From Octopus vulgaris (taxonomy: Eukaryota): DNA of 64,000 nucleotides. This document shows, piece after piece, positions 1 to 64,000 of this stretch (the stretch's first letter is position 1; every line of letters begins with the position of its first letter). The position numbers and the translations under genes are program-made. The stretch is from the NCBI GenBank assembly GCA_951406725.2, contig OX597815.1, positions 101,060,001-101,124,000 of the forward strand. Reading direction: 5' to 3'. The notes beneath the pieces are model-generated. The model ran no database searches. It saw nothing but the letters and a program-made list of their open reading frames with translations, and was not told the DNA's origin.

Positions 1-1488
1 ACTTTACATTTCATCTCTAAGTATTCATAAAATAAGTATTAATCATGACTAGTTGAAGGGACTATACTCTCTATTCTAGAAGAATAATAATGTTATGTAG
101 AGTGCCAGCAGCTTTCATATATTTCAAAAAGTCTTTTCCATGCATTTTTCACTGGTATCAGTACAGTGTGAAGGTGTTTGGCCTTGTGGTTAGGGTGTTA
201 GGCTCACAAGCATGAAATTGTAGGTTCAGTTTCTGGACCAGGTGGCACATTGTCTCTGTCTCATTGAGCAAAACCCTTCACATTATGTTGCACCGATTCC
301 TTCAGCTGAAAATGAAAGTACACTCCAGTACTGGTGCAACCTTCTCTCCCTCTTGCTTCACATTCTAGTTGTTCTGCTGGGTCAAGGGTGGGAGAGCCAA
401 AAAAGTGTTAATGTCTGCTTGTGACTACACAGGCAACAAAAATTATTAATGAGGGCATGGCACAAGTTACCAAGTCAGACTTGCTCTTGAATGACAGCAG
501 TGCTTACCTTTTTACTGGTACAGTTTTTTTTTTATCGTTCCAAGGCTGGTGAGATTGATGCTGTTAAAATTGATGTTGTTATCGTTCCAAGGCTGGTGAA
601 ATTGATGTTGTTAAAATTCCGTTTGAACATTTGCAGACCAATAGCTACGGGAATAAACAAATAGAAAGGAATTCCTGTGAAGTGACATTCTCTGAAGGAA
701 AGGACGGGTATAGTTGTTTGAGTGGTGCAAACAGTATGGGTAATGGGAGGAAGAGAGAGAAATAAGGTAGGAGATGGCATGAAACCAATCAACTTTGAGT
801 AGCAGAGATCATTATAGTAGTATCAGAAAAGGCAGAGAGAAGACAGCACATCTGTGGGTCCAAGTTAGTGTATGTTGGTGACCAGCTTTATGTTAGTCAC
901 AGTTTTTGAGATGCAGTTTTTATGTATTTGAGTATTTCCCAATACTGAACTGTTGCAGTTCCAGTTCTTTTTGCCAGAAATTCAGCTGTGAAGTTAGTGT
1001 GTTGCACCTATATTTTATCCAAATGGCCTGAAGGTAAGCAAGCTGTTGTAGGTTATGAACTTATGACTTAGTGGCCAATAATACAACATTCTAACCTCAT
1101 GGCCTATGGCTGCTGCTGCTGTCACCACCACCACCACCACCCGCTTCATCCTTCACCTCATCATCGTCATTGTATCATTACACCCATTTTTCTATGCCGA
1201 CAAGGGTGGGACATTAAAAAAAAAAGTAATTTTAACATTAGTTGTTTTTTTTTTCTAAGATTGTTAGGAAAACGTATTTTTGTTGATTTATTTGGTTTGT
1301 AAGGCCATGTATATTCTTGAAGTCATCGTGTAATTAGAAGTGGATGTTAAGCATGAAGTGCTGATTTGAAATCATCATATCTTCATAACCCAAGGTTCAA
1401 ATAGAACCTTATTTTACCAATAAGCTAAAATGGTAATACAATAGTACCTCAATTTTCGAACTACTTTGATCATGAATAAATTGTGCTT

Positions 1489-1535
<47 letters not shown>

Positions 1536-1544
<9 letters not shown>

Positions 1545-1820
1545 GTGAATTGAAGAAATGGAGCTGAACGCAGATTGAGCAGAAATCGTTTTATTTCATT
1601 CTACACGTGTTTCGAAAGGCCAACGATTTCTGCTCAATCTGCGTTCAGCTCCATTTCTTCAATTCACCAATAATATTTTAATTTCAATTATCCGCACCAA
1701 CGCACGGTTGCAACACCATATGGTTGTACCTCCAACCGTGCTGTTTACTGCTGTGATTTTTGCTACCAAGGTATCGGTTAAACTTTTGATTAATCTACTA
1801 CAAGATTATTCATCTTTCTA
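1536..1820. mobile_element. Penelope-like element end in inverted-repeat configuration, inside a (TA)n tract
   Basis: Perfect 55-bp inverted arms 1536-1590 and 1622-1676. The loop read on the minus strand is CGAAA-CACGTG-TA..AATAAA (3' half of a hammerhead plus a poly(A) signal). Confidence 0.55.
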
Positions 1821-2272
1821 TTTCACATATATATATATATATATATATCATCATCATCATCATCATCGTTTAACGTCCGTTCTCCATGCTAGCATGGGTT
1901 GGACGGTTCGACCGGGGTTCTGGGAAGCCAGAAGGCTGCACCAGGCTCCAGTCTAATCTGGCAATGTTTCTACAGCTGGATGCCCTTCCTAACGCCAACC
2001 ACTCTGTGAGTGTAGTGGGTGCTTTTTACGTGCCACCTGCACAGGTGCCAGGCGAGGCTGGCAACGGCCACGGTCGGATTGGTGTATTTTATGTGCCACC
2101 ATATATAAAGCCCTATTTATGATCAGAGGCATTTGTAAACCAAAGTACTACTGTATTAAATGAATATGAGAAAGACAGGAGATAAAGCATGATTTATTCA
2201 TGATCAGAGTTATTTGAAAACCGAGGTACTCGTGTATATCTTAATAATTTACTTCTCTCTCCTACCTTTCAG

Positions 2273-2370
2273 TCGATCAAGCAGACCCTTATGCTTTTGT
2301 TGCTGGTCAACACTTCAATGATGTTATAAAGCGATTTGGAGCTCCTATTATTGTTCTTAACTTAGTGAAG
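2273..2370 (+). CDS. FIG4: FIG4/SAC3 coding exon (first seen in window; gene starts upstream)
   Basis: ctttcag|...|gtgagc. Reads [32 protein letters not shown], like the FIG4 SAC-domain segment DQADPFAHVAALHF..RFGSPIIILNLVK. Confidence 0.95.
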
Positions 2371-3897
2371 GTGAGCGTTCTGTAGCATTCAAATTCATAC
2401 TCATTAGTTCTTGTAATAGTTGTTTATTGCATTTTAAAGTTTTTTTGTTTATACATGTCCCAACATGATTGCATACATTTGTTAAAACCAATAAAAAAAT
2501 AATCCAATTAATTTAATTTAACTCTGTTGTTACCAACCCACTTGAGACTGTCCTTGATTGTATGATACATACTCCCTGCTTTAAAGTGATTTAAATTAAA
2601 CGCTTCCATATAAATTTTGTGACAGTTTATGTTCCAAAAATCCACTCAATAAGGACAAATATTTTATTAAATTCTTCATTATTTTCAATAATAATTGAAA
2701 CAAAGCCTGTGTGTGTCATCAAATATAGTACTCTTTTGTCTCATTTGTTGTCTGATTTCCTATGCTGTGTTTGATTACTCAGAGAGAACTTATGCAATGG
2801 CATAATCTTTATGGTCGTTTTTATTTTTATATCTATTTTAAAGTTTTTAATAGCTTAGTGAGAAGAAGAAGGACAGTACCTATGATCCCTTTTTTAAGAG
2901 CCTCGGAAAATGAAGGGAGGTGGCAGCAAGTTGTCTCACATAAACCAAATGCTTGCCATAGAGTGGAGTCCTCTTCAGGCTCCTATGGGACAGGTGATGG
3001 TGTTAAATCAGGTGATAGATTAAGTCTGCCACCTAAAAATGGGAATCATTTCCATAGAGTTTCCATTTACCATAGTTCACTCACAAGGCTTTGGTTGACC
3101 CAAGACTATGTCAAATGACATTTATCTAAAGTATTATGTTGTGGGATTGAACCCCAAATTCCTTAATTGCAAAGCAAACTTCTTAACCACAGAGCTATTC
3201 TTGACATACATACTCACTTTTTTGCTGACTGTTGGACTGAAAGCTTTAGGAAGTACAATGAGGGTTGTACATTGCTGATGAAGTCACAATGAGATTGAAA
3301 TGTGTCCTGTATTTTCTGGGAAAATTAGAATAATTTAGCTGTAGATTAATAACATTTTCTTCCTTACTGCATAATTATTTCTAGTTCTTAATGCTTCATA
3401 TGTCATTTAACTTTTAAAGATGGTTGCGTATGATTTGAGGAAGACTTTGCTGTTGTTTCTAGCATGTCAAACAACCATATAAAAGCTAGGCCCTTTAATG
3501 GAGAAATATTCACCTATATGCCAGCATGGAAGGCAGATGTTAAACAATGATGATGATTATTCCATCACTCATGTTTTATTATTCCACACTCATTTGACCT
3601 GCTTGAAATAACAACCAAATTTTCCTCAAACTACACTTTACCATCTTAAGAAAAAAGGAGATGTGTGTCAAAAATAATATACTATTAGATACATCAGGCC
3701 TTAAAATAGTAAAAGACAGAATGATCACTGCTAGAATGCCTTTCATCATAGATCAGTTGCATTAGAGTTGACCTTGGGTTAGACAACCAGACTACCAATT
3801 ACTACTCCTGCTACTTCTTTCATTACATTTTAGTCTGTTAAGTACTTCTACTGTGTTCTTTATCATGCTTCAGTTTTTGAGTGTTTTCTATTTTCAG

Positions 3898-4031
3898 CGT
3901 CGAGAGAAACGGCGCCATGAAAGTATATTGACCAAAGAATTTATAAGTGCTATTGAGTATCTCAACCAGTTCTTAGCCTATTCACACAACATACAGTACA
4001 TTGGTTTTGATATGGCAGGGGTTAGTAAGAA
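3898..4031 (+). CDS. FIG4: FIG4 coding exon
   Basis: ttttcag|...|gtaagt, phase 0->2. RREKRRHESILTKEFISAIEYLNQFL..YIGFDMA. Confidence 0.95.
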
Positions 4032-4288
4032 GTAAGTGAGGATCATTAAATTTTACTTTATTGTTTGTGATATCCATATATATAATAAGAAACAGTAATG
4101 CAATATAATTGTGGTGTAATATAATGGTAAATGTGTGGCAGTCTAGTGTAGTGAGTTTGGCGTTGATTAGACCTTAGACAATTCTGATCAAGCAGACACA
4201 TGATCAAAAGCTTTCAAACTAGTTTTTTTTTTTTATTCAGATGTGGTGTGCATCTAGGGCCACATAATCTTATGCGTGTGTCCTTCCT

Positions 4289-4516
4289 TTAATCTTTTAG
4301 CATTTAAACCATCTATAGCCAGCCCAAATATTCTACCTGTTTAATGTTTAAACTGGCCAGATCTGACCTCTCATACTTGCCCAACAATGTCATTCTAAAA
4401 ATAAACAACTACATCATCGAAATCTCAGAGCTATGAGGTAATGCATGATTAATTCCTAAAAATGTGAATGAATAAGCCTTACATTTGACAAAGTAATCTG
4501 AATGCTAAAGGGTTAA
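4289..4516. mobile_element. piggyBac-type MITE (other copies 27127-27338, 40165-40391)
   Basis: TTAA-flanked TIRs CCCTTTAGCATT...AATGCTAAAGGG, intact in the 27127 copy. Confidence 0.75.
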
Positions 4517-4750
4517 GATAATAAAATTCTTGCAAAACAAATAAAAAACAAAGAGGAGGACTATAAACTCCATCACTGAAGTTGCAGAGAAGTCCACTAG
4601 GTGGCTTTGTATAAAGAAGGCAGACCAGTGGTTTGTTACTGCTGGGATGCAAGAGGGGACTTGATTAAGCCCAGCTGAGTCAACTGGGCAAGGGGGTCAG
4701 CAAGATATATCTTAAAATGATATATATATATATATATATATATAAACACA

Positions 4751-4972
4751 TATGAGTGGGTACTGAAAGGTTCCTGGCTTTGGGTAAAAGAAAATACAAG
4801 AGGATCAGTTGATTATGTTTCTATCCCATATATTCCCCTCTCAGATTCACACACTTATTGCAGTCATCCTTCAGTTTTTCTAAGCCCTGCAAAAAAAAAT
4901 TGAAAGGTTGGGCATTCAAACCAGGCCTTTCGCAATACTCTTAAAGCCAGGAACTTTTCAGCATCCCTTGTG
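4751..4972. mobile_element. mariner-type MITE
   Basis: TIRs ..GTACTGAAAGGTTCCTGGCTTT / AAAGCCAGGAACTTTTCAGCATCC. Confidence 0.65.
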
Positions 4973-5542
4973 TGTGTGTGTGTATCGTCATCATCATTGT
5001 CATCATTTGACATCTGCTTTTCATGCTGGCATGGGTTGGACAGTTTGACTGAGGACTGGCGAGTCAGAAGGCTGCACCAGGCTCCAATCTGATCTGGCAA
5101 AGTTTCTACAGCTGGATGCCCTTCCTAACACCAACCACTCTGAGAGTGTAGTGGGTGCTTTCATGTGCCACCAGCATGAGGGCCAGTCAGGTGGTACTGG
5201 CAACGACCACACTCAAAATGTGTTTTTTATGTGCCCATTGCACCACAGGAGTCAGTCTGGCGGCACTAGCAATGATCAGGCTTGAATGTTGTTTTTCATG
5301 TGCCACCGGCACATGCCAGTAAGGCAGTGCTGGCAACAATCACACTCGAATGGTGCTTTTTACATGCCATCGGCACGGGAGCCAGTTAGTAACCCTGGCA
5401 ACGATCACACTTGGATGGTATGTATATGTATATATATATATATATATATTGTTCGTATGTTTCTGTGAACATATGTGTAAAATGAATAATATCGGGGAAT
5501 GTGTAAATTGTTTAAATTTCATAATTTTGCTTTTAATTTCAG

Positions 5543-5659
5543 GAAAGATTGCAGTGTTATGGATCGTTTGGGCAAAATTGCAAAAAGCTGCATCAAACGT
5601 ACAGGGTTTTATTTTCACTCCCCTTCTAATGTTCATGACGAATTATGGATGTCTGAACC
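5543..5659 (+). CDS. FIG4: FIG4 coding exon
   Basis: atttcag|...|gtaagt, phase 2->2. KDCSVMDRLGKIAKSCIKRTGFYF. Confidence 0.93.
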
Positions 5660-7807
5660 GTAAGTTGACATGTTTTTCATGTTTAGTGGTAATGGTAGTG
5701 GTGGTGGTGGTGGGGAAACCAGAATTGAGGATATTATTTTTGTAACTTTGGAATAGGAACATAAATCTGTCTGATTTTTTTCACTAATTATATTTATGAT
5801 AGAGAAAATTTTGGAAACAAGTAGGTGGAGGTGGGGAAATAAGATGGATTCTTGATTCTACCTCAACAAACAAAAGGAGCTTCTATGTGGTTGCTCAAAA
5901 TGTTTGAAATAGGAGCCAAATCCTTTTCAAATAGAAGTTCTTGAAGAATGTATATTGGGGTGCAAAGATTGATAAGTTCTTGGTAGTGTAAGTATGGTAA
6001 AAGAAATTGAAACAAATGGGATAAGTTTGTTGTTGTTTAGTTTCAGGTCATTTCCCTTAAAAAATGGGAAGGACATGTTGGACAATTCACTCCTAGATGA
6101 CTGAAATAAAAAAGATATAATGATCATGGTTGGAATGCTTTTGATTATATTTGTTCTGTCAAGACTGACCTAGGGCTAAACAGCAATACGACTAAAGCTA
6201 TCACCCATCCTGAAAAGTCCTGTGCATTTTTCCTTCTTTTTTATATGGCTCAACCAAAGGATTAAAATCAGCAGCAGTGACTTTTCTGTTGGGTTTCTGT
6301 GCCTTGTAGAAGAGAGGAAGATTTTATTATCCTCAGACTGGAGATCTTAGTGTAAATGTCTGGAACAGAATAAACTCCATTAAAAGATACTCAAGGGTTA
6401 AGTGGGGTGTTTTAAACTCAGTAGCAGATTTGGTCTAACATTTCCCACGAACAGGTACAGTCCATTTGATGAGCTTTTGCACATTTCCATTGACTCAGTA
6501 TCATTCACAACAGTTGGATTGAGCTGAGGCTATTATAAAAATCACTTTCCTATGATACTGTATAGGGGGATTGAACCTGCTACCATGTGATTGTGAAGCA
6601 AACGTCTGAATCACACAGTCTCCATTTTCTTTCACTGCTATGTCTACTATGTTACTTACCTCTCTATATGGTTGTTTAATCAGCTAGAAATAGCAGCTAA
6701 ATCTCCCTCAAATCGCATTCTATTATTTTAAGTAAGATAATGTAGTTTTACATACACAGTCATTACCCCAAAAATATGATTGTCACAACTGGAATGTCTT
6801 TCATCATAAGTCTACTCAGTCAACAAGTTCACTCATTTCATCTGATTTTCCTTCTACTGTACTTAATATGTGTCATTCCCTAGATCTGTATAATGCACTT
6901 ACCAGTCCTGCCATCCGAGAATTACAATTTCATACCCCTAGAACTTTCATCCACTCTAGGTTTCTTGTTTAACATTAATAATCCTAGTTTGACATGTATA
7001 AGGAGAAGACAGAGATGTTATAGGATTATTTCTTACTCTTGACACTGAATATGTATGAAGAAAAAAAAACCCTATATATATAATGGTGTCCTAGCATGTC
7101 CTCAGCTGAATGGCTGAAACTACACTCCTTAAAATAACGTTTTTAGAACAGCTAAAGCACCATTTTACTATAATTATGCTGACAAGCATGTCTATTCCCA
7201 AATTCCCAAATTTTCTTTTTCTCAGCTCAAATTTTTGTGATTTTGTAATCTTCTTTCTTATCTCTTTGCTTAATCCTTTTGATGTCATTCTACTTGAGAT
7301 TTTTTTCTGTTCCCATGATACAAAACTGTTTTAAAAAGCTACAGGGCCGGACATGCAACTCATTTTCAAAGCTCATCAATCTTAAATTGAGGCTAAAGAA
7401 AGTTTTAACAACAGAAACGTTTTTTCTTTATCCAAACCTTTATTCCATTCCATTTTTTAGATTTTTGTTGTGATTTTGTTTTGTCTTATATATATGCGAT
7501 ATTATATACTCTTTCTCAGTATATCATGGCTTTCATGGAAATTGATAACATATATATTAAATAAAAATTTTGTGTAAGAAACTTTTGTAATGATATGTTC
7601 TGTGAATAATGACAAAGTTACTGTACTAAATCCCTCTAAATTTTTTATTATTTTGAAAATTAATTGAAACACCTGGATTGTGAATTTCATTAGAAGTATA
7701 CTCGGGGAGGGGTTTTAGAAAGCATATGAAACAAATAAGTGTTTACTTTTAGTGATAAAAATGATTCTTGTCCTTAAGGCTTTTCTGTTTTGTCATATTG
7801 TCTTCAG

Positions 7808-7943
7808 ACTTAAAGGAATTCGAGGAATAAAGACCGAATATGGAAAAAAGCAAACTGGAGTAGTGAGAACAAACTGTGTTGATTGCCTTGATCGCACAAA
7901 CACAGCACAGTTTGCTGTTGGCAAATGTGCTTTGGGATATCAG
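7808..7943 (+). CDS. FIG4: FIG4 coding exon with SAC catalytic CX5R(T) motif
   Basis: cttcag|...|gtaaat. [31 protein letters not shown]. Confidence 0.98.
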
Positions 7944-8229
7944 GTAAATACTATTTAGTAGTAAAAAATTACATTATTTCTGAGTTGTGTGTGTTTGGTT
8001 TGTGGCTTGATCTGATTTGCTGAAACTGCGACAATTCTGAGTTACTGTGTGTGTGTGTTTCAGTAAAATAAGTACTTGTTAAATATTGCAACTTATTGAC
8101 TACATGCCTCCCTCTGAAAATGTATTGCTTTATGTCTAATTATGTTAGAATTTATTATTATTTTTGCGTTTTGGCTTTGCTTTAATTTATACAAGTTGCA
8201 CTCAAATCCCAACCAGAGATGTGAAGGGA

Positions 8230-8870
8230 CAACAAGGTTTTACATCTAAAAGTGATGTCGATAGATTGTACATGTCCAGAAACAAGAGAAGAAGATTCAT
8301 TGGATTGAATGTAAGATTTGTATTGTCAATGACAAAAACAGTTTAGGATGGTACATCGAAGAGCAGATTGAACTTTTGGTTGTTACTGTTAGAAATAGCA
8401 ACACAATACCAAGTGAACATGTAAATTTAAGAAACAAGATGGAGAGCAACAATTGAACAACTGTAAAATGAAAGTGATGCATGGGCAATACTTCAGAGAA
8501 ATGTATGGTATTGAAAATGCTGATTTCTATGAGAGAAAAGAAAAAAAAGCAATGCAGTATATCAATGCCTCAATGCATCCTTTCAGATCATTTTTCCTTA
8601 CCTACTTCCAGGTGTTGGTCTTGTCTTTACCTTACATTTCTCTGAAGTATTGCCCATGCATCACTTTCATCCACCTCAGCATCCTTAATTTTCTTGCTGT
8701 TAGGTAGTTCTACACCATCAGATGATAATATTTTGCTTTTTTTTTTATGATAAGCACACCACACTTATTAATCCCAAATTCTATCCCAGTATTCTTACTG
8801 AATATCTGCACTATTGAAACCAGACCATTTATTCATGTTCAGTCTTCCCAAAGATCTTAAAGTTGTTCAT
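8230..8870. mobile_element. decayed, internally inverted R4/Dong-like non-LTR RT fragments
   Basis: Plus strand gives KSDVDRLYMSR and KVMHGQYFRE; minus strand gives GIEFGINKCGVLI. Many stops. Confidence 0.55.
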
Positions 8871-11047
8871 ATAATAATAATAATAATAATGAAATTATTG
8901 TATACAATGCTCAGGTGCACCACAACTTGTCAGAAAGTGCATATAAAGTACATGCAGTAATGTAGAAATGTCTGGAAAGTGAACAGTGTATGAGTCAGAT
9001 ACACGCTTGCGCGTGTATGGAGGGGAGAAAATCAAGTGTAGTGTTGGCGAATCTCAGGAAGCATGGAAGTTTTGAAGGATGCAGTGCTCCGACAACTAAC
9101 AACCAATGCCGGCAGTTTGTTCCATGCTTCAGCAACTCTCAGCGTGAAAAAATGTTTCCTGAAGTCATGGGAGCTGTGCTGTTTTCTTACTTTGTAAATA
9201 TGTCCACGGGTGTTAGATGGGTGGAGTTTGAAGAGGTGCTCAGAGTTATTGTTTGTGCGATGGTTGATAATTTTATGGGCGTCTGCCAAGTCAGCTGCCA
9301 GACATCGGAGTTTCAATGTGTCCATGCCCAGGGAAGTAAGGCGTTCAGGATATGGCAAATGCCTGATGGAGGGTATTCTTTTGGTTGCACGTCGCTGAAC
9401 AGCTTCCAGACGATTGATGTCCTGGGCAAGATAGGGGTTCCAGACCGGTGATGCAAATTCCAGGTGAGGTCTTACCATAGCTATATAAAGCCACAGATAG
9501 ATAGCCGGAGAGCGGCTCACAAAGGATTTGGTGAGTGATGCCAAGACACCCTCAGCCTTCTTGACAATTTTAGCGATGTGTTTTGTCCAACGCAAATCAC
9601 TGTCGACAATAACACCCAGGTCACGTTCACTTGAAGACTTTTTGATATTAGTGTTGTGGAGGGAGTAGGTGGACGCTGGGTTTCTCCTCCCAAAATGCAT
9701 GGTGGTACATTTGTCCACAGCCAGCTTGAGTTGCCAGTCCATGATCCACTGCTGCATTGTGTCCAGGTCTGCTTGCAATAGAGATCCATAGTGTACAGGA
9801 TTTGACCTCTTTATTTTGAGGTACAGCTTGATGTCATCTGCATATTTCAGCACTGTGGCATTCTTTAAGTGGGATCTATGTCATTAACATATGCAACAAA
9901 TAAAAGGGGGCCAAGAACAGATCCCTGCGGCACACCAGATGTCATCTCATAGGGCGAAGAGTGCTGTCCTAGAACTGTGACAACCTCTTTTCGGCCGAAA
10001 ATAAAGGACTTTAACCAGTTATAGAGTTCGTTTCTTACACCCAACGCAGAAAGCTTCACCATAAGTCTTTTGTGTGGCACAGAGTTAAAAGCCTTAGCAA
10101 AGTCCAGGTAAACAACATCCACCCAGGATCCGCGATCAGTGATTTGGGTAATGTCCTCAAGAAACTTGATGAGTTGATTACAGCATCTGGAGTTAGGAAT
10201 AAATCCGAATTGTGACGGCTGGATAAGGCTGTGAGACTTCCAGAAGTTCCAGAGGGTTTCTCTGATACAGGATTCCATCAGTTTGGCGATGCAGCTAGTA
10301 AGACTGATGGGGCGATAGTTGACAGGCGATGTGCATCGCCTTTTTTGAACAGAAGGATGACACTGGCAGTTTTCCACTGTTCTGGAGTAACACCATTGTC
10401 AAGACAGAATTGGAAGAATAGAGAAAGTTGGCTTAGAAGAAAGTACCCATCGCGTTTGAGAAGTAGGTATGTAACACCATCGAGACCAGGAGAGGCATAA
10501 TTGCGTTTATTCTTTAGGTGGCGTTGCAGCATTGCTGGTGTAAATTGCATAGAAGATATAGAGTCCGATGTCAGTGGTGATGAAGATGGAACATTTTGGT
10601 CTTCGACAGTAAAGATGCCGGCATAGCATCCAGCAATGATTTCTGCACATTCTTCGGGATTGCCAGTAATCTGTCCTGTGTGGGGATTGCGAAGGGGACC
10701 AACTGGAGAGTGGGGTCTCTGCTTTGAGTGCACATACTTCCAGAACCCTTTGCTGTCAGGGTTAGCTGCAATGCGTTGTTCAAATTCAAGCACTGCCTTT
10801 TTTGTCACCTGCTTGAGGTGGTTGGCTGACCTATTGCGCTTTTTCCTGTTGCTCTCTGATTTGTGCAATTTGTATTCCCGTTCAGCATTATGGCGTTCTT
10901 TCCTGGCAAGTCGGACTGCTGCAGTCTCCCAAATTGCACTATTGGGTGGTTTTTTGTGCTTGCGTGGTACTGATGCTGCACATGCTGCCCATATTGAATT
11001 CAGAATGTTCTGGAGTATAGTGTCCACATCTCCAGAGGCATAAAAAT
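8871..11047 (-). mobile_element. CR1-clade LINE, 5'-truncated ORF2 (RT) with frameshifts
   Basis: NYRPISLTS, YLDFAKAF, GVPQGSVLGPLLF, YADDIKLY, VRPHLEFASPVWNP, FFTLRVAEAWNKLP, with an (ATT)n tail. Confidence 0.95.
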
Positions 11048-11181
11048 CATATATAACATGATTTAATTTTCTTCACTTTTCAAGGTGTACCCTGATGTCG
11101 CTTTCTATAATATTTGTGTGAGGGGTATTATACAAATCACAAACATCATCATTATTATTATTATCATCATCATCATCATCA

Positions 11182-11222
<41 letters not shown>

Positions 11223-11226
11223 TCAG

Positions 11227-11285
11227 TTGTATGCTATGGGAGTTAATTCTAGCCCCAATTTAGAATATGATACAGACTGTGTAAG
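11227..11285 (+). CDS. FIG4: FIG4 coding exon
   Basis: tttcag|...|gtaaga, phase 0->2. LYAMGVNSSPNLEYDTDCV. Confidence 0.93.
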
Positions 11286-12204
11286 GTAAGAACATTTTTT
11301 TATTATTTTCTGTTGTATCATTCTCTTTGTCATTGTTGTTCTGTTCTCACCGCTACCACCAATGTGTTTATCATCATCATCATTTTATCTTTGCTTTTAC
11401 AATGCTTGCATTGATTGGACAAGTCTCACAGTACATTTGGTCCTTTGTCATGCAGTAACAGAAAAAATTGCCAACTTTGTTGTATTGTCGTGAAGCACTG
11501 AACTTCCTTAAAAGCCTGTCAGGGTTTAGGAGGCATTGGTTTGATTTATGACAAAGGAAAATGACCAGTTTCCTCCTCCTCCTCCCACCCCTCCTCATCC
11601 TCTTCCTCCTTCCCTCCTCTTCCCTTCCCCATCCACAACTCCCCTTCTTCTTCTTCTTCTTTGTTTAACGTCCACTTTCCATGCTGGCATGGGTTGGACG
11701 GTTTGACTGAGGACTGGCAAACCAGGAAGCTGCACCAGGCTCCAATCTGATCTGGCAAAATTTCTACAGCCGGATGCCCTTCCTAATGCCAACCACTCTG
11801 AGAGTGTATTGGGTGCTTTTTACATGCCACCGACATGGGAGCCAGTCAGGCGGCACTGGCATCAACCACACTTGAATGGTGCTTTTTTACGTGTAACCAG
11901 CATGGGTCATCACTGGTATCTGACCATTACATACCCCACACCTGTTCACTCTTAATTTTCTGAGTATTTAAAAATTACCTGCTAGCAAGATCATTATTAC
12001 TTCTCTTTTGCAAATTCCATTATGTCTAATTATGCTTAGACAGCTTCAAACCATAACAGACATAATTACATTAGCCCATTGCTTGATTTAACACCAAGCA
12101 ACGCATTAAAATATTTGTGTCCACTATGGTTTAAATCTGTAAGGTCTTTCATTGACATATAGAAATCTTGATACTTTGATATACTATTTCCTACTGCAGT
12201 AACC

Positions 12205-12765
12205 TCATCATCATTTAGCGTCCGTTCTCCATGCTAGCATGGGTTGGACGGTTCAACTGGGGTCTGTGAAGCTGGAAGGCTTCATCAGGCCCAGTCAGAT
12301 CTGGCAGTGTTTCTACGGCTGGATGCCCTTCCTAACGCCAACCACTCCATGAGTGTAGTGGGTGCTTTTTACGTGCCACCCGCACAGGTGCCAGACAGAG
12401 CTGGCAAACGGCCACGAACGGATGGTGCTTTTACGTGTCACCGGCACGGGGGCCAGGCGAGGCTGGCAACGGACACGAACGGATGGTGCTTTTACGTGCC
12501 ACCAACACGGGGGCCAGACAGAGCTGGCAAACGGCCACGAAACGGATGGTGCTTTTACGTGTCACCGGCACGGGGGCCAGACAGAGCTGGCAAACGGCCA
12601 CGAACGGATGGTGCTTTTACGTGTCACCGGCACGGGGGCCAGGCGAGGCTGGCAACGAACACGAACGGATGGTGCTTTTACGTGCCACCGACACGGGGGC
12701 CAGACAGGGCTGGCAAACGGCCACGAACGGATGGTGCTTTTACGTGTCACCTGCACGGAGGCCCT
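12205..12765 (-). repeat. RTE-LINE 3' UTR fragment with expanded ~59-60 bp minisatellite (about 7 units, two alternating types)
   Basis: (TGA)n tail and repeated GATGGTGCTTTTACGTG(T/C)CACC.GCACGGGGGCCAG units. Similar fragments lie near 1848, 4990, 11660, 16757, 17838, 20398, 33002, 36905, 39328, 49615 and 53540. Confidence 0.85.
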
Positions 12766-13015
12766 GATGTTGATCGACCTCAATTTGGTTATAAGTCATT
12801 ATTTCTTCCTCCATTTCAATTCACCAGTCTTTGAGGTTCTGTGATGATCATAGATGCTATTCTTCTTCTTTTCATAAAGCCATAAAAAAATAATATTATT
12901 AATAATATGCCTTTTATTCAAAAACCAAAGGATTTAATTTTTAAAACCATTTTTATTTCATAGGAAAGTTCAGTTATTTTAGTTGCTATGAGGAGTGTAT
13001 CAACTAATGTTTTAT

Positions 13016-13564
13016 ATAATAATAATGAAATTATTGTATACAGTGCTCAGGTGCACCACAACTTGTCAGAAAGTGCATATAGAGTATATGCAGTAATGTA
13101 CAAATGTCTGGAAAGCGAACAATGCACGAGTCAGATACATGCTTGTGTGTGTATGGAGGGGAGAAAATCAGGTGTAGTGTTGGCGAATCTCAGAAAGCAT
13201 GGAAGTTTTGAAGGATGCAGTGCTCCGACAACTAACAACTGATGCCGGCAGTTTGTTCCATGCTTCAGCAACTCTCAGCGTGAAAAAATGTTTCCTAAAG
13301 TCATGGGAGCTGTGCTGTTTTCTGACTTTGTAAATATGTCCATGGGTGTTAGATGGGTGGAGTTCGAAAAGGTGCTCAGAGTTATTGTTTGTACGATGGT
13401 TGATAATTTTATGGGCGTCTGCCAAGTCAGCTGCCAGACGTCGGAGTTTCAATGTGTCCATGCCCAGGGAAGTAAGGCATTCAGAATATGGTAGGTGCCT
13501 GATGGAGGGTATTCTTTTGATTGCACGTCGCTGAACGGCTTCCAGATGATTGATATCCTGGGCT
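13016..13564 (-). mobile_element. CR1 LINE 3' fragment (same family as 8871-11047)
   Basis: MDTLKLRRLAADL...RVAEAWNKLP and the same 3' UTR. Confidence 0.93.
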
Positions 13565-13781
13565 GGTGCTTGCCCTTTGTCTGTAAATGAAAGTCAGAGA
13601 AAAAGTGGTGTTGTGAGACAAAGAGCAAATCCAGAAACATATTCTACATTCTGCACAGCAAGTAGACTTAGCAATCTCTCTTATAGACTAATTATTGCTG
13701 TCACAGAAAATCACCAATTTCCTTGGATTCCAGATGTTTTACCTTGCATTTATTCTATTGTATTCTGTTTACTTCTTTTAG

Positions 13782-13948
13782 AATGTTGGAAAAACTATAT
13801 GAAGACCAAGGAAACACATTAGCCCTTCAATACGGTGGCTCTCAGCTGGTACACAGAATCAAAGGTTACCGCAAAATTGCCACCTGGACATATAACTCTC
13901 GAGATTTGGTTCAGACGATATCTCGTTACTATAGCAATGCATTCTCTG
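13782..13948 (+). CDS. FIG4: FIG4 coding exon
   Basis: cttttag|...|gtaagt. [42 protein letters not shown]. Confidence 0.97.
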
Positions 13949-14587
13949 GTAAGTTACTGAGCCTGTGTCTTTGAGTGAAAGTAAAAAGATAAATGAAGGA
14001 AAACATCAGATTCCTCCTTACTATATGGTATAAAAATAAAGGTGAATGGGTCTCTGTCAGTTTCAATGATGAGAATTCAGTCAACTTAATTCCCTGCTCA
14101 TTGAATTAGCATGTAAGTGTCTGAGTATTCCACACACACATGTATATCCTTAACATTAGTTTCAGACAGAATCAACATGGCATTGCATTGTGTGTGAATT
14201 ATAAGCTCAGTTCATCTGGTGGCTTTCCACACAATATATATCTATCCTGTTTCATTCAAGAAGCTTGGGTCAGCTCAAGGTAATGATAAAAGATGCTTGC
14301 TGAAGATGATATACAATGGGATTAAACCTGAGATCTTGTGATTGCAAAGCAAAGTTTTTAATCTTCTGGTCATGCTGTGTTCACCTCATGATATACAAAC
14401 TTACCCAAATTCACATACTTTTGTATATAATTTTTGTTGTCACAAACCAGCAACATCTTCCTCTGAATCTGTTTCCTTTTTACCTGTTTCAATTATTAAA
14501 CTTATCTTGTTAATGAATTATCATTTGTCCTTCTTCAACAAATTCTTTTCTTGACTCTTATTATATACTGGTATTTCTTCTAACCAG

Positions 14588-14729
14588 ATGCTGAGAAGCA
14601 GCAATCAATTAATTTATTTCTTGGAGTTTATAGCCCAAACTCTAGAACACCAAATTTATGGGAGCTCTCAACTGACTACTATCTTCACAACCCTGACTGT
14701 TTTGGAAAGAAGTTACTCTCAAGAAAGAG
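14588..14729 (+). CDS. FIG4: FIG4 coding exon
   Basis: aaccag|...|gtataa, phase 1->2. [28 protein letters not shown]. Confidence 0.95.
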
Positions 14730-15935
14730 GTATAATGCTTAACTACATTTGTGTATGGTCTTATATACAAAAAAACAAAAAAAACAAAACAATTCCTGCT
14801 TACTCTGTTTTAACATAGCTTTCATCTTTATCATCACTTTGCATCTATTTTTTCCATTGGCTGGTTGATATTTGTTTTGCATTGTTTTTATGGTTGGATA
14901 CCCTTCCAATTGCCAACCTCTTTACAGTATGGGTTATCTGCATTTTATTGTGTTACCAACAGTAGAGAGATCATTTGTAACTGGTGTAAATGCCCCACCC
15001 CACCCCTTTACTCTGAATCAGTTTTTATGGAATCCATGTCTCCTCTGTATGAGCCCAAATGGGCAGAGCCATTTTGTATACTGACTTTGTTCAGTCTCCA
15101 ACATATTAGATGGGCCACCTTCCACTATGGTTGAAAATACATGTCTCCTGTACAGGAAGTAGGTTTAGTTTTGTAAATTTTAATATGAAATTTGCTGAAC
15201 AATACCCTAATAGTTCATTCTCTTTATCATACATGTATTCTTCTGCACACTTACATACACATAAACACTTCCTCACAGAACTATGCACAATTCTCATATT
15301 TTTAAGCTAAAAATAATAATAAAATGATGTGTTTTATTCACAAGTCTCCTTAATATCAACCATTTAACCTGAAAGCTGTGTAGCCAAATGTAAAACAACC
15401 TTTCTTTGCTTCCCTGAGCGTCTTTTAATACTTTGCATTTACCACCTCCTAGCATTGTTGTTTTCTTCTTGTGTTTTTTTCTTTATTTTATTTTGGATTA
15501 CCTAACCTATTACTTAGTTAAGTTCATTTCTTAAAGGTTTGGTTTTGAGTTGTACTCATACTCTGGTGTTGTGCCTGTAGCCTTCAAAGGTCCACTGAGG
15601 GTGGTGTGTCTTTAGCTTGAACATTTCTGAATAGTTGTCTGCAGGAAATATATTGGTGGGAAAGGAATTCTTGAAAGGTGATATAAGGAAAGAGGTTAGC
15701 ATGACACCATGAGGCACAATTAGAGACAAGGTTAGCACCATGAGACCTAGTCAGGGTGATAGAGGAGCTATCCAACTTGCTAGTTCAGAGGAGCAGAGGA
15801 CGATGTAGTTGTAGTGTTAGAACAAAGAGGGAGATGATGAACAAAGTCTGTGGGCCAAAGATCATAATATTAGTTTAACTATGTGTTTCCTTTTATATTA
15901 TAATTTACTAAATCTAACCTTTATCTTACTATCAG

Positions 15936-15994
15936 CTACTGTCAGTGGTGGGATCCCAATGTGCCATACTATCTGCCTTTACCACTAGATGAAG
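15936..15994 (+). CDS. FIG4: FIG4 coding exon
   Basis: tatcag|...|gtaagt, phase 2->1. SYCQWWDPNVPYYLPLPLDE. Confidence 0.93.
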
Positions 15995-16390
15995 GTAAGT
16001 CAGCACCTTGGAGAAATTCATTTTAAATTTTTGTTTTAGTTTTTGAAACCAAACAAATTCATTGAATAGTAACTTTACATTGTGAGATTATTTTTACTAT
16101 TTTTACATCAACTGTTTTTTTTATCATGCTGATGAAACTATTCTGTTTTTGTGTATAAGTAGTACTACATTATTCAATGTGTGCACAATAAGGTATTTAG
16201 CTGCTATTTCTAGCAAGTTGAATGACTATATCAAAGCTCTGTTGTTGACATGTAGGTAGTTGGTTGCATAACTTGATGCTATCTACATCCTTTAAGGCCC
16301 TCATGCTTCCCGAAATCCGTCGAAACTACACCTGATTATATATACACTTTAGATGAGTTGTAGTGCACCTGAGCACTGTACACAATTATT

Positions 16391-16422
<32 letters not shown>

Positions 16423-17282
16423 TATATAAGGTGTCTCTCCCTCTTTCTGTCTCTCTCTCTCACACACACACACACATATGTATGTAGGACAGATATGGCC
16501 ATGTGGTCGAGATGTTTGCTTCCCAACCATGTGGTTTCAGGTTCAGATCCATTGCATGGCACCTTGGGCAAGAGCCTTCTACTGACAACCTGGGCCAACC
16601 AAATGCTTGTGAGTGAATTTGGTAGATGAAAACTGTGTGGAAGCCCAGCATGTATATGTGTGTGTGTCCTCCTCCAACCATTTGACAACAGGTGTTAGTT
16701 TGTTTATATCCCTGCAACCTAGCAGTTCAGCTAAAGACACCGATAAAATATGCACCATCATCATCATCCTTTATCATCCGTTTTCCATGCTGGCATGGGT
16801 TGGATGGTTTGACTGGAGATGATAAGCCAGAGAGCTGCACCAGGCTCCTGTCTGTTTTGGCTTGGTTCCTATGGTTGGAAGCCCTTCCTAATGCCAACCA
16901 CTCCATAGAGTGTACTGGGTGTCTTTTATGTGTCACTTGCACAGGTGCCGTTAATGTGTCACTGGCATGGGTGCCTTATACGTGTTACTGGCACCGGTGC
17001 CTTTTGTGTGTCACCAGCATAAGTGCCTTTTGTGCCACCAGCACGAGTGCCTCTTACTTGTCACCGGCAAGTACTGGAGTTGATTTGTTTGACTAAACTC
17101 CTTTTAAGGCAGTGCTCCAGAATGGTCACAATTCAATGACTGAAATGCAAATAAAAGGAAAGATAATTCTGATTGCAGACCTTCAATCATGGGTTTTTGC
17201 CTGGTTAGAGAGGACCTGGAACAAAACAACTGCAACGTTGGCAACAACAGGCGTCACTTTGCAGGTTGAAACCCTCAAAACA

Positions 17283-17553
17283 GGAAACATTTTTTCACGC
17301 TGAGAGTTGCTGAAGCATGGAACAAACTGCCGGCATCAGTTGTTAGTTGTCGGAGCACTGCATCCTTCAAAACTTCCATGCTTTCTGAGATTCACCAACA
17401 CTACACCTGATTTTCTCCCCTCCATACACACACAAGCATGTATCTGACTCATACATTGTTCACTTTCCAGACATTTGTGCATTACTGCATATACTCTATA
17501 CGCACTTTTGACAAGTTGTGGTGCACCTGAGCACTATACAATAATTTCATTAT
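17283..17553 (+). mobile_element. CR1 LINE 3' fragment (same family)
   Basis: Reverse complement of the 3' end of 13016-13290. Confidence 0.9.
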
Positions 17554-18498
17554 TATATCCAGTGCTAAACACACATACACAAACATATCATCATAATTTT
17601 TATGTCTGCTTTTTCCATACTGGTATGGATTGGATGAGATTTCTTGGGTCAGTATTGTATGAGTTTTGCCACTGGAATTAGCACATAGAACCCAAGAGCT
17701 GGGACATAAACCAATATCACTGAACCCTAGTGGTGTCAATATGAGGCCATTTGAAGACTAACACACATGCACGTATATGTGTGTGTAGTATATATATATA
17801 TATATATTATAGATTGATGTATACTTTAGTACAGTTCATCATCATCGTTTAATGTCTTTTTTCCATGCTGGGTTTGACTGGGGTCTGGCAAGCCAGGAGG
17901 CTGTGCCAGGCTCCAAGCTGGATGCCCTTCCTAACACCAGCCACTCCGAGAGTGTAGTGGGTGCTTTTTATGTACCACTGGCACAGGAGCCAGATGGGCA
18001 AGGGGGCTGACAGTGACCACATTTGGATGGTGCTTTGTATGTACCACCGGAATTTCATTCTCAAGTTGTTGGGTCAGCTGAAGGTTATGTTAGAAGATAC
18101 TTGCCCAAGGTGAATTTGAACCTAAAACCATGTAGTAGTTGTAAAATGAATCTCTTCACTACACAAACATACCTGCATGCTACATCATATATATGTCAGA
18201 CTCTGTGCAGTTTCTGTTTACCAAATTTCATTCACAAAGTATTGGTTCACTTGAAGCTAAAGTAGAGACATTTGCTCAAAGCACCATGTTGTAAGGTTGA
18301 ACTTAGAACCATGTGGTTGTGAAACAAACTCCGTAATCATACAGCTATACCTATGTTGATGTCTTGTTAGTTTTAATTAAGCTAAGCCTCAGGCTTTGCC
18401 TAATTAACATTCATCTGGGAACTAAAATTCTTTCAGAGTTGGTACCATGAGTCAGCCAAGAGGAGCAATGCTCATCCATATACTTCTTTTTGTTACAG

Positions 18499-18643
18499 AG
18501 GAAAAAGGATTAAACGACCAATTACATGTTTCTGTGAACAGAAGAACAGATGAGTGTGTGGATGAATTTGCAGAACATTATCACCCTTATGAATTGACAT
18601 CATTGGAAGAGCTATTTGCTTTTACACTCACCCATTCCATAAG
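18499..18643 (+). CDS. FIG4: FIG4 coding exon
   Basis: ttacag|...|gtaagg, phase 1->2. ..VDEFAEHYHPYELTSLEELF. Confidence 0.92.
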
Positions 18644-19605
18644 GTAAGGAACAATTTTGTAGTGTAAGGTAGGTGAATGAACTTAGCAGTTTTTCATCAT
18701 TGTGCTTTTGATGTTGTTTTACTCCAGATCCACTCTGTCTAGCAGACTTATGATCAAAGATGTTCCCAGTCATGACCTTCCATCCTTTATTCAGATATCA
18801 TCCAATGTATCTTTCCTTGTTGTTTAATCCTTTTCCCACTTCACAAACTTGTTTATTTAGATCTAGCAGACCTGTTATCCTCAAAGACATTCCCAAACAT
18901 TACCATTTATCTTGTCTTTTATTCAGAGACATAGTGTTTCTAGGACTACTTTATCCATTAATAGTTGTTTTGTTAGAGCTTCAAAGTATATCAGCATCTT
19001 TTCATCATGATCTCTTTGATGAATTGCACCACTCCCACCATCATCACCACCTTAAATACCATGTAATCATCGCTGTCCCTTCCCCTCAAAACATCACCAC
19101 TAACATATCTTGCATTTGTTTCTGTCTTTTTGCATCCAGGCTGACTCTGCTTTTCACCATTACAAGATTGTGAAAATAATGTGTATAACTTTTGTTTGTA
19201 AGCTAAAACTTCATAAATTACAAATACTAGTTTCTGGTTCCTAATTCTTTTAGTGATTGTCAACATTAAACTAGCAGTTGTAACTTATGAAGTTTCAGCT
19301 TTAAATTAAAAAAAAACCCCCAAAACTATAAACTCTTGTTCTTAGAGTTATTACTTTTTGAAATCTAGTTTGTAAACATATGAGTTTACTTAAATGAATA
19401 TTATTATAGATAATGTTGTTTCATAAGAATTTAGAAACTTAAAAAAACAAATATTTACATACTATTATTTATAGCTTTATGAAATCTGAATTCCACTGTA
19501 GTCCATATGTGTGTGTATTTATTTAATAATTATATAATGATTTCACTTCCTGATGTCTAATTGTCTATGTGGTTGCTACAATTTCTTGTATTTCATTAAC
19601 TCAAG

Positions 19606-19686
19606 GAATGTGATGCCTAAACATGCCACAGATTACAGCCCATTTTCCATTCGTGTCAACCCAGAGCGACCAATTGATGACCAGAG
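19606..19686 (+). CDS. FIG4: FIG4 coding exon
   Basis: ctcaag|...|gtaagg, phase 2->2. RNVMPKHATDYSPFSIR (cf. RDFMPK..SPFTVR). Confidence 0.9.
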
Positions 19687-20967
19687 GTAAGGAATTTATT
19701 ATTTTTTTTTTCTGTAGGAAGCTTAATAAATAGAACAGTAGATGTGCACTATTGATATAACATGACTATCATTACATTGATGACGAATATTTTATAATTT
19801 ACTGAGGAAGTGACCCTTTTGCAGGGTCTCTGAGATTAAAAGGGGCAGTTTGTTTAAGAAGGAAACTATACAAAGATTGAGTAAGCCTGACACTGGATAT
19901 CTGGTATTAATGTTTCTGATAGAGTGGACCAAACTGAGGGCACACAAAGATCAGGTTGGTGGTATTAAATTGGACAACATACTAAGTCTACCACATGTAC
20001 TGGGTGCAGATCCTCTTATGGTCTTTTGCACACTATTCATGCAGTTGTGCTGCTAAGGCTTGGGTTGATCTGAGTCTATGGTAGAAGGCCGAAGATGCTG
20101 CATTGTGGGATCAAACTTAGAAATACATGACTGTAAAGCAAATATCTTAAGCATATGCCATGTCAGCGCTTGTGGTGATCATAATCACGATCATTATGAT
20201 AATGGTGATGATGATAACAATGATTTCCTGGCTTAACTTGAGTCAAGTCCTGGTGGAGTCATAACATATGGCATATCTTAGGCATCTAAATTTGATAGGA
20301 CCCATCCCTCTCTGAAAGAGACAGAAAGGGAGAGAAGAAGAAGAAGACTGTTTATCCTCAATCTGATTAAAACTGTATTTTTTTAAATGTAATATATCAT
20401 CATCATCGTCATCATCATCATCATTTAGCGTCTGCTTTCCATGCTAGCATGGGTTGGACGGGTTAACTGGGGTCTGTGAAGCTGGAAGGCTTCGTCAGGC
20501 CCAGTCAGTTCTGGCAGTGTTTCTACGGCTGGATGCCCTTCCTAACGTCATCATTTAATATCTGTTTTCCATACTGGCATGTGTTGGACGGTTTGACTGA
20601 GGTCTGGAAAGCCAGCACTGAACCAGGCTCCAATCTGATCTGGCAACATTTCTACAGCTGCATGCCCTAACTAATGCTGACCACTCCGAGAGTGTAGTGG
20701 GTGCTTTTTATGTGCGACTGGCACAGAAGCCAGTCAGGCAGCCTGGCAACTATCATGTTTGGATGGTTCTTTTTATGTCCCACAGTCAGAGGGTCCTGGG
20801 ATCGACCATGTTTGGAGGATGCATTTTACGTGCCACCGGAATGAGAGCCAGTCAGGGGAGGCACTTGCCACAGCTATGATTTTGGTTTTATTTGACTTAA
20901 AATGCAATATATGTTTCAATATAATAAAGATGACTGATGATGATGTGTTCTACTATTCTTTTTCCAG

Positions 20968-21208
20968 TCTTGAAGCATCAATAAGTAGCAAAAGTGAACC
21001 TGCAAATGCTTCCAATCTCATTGGAAGTGTGAGTGGAGGAGGAGGTAGCAGTGGAGGCAGTGAAGCAGGTAGTCGTGTTGGAGGAGGAGGAGGAGGTGAA
21101 GACAGTCTTAGTAGTAGTGAGAGTGATGAAGTGGATGGTGATGTTGACTTCTCTGATGATTCCAACTCTGATAATTCAACAATAGAAAACAAACAGATTT
21201 CTTTCAAG
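20968..21208 (+). CDS. FIG4: FIG4 coding exon, Gly/Ser/acidic low-complexity linker
   Basis: ttccag|...|gtaaac, phase 2->0. (GGA)n-encoded poly-Gly and SSSESDE acidic tract at the position of the FIG4 SSSSEDD linker. Confidence 0.88.
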
Positions 21209-21329
21209 GTAAACCATAGCTATTTCCTTCTTTGCTGCTTTTTATCTTTGATTCTTTCTCCTCTGATGAACTGCTGAAGTTTTATACTGTTGTTTCTTGG
21301 AAGAATGGAGTGTATGGTAGGGAGATTCA

Positions 21330-21716
21330 GGATATCTTTATCTTTTACTTGTTTCAGTCATTAGACTGTGGCCATGCTGGAGCACCACCTTGAAGACACC
21401 CAGTACTTACATTTTTTTAAAGCCTGGTACTTAGCTATTGGTTTCTTTTGCTGAACTGCTAGATTATGGGGGCATAAACACACCAACACCGGTTGTCAAG
21501 CAGTGGTGGGGGACAAACACAGACACAAAGACAAACACACACACACACATATATATATGACGGGCTTCTTTCACTTTCTGTCTACCAAATCCGCTCACAA
21601 GGCTTTGGTTGGCTCAAGACTATAGTAGAAGACACTTACTCAAGGTGTCATGCAGTGGGACTGAACCTGGAACCATGTGGTTGGGAGGTAAGCTTCTTAC
21701 CATACAGCTATGCCTG
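21330..21716 (-). mobile_element. tRNA-derived SINE (related to 59951-60334; another copy 16486-16750)
   Basis: A/B-box-like head, CACCTTG.GCAAG core and GACTGAAACAAGTAAAAGA tail. Confidence 0.75.
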
Positions 21717-22278
21717 CACCTAGTGAATTATTTTTTTTAAATAGCTTCATCAGAGGGAAAAAGGCAGTGCCCTTTATGGCTGATGGGAGATGTTATCAGA
21801 CTGGATTCGTAACCCATAAGCTCTTCCGTGCTGTTCCCATTTATGAAATTATTCTCACAGGACTTTGGTTGATCAGAAGATATGGTAGGAGACACTTGTT
21901 CAGGTTGCTATACTGTGAGATCAAAATCTGAGTCTCCATATTTGGTAGATGGAAACTGAAAGGATGATCTTGTCATCATTGTAACATCTATTTTGCCATG
22001 CTTGCATAAAGTTTCCGAACAAGAAACCTTGTTGTGAGACAAATTTCTTCATCATAGAATCATGTCCCCACACACACACACATGTATATATAATTACAGC
22101 AGTAATCTAAATATATAAGTAATCACGATAGTAATAATAATTATGAATTATCTCATTGGTATGTCATTAAATATTATATTTTTCTTTCTTGTGTTTTTAT
22201 TTTCACTTTTAGTCTTCAGTTGAATATTTCTTCAATTACTTCTGACTTCATTTTAATAGCTTAGCCAGAGAAAGATTC

Positions 22279-22670
22279 AGATCTTTTCGGTTTGAACGGC
22301 TGTTTTTAACATAATTTCTAGATAACTAAAAAATTTTAAACTTCGTATACTGGTAGAATGTGTTTATAAAACATCTTTTTCTCTTGGCTTTATTGAGAAA
22401 ATCTTATAGTTTGTAAGATATTTGTTGTATTTTTTCTTCAATTTCAACCAATCAGTGACGTCCATTGAGGTAATAAACATTCTGTGCTGTATGAATATGT
22501 CCCTCGTTTAAGAAACAGATTGGGTTTATTTACATTTGTGAAGAAAAAAAGATACCCTTCCCCCCACCCCTAACCCTAAACAGATTGAAATGCAATAGAT
22601 CGATACTAGGGTCATAATTATGGGTGACAATTTCATATGACACCGCTAGAAAAAACTGCCGAAAAGATCC
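22279..22670. mobile_element. non-autonomous DNA transposon with 8-bp TSD
   Basis: TIR GATCTTTTCGG / CCGAAAAGATC. TSD AAAGATTC at 22271-22278 and 22671-22678. Internal CCCTAACCCTAA. Confidence 0.8.
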
Positions 22671-22842
22671 AAAGATTCTCTTTAGGGCTTCCATTGCAGA
22701 CAGGATAAAGGGAATCACTTATCCTTATACTGAAGACTTGACCTCAATGCTTTCCATGTAATTAAATTTGATAAAGTGAGTGATGGATTAAAACTCCTTG
22801 TGTTATCTTCTAATATAGTTTTCTTGGATGTTTTCTTTTTAG

Positions 22843-22922
22843 GATGTTTTCCCAACTACAAAGCAGGTTTATGATTTTAACATCAACCAGCCTTCAAAAC
22901 AAGGATTGTGTATCTATGAAAG
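22843..22922 (+). CDS. FIG4: FIG4 coding exon
   Basis: tttttag|...|gtatgt, phase 0->2. DVFPTTKQVYDFNINQPSKQGLCIYE. Confidence 0.88.
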
Positions 22923-23060
22923 GTATGTAAAAACTGCATCTATAGACAACTTTGACTGCATCCAGAGAAAGGCCACTTGACCAGTTGGAATTCAGTCACT
23001 AATAGATATGCTCTAGCATGCTGTCTCTTCTGATTTTTTTCTCTTGCTACTATAATTGGC

Positions 23061-24166
23061 TGTCACAGTTCTAGGATAGCACTCTTCACCCTATGAGATG
23101 ACATCTGGTGTACCACAGGGATCTGTTCTTGGCCCCCTTTTATTTGTTGCATATGTTAATGACATAGATGCCAACTTAAAGAATGCCACAGTGATGAAAT
23201 ATGCAGATGACATCAAGCTGTACCTTGAAATAAAGAGGTCAGATCCTGTACACTATAGATCTCTATTGCAATCGGATCTGGACACAATGCAGCAGTAGAT
23301 CATGGACTGGCAACTCAAGCTGGCTGTGTACAAATGTACCACTATGCATTTTGGGAGGAAAAACCCAGCATCTACTTACTCCCTCCACAACACTAATATC
23401 AAAAAGTCTTTGTGTGAACGTGACTGGGGTGTTATTATCGACAGCGATTTGCGTTGGACAAAACACTTCACTAAAATTGCCAAGAAGGCTGAGGGTGTCT
23501 TGGCATCACTCACCAAGTCCTTTGTGAGCTGCTCTCCAGCTATCTATCTGTGACTTTATATAGCTATGGTACGACCTTACCTGGAATTTGCATCACCGGT
23601 CTGGAATCCCTATCTTGCCCAGGATATTAATCGTCTGGAAGCCGTTCAGCGACATGCAACCAAGAGAATACCCTTCATCAGGCATCTGCCATATTCTGAA
23701 CGCCTTACTTCCCTGGGCATGGACACATTGAAACTCCGACGTCTGGCAGCTGACTTGGCAGACATCCATAAAATTATTAACCTTCTTACAAACAATAACT
23801 TTGAGCACCTTTTCAAACTCCACCTGTCTAACACCCGTGGACATGTTTACAAAGTCAGAAAACAGAACAGCTCCCATGACTTTCGGAAACATTCTTTCAC
23901 TCTAAGAGTTGCTGAAGCATAGAACAGACTGCCGGCATCAGTTGTCAGTTGTCGGAGCACTGCATCCTTCAAAACTTCCATGCTTCCTGAGATTTGCCAA
24001 CACTACAGCTGATATTCTCCCCTCCATACACACGTAAGCATGTATCTGACTCATACACTGTTCGCTTTCCAGACATTTGTACATTACTGCATATACTTTA
24101 TATGCACTTTTGACAAGTTGTGGTACACCTGAGCACTGTATACAATAATTTCATTATTATTATTAT
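23061..24166 (+). mobile_element. CR1 LINE 3' ~1.1 kb fragment with stops (same family)
   Basis: GVPQGSVLGPLLF, YADDIKLY, FASPVWNP and an (ATT)n tail. Confidence 0.95.
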
Positions 24167-24434
24167 AATGACCTCTGTTTCTTGGAATTGGCTGGTCTTA
24201 TACCCTTACCACTGGGTTCTATTCAACTTTCAACTCATAGTGTTTCCATCCCCATGACCCCACACTGACCATTATTACCAGTCCTTTCTTCCCTTGAAAT
24301 ATTTGGTCACTAGTCTTGGAGGGTCTACAGAATTCATGGGTAATATGTGTTCTTCCAAACACAAAGAAAACAGAAACTGAAATTGGTTGAAATTTTATGG
24401 TTTTTCTTTACTTGGACCTTTCTTTTCTAAATAG

Positions 24435-24512
24435 GTATGCCCAGTTTGGAGATAGCTGGTATAAACCACCATCAATTCAAGACAAAAATACTAGAAAGAT
24501 AACTGATCAATT
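24435..24512 (+). CDS. FIG4: FIG4 coding exon
   Basis: aaatag|...|gtaagt, phase 2->2. RYAQFGDSWYKPP. Confidence 0.85.
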
Positions 24513-25891
24513 GTAAGTAGTATCCCTTATTTCTTACTATCTTTTTATCTTTTCCCTTTTCCTATTACCATCATCATTATTTTACACTCTTTAGTCCATG
24601 TTTGAAAGGTCTTCTCCAGCATCTCTCTCCACTTGCTGCAATCATTTGCCATCTCCTCCTTGGGATTGATCATCCGGAGACCAATTTTTCTATATCTTTT
24701 GCAAGCTCCTTTCAATCTATTTCTCTTGTTTGTAATGTTTATTATTCCTGCACATCACCTACAAAGTTTGCTTTTTCTGTTAACCTTCTTGTGGTTCTAC
24801 TGTGCCTCTTGTATGTCCACAGCTTTCACTAGGTATACCAATATGGAATTTCTGCTATCACCTTTTCTGAATATTGAATAAGGCCATTTCACTGAAGGGA
24901 GTAAAGCCCTGTTTTCTTACTAGAACTTTGCTAGGCCCTTTGATTCCAGATTTTGCTCCCACAAATGGAATTTGTTTTCTAATTCTTCTACAAATTCCTT
25001 TATATGAATGAGGTAATTAACATATGGTTCCCAAGGGCTACTGGTTTTAAGTTACTCTGTGTTATGGTGAGCTATGATAAATGGGAGGGGACTGAAAACT
25101 GATTTCAGGTGAACTCCTTGCATACTAAATTTGTTTCTAACCCTCATGTTACTGGCAACACCACTTTACATGGTTTGTATGACTCACACAAATCATTTGC
25201 CTAGTCTTATCTTGCTCAGAGACCTCTGGATCACTGAATCGGAGTCCTTGTCAAAGTTTTCTCCTGTAAAATAGCTTGCTTTTAGCTAAATACTTCTCCT
25301 GCAGTTGTCTTACTAGATAGAGTGCATCAGTAGTACTCTCTGGCACAAAACCAAATTGAATCTTATTTAGACTAATTGTCTGCATAATTAATTGAACTGT
25401 AACTTTTATGTCCTGGTCCAGTAATTTGAGACATCTGTAATTATTTCTGTCTAAGGCAGCTCCTTTACTCGTCTAACAGTTGACTCTAATGCTGTCACAC
25501 CAATCATTGTGTATGGCACCTTCCTGTACTACCTGATGTGTAACTACAGTAAATCCTGATGGACTGGAAGCTTTCCCTTTATATCTTTAATTGCTTTATC
25601 TGTTATACTTCTGTCAGCTAGGATAGCTGGTCTCTCTGTTGGGAAGAACTTGTTCTCCCATGCTTTCTCCACATTTATTAACCTTTCGTAGTCGAATTTC
25701 TGTGTTACTTTCTTTTCAGAATCGTTAGGTGCAAGTGTACAACCATTTTAGATAACAAACGATTTTAAAACGTAATAAATTGAAAAAAAAAAAAAACCTT
25801 TCAGAAGTGAATATAACAATGTATCTACTTTCCAAATGTTTTTATTATTCAACCGTATTGTATAACTGTTAGCTCATTTGTTTATTTTCAG

Positions 25892-26069
25892 ATGGGAAAT
25901 GAGTGCCTTCAAGTTGGATAGTGTTTACCAGGTGGAGTTACCTCCCGTGAATAAAGTGTCTGACCAAATTTACACATCTTACGTGCTTTGCGGTAAACAC
26001 GGCCCTGGTCCACCAAAGGCAAAAGACATGGACACTTACAGGAGATATTTATATTGTAAATATCGATAA
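25892..26069 (+). CDS. FIG4: FIG4 last coding exon
   Basis: ttttcag| acceptor. SAFKLDSVYQVELPPVNK..DMDTYRRYL..TAA matches the FIG4 C-terminus pattern SAFS.D.IYEV.PP.V. Confidence 0.93.
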
Positions 26070-26173
26070 AAAATACCCCGGTCGAACCATGCTAAATACC
26101 AATAACATATAGGCAAAAACAAAATCATTAAAAATGTTTTGCTCTATTTATCTAAATTTTTACGTAAAATGCC

Positions 26174-26179
26174 AATAAA
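26174..26179 (+). terminator. probable FIG4 polyadenylation signal
   Basis: AATAAA about 105 nt after the stop, followed by T/GT-rich sequence. Confidence 0.55.
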
Positions 26180-27486
26180 AGGAAAAAAAAATATTTAAGT
26201 TTATATATTTCAGTTTGTTACTTCTGTGACTACAACATTTTATGTTTCTTAAAAATTTCGTCATTTGTGCTACGGACACTAGTTATCTGATCAGATGTAC
26301 AGTTATATCGTGTGCTGGAGTAATGTATTTTACCCCTACTTAAAATGATTTTTTATGTGTGTATTGTCATGTTGGCATGGGTTGGACGAGACTGTTTTAC
26401 AACCAGATACCCTTCTTAATGCCTTTTCTTTTAGTTGCTTCTTTCAATATAGTGTACCTATTCTAAAAATCAAGCTACCCACAAGCCAATAAGGGTACTT
26501 TTGTGTACTTATTTGACCTGCCATAAACAGGCAAATCTCCCTATCATTTCGAGAAATGAAGACATGTTAGCATTATGTATTTTGGGTACGCTATGCCTGA
26601 AAAACATGGTATAGCCATAGCTAGATGCAGTGAACATTATAAGTTTGTTGGATTGGGTTTGTCCTGGGCTAAACAACTACAGATATGTTATAAGCCAATA
26701 GGGGAGTCTCTTCACGGCTGCTCAACCAACTAGAAATAACAACCAAATCCCTCTCAGAGCACATCCTAATGTTGTAAATAAGGAATGCCTTTAAACACAG
26801 GTTGTTCAATTCACTTAGCCCCATGTTAGTCTTAATTAACAACACCCATACTTAATAACAGGACCTGAAAGATCCATCCTCTCACCCTCTCCTTTCAACC
26901 TGTCACTAAATGAGCCTCTCATACCTCCTGAAAACAATATACATATTCTTATACATTAATGACATCATTATTTCAACCTTCTAATATTTGTCAGATACTG
27001 CTACTTTAATTAACCTTCACACTCAACAACATAAGCTTATCACAGACATATTAGTAATTACATACAGCTCTTCCACAAGGTTCACAACACACATTCCAAA
27101 TATAGCAAAACAACTTAGAAACATTCTTAACCCTTTAGCATTCAGATTTCTCTGTCAAATGTAATGCTTATTTTTTCACCTTGTTTTGAATTAATTATGC
27201 ATTATCTCCTAGTTTTGAGAATTTGATGTGACTTGTTAATTTTTAGATTGACATTGTAGTGTAAGGGACTGGTTCAGACCATTTTGAACTGTAGATTATT
27301 TTGACCAGATATGGCCAGTTTAAATGCTAAAGGGTTAAAGCAGTCACAGATGCCACATTTAGCAACTAAAAAGAAACTATCATAATAGCATGCAAATTAG
27401 GTCCACCAGGTACTATGTCTACTCTGTCTCAGCATGTCTTTCCACAGTAAACTACAAAATAGTGCATGGTACATTATGGTTGTGCA

Positions 27487-28650
27487 CATCATCATCATCA
27501 TTTAGCGTCCGTTTTCCATGCTAGCATGGGTTGGACGGTTCAACTGGGGTCTGGGGAGCCCGAAGGCTGCACCAGGCCAGTCAGATCTGGCAGTGTTTCT
27601 ACAGCTGGATGCCCTTCCTAACGCCAACCACTCCGAGAGTGTAGTGGGTGATTTTATGTGCCACCGACACAGGTGCCAGACGAGGCTGGCGAATGGCCAC
27701 GCTCGGATGGTGTTTTTATGTGCCACCGACACAGGTGCCAGACGAGGCTGGCAGACGGCCACGCTCGGATGGTGTTTTTATGTGCCACCGACACAGGTGC
27801 CAGATGAGGCTGGCGGACGGCCACGATCGGATGGTGTTTGTTACGGAGGCCAGTCTATGCGGTACTGGCTACGGCCACGTTCGGATGATTTTCTTGTGTG
27901 CCACCGGCACTGGTACCACAAAGATACAAATTCCATTGATGTTCATCTATTTTGATTTGTTTTGATTTTCACTTGCCTCAACAGGTCTTCACAAGTGTCA
28001 CAAGAAGGAAGGTATGCACAGGTGGACTGACTACGTCCCAGGTAGGGTCACGGGTTATGGCCTGACTAGTCTTGCCGGGTCTTCGGATGGTGTTTTTATG
28101 TGCCACCGACACAGGTGCCAGATGGGGCTGACGAACGGCCACGGTCGGATGGTGTTTGTTGCGTGCCCACAGCACGGAGGCCAGTCGATGCGGTACTGGC
28201 TACAGCCACGTTCGGATGGTTTTCTTGTGTGCCACCGGCACTGGTACCACAAAGATACAAATTCCATTGATGTTCATCTATTTTGATTTGATTTTCACTT
28301 GCCTCAACAGGTCTTCACAAGTGTCACAAGAAGGAAGGAAGGAAGGTATGCACAGGTGGACTGACTACGTCCCAAGTAGGGGCCACGGGTTATGGCCTGA
28401 CTAGTCTTGCCGGGTCTTCGGTTGGTGTTTTTATGTGCCACCGATACAGGTGCCAGATGAGGCTGGCGGACGGCCACGATCGGATGGTGTTTGTTATGTG
28501 CCCACATCACAGAGGCCAGTCGATGCGGTACTGGCTACGGCCACGTTCGGATGGTTTTCTTGTGTGCCACCGGTACTGGTACCACAAAGATACAAATTCC
28601 ATTGATGTTCATCTATTTTGATTTGGTTTGATTTGATTTGATTTGATTTT
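27487..28650 (-). repeat. RTE 3' UTR fragment with nested tandem amplification (~60 bp units inside three ~330-350 bp units)
   Basis: The block ..CACAAAGATACAAATTCCATTGATGTTCATCTATTTTGAT occurs at about 27920, 28250 and 28585. Confidence 0.85.
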
Positions 28651-30143
28651 GATTGAATCAAACCAAATGACCTACACAATTAAACAAAAATATTAAATAT
28701 GAAAGACCACTTGCATATATAACAGGCATAGTTTGTTGCAGTAGCAAACTACATGAAAAGTCACCTTGAAACACCCCAAAACATTCCAGTATCCTAATGC
28801 CACATCTTTTCAACTCACACAAAACATAAACACAGCCTATACTTATATTGAACATTACACACCTCCTCTAAACAGACATATGAAAATATTTATACTCAGT
28901 TCAAATCCTACTGTGGTCTACTTGAGTGATGGACTGAATCTGTCATCTAATTTATCATCACCACCTAGTTCTTGGGTGCCTATAAAAGAAACCACCCTGT
29001 TGCAAGCATTTGGGAAAGAGTTTTAGTTTAAAATCGGCTAATCTAGGTCGAGATGGGTTATGGGCACTGCCTTTTCGTCCTAGGTTAAAGAAAATGCGGG
29101 ACATTGCACTCATATTTCCAAAACAGCTCCATAACTATTCTTGTTCTAAAGCAAATTTGTGGTTCTAACTAGCTGAGACCCAATGGTACAGTTATCTAAA
29201 TATCAAACTTCTGTTCTTTGTAAGTGTAACCTTAAAATCATTTTGTGTTATCATTTCTTGGGATTGTCAATTCATATTAACTTCTAGATCAGCCTTGATT
29301 AAGTAGACGTATGATCAATGGTCATCTTGACATGAGCATCTGATCTTATGGATATTTCTGACTATTTTATTTAATGTATACTTTCACAAGATATTAGGTT
29401 GTTATTTATAGCTAGCCAAGTGACCCATGTAGAGACTCCCTCATTAGGGTGTTATTTCATGTGTATTGTTGAATTTCAGTACAATAGACATTTCAGTCTT
29501 GTTTACTCAATCCAAATGGTTACCAGATATTTCCTGTGACAGACAAGCACCCTGTTTAGGTGAAACCTTGCTCTTTACAATCCACTTAGCACTGCAGAAA
29601 GCAGAATCCTAAAGTTAGGAATAAGTTCAAATTAAATAGAAACACAGAAGAAAACAGTTTTCACAGCTTAAGTTTGAAATATAACAAAATATCAAAAGTA
29701 ATTGTTTATGTTTTATTTTCCTTTCATATCACCTCAGCAAACATGACCCAATAAATCAATCTTTCGTTGATAAAGTTTAATAAGAATTTGGTGTCATGAA
29801 GGAAGATAAAAGGGAAGCTATAGTGTGGGCCAAAAGAACCTGGCTATTCCCTGGTAGTATCAATGCCATTTGATAGGGATGAAAGGAGCAGGTGATGATC
29901 TTCAGTCAACAACTGCTGAAGGGAATGTCTTATACAACAGCAACAAGTTATATGTAAAAATATAATTGACAGCTTTTTTTAATGTTTTAATAGAAAAATC
30001 AATGAACTTTTATTCTCTTTTGGATCACAATTGGTTGTCAGATGTTTTATCATTGCTATGAATTGTTTTACCAACATCATCATTCAAGTTATTAACAATG
30101 TTTTTACATTTTGTTTTTTCTCTCATTAAGTTTGGCTAACATT

Positions 30144-31019
30144 TCAGCTCTGAGACTTCAACTCCACAGAATTTATTGCTTTATACTTAAGTAAGAGACT
30201 AGGTTTTGCTCGTAGAACCAGGCCACGTGACCTTTTAGTAGGTATAAATTTCTGTAGTACTTTGGAATTTACATAAGTTGCTTTTAATGTTTTGTTTTCA
30301 ACTGATTCAGTAGTAGTAATTTTAACAGGTTTTGCTGATAGATCTTGACTCTTTTGAAGTGGGTTCACTTTCTTTGGCTCTGACTGTCCACTTTTATGAG
30401 CACTGGAAGTTTTGATACTATCATATTTCATCTTTTTGGAAATTTTATTTGATTCTGTATGACCAGAAGCTTTAGTAGTGGCACCAATAACTCTTTTTCC
30501 TTTGGAAACGGAACTGGATTCCAAGTTGTTATCTTTGGAATCATTATATTTTAACCTTTTAGAAGTGATATTTGATTCTGTACAATTTAAATCTTTAGGT
30601 ATGGACTTAGAGACCACAATTTTCTTTGAAACACTAATTGATTCTGATTTGCGACAGCTTTTGGACATAGAATCTGGAACCATGAGTTCTTCAGAACTAG
30701 TACAGGAAACTGGTTTGCTATAGTCTTTGGATATTGAATCAGGAACTGTGGGTTCTTTGGAAACAGAACTTGTTATCAAATTGCTATGGTCTTTGGATAC
30801 AGAACCAGGAGCTGTTTCTTTGGAAACATTACTTGATTTGTCATAATTTTTGGGTGTAAACCTGTCCTTGAATTGTTTGGAAATCCAATTTTTGTTTGCT
30901 TTATTTTTTGCTGCTTGCTTGTTTTGAGGAAATTTTTGTCTGGTTTGGTTTAAATAACTGTCATTCCATTCAAATTTCTTGTGGTTACAACAAAATTTTG
31001 AAGGATTTACAGTGATGAT
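30144..31019 (-). CDS. NOL8: NOL8-N last coding exon (Ser/Lys-rich, ends TGA)
   Basis: Open 292-codon frame beginning IITVNPSKFCCNHKKF (cf. IIKYDPSKYCHNLKKI). Preceded by U12 branch-like TTTTCTTAAC. Minus-strand AATAAA near 30010 and 29715. Confidence 0.82.
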   Translation of the reverse strand: MITVNPSKFCCNHKKFEWNDSYLNQTRQKFPQNKQAAKNKANKNWISKQFKDRFTPKNYDKSSNVSKETAPGSVSKDHSNLITSSVSKEPTVPDSISKDYSKPVSCTSSEELMVPDSMSKSCRKSESISVSKKIVVSKSIPKDLNCTESNITSKRLKYNDSKDNNLESSSVSKGKRVIGATTKASGHTESNKISKKMKYDSIKTSSAHKSGQSEPKKVNPLQKSQDLSAKPVKITTTESVENKTLKATYVNSKVLQKFIPTKRSRGLVLRAKPSLLLKYKAINSVELKSQS

Positions 31020-31171
31020 ATAAAAATTGTTAAGAAAAAATATTTTCATTATAAACAAATCAATGAAGGCAACATCATACATATAGACAGGAATAAAGAT
31101 ATGCACTATACTTTCAAATATTACCTTATTACATAAAGAATGAATAATTACAAGATTTTGTAGAAGTAATG

Positions 31172-31936
31172 TCAGTATGCACACATGACAGAGTGTAAGT
31201 GCCCTGAGAGAAATGTAGGACATAAAAAGCATCGGATGTGGCATGCAAGAGAGACATTTGCATTGGTATGGTCATGTACTATGGATGGATGAGGAGAGAT
31301 GTGTGAAGAAGTGCCACTCCTGAACAGTGGAAGGAATCTGGGGTAGAGGGAGACGTGGGATGAGATGGTGAAGCATGACCTTTGAACATTAGGCCTCACA
31401 AAGGAAATGACGAAAGACAGAGACCTCTGGAGATATGCTGTGACTGAGAAGACCTGGAAAATAAAGGGAGATCACAGCTGTAACCTACACCAGTATTGCA
31501 TAACCAGCCCACTCAAAAAATTCCTTTGGATCGTAGGGCGACATGCTGTGCTTGAGGAGACCTATTGAGTCAAGTACATCAACATCAAAATGATATCAAT
31601 CACAATCAAATGGAAATTGTAAATGTGGTCCCTGTGCCGGTGGCATGTAAAAAGTACTATCCAAACATGGCCAATGCCAGCACTGCCTTGATTGGCTCCC
31701 GAGCTGGTGGCACGTAAAAAGCATCATCTGATTGTGGTCGATGCCAGTCTTCTCTGGCCCCTGTGCTGGTGGCACGTAAAAAGCACCCACTACACTCTTG
31801 GAAGGGCATCCAGCGGTAAAAACATTGTCAGATCAGACTGGTGCCTGGTGCAGCCTCCTGGCTTTCCAAACCCCAGCTGAACCGTCCAACCCATGCCAGC
31901 ATGGAAAACGGACGTTGAACAATGATGATGATGATG
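31172..31936 (+). mobile_element. RTE-clade LINE 3' end (ORF2 C-terminus + 3' UTR + (TGA)n)
   Basis: WYGHVL.MDEERCVKKC, TWDEMVKHDL and DRDLWRYAV, contiguous with the abundant UTR repeat. Confidence 0.85.
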
Positions 31937-31984
31937 AAAAAGACTCTAGATGCATAGAAACGTGTGCAAGGTTGACCCTAGGGT

Positions 31985-32383
31985 GTTGACCCCACATGGA
32001 CAAAAACATTAATCATTGCACCAACAACCACCTTGAGCACCTTTTTGAGCCCCATGTGTCACATGAGCATGCCTACAAAGTCAGAAAACAGCACAGCTCC
32101 CATGACTTCAGAAACATTCTTTCACACTCAGAGTTGCTGAAGCATGGAACAAACTACCTGCATCAGTTGTTAGTTGCTGAGACATTGCATCCTTTAAAAT
32201 TTCCATGCTTCCTGAAATTTGCCAACACTACACCCAATATCCTGCCTCCATATGCATGCACACATGTATATCATGACTTTCCTGCCTTTTGTACATAATT
32301 CTATGTACTGTACATGCACTTTTGATGAGTTGTAGTGCACCTGAGCACTATACACAATAATTTCATTATTATTATTATTATTA
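31985..32383 (+). mobile_element. older CR1 3' fragment
   Basis: YKVRKQHSSHDFR, the same 3' UTR and an (ATT)n tail. Confidence 0.85.
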
Positions 32384-34083
32384 TATGGTGAAATCAGTAA
32401 AACTGACTCAATCAAAACAATATTATTAAGATATGAAACAGAAAGCAAGTGTTTTTAAAAGCAGCAACCATAGAAAATAATATTTTTAATGTTTCAAGTT
32501 TTGGCACAAGGCTAGCAATTTTGAACGAAGGGAAAATTCAATTACATTGACCCAAGTGTTCAACTGGTACTTATTTTATCAACTCTAAAAAGATAACAGG
32601 CAAAGTTGAGCTTGTAATGTAAAAAGCAGGGAGAAATGCCATTTAGCATCTTGTCCAGTGTGATAATGATTGTGCCAGCTTGCTATCTTAATATCATTTT
32701 TAGTAATGCTGATACTTCAAACATGTAAATATCAGTGGGATATCATTTGGGATGAGAGAGAGGAGCATTCAACACAACCCAAATTTAAACTAGAGTCTTT
32801 CTGCTTATATGTAAGAAATCAATATCAATGGGAACTTGCAAACTCTGGAATGAATTAAACATTTTCACTTTTAAAATATTTTCATGAGAACAATTTCTGA
32901 AGTTTTAGAAATGTAGATGGGATTAAAAACCGAGAAATTCAAGTTTAACTTCAACTGTATTTATCATATCATTAGGGAAGGATATAATATACATATATAT
33001 ATCATCATCATTTAGCATCAGCTTTCCATACTGGCATGGGTTAAACAGTTTGACTGAAATTGGTAAGCTGCACCAGGTCCCAATCTGATTTGGCATGGTT
33101 TCTATGGCTTGATGCCCTTCCTAAAACACCAACCACTCCAAGAATGTAATGGGTGCTTTTTATGGTGTCAGTTACATGATACTGGCATTGGCCACAACTA
33201 TGATTTCACTTGGCTTGACGTGTCTTCTCAAGCACAGCATATCACTAATATATGTGTGTGTATGTGTTTACATATAACCATCCTCATCATTTTACATGTG
33301 CTTTCCATGTTGCCATGAGTTGGGCAGTTGATTAGCAAAATCATTTGGAGAAAATGTCATGTGGCCTCTTTACATTCTGAGTTTTAGATTATGTCAAAGT
33401 CAACATTGTCTTTAGACCCAGGGTAGTGTAGTTAAGAAGTTTACTTCCGAAACACATGGTTTGAGTTCAATCTCATTGCATTGTGAGTGAATTTGGTCGA
33501 CAGAAACTGTGCAGAACTGTAGTGTATTTGTGTGCATGCACACAAGTTCCTGTATAATGTTTACTTATCACACTGCATAATCAAATGCAGAGCTGCAAAC
33601 TGAAGTTTATTATCAAATATACATACACGAGGGAACCTCTCTGCAATCACTGAACTTGCTAGAAATAACAGCAAAATTTCCCTCAAATCATATCCCACTA
33701 TCTTCAAAAAAAAAGTACACATTGGATTATGTAGTCTTAGACACGCTTTGAATATAAGATGAGATATTCATGGCTTCATCTTCCAGTTGAGGCGGAAATA
33801 AGATTGGTAATATACATCAATTACAATCCTATTTTTGACCAGCCAAATACCAATATAGTGACCTTGGAAGAAAACTCTTTGAGATAAAAATAATCTCCAG
33901 TTACTTGAATGAAGGATTAGAAGTGTTTTCACTGAGAGAAATTAATGTATCCAAATACTACTGTTATAAGTTAAAAAGTATTTTGTGTTTTAGCAAGACC
34001 AATATGCTTCATTAGAAAACTTGAATAACAAATAGCCATAACAAAATAAACCTTAAAAAGAAAATAGTTAACTGAAAGGATAT

Positions 34084-34143
34084 TTTCCATCTGTTTTGGC
34101 GGATTCTCATTATTGGAAGTGCTTGTTTATACTTGACCCAATC
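34084..34143 (-). CDS. NOL8: NOL8-N coding exon 5, followed by a U12-type donor
   Basis: tttccag|DWVKYKQALPIMRIRQNRWK|ATATCCTTT (cf. NWVVSKFGRVLPVLHL). Confidence 0.82.
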
Positions 34144-35381
34144 CTGGAAAAACAATAGTAATATATTATTATTGGTTTGCCTGAAAACAGTCCATTGTAT
34201 TTATGCATATTTATATATATATATGTGTGTGTGTGTCTTGACATCACATGATGGTTCTGAATGAGCATCACCATCATACAAGTGATAATGTTTGTTTTGA
34301 GTTTTTCACTGAAAACTTGTCTGGTCATGGGAAATCTTACCTTGCTTAGAAACAAGTGAAGGTGGGCAACAGGTAGGGCATCTAGTCATGGAAAATCTGC
34401 CTCAATGAATTCCATCCGATCCATGCAAGTCTAGAAAATGATTGTTATCATTTAATGCACATGTTCCATGCTTGCTTGGGTCGGCAGAAACCAGTGGGTG
34501 TGAGGATTGCATTGTGCTCCAATGTCAGCTTTGGAATGGCTTCTATGGTTGTATGGTCTTCCTAACATCAACCAGTTTACAGAGTGTACTGAGTGCTTTT
34601 TTCTTGTGGCATCAGCACTGAGGAGATACAATGCAGTTTGGAAGACTAAGATGCTCTTTGAATGAGCGAGGTTACAGTAGTGAGGGAGGTGGCTTGATAC
34701 TAGGAGATAAGAGGTTAAAGTATGTGAGAAGGGGCCAGAACAAAACAGGTTTCTTGCTATAGAGGCTACCCATATTATAGAAAAGAGGTGGGAAGTGACT
34801 TGGGTGGAGCTGGAAAGAGATAAAACAGTGTTGACAAGGTGGATCCTCAACATATGAGGTGAGTAAAAATGAGTGGGTGGAATTTTCAAGAGTATATGGG
34901 AGAGCAGATGGTTACAGATGGGGAATGGGTGAGGGGTGAATATAAGGAAGAACAGGCATTAAGGAATGATAAGTGGGGAGACTAGGTGACAACTATTGAA
35001 TCTAGGTTGAATAGTGGATATGAGGTGATGTGGGGAGCTAGAGAGGAGTAAAAAATAACTGACACTGCAGAAAAAGGTATGGGCTGGGAGAGAAGAGCAA
35101 TACAATAATAATAATAATGGTACAACAAACAGGGGATGGATGAGAGAGAGATTGAGATGATGTGTAGTTGAGAGTGATCAATGTAATGTGTTAGTGGAAA
35201 GGACAGTAATAAGAATGATGGAAAACAAGTGAAATAGTTCTGCGTAGTAAGAAAAGTGGATGTAAAATCTATGATGATGGACAAGAAGGAAAATAACTTT
35301 TTGGAAAAGATCCTCATGAAACCTTTCAAAAAAAAAAAACACACTTCTTACTTCTTCATATTATTAATAAACTTAAAATAC

Positions 35382-35532
35382 CTTCTTGTCAGGAACTTCA
35401 CTTCTTAATCTGGCATTACGGAAGGTTTTATTGGACCCTTTTACATCAGAACCTGCATTTGATGATAGCTCCATTTCCTCTGGTTCCTTTTCTGTCAGCT
35501 GTCTTTTCTGTTCAGCAATAGCTTTTAACAAG
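35382..35532 (-). CDS. NOL8: NOL8-N coding exon 4
   Basis: attacag|...|gtattt, phase 2->0. LLKAIAEQKRQ...RSEVPDKK. Confidence 0.85.
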
Positions 35533-35573
35533 CTGTAATAAAACAGAAATATGCTATTAGTTGTCTTATAATT

Positions 35574-35634
<61 letters not shown>

Positions 35635-36454
35635 TATAAAAAGGACAATTATCGACTCATAACTCTAGCATGAGCATAGAAAACTTAAGTGAGTTGATTT
35701 TTTGATTTTTCTCAATCAAATCTATCAATGGGGTCAAAAGAGTTGGATCTGGGGTGATTGCAATAGTAAGGTTTGAACACATGACCACATAGTCAGTAGT
35801 CCAATATCTTACTTAATCTCAAACCCAGTATAAAATTCAACCTCATCATCGTTTTAATGTCTGCATTTCCATTCTTCCATGGTCAAACACTCTTTCAGTC
35901 ATCAAACCTCACCGTTTTTCCAAGCAAGGTAATATTTCTCCTTAGTCCTTCAGACATGGACAGATTTATGCTTAGACATGTTTTCAATTTTGGGAAAGGG
36001 GATAAGTTGATTACATTGATCCCTCTGGTACAACAGATACTTATTTTATAAGGATGAAAGGCAAAGCTGACCATGGCAGCACCTGAACTCAGAATGTAAT
36101 GTTGGAAGAAATGCAACTAAGCATTTTGTCATGAATGATAACAATTCTGCCAGCTCACTGCCTTTGCAAGAAGACCTGTACTCCACAACAGAAGTGTTAA
36201 GGCCACATCCTCTGGTGAAGAAGATTGGCTTACAAGAATCCTGTGCTGGTTCCATGTTAAAAACACCCAGCACACACTGTAAAGTGGTTGACGTTAGGAA
36301 GGGCATCCAGGTATAGAAATCAAGTCAAATCAGACTGGAACCTGGTGCAGTTCTCTGGCTTGTCAGCTCTGGTCAAACCGTCCAAACCATGCCAATGTGA
36401 AAAACAGACATTAAGGAATGATGACTATTAAACTGAGATTAGAAAGATACTTAC

Positions 36455-36533
36455 TTATGGTAAGAACTTGGCTTAGCTATTTCAATTTTCATTTCATGAG
36501 ACCGCCACTTTGTACAATTCAATGCCTTCATAC
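36455..36533 (-). CDS. NOL8: NOL8-N coding exon 3
   Basis: tttatag|...|gtaagt, phase 1->2. CMKALNCTKWRSHEMKIEIAKPS (cf. CMSVLNKTKWKGGTLQIQLAKES). Confidence 0.9.
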
Positions 36534-38289
36534 CTATAAAATAAAACAGATTATGAGCTAATGAGCTCCTCCACATGGCTGCCTGACTTTCCAGATAGAG
36601 CAGCTAAACCACCTCGACATCATACACTTATGTCTTATAAACAAAGTACATACTGCAAAATACAGTCATAGGTAAACTATGTCTCAATAAAAGATAGGAT
36701 GCTCACTACTGTAAGACCTTTGATCAAAGGTCTAGATCAGGTCTGACCTGGAGTTAAGCAGCAGCATAAGCATTTAGATTAGCATCAAAGAATTTATCAG
36801 ACAGAATACATTTATCTTCTTACAACAAAGTCAATGTGGCACTGCTGTAGTTGGTCAAGATTTCTCTAACATTAATCCTGACCCCATTACCATATTTTCA
36901 CATTCATCATCAACAGTTAAAGTCCATTTTCCATGCTAGCATGGGTTGGCTGGCTTGAGAAGAACTGGCAATGCTAGGGGCAGCATCAAGTTCCGTAGTC
37001 TATTTTGGCTAGGTTTCTATGGCTGGATGCCCTTCTTAATGCTAGATCAGGTCTGACCTGGAGTTAAGCAGCAACATAAGCATTTAGATTACACTGGGTG
37101 CTTTTTATGTGGTGCCAGCACCAATACCCACACCAATACTTTTTATGTAGCACCTTGGTTTTAGGATCTCGATTCTGTTGTAGTGGGCAGGTCTTCTTGA
37201 GTACAACAAAGCACTATGTGTCTTGGTCCTCATTCACTAAAACAAAGAAGACTGTTGCTAACCTGAACGGTCCCCGTAACTTAGCGGTTCGGCAAAAGAG
37301 ACCGATAGAATAAGTACTGGGCTTACAAAAGAATAAGTCCCGGGGTCGAGTTGCTCGATTAAAGGCGGTGCTCCAGCATGGCCGCAGTTAAATGACTGAA
37401 ACAAATAAAAGAGTAAAAGAGTAAAGAGTTACATTCAGCCTTATAAGGTAAAGATTATTGTCTCAATTGCCCCAATCTTAGATATTTTAGAATGAATACC
37501 AATTGGTGATGTTCATCATTCTTCAAATGATGCAGTGAATCACCAGTTGGTTATTTATAAGATTTGTTTATTTCTGGTAGTCAACCTTCAAAACTCTACT
37601 GTCTCTACTGTCTCATAATTTGTCACCTGGTTCAACACCACTACATGACCTCTGGGTAGAGTTTGCTTTGTTGTGAATATTCTTGTTTGAGATCAATCCA
37701 GGAGTCTTCCTATTTTTCCTACATTAATTTGGGAACTCTGGCAAAAAATGATGGGCACTTTTTGCCAAACTTTAAGAAAACAACTCTTCTACTGGCACAT
37801 CCACTAATGCACAACATTTCACTACCTCCACTGTGACCCAGGAAACTAGGCTAAATGTGCAATAACCAGGATGAAGACTAAGGACTTATTACAAGGAAAA
37901 GAAAGTATCCAACTTTTCTACCTTAGAATCTATTTCATTTCTCTAACAGTTTTACATACATTTGTCTGTATTCACCTGGTGACATGGTTTACTTGGTGGA
38001 GCAATTGTTTTTAGATCATTCATCTATGAGGTAAATGGAACCTGCTCTATATCAATCAGATAAACTGGAGTGAAGAGGTGTACATATGATTTTAAATACA
38101 GTCACAGAGCTATAAATATTTGGGAGCAGAGTTTATAGTTGATTTAATATTGACCCCAGTGCCTTACTGATATTTGTTTTATCAAACTGGGAAGCATGGC
38201 AGGTAAAGTTGATCTACACCACTAGTTATTTAGTCAAATGCTCTAAAAATTGTCAATCTATCAGCCTCTTCCTTCTAATAATAATAACA

Positions 38290-38725
38290 ATAATAATAAT
38301 AATGAGTTCAAATTTTTCCCATAAAGGCAGCTTGTGGGAGGGGATTAAGTTAATTACATTGAGCCCTGTATGTAACTGGTATTTATTTAACTGATCTCGA
38401 AAGGATGAAAGTGAAAGTTGACCTCGAAGCGATGGGCGAAATACTGCTAAGCATTTTGCCTGACGTGCTAACGATTCTGCCAGCTTGCCACCTCCTGATA
38501 ATAATATTGGTTTCAAAGTTTTGGCATAAGGCCAGCTATTTCAGGGAAGTGGGCAAGTCGATTACATCAATCCCAGTGCTCAACTGGTAATTATTTTATC
38601 AACCTCAAAAGTATGAAAGGCAAAGTTGTCCTTGGCAGAATTTGAACACAGAATGTAAAGATGGATGAAATGCCGTAAAGCATTTTACCCAGCATGCTAA
38701 CGATTCTGTTAGCTTGCTGCCTTTT
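38290..38725 (-). repeat. tandem copies of a short SINE-like repeat (also 32490-32690, 35985-36165, 46700-47085, 58000-58345)
   Basis: Recurrent GATGAAAGGCAAAGT.GACCTC.GC.GAATTTGAA...GCTAAGCATTTT...ATTCTGCCAGCT. Confidence 0.7.
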
Positions 38726-38879
38726 CTATTGATAATAATAATAATAATACTGCTGCCACCATCACCAAGAAATCAGTGTAGAAATAGATAGGGGGAAGGC
38801 TAGAGTTGATTAGATTGATTCCAGTATTTGACTGGTATTATATTTTACTTGGTGAGTAAAAATAATATACATTACTTAC

Positions 38880-38942
38880 AAGATTTCAGTTTTTCATCTG
38901 TAGTGTTTATATTGATGTAGGCAAAAGTCTTTATTGGTTTAC
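38880..38942 (-). CDS. NOL8: NOL8-N coding exon 2
   Basis: ttcatag|...|gtaagt, phase 1->1. GKPIKTFAYININTTDEKLKS (cf. GNPQKVFAYINI). Confidence 0.9.
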
Positions 38943-40842
38943 CTATGAAGAGAAATGTGAAGAAAATATTACAACCGATAGTAACGTACAATAAAGATTG
39001 TTACAAAGTATCTTAATTTAGGCTCAGGCAGGTTGGCTGATTAACTAATAATGGGAGTTTAAGTAAGAGAGAAGATGACAAACTGAAGTTGTTCAGCTCC
39101 AGATCAGCATTGACTGACCTGATCTTTGATCAAAGGTATTCCAGTCATGACAATCACTTTTTTATATATCTAAAACCATACTGTTCAATGTATCCTTCTT
39201 TATTTAAGACAGTAAGATGTGATTTTGCTACTATTTCAAGCAGACCATGTGACTAGGTAGAGCCTCCATCAATAGAAGGACATAGCAGTGAGTTTGTCCA
39301 ACTCAAACATAAACTTTTGTTTTAATTCATCATCATCGTTTAACATCCGCTTTCCATGCTAGCATGGGTTGGACGATTTGACTAAGGACTGATGAACCAA
39401 ATGGCTGCACCACCAGGCTCCAATCAGATTTGGCAGACTTTCTACAGCTGGATGCCCTTCCTAACGCCAACCACTCCAAGAGTGTAGTGGGTGCTTTTAT
39501 GTGTCACTGGCACGAGGGCCAGTCAAGCAGTACTGGCAATGCCCATGCTCAAATGGTGTTTTTTATGTGCCACCTGCACAGGGGCCAGTCCAGTGGCACT
39601 GGCAACAACCTCGCTTGAATGTTCTTTTCACGTGCCAGTAAAGCGACACTGGTAATGATCACGCTTGAATGGTGTTTTTTACGTGCCACCGACATGGAAG
39701 CCAGTTTGCTGCTCTGGCAACGATCATGCTCTTAGCGCTCCACTAGCACAGATGTCAATCATCGAATTTGATTTCGATTTCAATCCTAACTATTCATATT
39801 CTTATTTCTGCAAAACACACAATCTGCTGATCATGTGAATTTGCTTCTGTGATTAATGTCAAACTCCTGTAGGAAGTCCAGCTGTTCCACACTGACATTT
39901 GTTTCAACATTCTGCTTATTGTCAACTCTAATCCAGATGGAACTCCTTTCTGCTAAGTCATTTCTGATTCAAGTAATTTGATACCGAATTAGATGTAAAA
40001 GATCAACAACATAAACTAGCTTTCAATCTGATATGGATAATTCTCTGGTGTTATTTCATTATTACACTTATGTCTTAGAAAAAGACAGAATATTGAATGT
40101 TATCCTAAATATTTTAAGTCTGGATAAAAAGATGGGATAATTAGAGGCAGGTAGAAGAATGGCTTTAACTCTTCATCATTTAAAATGGCTATATACAGTT
40201 CAAATATTCTACTTGTTTTAAGATAAAACTAACCAGATCAGGCCTCTCACACTGACCCTGCAATGTCATTCTGAAAATAAACGATCATATCTTTGAAATA
40301 TCTAAACTGAAAATAATACAGGATTAATTTTATAAAATGTGATTAAATAAATATTATACCTGACAGAGTAAGCTGAATACTAAATGGTTAAATCATAATT
40401 TACATAATGTAAAAGATGGAAAAAAAGAAAATAATCAAAAGGAAGCCTGATGGATTCACTCTTTGTCTTTCAATTCCATCACATATGTTTTATGTAGTAA
40501 TGGAGATGAGGGTTTTCCAGCTTATGGTTTTTGAGATCTTGGTGGGTATTGGGCTAGTGACAAGAGAGTTTTTCATTTCATTGGTGACCTGCATCACTGA
40601 CATATCAGATGATACCTAGGAGATTGCCTGGCTATTCTATGCACCTCAGCCTTACAACCATCCACTGTAATGCCATTAATGTTTTAGAGAAAAATAGCAG
40701 TTACTTCTCATAAGATGTATAAATTAGATGGAATCGCATACCTCTATTTTGATTATTTATTCTGCTGTTTCCCTTTTCTTTTGTTACTTCCTGTTTTTTT
40801 ACTGTTTTGTAAATTACATTGATTTTCACTGTTGATTTTATA

Positions 40843-43178
40843 TATGTGGTCAATCAATAGGTATCCAAACTGTTGCTGCAGTAATGAAGCTAAAGCACAC
40901 AATGTAAAGCTACTTGGTACAGAATGACCTTAAACTCCGCTGTGCATGTGCACTAAGTTTTAACATTCTAGCTCACCTCTGCTGTTTACAGCAGTGCTTG
41001 GAAGGGAGGTGTGTAGTGTGTGATTGTCGCATTGACCACGACAGAGAGAATTGAGCAGAGAATCTGCATCAAATTCTGCCAAAAGCTTGGCGATACCTGC
41101 CTAGAAACCCTACGCAAAGTTTTCAAAAAGTTTTCGTTCTCGGAAATCTTGTGCAACTGAAACCTGTGTGTCCTTTTGGTCAGCTGAAAGCAGTTTTGAC
41201 ACAAACTTGGCAGACACACGTCTCATACCCAAATCTTCAATGATAATGGACTGAACTGAATCACAACTAATCTGCACATTCTCTGATAACTCACGGATGG
41301 TAATTCAATGATTTCCCCTCAAAGCTGCGATGTTTTTCTCAGTTCTGCTGGTTAGTTAGTTAGTTAGTTAGTTAGTTAATTTGGCTCAAAAGCAAATAGC
41401 AAGGCCATGTAGGGGGACATGGAGTTAAGTACAGGGTGGTGTTCATGTAAAGAGTTCAGGCCACTTGAGGTCCAGGGAGGCTTTGAACAAAGCGGTCGTC
41501 GGCATCTTCACCATCTCGTCTGGCAGCTTGTTCTACGGATCCGCAACCCGGACGGAGAAAGCTCCTCTCCTTCGATTGAGATGAAATCGTCGCAGGTAGA
41601 GCTTTTCGGAATGACCCCGCAGCCGACGCTCCGGAGCAGGAGTGAAGAACAGCTCTTTCGAGAGGTTACACTTCCCGCTTATGATGTTGTGGGCAAGAAT
41701 GAGATCACCACGGCGGCGGCGTTTTCAAGAGAATAAAGGTCGAGCGTCCTCAGCCTTTCTTCGTAGGACAAATTTTTGAGACCATGAACCATGCGGGTAG
41801 CCAGCCTCTGGACTCTTTCGAGATGCTGCATGTCTTTGAGGAGATAAGGAGAAGAGGCTTGAATCCCATACTCCAATATGGGTCTCACCAGCGTGACATA
41901 GAGTGGTAGGAATATGGCTGCTGTGAGCATTCCGAATGACCGTCGAATCAAAAACAGAATTCGGCGCGCTTTGTTGGCAGCATGGACGCACTGGGCCGAA
42001 GGCGAAAAGGAGGAATCCACCAAGATACCCAGGTCCTTTACCTGATCGGTCCTCTCCAGCAGCAGACGACCCGGCTCGAAATCAAGTTGAGTTGCAGGAG
42101 TAGAGCCGACAGGCAGATGACAGCACTTTGACACGTTCAGACACAGGTCCCAATCGTTAGACCACTTCCAAATTTGGTGGAGGCATCGACGAAGATCCTC
42201 TATACTACCGCGAGGAGCGACCAGTTTGATATCGTCGGCAAATAGAAGGGTGTGTTGCGTGAGGTCGTCGGGCAAGTCATTTATGAAGACTAAGAACAAC
42301 AAGGGCCCAAGCACTGAACCTTGAGGCACGCCACTGCTCGCACTGGAGACGTCGGACCGCGAACCATTAACTTGAACTTGGAAGGAGCGATCTGAGAGGA
42401 AGGCACCAACCCATCGTACAATATCCGGATGGAAACTATATGCTTGAAGCTTGACAAGTAGTAGGCGTGGTTTACTGAGTCAAAAGCTTTGGCAAAGTCC
42501 AATAAAACGATGTCAACAGCATCACTATCATCGAGGATGCGCGTCACCAATTCTTCCATTACTAGTAAGTTGGTCAAGCATGATCTCTTCGGCACGAAGC
42601 CGTGTTGGGAACCAGTGATCGAGGCTGTGTTTAGGAGGTGGAGCATCATACTTTTCTTAAGGATGGTTTCGAACATCTTGCTGATTATTGATGTAAGGGA
42701 AACCGGTCGGTAGTTAAGCGGGTCTTCGCGGCTCCCTTTCTTGAAAATTGGGCAGATTATCGCTGTTCTCCAGTCTGCAGGTATAACACCCGTCGCCAAT
42801 GACATATTGAATAGTTGTGGTTGCAAGTCTCCCAGAACGTTTGTCAATATCGTCATTTTTTGGCCATCTTGGAAATGTCTGAACCATTTGTACACTCGCG
42901 TGCGGCTCATACGTCCCACTCCATACACTTTCTGCAACTTTGAATGAGCCTCTGAGCATGTATCGCCATGACAACTTTCTCTGTCATGGTCAATGCGACA
43001 GTCACATGCTACACACGTTCCTTCCAAGCACTGCTGTGAGCAGCAGAAGCGAGCTAGAACGTTAAAACTTAATGCGCATGCACAGCACATGGTCAATCTT
43101 TGCCAAGCGACTCTACTCTGCATGCTTTAGCTTCGTTACTATAGCAACAGTCCGGACACTCATTGATCAGACCTCATA
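40843..43178. mobile_element. mariner-derived element made of two inverted 5' ends, interrupted by a CR1
   Basis: Matching TIRs at both ends. The HTH start (EQRICIKFCQKLGDTC) reads on + near 41040. GDTCSEA..VYKWFRHF and LGMRRVSAKFVSKLL read on -. Confidence 0.8.
41350..42812 (-). mobile_element. CR1-clade LINE, second family, 5'-truncated, (CTAA)n tail
   Basis: NYRPVSLTS, LDFAKAFDSV, PQGSVLGPLLF, FADDIKLV, VRPILEY. Confidence 0.93.
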
Positions 43179-43598
43179 TAGATAAATTCTAGATTTCACT
43201 ACACTTAATTACTTGTGTTTATTATTGATAATTTAGTTGAAAATCTATGCAAACGTTGAAGTTTACACACACCTTTTTGGTTGATTGAGTGTCAAGGCAC
43301 TTAAGTTAAATATCTAGATTGGTTATTCATAGATTATGAGATGAAATACACTGCCACAGTTTCCATGTGTTTCTGGCTAAAATACTTTATTCTATCAGTT
43401 TACTTAGCTGTTAGGTCAATAGAAATAGTTATTAGATTACATGGAGAATGTTACCAGGAAAATTTACCTCATATCCACTAGTCACTTCTAAAACGAAAAA
43501 TCACCTGAATACAAAATATAAACATGCAAATATAGTGATTATACAAAAAGTTGCTGAATCAGAAAACGGTAATTTATGTTGCTTTAGCCATAACATAC

Positions 43599-43728
43599 CT
43601 GATTCATCCTTTTTCTTTCGAATCTCTACTTCGGATACTTTACCAAAATGTTTGAACCTATCTTTAATTTCACATTCCGTCACATTATCAAAAAGTCCAC
43701 CAATAAATAGTCGCTTCGGCTCTTCCAT
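43599..43728 (-). CDS. NOL8: NOL8 N-terminal-half gene, coding exon 1 (RRM, RNP2 LFIGGL)
   Basis: MEEPKRLFIGGLFDNVTECEIKDRFKHFGKVSEVEIRKKKDES|gtatgt, resembling NOL8 KRLYVGGL...FSRFGEVSDVEI. The ATG lies 2 nt after a possible acceptor (ttttcgtag). Confidence 0.88.
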
Positions 43729-44200
43729 ATCTACGAAAATCGGACATTCAGCAAGGTTACACTAAAGAACATTGAATTTATATATATATATAAAGATATT
43801 TAGAACTATTGCGATATTTTCATGTCAACATAGATATAAAACTCAGACCACGTGTTTCATTATCTCCCTTGTTTAAGCGGTGCCAGGAAATAGTTGTCCC
43901 TGGTGGATTAAAATTTTACTTAAATAAGTTACTTTAGGATAAAACAGAAGTCTGAGGAAATTACTGGTGGTCTCCGTCGGCAACAATTAGTGAGAAGAAT
44001 TCGTAAGTTCACTGACTGGACGGAGTTAAGAATCTAACTAACGTACACCTGAAAAGTGTGAAGAGAGTGAGAAAGTGTCGCTTGTGTTGTGGACCAATAT
44101 AATAGCGTAGCACCATGTGTTTCTACTAATTACAAATCGAAACGTGTCTGAAAGTTTTCATTCCTGAAAATAATTGACGTAAGTTTTTGTTTGGGTTTAT
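43729..44200. promoter_or_regulatory. putative bidirectional promoter / 5' UTR exons between the divergent genes
   Basis: Locally CpG-retaining sequence, E-box CACGTG at 43849-43854, and plus-strand donor-like GTAAGT at 44003 and 44179. Confidence 0.55.
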
Positions 44201-44230
44201 TAATGATAAAAAGTAAACGTCTATATATTT

Positions 44231-44571
44231 GCAGCGTGGAAGGTGTTTGTAAGCCATTTAAAAAACACACAAAAGCCGTTCGATTCACTTCAACATTTAA
44301 GTTTAATTTGTCAAAATATTTTTGTCGCTATAAGACCGCGACCTGTTCACTGACAAAAATCCGTGCTGCATCTTGGATTTTTGTCAGTGAACAGGTCGCG
44401 GTGTTATAGCGACAAAAATATTTTGACAAATTAAACTTAAATGTTGAAGTGAATCGAACGGCTTTTGTGTGTTTCTTAAATGGCTTACAAACACCTTCCA
44501 CGCTGCAATTGTTTTCGTTCCAGCACACGATCTCAGATCAAATCACTTGCTATGCGAGTACATCTCCGTAA
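44231..44571 (+). mobile_element. fold-back Penelope-like insertion with 12-bp TSD and variant hammerhead motif
   Basis: 134-bp arms 44229-44362 / 44375-44508 with 2 mismatches. GTCTATATATTT occurs at 44219-44230 and 44572-44583. Confidence 0.7.
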
Positions 44572-45851
44572 GTCTATATATTTAATATCATTTAATTACA
44601 ATTGGTGAATACTATTTGAAAATGTTATCTCGAACATTCGAAAACATTTTTTCCGTAATCTTTTGACTTCATATTTTTCCATTTCATCAAATAGTAATAC
44701 TATTGATCACTTATATTCAATTAACAATGATATTTAATATAATCAGTTTTATGCGATCAAGAAATATTATATATTAAAAGAATAGTGTGTTGAAATGCTC
44801 TTATTACTGAGAACTAGATTTTAAATCAATAAACACATGTTGAATTTCTGTCAACGCATAGATGTTTTCATTATGGAAGTTGAAAACTTATTGGAGACTA
44901 TGTCTGAGAGGTACTGCATTCTAGACAGTTTCTTATAAGTTTGTATATCGAAATAATTTTTAATTATAATTTAAGAATGTATGATCCGTGGAAAATATGG
45001 TTGTCATTTCTAGCAAATCGAGCGACGACACAAAAACAACAGATTGTTATTTAGTCCTAGATCTACTCTGTCCATCTTGTCTTTTTGTACATCAGGAATT
45101 ATATTGCCTGATATAGTACTTATTAATACTTGTTTTATTTTTTTAAGTCTAGAGGAATGGACAGTGCTCGTGGTTTCCTAGACCGGTGAGAGTGATGTTA
45201 TTAATGTTCTCGAACTGTTGCTAGTCAACAACTGCGTGAAAGACAAGAATTGTGAAATAGTAATTAGTATGGAGCATTGGGTGTCGGACATAACAGTGAT
45301 GAGAAGAGGAAGACGAGTGGACCAAGAGCCCAGCCAGCACTGAGGAGCAAGGCCATAACAGTAGCGGTAGAAAATGCCAATAGAAGAGACAATGCGTCTG
45401 TGGTCTTGAGGCTAGGATACTCCAGCGAGTGACTTAATGCTTTTTAGTTGTGTGGTATTTTTTTTGGATGCTGTCAAAAATTAGAACAATATAATTAGAG
45501 GTAAAAATTAAACTTTGAGCCAGAGTTTTATGCTCTTTAAAGGGGTTATAAAATGTTCAAAATATAGTCTTTGTGTAGAGAAGAAATGATTATATGGATC
45601 ATTGGTTCAGTTATGTTTAAGGGGTGTTTGATTATTTTCTTTCTAAAATTTCAGAAATCAGAGTCAAGTGGTAATTATATGAATCTGTGAGGTTCATGAT
45701 TGGTTCAATTTAAATTTGAACCTGTGTGGTTCACAGTAATTCCAACTTAAGTTTAACTCTGTATGGTTCATGAAAAGATCAACTTCGATAAATGTTTTAG
45801 TGAATGTTTTAAAAATATATGAATTAAAAAAAAAACCCAAATAAATGTTTG

Positions 45852-46500
45852 CATTATTTACATTATTTACATTTGACGGATATTCGTCCGTTACTTAGCG
45901 GTTCGGCAAAAGAGACCGATAGAATAAGTACTGGGCTTTCAAAAGAATAAGTCCCGGGGTCGAGTTGCTCGATTAAAAAGGCAGTGCTCCAGCATGGCCG
46001 CAGTCAAATGACTGAAACAAGTAAAAGAGTAAAAGAGTAAAAAGAGAGAGAGATCTTGTTTGTTAACATTTCAGCTGATACACCCTCCTGCCTTCATCAG
46101 GCGTCTTGGGGAAATTTCAAACCTGGGTAATTCCTAAGGTATTTTTCGATGTTATTATTTTTCTTATTCAGGTCACTGCCTGGAATCAAACTGGAATCTT
46201 TGGGTTAGTAGCCCGCGCTCTTAACCACTACGTCATATACCCCTGGCGTAGTGGCTAAGAGTGCTGGCTACTAACCCAAAGATTCCGATTTTGATTCCAA
46301 AATAATAATAATAATAATAACATCGAAAAATACCTTAGGGATGAGTACCCAGGTTCGAAATTTCCCCAAGGCACCTGATGAAAGCTGGAGGGTATATCAG
46401 CTGAAATGTTGTGTTAACAACAAACAAGATGACAAATATCCATCAAATGTAAATAATGAAAATAATGTACATAATTTCTCATCTCTTAAATATAGAATTG
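45852..46500. mobile_element. palindromic tRNA-headed, hammerhead-containing retroelement (left arm interrupted by SINE tail 45889-46050)
   Basis: Inverted arms centred near 46238. Each arm has a tRNA-like A/B-box head, an (AAT)n-like tract and a CTGATGA...GAAA motif. Confidence 0.7.
46370..46415 (+). ncRNA. minimal type I hammerhead ribozyme motif
   Basis: GGCAC-CTGATGA-A-AGCTG-(loop)-CAGCT-GAAA-TG-TT-GTGTT. Stems I and II pair, and both core boxes are intact. Confidence 0.72.
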
Positions 46501-46590
46501 TAAATAAATGTTTATTTGATTATATTTCTATTCAGTGAAATCTATTTTTTTTATTCAGGAATTGTTGAAACAAAATAAGAAAGGAGTAGT

Positions 46591-46661
46591 ATGACGATAA
46601 TGGATATTTTGTCATCAGATGATGAAAAAAATTTGGCTAAGTCAAAGCAGAAAACATCCAA
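46591..46661 (+). CDS. NOL8 C-terminal-half-like gene, first coding exon (exon begins 46559)
   Basis: ttattcag| acceptor, in-frame TAA upstream of the ATG, MTIMDILSSDDEKNLAKSKQKTS|gtaaat, phase 2. Confidence 0.7.
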
Positions 46662-47896
46662 GTAAATGTTCTATTTCTTTTTATTATTAATATCCTTTGT
46701 ACTGGAGGCACAAGGCCTCAACATTTTTGGGGAGGGGCTAGTTGATTACATGAACCCCAGTGTTTCACTGGTACTTAATTTATTGACCCTGAAAGGATGA
46801 AAGGCAAAGTCAAACTCGGTGGAATTTGAAATGGAATGTAGCTGTGTGTGAAATACCACTAAGCATTTTGTTCGGTGTGCTAAAGATTCTGTCAGCTCAC
46901 TGCCTCCTAATTATAATATTGGTTTCAAATTTTTGGCCTAAGGCCAGCTATTTCAAGGAAGAGGGTGAGTCAATTACATCAACCCCAGTGCTCAAGTGGT
47001 ACTTATTTTATAAGTAGCGACAGACGAAATACTGCTAAGCATTTCACCCGGAGTGCTAACGATTTTGCCAGCTTGTTGCCTTCTTTTTATTATTAATATC
47101 ACCATCTTATTGTATCATTGGTTTCTCCCGAGCTGCAGTTCTTCCTTCACTCTCTTACTACTCAGAACCACTTCATGTGTTATCCTTCATCCATTTATAC
47201 TGTACTCTTCACCCACACTTTCATAGACTACCCATTCCCACTGGGCCACCAAATTGTCTCTCCTTTCCCCCACATCATGCACCTTACCCTCCTCATACAT
47301 TACTCTTCCCTCTCTTGTCCTCATTTACTTCTGCAACCCATCCAACAACATGTCATATCTCCCCCTTTAATCCTCTTGTTTACTGTATCATCATTACTAT
47401 TTCTCCTGTTCTGCACTATCAGACATCACCTGCTCCCTTATTCACTCCTGGCTCCACCGCCTCACTCATTCCTATCCACCTCGTACCTTGAAGAACCACA
47501 CCGGCACCTCATTACCACTATTTTTATCACTTTCAGCTCCACTTGATTACTCCCATCTTCCCTTCTAAAATGGGAGTAATCATATGAAGCTCTTTTGTAT
47601 TAAGAAATATGATCTATCTTGGCCATTTTCCCTCATACCTTATCCCTCCCTACTCCTCATCTCCAATCATAAAGTTGGTTCACTTGGAGGTTTGTAGTCT
47701 TGCAAGCTGCATGACAACCCCAATAGTGCTGGTGGCATGAAAAAGCATCCAGTACACACTTTAAAGTACTTGGTGTTAAGAAGGGCAGTCAGCCTTAGAA
47801 ACCATGGCAAAGCTGATACGAGCTTGTTGCATTCTTTTTACTCATTGGAACACGACATACTGTGCAGTTAGTGTCAGCATGGAACATGGACATTAA

Positions 47897-48580
47897 ATCA
47901 TCATCATCATCGTTTAACATCCGTTTTCCATGCTGGCATAGGTTGGGAGGTTCGACTGGGGTCTGGGAAGCCAGGAGGCTGCACCAAGCACCAGTCTGAT
48001 CTGACAGTGGTTCTACAGCTGGATGCCCTTCCTAACACCAGCCACTCTGAGAGTGTAGTGGGTGCTTTTTACATGCCACTAGCATAGGAGCTAGAGGGGG
48101 CTGGCAACGACTATGATCGGTTGGAAGCCAGCCAAGTTTGGATTGTGTTTTTTACATGCCACCGGCATGGGGATCACAACTACAATTTCCATTTGATTTT
48201 GATGTACTTGACTCAATAGGTCTCCTCAAGCATGGTGAGTGGGCTGGTTATGTGATACTGGTGTAGGTTACAGCTGTGAACTCACTTTATTTGCTGGTTG
48301 TTTTCAGTAACAACATATCTCCAGAGGTCTTGGCCTTTTGTCATTGCCTCAGTGAGGCCCAACGTTCGAAGGTCATGCTTCACCACCTCATCCCATGTCT
48401 TCCTGGGTCTCTCTCTACCCTGGATTCCTTCCGCTGTTTGGGAGTGGCACTTCTTCACGCAGCTCTCCTCATTGGTACATGACCATACCAATGCACATGT
48501 CTCTCTTGCACACTACATCCAATACTTCTTATGTTCAACATTTCTCTCAGGGTGCCTACACTCTGTTGTATGCGCATGAC
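47897..48580 (-). mobile_element. RTE-clade LINE 3' end
   Basis: ORF 48282-48491 CVKKCHS..GRERPRKTWDEVVKHDLRTLGL..DLWR joined to the UTR repeat and (TGA)n. Confidence 0.87.
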
Positions 48581-48786
48581 TATGCAAACAGGGGTCATGT
48601 AATCATCTTCATTCACTGTTATAGCAGCAGCGCATTCAGAGCTGAGTAACTCCTATTCTGTTGTCATTAATTTTTATTATGCTCTGTACTTGCCTAATAC
48701 TTTACTCTAAGGCATTAGTGTATTGAATTCTAACAACTGGTTATTAATATTGCTATGTCTAAGTAAAGTCATAAAATATCTGTATG

Positions 48787-49041
48787 TATTAGGTTGGTGC
48801 ATAATTATTGCGCCTTTTTTTTCAACAAATTTTATTCAACAAAAACAATAATAATATTTAACAAAAACATCTTTAAATGATGGTCTGACCGTCTGCCAAG
48901 CAAATGGGAAGCAGTAATTGAAGTAGATGGTAAATATGCTCCGGAATAATCATTTAAAGATGTTTTTGTTACATGTTGTTATTGATTTTTTTGAATAAAA
49001 TTTGTTGAAAAAAGCCGCAATAATTAAGTAACAACCCAATA
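48787..49041. mobile_element. mariner MITE
   Basis: TIR TATTAGGTTGGTGCATAATT.. / ..ACAACCCAATA with ~100-bp inverted arms. The centre encodes a transposase C-terminus (RLPSKWEAVIEVDGKY). Confidence 0.85.
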
Positions 49042-49341
49042 TGTATGTGTGAGTGAGTGTGTAATCTTGTCTTGATATTATGAGATAATCAGGCATCACC
49101 ATCTTACAGTTTTCTGTGTAAACATATCCATCCATGTGAAAATATTACCTTGTTTGGAGATGTGTAGGTTGGTGACAGGAGGGGCATTTGACTATAGAAA
49201 AATCTCCATCTGATCCATGCAAGTATGGAAAAGTAGATGTTAAAGAAATGATAATGATATCTCAGCCATGTTTATCTGGAGAATTCATCTAAATACAGAA
49301 GTAAAAGTGAAAACCTAATTATCTTTTTCATTATTTTGTAG

Positions 49342-49449
49342 AAATTTGGCCAGCCCTAGAGTAGAGCTTAATCAACAGAATATTGCCCAAAGTTCACAAA
49401 AACGTAAAAGAAAGAAAAAGGAAGCAGCAAAGTCTGAAAAATCATTCAG
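49342..49449 (+). CDS. NOL8-C-like coding exon (basic NLS/NoLS-like KRKRKKK)
   Basis: tttgtag|...|gtaagt, phase 2->2. Confidence 0.8.
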
Positions 49450-51345
49450 GTAAGTGATTAATAATATTACATACCTTTATATATGTGTATATCTCTTTTG
49501 TGAGCTGCTAGAATGGTTTGGATGGTACTAAGACAAAATCTTCCTCCAAACAAAATCCCCACTAGACAAAATTCCCTGGCAGTCAGTACCTCCTGGGATA
49601 TTGTGCTTTCTTTATCATCATCATTTAACGTCCGCTTTCCATGCTAGCATGGGTTGGACGTATGATTGAGGGCTGGCGAACCAGATGGCTGCACCAGGCT
49701 TCAATCTTGATTGGGCAGAGTTTCTACAGCTGGATGCCCTTCCTAACACCAACCACTCTGAGAGTGTAGTGGGTGCTTTTATGTTCCACTGGCACGAGGT
49801 CAGTCAGGCGGCACTGGCAACGACCTCACTCAAATCTTTTACACATGCCACTGGAGCGGGTGCCAGTAAGGCGATGCTGGTAACGATCATGCTCGAATAG
49901 TGTTTTTTACGTGCCACTGGCATGGAGGCCAGATAGCCGCTCTGGCAACGATCACGCTCGGATGGTGCTCTTTGCACCCCGCTAGCACGGATGCCAGTCA
50001 TCGAATTTGATTTTGATTTTTGATTTTTATAATAAAAATATTTTAGGAAACTGAAATTTTATAAAAAAATTAAAAATATTAGTTGATATTTTTTGTTTAA
50101 AATTTGTCCTGATACCGGTTTGGACAGGTTTGTGCTAGTACAACATCTTGCCACCTGTCACAGTTCTTCTGTATTACAAAGTAAACTGCTAGTTGTTGTG
50201 TCTATCATTTTTGTTGATTTGGTTCTTGTGGATGGATACCCTTCCAACATGAACTTGATATATTTGTATCATATTAGATCATCTGTTGCATATTCCTATT
50301 GAGAACTGTAGGTAATGTAGGATAAAGTGTTTTCCCTGCAAATCAGTGGCTTGATTTGAACCTTAGGCCTATTCCATTATTTACTTTTATTCTAAGTAGC
50401 TACCATATTAATGACATTAGCGTAAAATTCATGAATGGTTTGTTGGCCTGCAGTAATAAGTTCAACTTTCCTTCATGGCTATAGTGTTATTTTTCATTAG
50501 AAGGATCACTGGTTTGGAAACATCATCCTGTGGAATACTCAATTGTTCCAAAATTCAGTAGAATAATGAAGTGAGAGGTGAAAGAAGAAGACCCCCCCTT
50601 GTTATTAAGCTGTAGCCTTCATCTTTCCCAGTCATCAACAAACCTTAAGTTTTCCATTCTCTTCCCCTTTCATTTCTTGATTTTGCTCAAGTAGCTCATT
50701 TGTGGTCTTAAACTTTCAACCAAAGTTTGTTCATACATGACCATATTCTTGAGAAATAGTGTGTCATGGCATTGCTTTATAGGACTGAACCATCTAATTT
50801 TCTTCTTTTTAACAACTGACAGATGAGTAATTTGGTTACTTCTAAATAAACTCCCTAATTTTCATAGCAGTCTTTAGTAAAACGAGTAGAAGAAAAAGAA
50901 AATATTTCCTGGTTCTAATAGTCCCATAGTCTCATTGGAATTTAGAATTATAATTCTCTAGTAACCATCAGGCTGATAATGTTTTTTTATAAATGACACA
51001 GGGACACATTTTTGGGAAGAGAGAGGAAACAGGTGGTTTAATCAACCAAGTACTTTGACTGACGTTTAATTTATTGACCTATGAAATAAGTGGATGAAGT
51101 TATGGCTACAAGCATCTGTAAAGAAGTTTTCATTGCCACTTTGTGGTTTTGAATTCAATCTCACTGCACAGCTTCTTGTGCAAATGTCATCTATCATAGC
51201 CTTAGGTCAATCTAAGCCTTGTATCTGAAATTTGGTAGATGGAAACTATCTAGAAGCCTGTCAGAGGGACTGTTCCTATTCTTGGATAGCTGATTTAAAT
51301 CCATCACCCAGCTTAAAACCACAACTTGGCTCATGGGCAAACATT

Positions 51346-52313
51346 TGAGCCACTTCTCTGATCTGAGAATAACGTCTTCCCACCAGCTACTGAGGTACTA
51401 AAAGGGTCACTAATGTTGTTAACACCTTTAGTGTTTGAACTCAGTACTCAGAGACATAACCAAATACTGCAATGTGTTTAGGCCAATTGTTTATTAATCC
51501 TGCTAATTGATCAGTCTGATTAGTGGTATAATGATTTCACTGTATCAGTTTGTAGTTATTGGGTCATCCCATAAATAATGTGGTTTTTATATACTTCTTT
51601 TTTTTTTTTTCAAAATTAAGATAAACGAAATTCTTTTTTAATCTAAATTATACTCTCCTTCATTTTCTACAATGCTCTTCCGTGAGCCACTTCTCTGATC
51701 TGAGAATAACGTCTTCCCACCAGCTACTGAGGTACTAAAAGGGTCACTAATGTTGTTAACACCTTTAGTGTTTGAACTCAGTACTCAGAGACATAACCAA
51801 ATTACTGCAATGTGTTTAGGCCAATTGTTTATTAATCCTGCTAATTGATCAGTCTGATTAGTGGTATAATGATTTCACTGTATCAGTTTGTAGTTATTGG
51901 GTCATCCCATAAATAATGTGGTTTTTATATACTTCTTTTTTTTTTTCAAAATTAAGATAAACGAAATTCTTTTTTAATCTAAAATATACTCTCCTTCATT
52001 TTCTACAATGCTCTTCCGTGAGCCACTTCTCTGATCTGAGAATAACGTCTTCCCACCAGCTACTGAGGTACTAAAAGGGTCACTAATGTTGTTAACACCT
52101 TTAGTGTTTGAACTCAGTACTCAGAGACATAACCAAATACTGCAATGTGTTTAGGCCAATTGTTTATTAATCCTGCTAATTGATCAGTCTGATTAGTGGT
52201 ATAATGATTTCACTGTATCAGTTTGTAGTTATTGGGTCATCCCATAAATAATGTGGTTTTTATATACTTCTTTTTTTTTTCAAAATTAAGATAAACGAAA
52301 TTCTTTTTTAATC
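51346..52313. repeat. tandem triplication, ~337-bp unit spanning flank plus mariner end
   Basis: TGAGCCACTTCTCTGATCTGAG starts at 51346, 51683 and 52019; the units are nearly identical. Confidence 0.95.
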
Positions 52314-53434
52314 TATCTAGTACACTTGCAAGGCTCCTCTTCCAAAATTCACTTGTCTGTGATGAAAAATACTCCTCCAGTACTGTTCTGATCTCATCTA
52401 CAGAATTCATGTTTTTTCTGTCCAAATGATTTTGAAGACTGCAGAATAAATGGTAATTAGATGGGGCAATGTTTAGTGAATATGGTGGATGGGGCATTGT
52501 TTCCCATTCAAATTGCTCCAGCATTTGGAATATCATCCTTGCTGTATGTGGCCGAACATTATCCTGATAGAACACCTTTCATCTAGAAACCAAAGATGGT
52601 AGTTTTTCTTCTAGTGCTGACTTAAGCTGCTCGCAGTAGATCTTTGTTATTGTTTGGTTTGGGTTTAAAAGTTCAAAGTGGATTAAACCTTTCAAACATA
52701 TAACAATACGTGGGTGAAGACATCTAGCCTGGGATGCTGGCGTTTCTCCTTTCCCTACCTACTGACTTCGGTGCTTGACATTTTTTAAAGAGAACACATT
52801 TATTGTCACCAGCCACTGTGTGATCCAAAAAAGGTTCATTCATGAGATGTGACAGCAAAGAAGAGCACACATTCACTCTCTGTGCACAATTAGACTCGGA
52901 AAGTTTATGAGGAACCCACTGACCCAATTTGCCGAATTTTTCTGATGGCATGCAGATGTCAATGAATGGTTGAATGACCAAGTCTAAACTTTTCTGTTAG
53001 TTCCTCAACAGTTACGATAGGATTTTGTTCCGCCAGGGTTTACAGGATGTCCTCATCAAGGTCTACAGATCTTTCATGATGCGGCTCATCTAGGCTATAG
53101 TTTCTGGCTCAGAATTTCTGGAACCACTGACACAGGTTTATGCTTATTGTGTGATCCTCATATACTGCATTAATATTCCACACACTTTCCATTGCATTGT
53201 TGCCTTTATTGAACTCATAAAGCAAAATATGCTCCTTTGTCACTTCCATTATAGCTTTGAAAAAATAACTGTTAAAATTGAACTGCACTCTTCAAAACTT
53301 GCACTAAGAATAAGTACAAGATAAAATTACTACCTGCTTTTATAGCAAGTTGATGCAAGTAGTTTATCCCATCCCCCTCTAACTTTTAGTTCATGCAATT
53401 GAAAAAAACTGCATTATTTATGAGATGACCCAAT
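52230..53434 (-). mobile_element. decayed near-full-length mariner transposon
   Basis: TIRs TATTGGGTCATCCCATAAATAATG / CATTATTTATGAGATGACCCAATA. WVPHKL, QDNVRPH and HPPYSLNIAPSNYHLF motifs, with frameshifts. Confidence 0.92.
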
Positions 53435-53905
53435 ATATTACATATTTGTTGTCCAATAAGTTTACAAAATTTCCATCAGTAATTAAAAAATTCCACCTGT
53501 GAAAATTCAAACTTTGAAATGTTTTAAAAATCATTGTCATCATCATCATCATCATCATTTAACGTCCATTGTCCATGCTGGCATGGTTGGAATGCTGAAC
53601 CAGATTCCAGTCTGATTTGGCATGGTTTTCTATGGCTAGATGCCCTTCCTAACACCAAGCACTCTTAGAGTGTAATGGGTTCTTTTATGTGCCACTGGCA
53701 TCTGGCATGGGTGCCATTTATGTGACACTGGTATCTGCATTGACAGAGATTTTGTTCAGCTTGATGAGTCTTCTTTTCAAGTACGACATAATGCCAATGG
53801 TCTCAGTCATTACCTCTGTGAGGCCCAACACTGAAAAGTATAATGATTTGAATATGTATTGCAGTTGTTTGATATAATATATTGTTTTGTACTTTTTTTT
53901 CTTAG

Positions 53906-54051
53906 TGCTAAAGAATCTGAAACTAACAAAGAGAAATATTTTCATGTTGAAAAATCGATTGTTACATCATTTAGATCAACAGATAGTGCTTCTTTCTCAC
54001 TGTTGTCTTTGTTTGGTAAAACAAAAGTTTCTGAAGATCAGGAAAATGAAG
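53906..54051 (+). CDS. NOL8-C-like coding exon
   Basis: ttcttag|...|gtaggt, phase 2->1. ETNKEKYFHVEKSI...SFSLLSLFG (cf. NOL8 EVSKEMYYNI...FTFSFF). Confidence 0.82.
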
Positions 54052-55722
54052 GTAGGTACTTATTTTCAGTATCTTTTTCCTTTTTAATTTGAAATTGTGG
54101 AATACTTGATCATCTCTGTGACTGTGATGTCATATACAATTTACTTCTGTCCATTGTAAGTTCTGTCAGTGATATCACATTTCCACTCTTGTTTACTGTT
54201 TGCATCTGATTCTTTTCCTTACCATTCCTGTTAGTGTGTCACAACAGGAATTGTAAATATCTTAGCTTTAACCAATCAGTGAAGTAAAGCAGCCAGTAGA
54301 TTCTATTAGCCTGTTGTGGATAAAATAATCTTCTTTCCAGATCAGCTAATTTTTTTTATAGCTTGACTGTTGGAGGGGCAGTACTCATAACCTCTTTTTG
54401 CAGGATCTAGGAAACTGTTGAGAGAAAGGACGTTATCGTCAAATTCAAGATGTGACTTAATGCTTGTAATAGAGCAAACTCTGTTAAAGGAATCCATGGG
54501 CCAGTGAGTAATGTTAAACTGAGTGATGGATTAAGTCTACTGCTGAAAAACAGGATGGGCTTCCAAACAGTTTCCATTTACGAAATATCACCCACAAAAT
54601 TTTGATCAGCCTAAAGCTATGGTAAAAGACACTTGTCCAAAGTGCTGTGCAGACAAATGAAACCTGAAATCTCATGGGCTACAAAGTGAACATCTAAACT
54701 ACACAACCACACCTTCATTATGCTCTCTTATATTTCAATAGTCATTGTACTTGCTGTTCCTTCTGATACTGAGAGCTGTAAGAGCAACTGAAAGTTTTTC
54801 TTAATCTACAATGGGTATTGATATAGACAAAATATTTGTATCCATCCCACACCATGAGCAGGCATTTTTGTAGACACTTGACCCTCTCTATATAGTCGCT
54901 GTATTTTCCATAACGTATCTACCTTTAAAATGGAACTTTTGTTTAAATCATAAGTTGACATACTTCAAACTAAAAGAAGTCTTTCAAACAGTTACATCTG
55001 TTATAGCTCTGTTGATAATACTCAGTATCAGTATGAAATATCACATTAACTGGATAGTTATATGTCTCTCTGAGCAGACAATCAGTAGCATTATTTTGGC
55101 AGTGTCAATGCAGAATGTGAAAGACTGGACAACAGTTTGGATCTATAATATTGTAAGCTGTAATATTATTATATACATTTAACGTAATATTAGGGATAAA
55201 CTGATATCTTGCTTCAAGTTAAACTGACATAATTTGATGATGAACTCAGGTAGAAACTGACATTAAAACAATGGTGGTAGAGATGCCCATGAGGTTATTC
55301 CAGGATCTCAGAGGCTGATAAGAAGAAGGGAGGAAGTTATCTTCCTTTTACTGATTTTTCTTCATGTGTTACTGTAATATATAATATATATATGCTTGTC
55401 TTATTCTCTTACTCAATAATTTCATGACTGCTTCTGTTACAGTTTGGGACAAGAATTATGTCCCTTAGTTGAATTGAGTGTCTCTTCAGCAGTTGCCGAT
55501 CTACTATAAGTAACAGTCAAAGTTCTTCATCATACCCTACTGCCTTAATATAAGGAAAAATTAATTAGATAATGTAATCCTACATACCTCTAAAACAACA
55601 AGATGGTCTTTTGAGTGTAGGTAACAACTTAATATACTAGAATAATCACCATTTCCCAACCACACAGTCAGTTTTGATTATATTTACAACATGGCATCTC
55701 CTCTCTGTTCTGTTTCAATTAG

Positions 55723-55825
55723 ATGAACCAATCGAAACTAGGGAACAATATGAATCTTCCGATGAAGGAAGTAGTAGTGAAGAATGTGATGAAACAAAAG
55801 TCAGAGATCAACAACACAAAAACAA
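55723..55825 (+). CDS. NOL8-C-like coding exon (acidic)
   Basis: caattag|...|gtatgt, phase 1->2. QYESSDEGSSSEE (cf. LQDSSSEEED). Confidence 0.82.
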
Positions 55826-56321
55826 GTATGTAAATTTTATTGTTTTCCATTCAGATTTTGGGTTCAGACATTGCTATGTAGTTAAGAAGTCATGGGCATC
55901 TTCTGCCATAACCTTGTAAGTAAAATTTAATTGACAAAAACCATGTAGAAGCCTGCTGATGTGTATATAACAGTTTTCACACCACACTGATATATGCGTG
56001 TGCATGTGTGTGTAGTTAGAACTGGTACAATTGAGTGGAAATACATATGAGTTATCTCTCCTTATACCACTCTCTATTTTGTAGCTTATGAGATAAATAG
56101 CAGACAAAATTGTGTGGTTGAAATTATTGACTAAAAACATGTAGGCATTGCCCCAGCAAGGCTACAATTCAGTGACTGAAACCAGCTAGCATTGGTCAGT
56201 TTTCCCAGGATTATTGCAGAAAACACTTCTCCTAGTTGCTGCACAGTGGGAGTTAATCCAAAACCACATGGTTACACAACAGTTTTAACTGCACAGTCAT
56301 TATATATTCATATGTTCATGT

Positions 56322-56389
<68 letters not shown>

Positions 56390-56414
56390 AATTGTAAAGC
56401 TTGAAATATTGTGT

Positions 56415-57265
56415 TGCATCAAAAGTTTTGCAATATTTTGGTTACTTATTTGTTTTATTCAAGTTACACCAAAAGCAGCTGAGCATTCAAAGTAGAAGCC
56501 ATTGTATTGCATTGTCTGAAGTCACCTTTCTGTCAGTTCTTTGATCCCACACTGATACATGTTCTTATCTTTTGAGGGGAAGAACTTCTTCACTGAAGCT
56601 TCAACCTCCTCTAGATTGATGAAACACCATGAGCACAGAAAGTGAGCCATGGATCAGAACAAATAAGAATAATGTCCATACTACACGCTGGGTGTGGCAT
56701 CAGGTCAATTCTCTCAAATTTCCTGGAGTTTATTCTGGGTTCAAGTGGTGTAAAGTCTTATGTCATCTTGCAGCAGAAGAGCTTGCATTCTGGATATTTT
56801 TGCTGTACAATGGCATACATTCATGAAATGCTGAACTTATCTGATACTCTCCGAGTGCCAGTCACTAGATTTGCACCTATGCTTTGTGCACAGCTTCAGA
56901 ATGTATGGTTTTTAGGCCTACTTAACCTTGCCTGATCAATAAGGTTCTTGCAACTCAAGCTAAATTTCTTGAACCATCTGGTTCCTCTGCTGTGATCAGC
57001 TGTGTTTTCATTTTTCACACAACAAATGTTTTGGTTGTTTCTGTGACATTATTGTCTAGTTTAGTCTGATAAAGCATAAGCTCCTGAATTAGACTACATT
57101 GCCCATTCATCTGTGCAATTCCCACATGGAGTAAAGCAATGCACAATATATCAGCACACAAACTACTCTGATTCTACCAACTTCATGAGTACCTTCCATG
57201 GCTTGAATTGCTTCAGTTATGTGATATACATGCCACAAACTAGCATGTATGCAGATACTTTTGAC
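56415..57265 (-). mobile_element. very degraded mariner-like remnant
   Basis: Weak TIR-like ends and patchy transposase-like text; no long ORF. Confidence 0.4.
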
Positions 57266-57464
57266 TCGTCTCAGTAAATATTTTGTAATATTAACCAATA
57301 ATTTAGTAGTTCCTGCTATTTAGAAGTTGTGACAGTAAAGTACAGAAAGTTGGGATAGAAGTTCCATCTTGCTTAAAACAAAATCCTGTTTTGTTAGCAA
57401 GACATCAAACTGCTGTCATCCTTGCCATTGTCTTCATAGAAATATTTATTTCCAACCCTTGCAG

Positions 57465-57562
57465 AGCTGCTGTCACAGATCACAGAACACCGATGACGAA
57501 GACGTTTATGCCACCACCAGACAGAAAGTTTTTCTTTATCAATGATGATCCTAGATTGTCTG
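57465..57562 (+). CDS. NOL8-C-like coding exon
   Basis: cttgcag|...|gtaagt, phase 2->1. RKFFFINDDPRLS (cf. RFFFFSKNDERLQ). Confidence 0.85.
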
Positions 57563-58344
57563 GTAAGTGGGACCATTGCTTTATCTGTCAACTTCTGTTG
57601 TCATTAATATCATTTCCCCCTCTTACTATTGTTACTTCAATATCACTTCTTCCTCTGCAATCCTACCTCTCTCTCATGCTCTCTTTCTCATACACTTTCT
57701 CCAAATTTTTCTTATTTCTGTCTTTCTTTTTTTCTTTTCGTCCATTTTCTCCCTTTTCCTTCCTCATTTATTTTTCTCTTTGAAATGGTGGTGTGTATGG
57801 TGCTAAGCAAAATATATGACCTATTTAGTTATGTCCCTTCAATTTCTCAGCCACCAGGTCAGCAAAATGAATATCAGTAATCGGTTTACTTGACTCTAAC
57901 CAGCTGTGAATGCCCAACTCCTAAAGCTATTCAGTAATGTTTGGGAGAATGAATGCTTGGCTCATACTTGGAGAGTATCAAATACAACCAAACATGACTT
58001 TGCTTGTCATCTTTTGGGGTCAGTAAATTAAGTGCTAGTTGAGTACTGGGGTCAATGTAATTGACTAGTCCCTTTTTCACAAATTTGAGGCCTTGTGCCT
58101 CTAGTAGAAAGGATTATTATTAAGGTGGCAAGCTCGCAGAATCAGTAGCATGCTGGGCAAAGTGCTTAGTGATATTTCATCTGTCTTCACATTCTGAGTT
58201 CAAATACCACTGAGGTCGACTTTGCCTTTCATCCTTTCAGGGTCAATAAAATGAGTACTAGTCAAGCACTGGGGTCATTGTAATTGACTAGCCCCTTCTC
58301 CCAAAATATCAGGCCTTGTGCCCATAGTAGAAAGGATTATTATT

Positions 58345-58605
58345 ATATGTTTGACTTTTGCTTTGTATTTGTACAAGTTGACTCCAAGTATCACCCAGAG
58401 ACCTCAAGAGACAACAAGTTAGAAGTTCATGTTGATGTTATACCTAGGGTGTCAGCTGTTTGGTTTTGCACATAGTATTGTTCTAGAGAATGTTTAAGAA
58501 AACATAAGAAAATTGTGAGTTTGTTTTAAAATTTGAGATTACATAGACAGTATTTTATGTAGGATATGGGCAGTTTCTATGGGATTGTTATTATTATTAT
58601 TATCA

Positions 58606-58637
<32 letters not shown>

Positions 58638-59205
58638 GAGTGAGAGAGCAGTGCATGCCATCAAAGTGACACTGGGGTAAAAAAAAAAAAAAAACCAAGC
58701 CCAGTATACTCATCATGACTACCTGTCTGACAAGGGTACACCAAGCACATGCATCACAACCATATATGTATGCGACATGGTGATCTCATATCAAGATAAA
58801 CAGTGCATGACCTTGCAGGTGGGGCCCAGTTAGAATTTTCTTCAGGTCGAGTCACCCATCACGCACAAAAGGTCCCTGAATAAGGTTTGTTTAAGGCTGA
58901 TGAATGAAACACCCATGTTTTCAAGGGTGAATTATCCAAACCCCAAAGAATTCCTCTCAACATATGGCTATGATGCTCCCCCTCTACTTCTGCTCGTGAT
59001 CAGAGATGCACATATCATCAGCCACCAAAGGACATGCTCAACTGGTTAAGGTCAGGCAACTGACAAGCAAATCTGTGGTATTGAGCAAAATATTTGCTGT
59101 AGCCCATCTTTTATACCAAGACAAAACAATATACATGAAAACACTTCCAATCAGTTAAGATCAGAAGCCATGAGAGCCACTGCCTGGTACTGCATCAGGG
59201 CATTT
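58345..59205 (-). mobile_element. R4/Dong-like LINE 3' end(s) within (TAA)n tracts
   Basis: Minus-strand ETAHILHKILSM* near 58545-58585 (cf. GTAHILRKVL). A second block, 58640-59205, is bounded by (TAT)n on both sides. Confidence 0.55.
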
Positions 59206-59289
59206 ATTATTATTATTATTATTATTATCATTAAGAAGTGCAAAGCTATATTCTTGTACTGACATTAGTGATCTTACAATATGAACAAA

Positions 59290-59642
59290 ATACATGTACT
59301 ATGTTTAGAACTATACAGATGCTCTACCGATACATTGGTGCTATATTATGCACAGAAATATATAGATACTTTGTAAAAAATATATGTAGGTGTATTACTG
59401 TATACAAAATATATAGATGCTATATTATGTGCAGAAATATATAGGTGAATTACTATACACATGAATATATAGGTACTATACTTTATACAGAAATATAGAG
59501 GTAATATACTATGTACAGAAATATATAGGTAATTACTGTTTTTGGAAACATATAAGTGTATTATTATGTGCAGAAATAAAAGTATTCTACATGATACAGA
59601 AATATATAGCTGCTATATTATGTACAAATGTATAGGTGCTCT
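59290..59642. repeat. degenerate ~31-bp minisatellite
   Basis: Recurrent TATATTATGT(A/G)CAGAAATATATAGGT units. Confidence 0.8.
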
Positions 59643-59950
59643 GTGTGTGAGTATATATATATATATAAGCTAAAAAGCTAGTGCTAAAATCTCTCTAAGA
59701 GATGATCGCAGTAGTTGTATTAGCAAGTAATGTTTGTAGCCACTTCAAAATGGCTGTTCTGTTTGAATGGACTTTTAGGCAACTTTTTAACCCGCAAGAG
59801 CTACATCTGATATATTGCAAGCAAGGGAATGAGCCCCACCAACTTCTAGTGATGGGACCAGCATACCAGTCTGGTTTCAAGCTATTTCTGTCTCTCTTCA
59901 GTACTGGACACCTCGTCTTCTAGAGATAAAATCTTTATTATGATCAAACT

Positions 59951-60334
59951 AGGCACAGGAGTGGCTGTGTGATAAGTAGCTTGCTTACCAACCACACGGT
60001 TCCGGGTTCAGTCCCACTGCGTGGCACCTTGGGAAAGTGTCTTCTACTATAACCTCGGGCCGACCAAAGCCTTGTGAGTGGATTTGGTAGATGGAAACTG
60101 AAAGAAGCCTGTCGTATATATATGTATATGTGTGTGTGTTTGTCCCCCCAACATCACTTGACAACCGATGCTGGTATTTTTACGTCCCCGTTACTTAGTG
60201 GTTCGGCAAAAGAGACCGATAGAATAAGTACTAGGTTTACAAAGAATAAGTCCTGGGGTCGATTTGCTTGACTATAAAAAGGCGGTACTCCAGCATGGCC
60301 GCAGTCAAATGACTGAAACAAGTAAAAGAGTAAA
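59951..60334 (+). mobile_element. near full-length tRNA-derived SINE
   Basis: A-box TGGCTGTGTGATAAG, B-box GGTTCAGTCCC, CORE-like GGCACCTTGGGAAAGTGTCTT, internal (TA/TG)n and AAAAGAGT tail. Tail fragments also occur at 37271 and 45889. Confidence 0.85.
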
Positions 60335-60339
60335 CTGAT

Positions 60340-62278
60340 CACACATAGAAAAGGACATAACAAGACAAACAAATACAAAAATGTTATATGAGTTAGAATG
60401 AAACTTTTAAAAATTTAATTATAATGAGAAATAAACGAATAATTGGCTTACTTTTGCCTTTAAAATAAGAACTTTCGTGTTTTTTTTTTAATTAAAACTA
60501 GAGATCAGAACAGTAGGTTCAAAAAATGAACCCGGCAGCCTATAATGTCCAGCAACTAGTTTTTTCGTTCTTCAATGATTAACCTAACTTAATCATCGAA
60601 GAAAGAAAACAAATATACTTATGGTTGTAAGAGGGAACATGGCAGTTTTTGTCTGCCTGCTTCCCCAATACTTCCTTTCCACTCCTCCTCTCCGACTTTG
60701 GCATAACGAATGTCAGACTCTTTGTCTGTCACTTTAAAAAATTTAATACATTGGTTTGCTTTAATAAAGCGTAACACCTTTTCATTTTTAACTTTAAAAG
60801 CAACAATCCTGTTAGTTTTTTTTAAACCTTTTAGTGTTGAAGGATGGGGTATGTTGAAATGCTGTCCTATAATTGTAGTGCCAGCTGGGTGGGATTGGGG
60901 AATTTTTTGGCGTTGTTCGTTGGTGTTTGTAGTTTTTCTTTTTGTTTGGGGAGGGGAGTTCGGGGTGCTTTCTTTTTTTCCATTTGTAGGTAACTGTTGT
61001 GTAATCCATATCTACTTGTTCATTTTCTTTTGTTTGTTTTTTTCTTCCTTTTGTTCTTCATTCTTATTTTCATTTTGTTTCTTTCCATCCTTCTGTTTTT
61101 CGTTTTGCTTTTTTTCGTTATTTTCTTTTGTTAGTGCTGCATTCTCCTGTTTCTTTTTCTCTGTATTTTTCTCTACATTTTGGGGAGGGACCTCAACTGT
61201 TTTTTTCTTCATGCAGGTAGAGTGAACATGGCCCTTCTGCCTGCACTTAAAACACCTGAGCCTACGTCCCTCCATTGGCACACAAATTGTATGCCCCTCC
61301 CCCACAAAAAGACTCTATCGGGCAAATTTTCTAGTGTTTGGTTATCTGCTTGTATGATCATTTCCAGCGTTTGTCCTCTCCAGTTTGTTGGTTCCTTTTT
61401 CCTCATGCTCAGGATTGTTAGTTTCCCTTCGATGTCAAATATTACTGCTGCCACTATCCACATGACTTAGTAACCAACAGGTATCTCCTCAACCATCACT
61501 TTCGCCATTCGACGACCCAAATACGTTGGCAGCAACATAATCTCTTCGCTCTTCAATGTTTGAGTCAAAATTTCTTTTGCTACATTAGCTGACTCAAATG
61601 TGCTTCTATTGTGGCACTTCTTACACCTCGGCTAATGTCGCGAATCTTGTTCCATACCGGTGCTATGCACCATCTGATGACTTCATTTTTTACTTCGGTG
61701 ATTCTTTCCTCCTTTATACTGTAAACTTTGTAGATGACAGTTTTTTCATGAATCACCTGAACAGTTTCCTGGGGCAGTATTAACTTAGTTTCTTCTCCGG
61801 TTTTTTCAATTAATTTTCTGAACTGGAAGAGCTTGTCCATGGCTACTTCCAGTTCGATGACATTGGCACCTACAGTGGCTGAAAAACTTTGTTTTTCCTG
61901 GGTGTCCTTTTTATTTTCGTTGTTGTTTTTACTTCCTCCCATCTCGGGAAAATCATTATTGGACATGAGGCCATACTCCATAATTTAGAACTTGTCTCAA
62001 AAGACAAGAGAACCATGTCACAAATGACAAGAGAAAAAATTTTCAAAAATAACCTATAAAGGTTTGCAGTTCACAAAAATTCAGAAATTTTCTGCCCCAT
62101 AGGGCGAAAATTACTGTTTGTCAAAAGACAACAGTTCAAATCAAAGTACAGAATACAATACAAAAAGCACAGACAAAAACGAACTCACATAACGATTGGG
62201 TAGCAAATGAAAATATTGACGCGTAACTGAGGAAAAAACCGAGTCTGCGAGAGATTGCAGCAGCTTGCCTCTACTTGA
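60340..62278 (-). mobile_element. decayed gag/ORF1-like element with CCHC zinc knuckle
   Basis: Broken ORF 61981->61012 containing RCFKCRQKGHVHSTC (CX2CX4HX4C). No RT seen. Confidence 0.7.
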
Positions 62279-62655
62279 TATATATATAAATTCAAGTGAC
62301 ACATAGTTGCTGATTTTGCTACAAGCTAAAAAGCTAGTTCTAAAATCTCTCTAAGAGATGATCACAGTTGTTGTATTAGCATGAAATGTTTGTAGCCATT
62401 TCAACATGGCTGTTCTGTTCGAATGGACTTTACTGCAATTTTTTAACCCCAAGAGGCCATCCCCTCTAGCTGGTTAACAATGCACAGCTGCATCCGATAT
62501 ATTGCAAGCAAGGGAAAAAGTCCTTACCAACTTCAAGTGATGGGACCAGCATACCAGTTTGGTTTCAAGATATTTCTGCCTTTCTTCAGTACTGGACACT
62601 TCATCTGTTAGAGATGGCAGTATATATATATATATAGATATATATATATATTTAT

Positions 62656-63039
62656 GCTTAATGGTCAAGCACTGGACGTGTAATCACAGGGATGTGAGTT
62701 CGAGTCTCATGGCGGGCTGCCAACAGATTTTTCTACAAAATATGGATAGGTTATCCTGTTCATGCTATATTATTAGCATTATCCTACGTTTGAGAATAAG
62801 ATTATTTCCTTATCTGTATCTTTCAATACATCTCAACATTTCTAAAGCAAAGTTTGTTTGTTGACTTTCAACATACAATAGTGTCTTATAAAGCTAGATT
62901 TATATATCCTAAATTTGCAGAAAAATTTGTCGTTGGGTCAGTTTAGCTTAATGGTAAAGCACTGGACACATAATCATAGGGATGTGAGTTCGAGTCTCAT
63001 TGGCTGGCTGCCAACAGATTTTTCTTTAAAATATGGATA
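62656..63039 (+). pseudogene. two tRNA-like pseudogene/SINE heads (62656-62748, 62935-63039)
   Basis: GCTTAATGGT.AAGC D-arm and GTGAG-TTCGAGT-CTCAT T-arm. Anticodon and acceptor stems are defective. Confidence 0.6.
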
Positions 63040-63612
63040 CTTCAACTGTAAAAATAGATGATTGACCCTAACCACACAAGCATGAGAAAATTGCAATAAA
63101 ACCATAAAACAAGAAAATACTAAAATGTGTTAGTGTTTGGCCCATAAGAAATAATATCTTTCAGTGATCTTATGAATTCTGTAATAAATACTAATCAGCA
63201 AATTTGTTTTCCTACCTCCATGCCAATGTAGTTGTGGTTGTTGTTGCTGTTTAGCTTCATGGTAGCCCTATGATCAATGGCATGCTAGTCATAAGTCTTG
63301 TCATTTTTTTAAGATGGTACAGTGTGAATTTTAGGGGAATTTGATGGCTATTTCTAGTAGATCATGTGACTGTGTGAAGGCTTTCTTGTTGGTCTTTTGT
63401 GATTTTTCAACCTAGAAATTATATCTTGCTGTCTTAGGAAGAGGAGGTATGTGTAATTAGAGTGATGTAATCTTGAGAATATAGCTTAAAAAATAGATGC
63501 CCACTTGATGGTCATGGTATGAATGCATTTGATAATAGTCTTGCTCAGTCAGGGTTCACCTGGGGCTAAACAACACCAATACCATAATTTGTATTTCTTT
63601 GTTGTCTTATAG

Positions 63613-63698
63613 ATGGAGTTAAATATTTTCACCGCAAGCTTTCTGGAGATGAATTATGGACGAAATGGTCATCAGGATTTCAGAGAGATGTCAGAAAT
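63613..63698 (+). CDS. NOL8-C-like coding exon (gene continues beyond window)
   Basis: cttatag|...|gtaagc, phase 1->0. DGVKYFHRKLSGDELWTKWSSGFQRDVRN. Confidence 0.8.
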
Positions 63699-64000
63699 GT
63701 AAGCCTTTTCAGCTATTGTTTTGGGGTGTAACATTGATTTTTATTAATTATTTTTTTTGTTATTAAATAGGGTACTGATATGGCTGTATTGTTAAGAATC
63801 TTGCTTTGCATCTGGTGTTGGCTCAATCCCACTGCACAGCACCTTAAGGCAAGAATTTTGTAATATAACTTTGGGTTGACTAAAACTTTGTCAGTAAAAT
63901 TTGATTAATTTTGTCAAGGGAGCTTTTCCTAGTTTTTGTTGGCAAAATTAATCTCTTTTGCTTGATTCAACACCTCAGTATGACCCTTGGGCACCTTCAT

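What the first reader, a model, noticed from the sequence alone, without database searches (positions are those of the whole stretch)
30144..63698. NOL8 appears split into two intact head-to-head genes, most simply by one inversion
SEEN: a minus-strand 6-exon ORF of about 452 aa (43728->30144) with its own stop, and a plus-strand ORF of at least 204 aa (from 46591) with its own ATG. Every exon junction is phase-compatible across kb-scale TE-filled introns. KNOWN (from recall): NOL8 is one ~1100-aa protein with the order RRM, EVP.-W..-LP-IIKYDPSKYCHN, long linker, EVSKE.YY, DSSSEE, FFF..ND.RL, W. The minus gene holds the first set of motifs and the plus gene holds the last set, in the right order. 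The middle (NEKRL.. and DRF.MD.RF motifs) was not found. INFERENCE: inverting the promoter and 5' half of an ancestral plus-strand NOL8 downstream of FIG4 gives exactly this layout, and puts the promoter in front of the orphaned 3' half. The stop in the N-half and the new start in the C-half argue against a simple mis-oriented contig. Both halves are diverged, so this could also be fission of a duplicate copy.
Basis: partly seen in the sequence, partly recalled or inferred. Interest (0 to 1): 0.9.

Follow-up and report, generated by a model that had tools for sequence, protein, structure and literature searches.

The report
Octopus NOL8 split into back-to-back genes
In octopuses and the argonaut, NOL8, a ribosome-building gene that is one long gene in frog and ribbon worm, exists as two separate genes; in the common octopus they face away from each other across a gap of about 60 bases, most likely because an inversion flipped the front half and its promoter, and the conserved middle of the protein appears to have been lost.

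Summary
Confirmed. The window is Octopus vulgaris. A minus-strand 6-exon gene encodes the NOL8 front (452 aa). Single spliced RNA contigs from three studies match its exon model to the base, including an AT–AT minor intron whose donor is identical to human NOL8's. A plus-strand gene encodes the NOL8 tail (235 aa; last exon beyond the window). Its only non-octopod hits among 1.84 billion proteins are NOL8 tails. Both genes are separate, consecutively numbered models in O. vulgaris, O. sinensis, O. bimaculoides and Argonauta, so misassembly is very unlikely. No second NOL8 was found. About 160 conserved middle residues, overlapping the human DDX47-binding region, are absent within 164 kb, where controls worked. 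They were also not found genome-wide, a weaker test. One inversion is the simplest history (~0.6), but outgroup synteny was not testable. Gene fission is a known kind; this layout was not found in my paper searches or the scan's notes.

The parts
43599..43842 (-). NOL8-N exon 1 (5' UTR to at least 43842; ATG 43728; first part of the RRM)
   Evidence: Pfam RRM_1 E 6.6e-7; contig pieces reach 43792, 43806 and 43842
38880..38942 (-). NOL8-N exon 2 (63 nt)
   Evidence: contig length arithmetic
36455..36533 (-). NOL8-N exon 3 (79 nt)
35382..35532 (-). NOL8-N exon 4 (151 nt)
   Evidence: contig pieces 35381-35532 in X4 and X12
34084..34143 (-). NOL8-N exon 5 (60 nt)
31020..34083 (-). Minor (U12-type) intron with AT...AT ends, 3064 nt; donor AAA|ATATCCTTT, branch site TTCTTAAC 9 nt before the acceptor
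29699..31019 (-). NOL8-N exon 6: CDS 31019-30144 (conserved NOL8 motif, low-complexity linker, octopod-conserved tail of about 45 aa), then 3' UTR to about 29699 after AATAAA at 29717
43843..43902 (.). 60-bp gap between the outermost contig ends of the two divergent transcripts; likely core of a bidirectional promoter (CpG o/e 0.86-1.52 in 300-bp windows starting 43600-44600, against 0.29-0.78 in those starting 42800-43400)
   Evidence: DNA contig X15 record 19 spans 43328-44251 in one piece
43903..44178 (+). NOL8-C non-coding first exon (donor GTAAGT at 44179)
   Evidence: X4 record 27 and X12 record 13 stop matching at 44178; their remaining 747 and 760 nt fit the 740-nt spliced C model. The link to the coding exons is inferred from length, not seen piece by piece
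46559..46661 (+). NOL8-C exon 2: acceptor at 46559, in-frame stop, ATG 46591; the 32-nt leader may be decayed NOL8 coding sequence
   Evidence: leader test reached by 609 and 311 of 20000 nulls
49342..49449 (+). NOL8-C exon 3 (basic KRKRKKK stretch, candidate nuclear signal)
53906..54051 (+). NOL8-C exon 4 (homolog of the EVSKE.[FY]..V...FS block)
   Evidence: top hit of a non-octopod profile in the six-frame set, E 5e-4
55723..55825 (+). NOL8-C exon 5 (acidic/serine stretch)
57465..57562 (+). NOL8-C exon 6 (FFF..DD.RL block)
   Evidence: top hit of a non-octopod profile, E 4e-5
63613..63698 (+). NOL8-C exon 7 (G..YF.R......W block). The last exon lies outside the window at window-offset 72304-72399
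13687..26069 (+). FIG4, upstream neighbour, convergent with NOL8-N. It begins before the window; probable last exon about 25866-26069
   Evidence: PDB 7k1w_F hits E 2.4e-16 and 3.1e-23; last exon judged by eye, not tested

Best explanation
Octopod NOL8 is two separately spliced genes, one for the RNA-binding front and one for the conserved tail, transcribed away from each other in O. vulgaris from what is likely one bidirectional promoter, and the layout most likely arose by one short inversion of the promoter plus front exons. Shown: two open, spliced frames; one NOL8-N transcript ending in its own 3' UTR; a divergent non-coding first exon; separate gene models in four species. Inferred history: the break fell in or after the large linker exon. 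The flipped front gained a stop, a poly(A) site and a new conserved tail. The promoter's reverse activity was captured by a new untranslated exon that splices onto a surviving internal acceptor, where an ATG now starts the tail protein. The exons for about 160 conserved middle residues were then lost. Inferred function: NOL8 works as a disordered string of docking modules for early 60S ribosome assembly, so the two proteins are likely co-expressed, imported separately (both are basic) and dock on the pre-ribosome independently, without the middle segment that recruits DDX47/DDX18 in human cells.
For: Exon models and RNA contigs agree. The RNA-like runs have near-zero depth in two intronic bins (0-0.44) where run X15 has 12-19, as expected for RNA against DNA. 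A DNA contig from another study joins N exon 1, the gap and the C leader exon in one piece. Paired consecutive accessions: CAI9717903/4, XP_029658512-13/14-15, XP_014781332/3, GAB1604860/1. N-half orthology: E 1e-33 to frog and 4e-30 to nemertean NOL8, plus the shared minor-intron donor. C-half homology: 4 hits among 1.84 billion proteins, 2 octopod and 2 NOL8 tails; bridge P0014 matches nemertean NOL8 at E 9e-26, frog at 2e-16 and the C-half at 1.5e-16; the ESM Atlas names P0014's neighbours CG14230 and NOL8. Selection: Octopus-Argonauta identity is 50 of 80 in the NOL8 blocks of the C-half against 65 of 149 elsewhere (p 0.008), and 29 of 39 in the N-half tail against 76 of 171 in its linker (p 0.001). 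Single locus with Argonauta queries. No remnant of a second copy of either half in 164 kb. Modularity: yeast Nop8 N binds 5.8S rRNA and C binds Nip7 and rescues growth (PMC3126838); human residues 667-960 bind DDX47 (PMC1636366).
Against: No outgroup synteny or orientation was tested, so inversion is parsimony only. The middle must be lost in an extra step. Genome-wide absence of the middle is weakly tested: the search with P0014 missed even the known C exons. A looser, column-wise test of extra constraint in the C-half was not significant (34 of 58 against 82 of 171, p 0.17). The link from the leader exon to the C coding exons rests on contig length. Contigs cannot show transcription starts or strand. 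NOL8-Nop8 orthology is loose: a review table lists Nop8 without a human counterpart (PMC10068337). No protein-level evidence for either product.
Confidence: 0.6

Rival explanations
1. Same two genes, but made by an inverted tandem duplication of NOL8 around its promoter followed by complementary loss of exons (duplication-degeneration fission).
For: A known route to fission (mkg, listed in PMC3395120 Table 1). It gives time to evolve a stop, a start and the loss of the middle without a lethal intermediate. Old remnants would have decayed.
Against: No remnant N exons on the plus strand or C exons on the minus strand in 164 kb. The leader exon shows no similarity to N exon 1. Only 2.4 kb separate the leader exon from the first C coding exon. 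It needs more steps.
Confidence: 0.25
2. NOL8 is in three pieces: the middle block survives as a diverged third gene elsewhere in the genome, and the layout came from a more complex rearrangement.
For: The middle is highly conserved among frog, nemertean and P0014 and overlaps the human DDX47-binding region, so outright loss is surprising. Genome search sensitivity failed a control.
Against: Not found with four protein queries holding the middle or one codon pattern (3 matches, none scoring with the middle profile). The same tool finds exons at 55-64% identity.
Confidence: 0.1
3. The two transcripts are trans-spliced into one NOL8 message.
For: The halves are adjacent and in ancestral motif order. 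The joint table was swamped by repeats (15 of 3466 rows shown), so a rare strand-switch joint could be hidden.
Against: In 3 of 3 RNA-like runs the N transcript is one unbranched contig through its stop into the 3' UTR. The N protein has its own conserved C-terminus in Argonauta. The C gene has its own leader exon and an in-frame stop before its ATG.
Confidence: 0.03
4. Assembly error (mis-oriented block) in one genome.
For: The region is rich in repeats.
Against: Four separate assemblies give the same two proteins. An independent DNA contig spans both first exons, and RNA contigs end the N gene at its own stop. There are no Ns in 164 kb.
Confidence: 0.01

Closest known systems
Metazoan NOL8/NOP132 (frog KAM5147897.1, 1164 aa; nemertean XP_074645070/1; Drosophila CG14230)
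   Same: N-terminal RRM plus the W..K...LP..I...PSK motif; C-terminal EVSKE, FS and FFF..D.RL..G..F..W blocks in order; minor intron with the same donor as human and mouse.
   Different: Encoded by two divergent genes (452 and 235 aa). About 160-170 residues of the conserved middle ([DN]xKRL, xxFD, [FY]EGxxG...DERF) are in neither protein. The N protein has a new conserved tail.
Insect ATRX fission (dAdd1 + dAtrx/XNP)
   Same: A conserved nuclear protein split into two genes in one animal lineage (PMC4249797, passages).
   Different: There the halves are shown to bind each other. I did not see their genomic layout. Here binding is untested, the genes share a promoter region, and a conserved block is lost.
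Duplication-degeneration fission (Drosophila monkey-king)
   Same: One parent gene giving complementary partial genes (PMC3395120 Table 1 and reference list).
   Different: mkg is 1-2 million years old and arose through duplication. Here no duplicate trace is found, the locus is single, and the halves are head-to-head.
Head-to-head gene pairs on bidirectional promoters
   Same: Divergent 5' ends within 1 kb with raised CpG (about 10% of mammalian gene pairs per the abstract start of PMC2194621 in the listing).
   Different: As I recall these pairs are normally unrelated genes or paralogs; here both members are complementary pieces of one ancestral gene.
Yeast Nop8 (Npa1-Npa2-Nop8-Rsa3-Dbp6 complex)
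   Same: RRM front and coiled-coil back with separable functions; the C part alone rescues growth (PMC3126838).
   Different: One gene; homology to NOL8 was not tested here and is not listed in PMC10068337.

Membership tests
NOL8/NOP132 | N-terminal RRM followed by the NOL8-specific W..K...LP...I...PSK motif | tested here: met
   Pfam RRM_1; residues 5-177 align to frog and nemertean NOL8 at E 1e-33 and 4e-30
NOL8/NOP132 | C-terminal conserved blocks in order | tested here: met
   On the second gene:
NOL8/NOP132 | Minor intron before the large linker exon | tested here: met
   Donor identical to the human and mouse entry. Position homology is inferred from the donor context; human coordinates were not mapped to protein
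NOL8/NOP132 | Conserved middle coiled-coil and [FY]EGxxG...DERF block | tested here: not met
   Absent from both proteins and from 164 kb, where 3 of 3 control profiles for the conserved C blocks ranked the true exon first; a fourth profile for the C-half start found nothing. Genome-wide result is only 'not found with these queries'
NOL8/NOP132 | Single polypeptide (943-1164 aa in the three full-length records retrieved) | tested here: not met
   Two genes
NOL8/NOP132 | Nucleolar location, role in 60S biogenesis, DDX47/NIP7/RRAGA binding | not testable with these tools
   Needs cells
Gene fission | Complementary, non-overlapping parts of a fused outgroup gene in separate open frames | tested here: met
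   N covers nemertean 6-169 plus linker; C covers about 685-897
Gene fission | Both parts transcribed and conserved in several species | tested here: met
   C-gene transcription rests on the leader exon pieces, contig length and RefSeq models
Gene fission | No intact copy elsewhere | tested here: met
   Only this locus with Argonauta N and C queries and with exon 1; copies under about 55% identity could be missed
Fission by inversion | Ancestral order and orientation shown in an outgroup; breakpoints located | not testable with these tools
   No other cephalopod genome is held ('no relatives here')
Duplication-degeneration fission | Decayed duplicate exons complementary to the kept ones | tested here: inconclusive
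   None found, but old remnants may be unrecognisable
Bidirectional promoter pair | Divergent starts under 1 kb apart | tested here: met
   Outermost contig ends 43842 and 43903; true starts need 5' end mapping

The most novel reading that the evidence does not exclude
A single inversion cut a likely essential ribosome-assembly gene in an octopod ancestor and was survivable because the gene's own promoter fires both ways, immediately expressing the orphaned back half. Octopods then dispensed with NOL8's most conserved, helicase-recruiting middle, so their early 60S assembly is wired differently from other animals. The 423-aa, Pfam-less arthropod CG14230-like cluster and the 434-aa record P0014 may show that NOL8 splits recurrently at about the same place.
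Probability: 0.4. Interest if true: 0.8.

Novelty: new variant of a known kind. Interest (0 to 1): 0.63.

Why it matters
A rearrangement breakpoint inside a gene normally destroys it by separating its halves from the promoter (PMC8998493, passage). This locus would be a concrete animal case of a way out: reverse transcription from the gene's own promoter rescues the far half and keeps both halves co-regulated. It is also a natural deletion experiment on a poorly understood factor that is lethal on ubiquitous knock-down in flies (PMC10864285 Table 1): it suggests the front and tail need not be linked and that the DDX47-binding middle is dispensable in at least one lineage. It offers a rare genomic character for dating octopod branches. 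The tail gene is currently annotated as uncharacterised or hypothetical in all four species.

Tried and rejected
1) Complex prediction of N (whole) with C 55-215: no answer, score 0.00, alignments not used; not evidence either way. 2) Idea that the N-half tail is a diverged [DN]xKRL block: the register was rank 1-2 in some ungapped scans, but 499, 162 and 500 of 500 shuffled linkers reached the score, so it is unsupported. P0004's tail dropped out of that scan through a locator mismatch, so scan means there are scaled by two thirds. 3) Genome searches for the middle: L011 and L012 were weak matches (E 2.6) with stops inside, and L013-L015 were pattern matches that did not score with the profile; two searches were empty. 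4) ESM Atlas on the C-half itself: no usable hit. 5) Pfam on 10 open frames: only exon 1 passed a cut-off. 6) PDB: no NOL8 structure among the best 60 of 155 matches, all RRM proteins. 7) No listed run is on record as RNA; RNA status rests on spliced contigs. Only 4 of 24 listed runs were laid, on 29501-49500 only. Contig depths were not used to rank the genes. 8) dN/dS could not be computed: no coding DNA from other species. 9) PMC11347168 gave nothing on AT-AT ends. 10) The scan's earlier notes held nothing on NOL8 or this genome. 11) An AT-AC acceptor 8 nt downstream was rejected: it breaks the frame and misfits the contig lengths.
Full report
Setting. The window is G000:C2:101060001-101124000 of a 2.8-Gb genome. 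The contig length, 215,602,707, equals that of the contig carrying the O. vulgaris records of both proteins. I added 40 kb upstream and 60 kb downstream; the 164 kb contain no N. The upstream plus-strand gene is FIG4.

The front gene. Six minus-strand exons give 452 aa. Residues 5-177 align to frog and nemertean NOL8 at E 1e-33 and 4e-30; these two species gave the only 3 long hits among 283 candidates. Introns 1-4 are GT-AG. Intron 5 has donor AAA|ATATCCTTT, branch site TTCTTAAC and an AT acceptor. Human and mouse NOL8 have a minor intron whose 5' site is listed as AAAATATCCTTT (PMC6717393, supplementary rows seen; mouse Nol8 is also named as a U12 gene in a passage of PMC7312986). This supports true orthology, not a retrocopy. 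In runs X1, X4 and X12 (three studies) one contig of 1848-1883 nt holds exon 1 and exon 6 with 3' UTR, and the gaps between listed pieces equal the model to the base. The X1 contig stops at 29699, just after an AATAAA at 29717. The last 45 residues are more conserved between Octopus and Argonauta (29 of 39) than the linker (76 of 171; p 0.001), so this stop is an old, selected end.

The tail gene. Seven coding exons, the last outside the window, give 235 aa identical to CAI9717904.1. A two-sequence profile against 1.84 billion proteins gave 4 hits: O. bimaculoides, Argonauta and two unnamed records. The better unnamed one, P0014, is a clear NOL8 middle-plus-tail (E 9e-26 to nemertean, 2e-16 to frog) and matches the tail gene at 1.5e-16. 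Direct pairwise matches to named NOL8s are weaker (5e-6 and 0.002). Profiles built only from non-octopod NOL8 blocks rank the true exons first in the six-frame set (E 5e-4, 4e-5, 0.13). Those blocks are more conserved between O. vulgaris and Argonauta (50 of 80) than the rest (65 of 149; p 0.008); a looser column-wise version was not significant. The protein starts at about the position of the nemertean SLNILKGIL motif. The 30 bases before the ATG, read in frame, resemble the upstream NOL8 residues slightly more than chance (609 and 311 of 20000 nulls; register chosen after looking), a weak hint that an internal exon was reused.

The shared promoter. Two RNA contigs cover 43903-44178 and 43973-44178 and leave the genome at a GTAAGT donor. 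Their remaining 747 and 760 nt fit the 740-nt spliced tail model. The pieces table was cut, so this link is inferred from length. The outermost ends of the two transcripts are 60 bp apart, CpG is raised, and a contig from the DNA-like run X15 spans 43328-44251 in one piece with 5 differences and no gap. Contigs do not show starts or strand; direction comes from splice sites and reading frames.

Conservation. Both proteins are separate models with consecutive accessions in four species. I infer adjacency from the numbering; orientation outside O. vulgaris was not seen. O. sinensis is nearly identical to O. vulgaris, so these are about three independent lineages. Argonauta queries find only this locus for each half, as does exon 1.

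The missing middle. About 159 (nemertean) to 169 (frog) residues from [DN]xKRL to the start of the tail protein are in neither protein. Two middle profiles found nothing in 164 kb (best E above 0.39) while three tail controls worked. Genome-wide, four protein queries and one pattern found nothing credible, but one of these missed the known tail exons, so absence is likely, not proven. In human NOP132, residues 667-960 carry the minimal DDX47-binding region and the coiled coils bind DDX47 and DDX18 (PMC1636366, passages). Using frog numbering as a proxy for human, this largely overlaps the lost block (inference).

How it most likely arose. From promoter-N-middle-C on the plus strand after FIG4, one inversion of promoter plus N gives this layout with two breaks: one between FIG4 (probable end about 26.07 kb) and 29.7 kb, one between the promoter and 46559. 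The promoter's reverse activity then serves C through a new untranslated exon. This is parsimony. Inverted duplication with complementary loss gives the same end state and avoids a risky intermediate, but left no trace I could find. I put the split itself at about 0.97, inversion at 0.6 and duplication at 0.25.

How it most likely works. Both proteins are basic and low in complexity outside the motifs (Atlas model of the tail pLDDT 0.37). In yeast, the Nop8 front binds 5.8S rRNA and the back binds Nip7 and rescues growth alone (PMC3126838, abstract and section 5), though its orthology to NOL8 is loose (PMC10068337, passages). I therefore expect two co-expressed nucleolar modules that dock on early 60S particles separately; the new N tail may replace a lost contact. 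This step is untested.

What is known. Fission of nuclear proteins in animals is known (ATRX/dAdd1, PMC4249797, passages; mkg, PMC3395120, table and references). Nine searches of the held library listed no paper on a split cephalopod NOL8. The single paper holding both 'NOL8' and 'octopus' is on mantis shrimp opsins (listing only). I saw only the top listings of the broader searches, and in the 20 listed for fission, inversion and bidirectional promoter none held 'gene fission'. Subscription journals and bioRxiv supplements are not covered, and genome-paper supplements could list this case. Verdict: real, conserved, a new variant of a known kind; interest 0.63.

Noticed in passing
window 31020-34083 (-): The NOL8 minor intron has rare AT...AT ends here. 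The O. vulgaris model CAI9717903.1 (436 aa) misses it and uses other sites, dropping the conserved IITVNPSKFC motif.
   Followed up: yes
window 38880-38942 (-): O. sinensis has an annotated isoform lacking exon 2 (431 aa, XP_029658513.1), which removes part of the RRM.
   Followed up: no
P0014; ESM Atlas: The nearest cluster to P0014 is a 423-aa arthropod 'probable RNA-binding protein CG14230' with no common Pfam family; P0014 itself is 434 aa from a 1579-nt contig. Either fragments or an independent NOL8 split that keeps the middle.
   Followed up: no
window 63613-63720 (+): The O. bimaculoides tail model (221 aa) reads through the donor after this exon and stops in what is an intron in O. 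vulgaris; a short isoform or an annotation artefact.
   Followed up: no
window 12361-12763 and 27647-28629: Related tandem repeats with 62-bp units, the second nested in a 335-bp period, one in a FIG4 intron and one in the FIG4-NOL8-N gap where a breakpoint would lie.
   Followed up: no
window 51346-52315: Near-perfect tandem array, 336 bp x 2.9, 99% matches, in an intron of the tail gene next to a transposase-like remnant at 52240-52996 (family recalled, not tested).
   Followed up: no
window 9035-11072, 13171-13593, 23234-23919, 41682-43126: Broken reverse-transcriptase-like frames of non-LTR retrotransposon type in introns of FIG4 and NOL8-N (family recalled, not tested).
   Followed up: no
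window 44270-44510: A long imperfect inverted repeat (arms of roughly 120 bp, seen by eye) just downstream of the leader exon, high-copy in the laid runs; probably a miniature transposon.
   Followed up: no
window 60622-61984 (-): Open frames with a zinc-knuckle-like CFKC..KGH..C motif in the last in-window intron of the tail gene, probably a transposon remnant.
   Followed up: no
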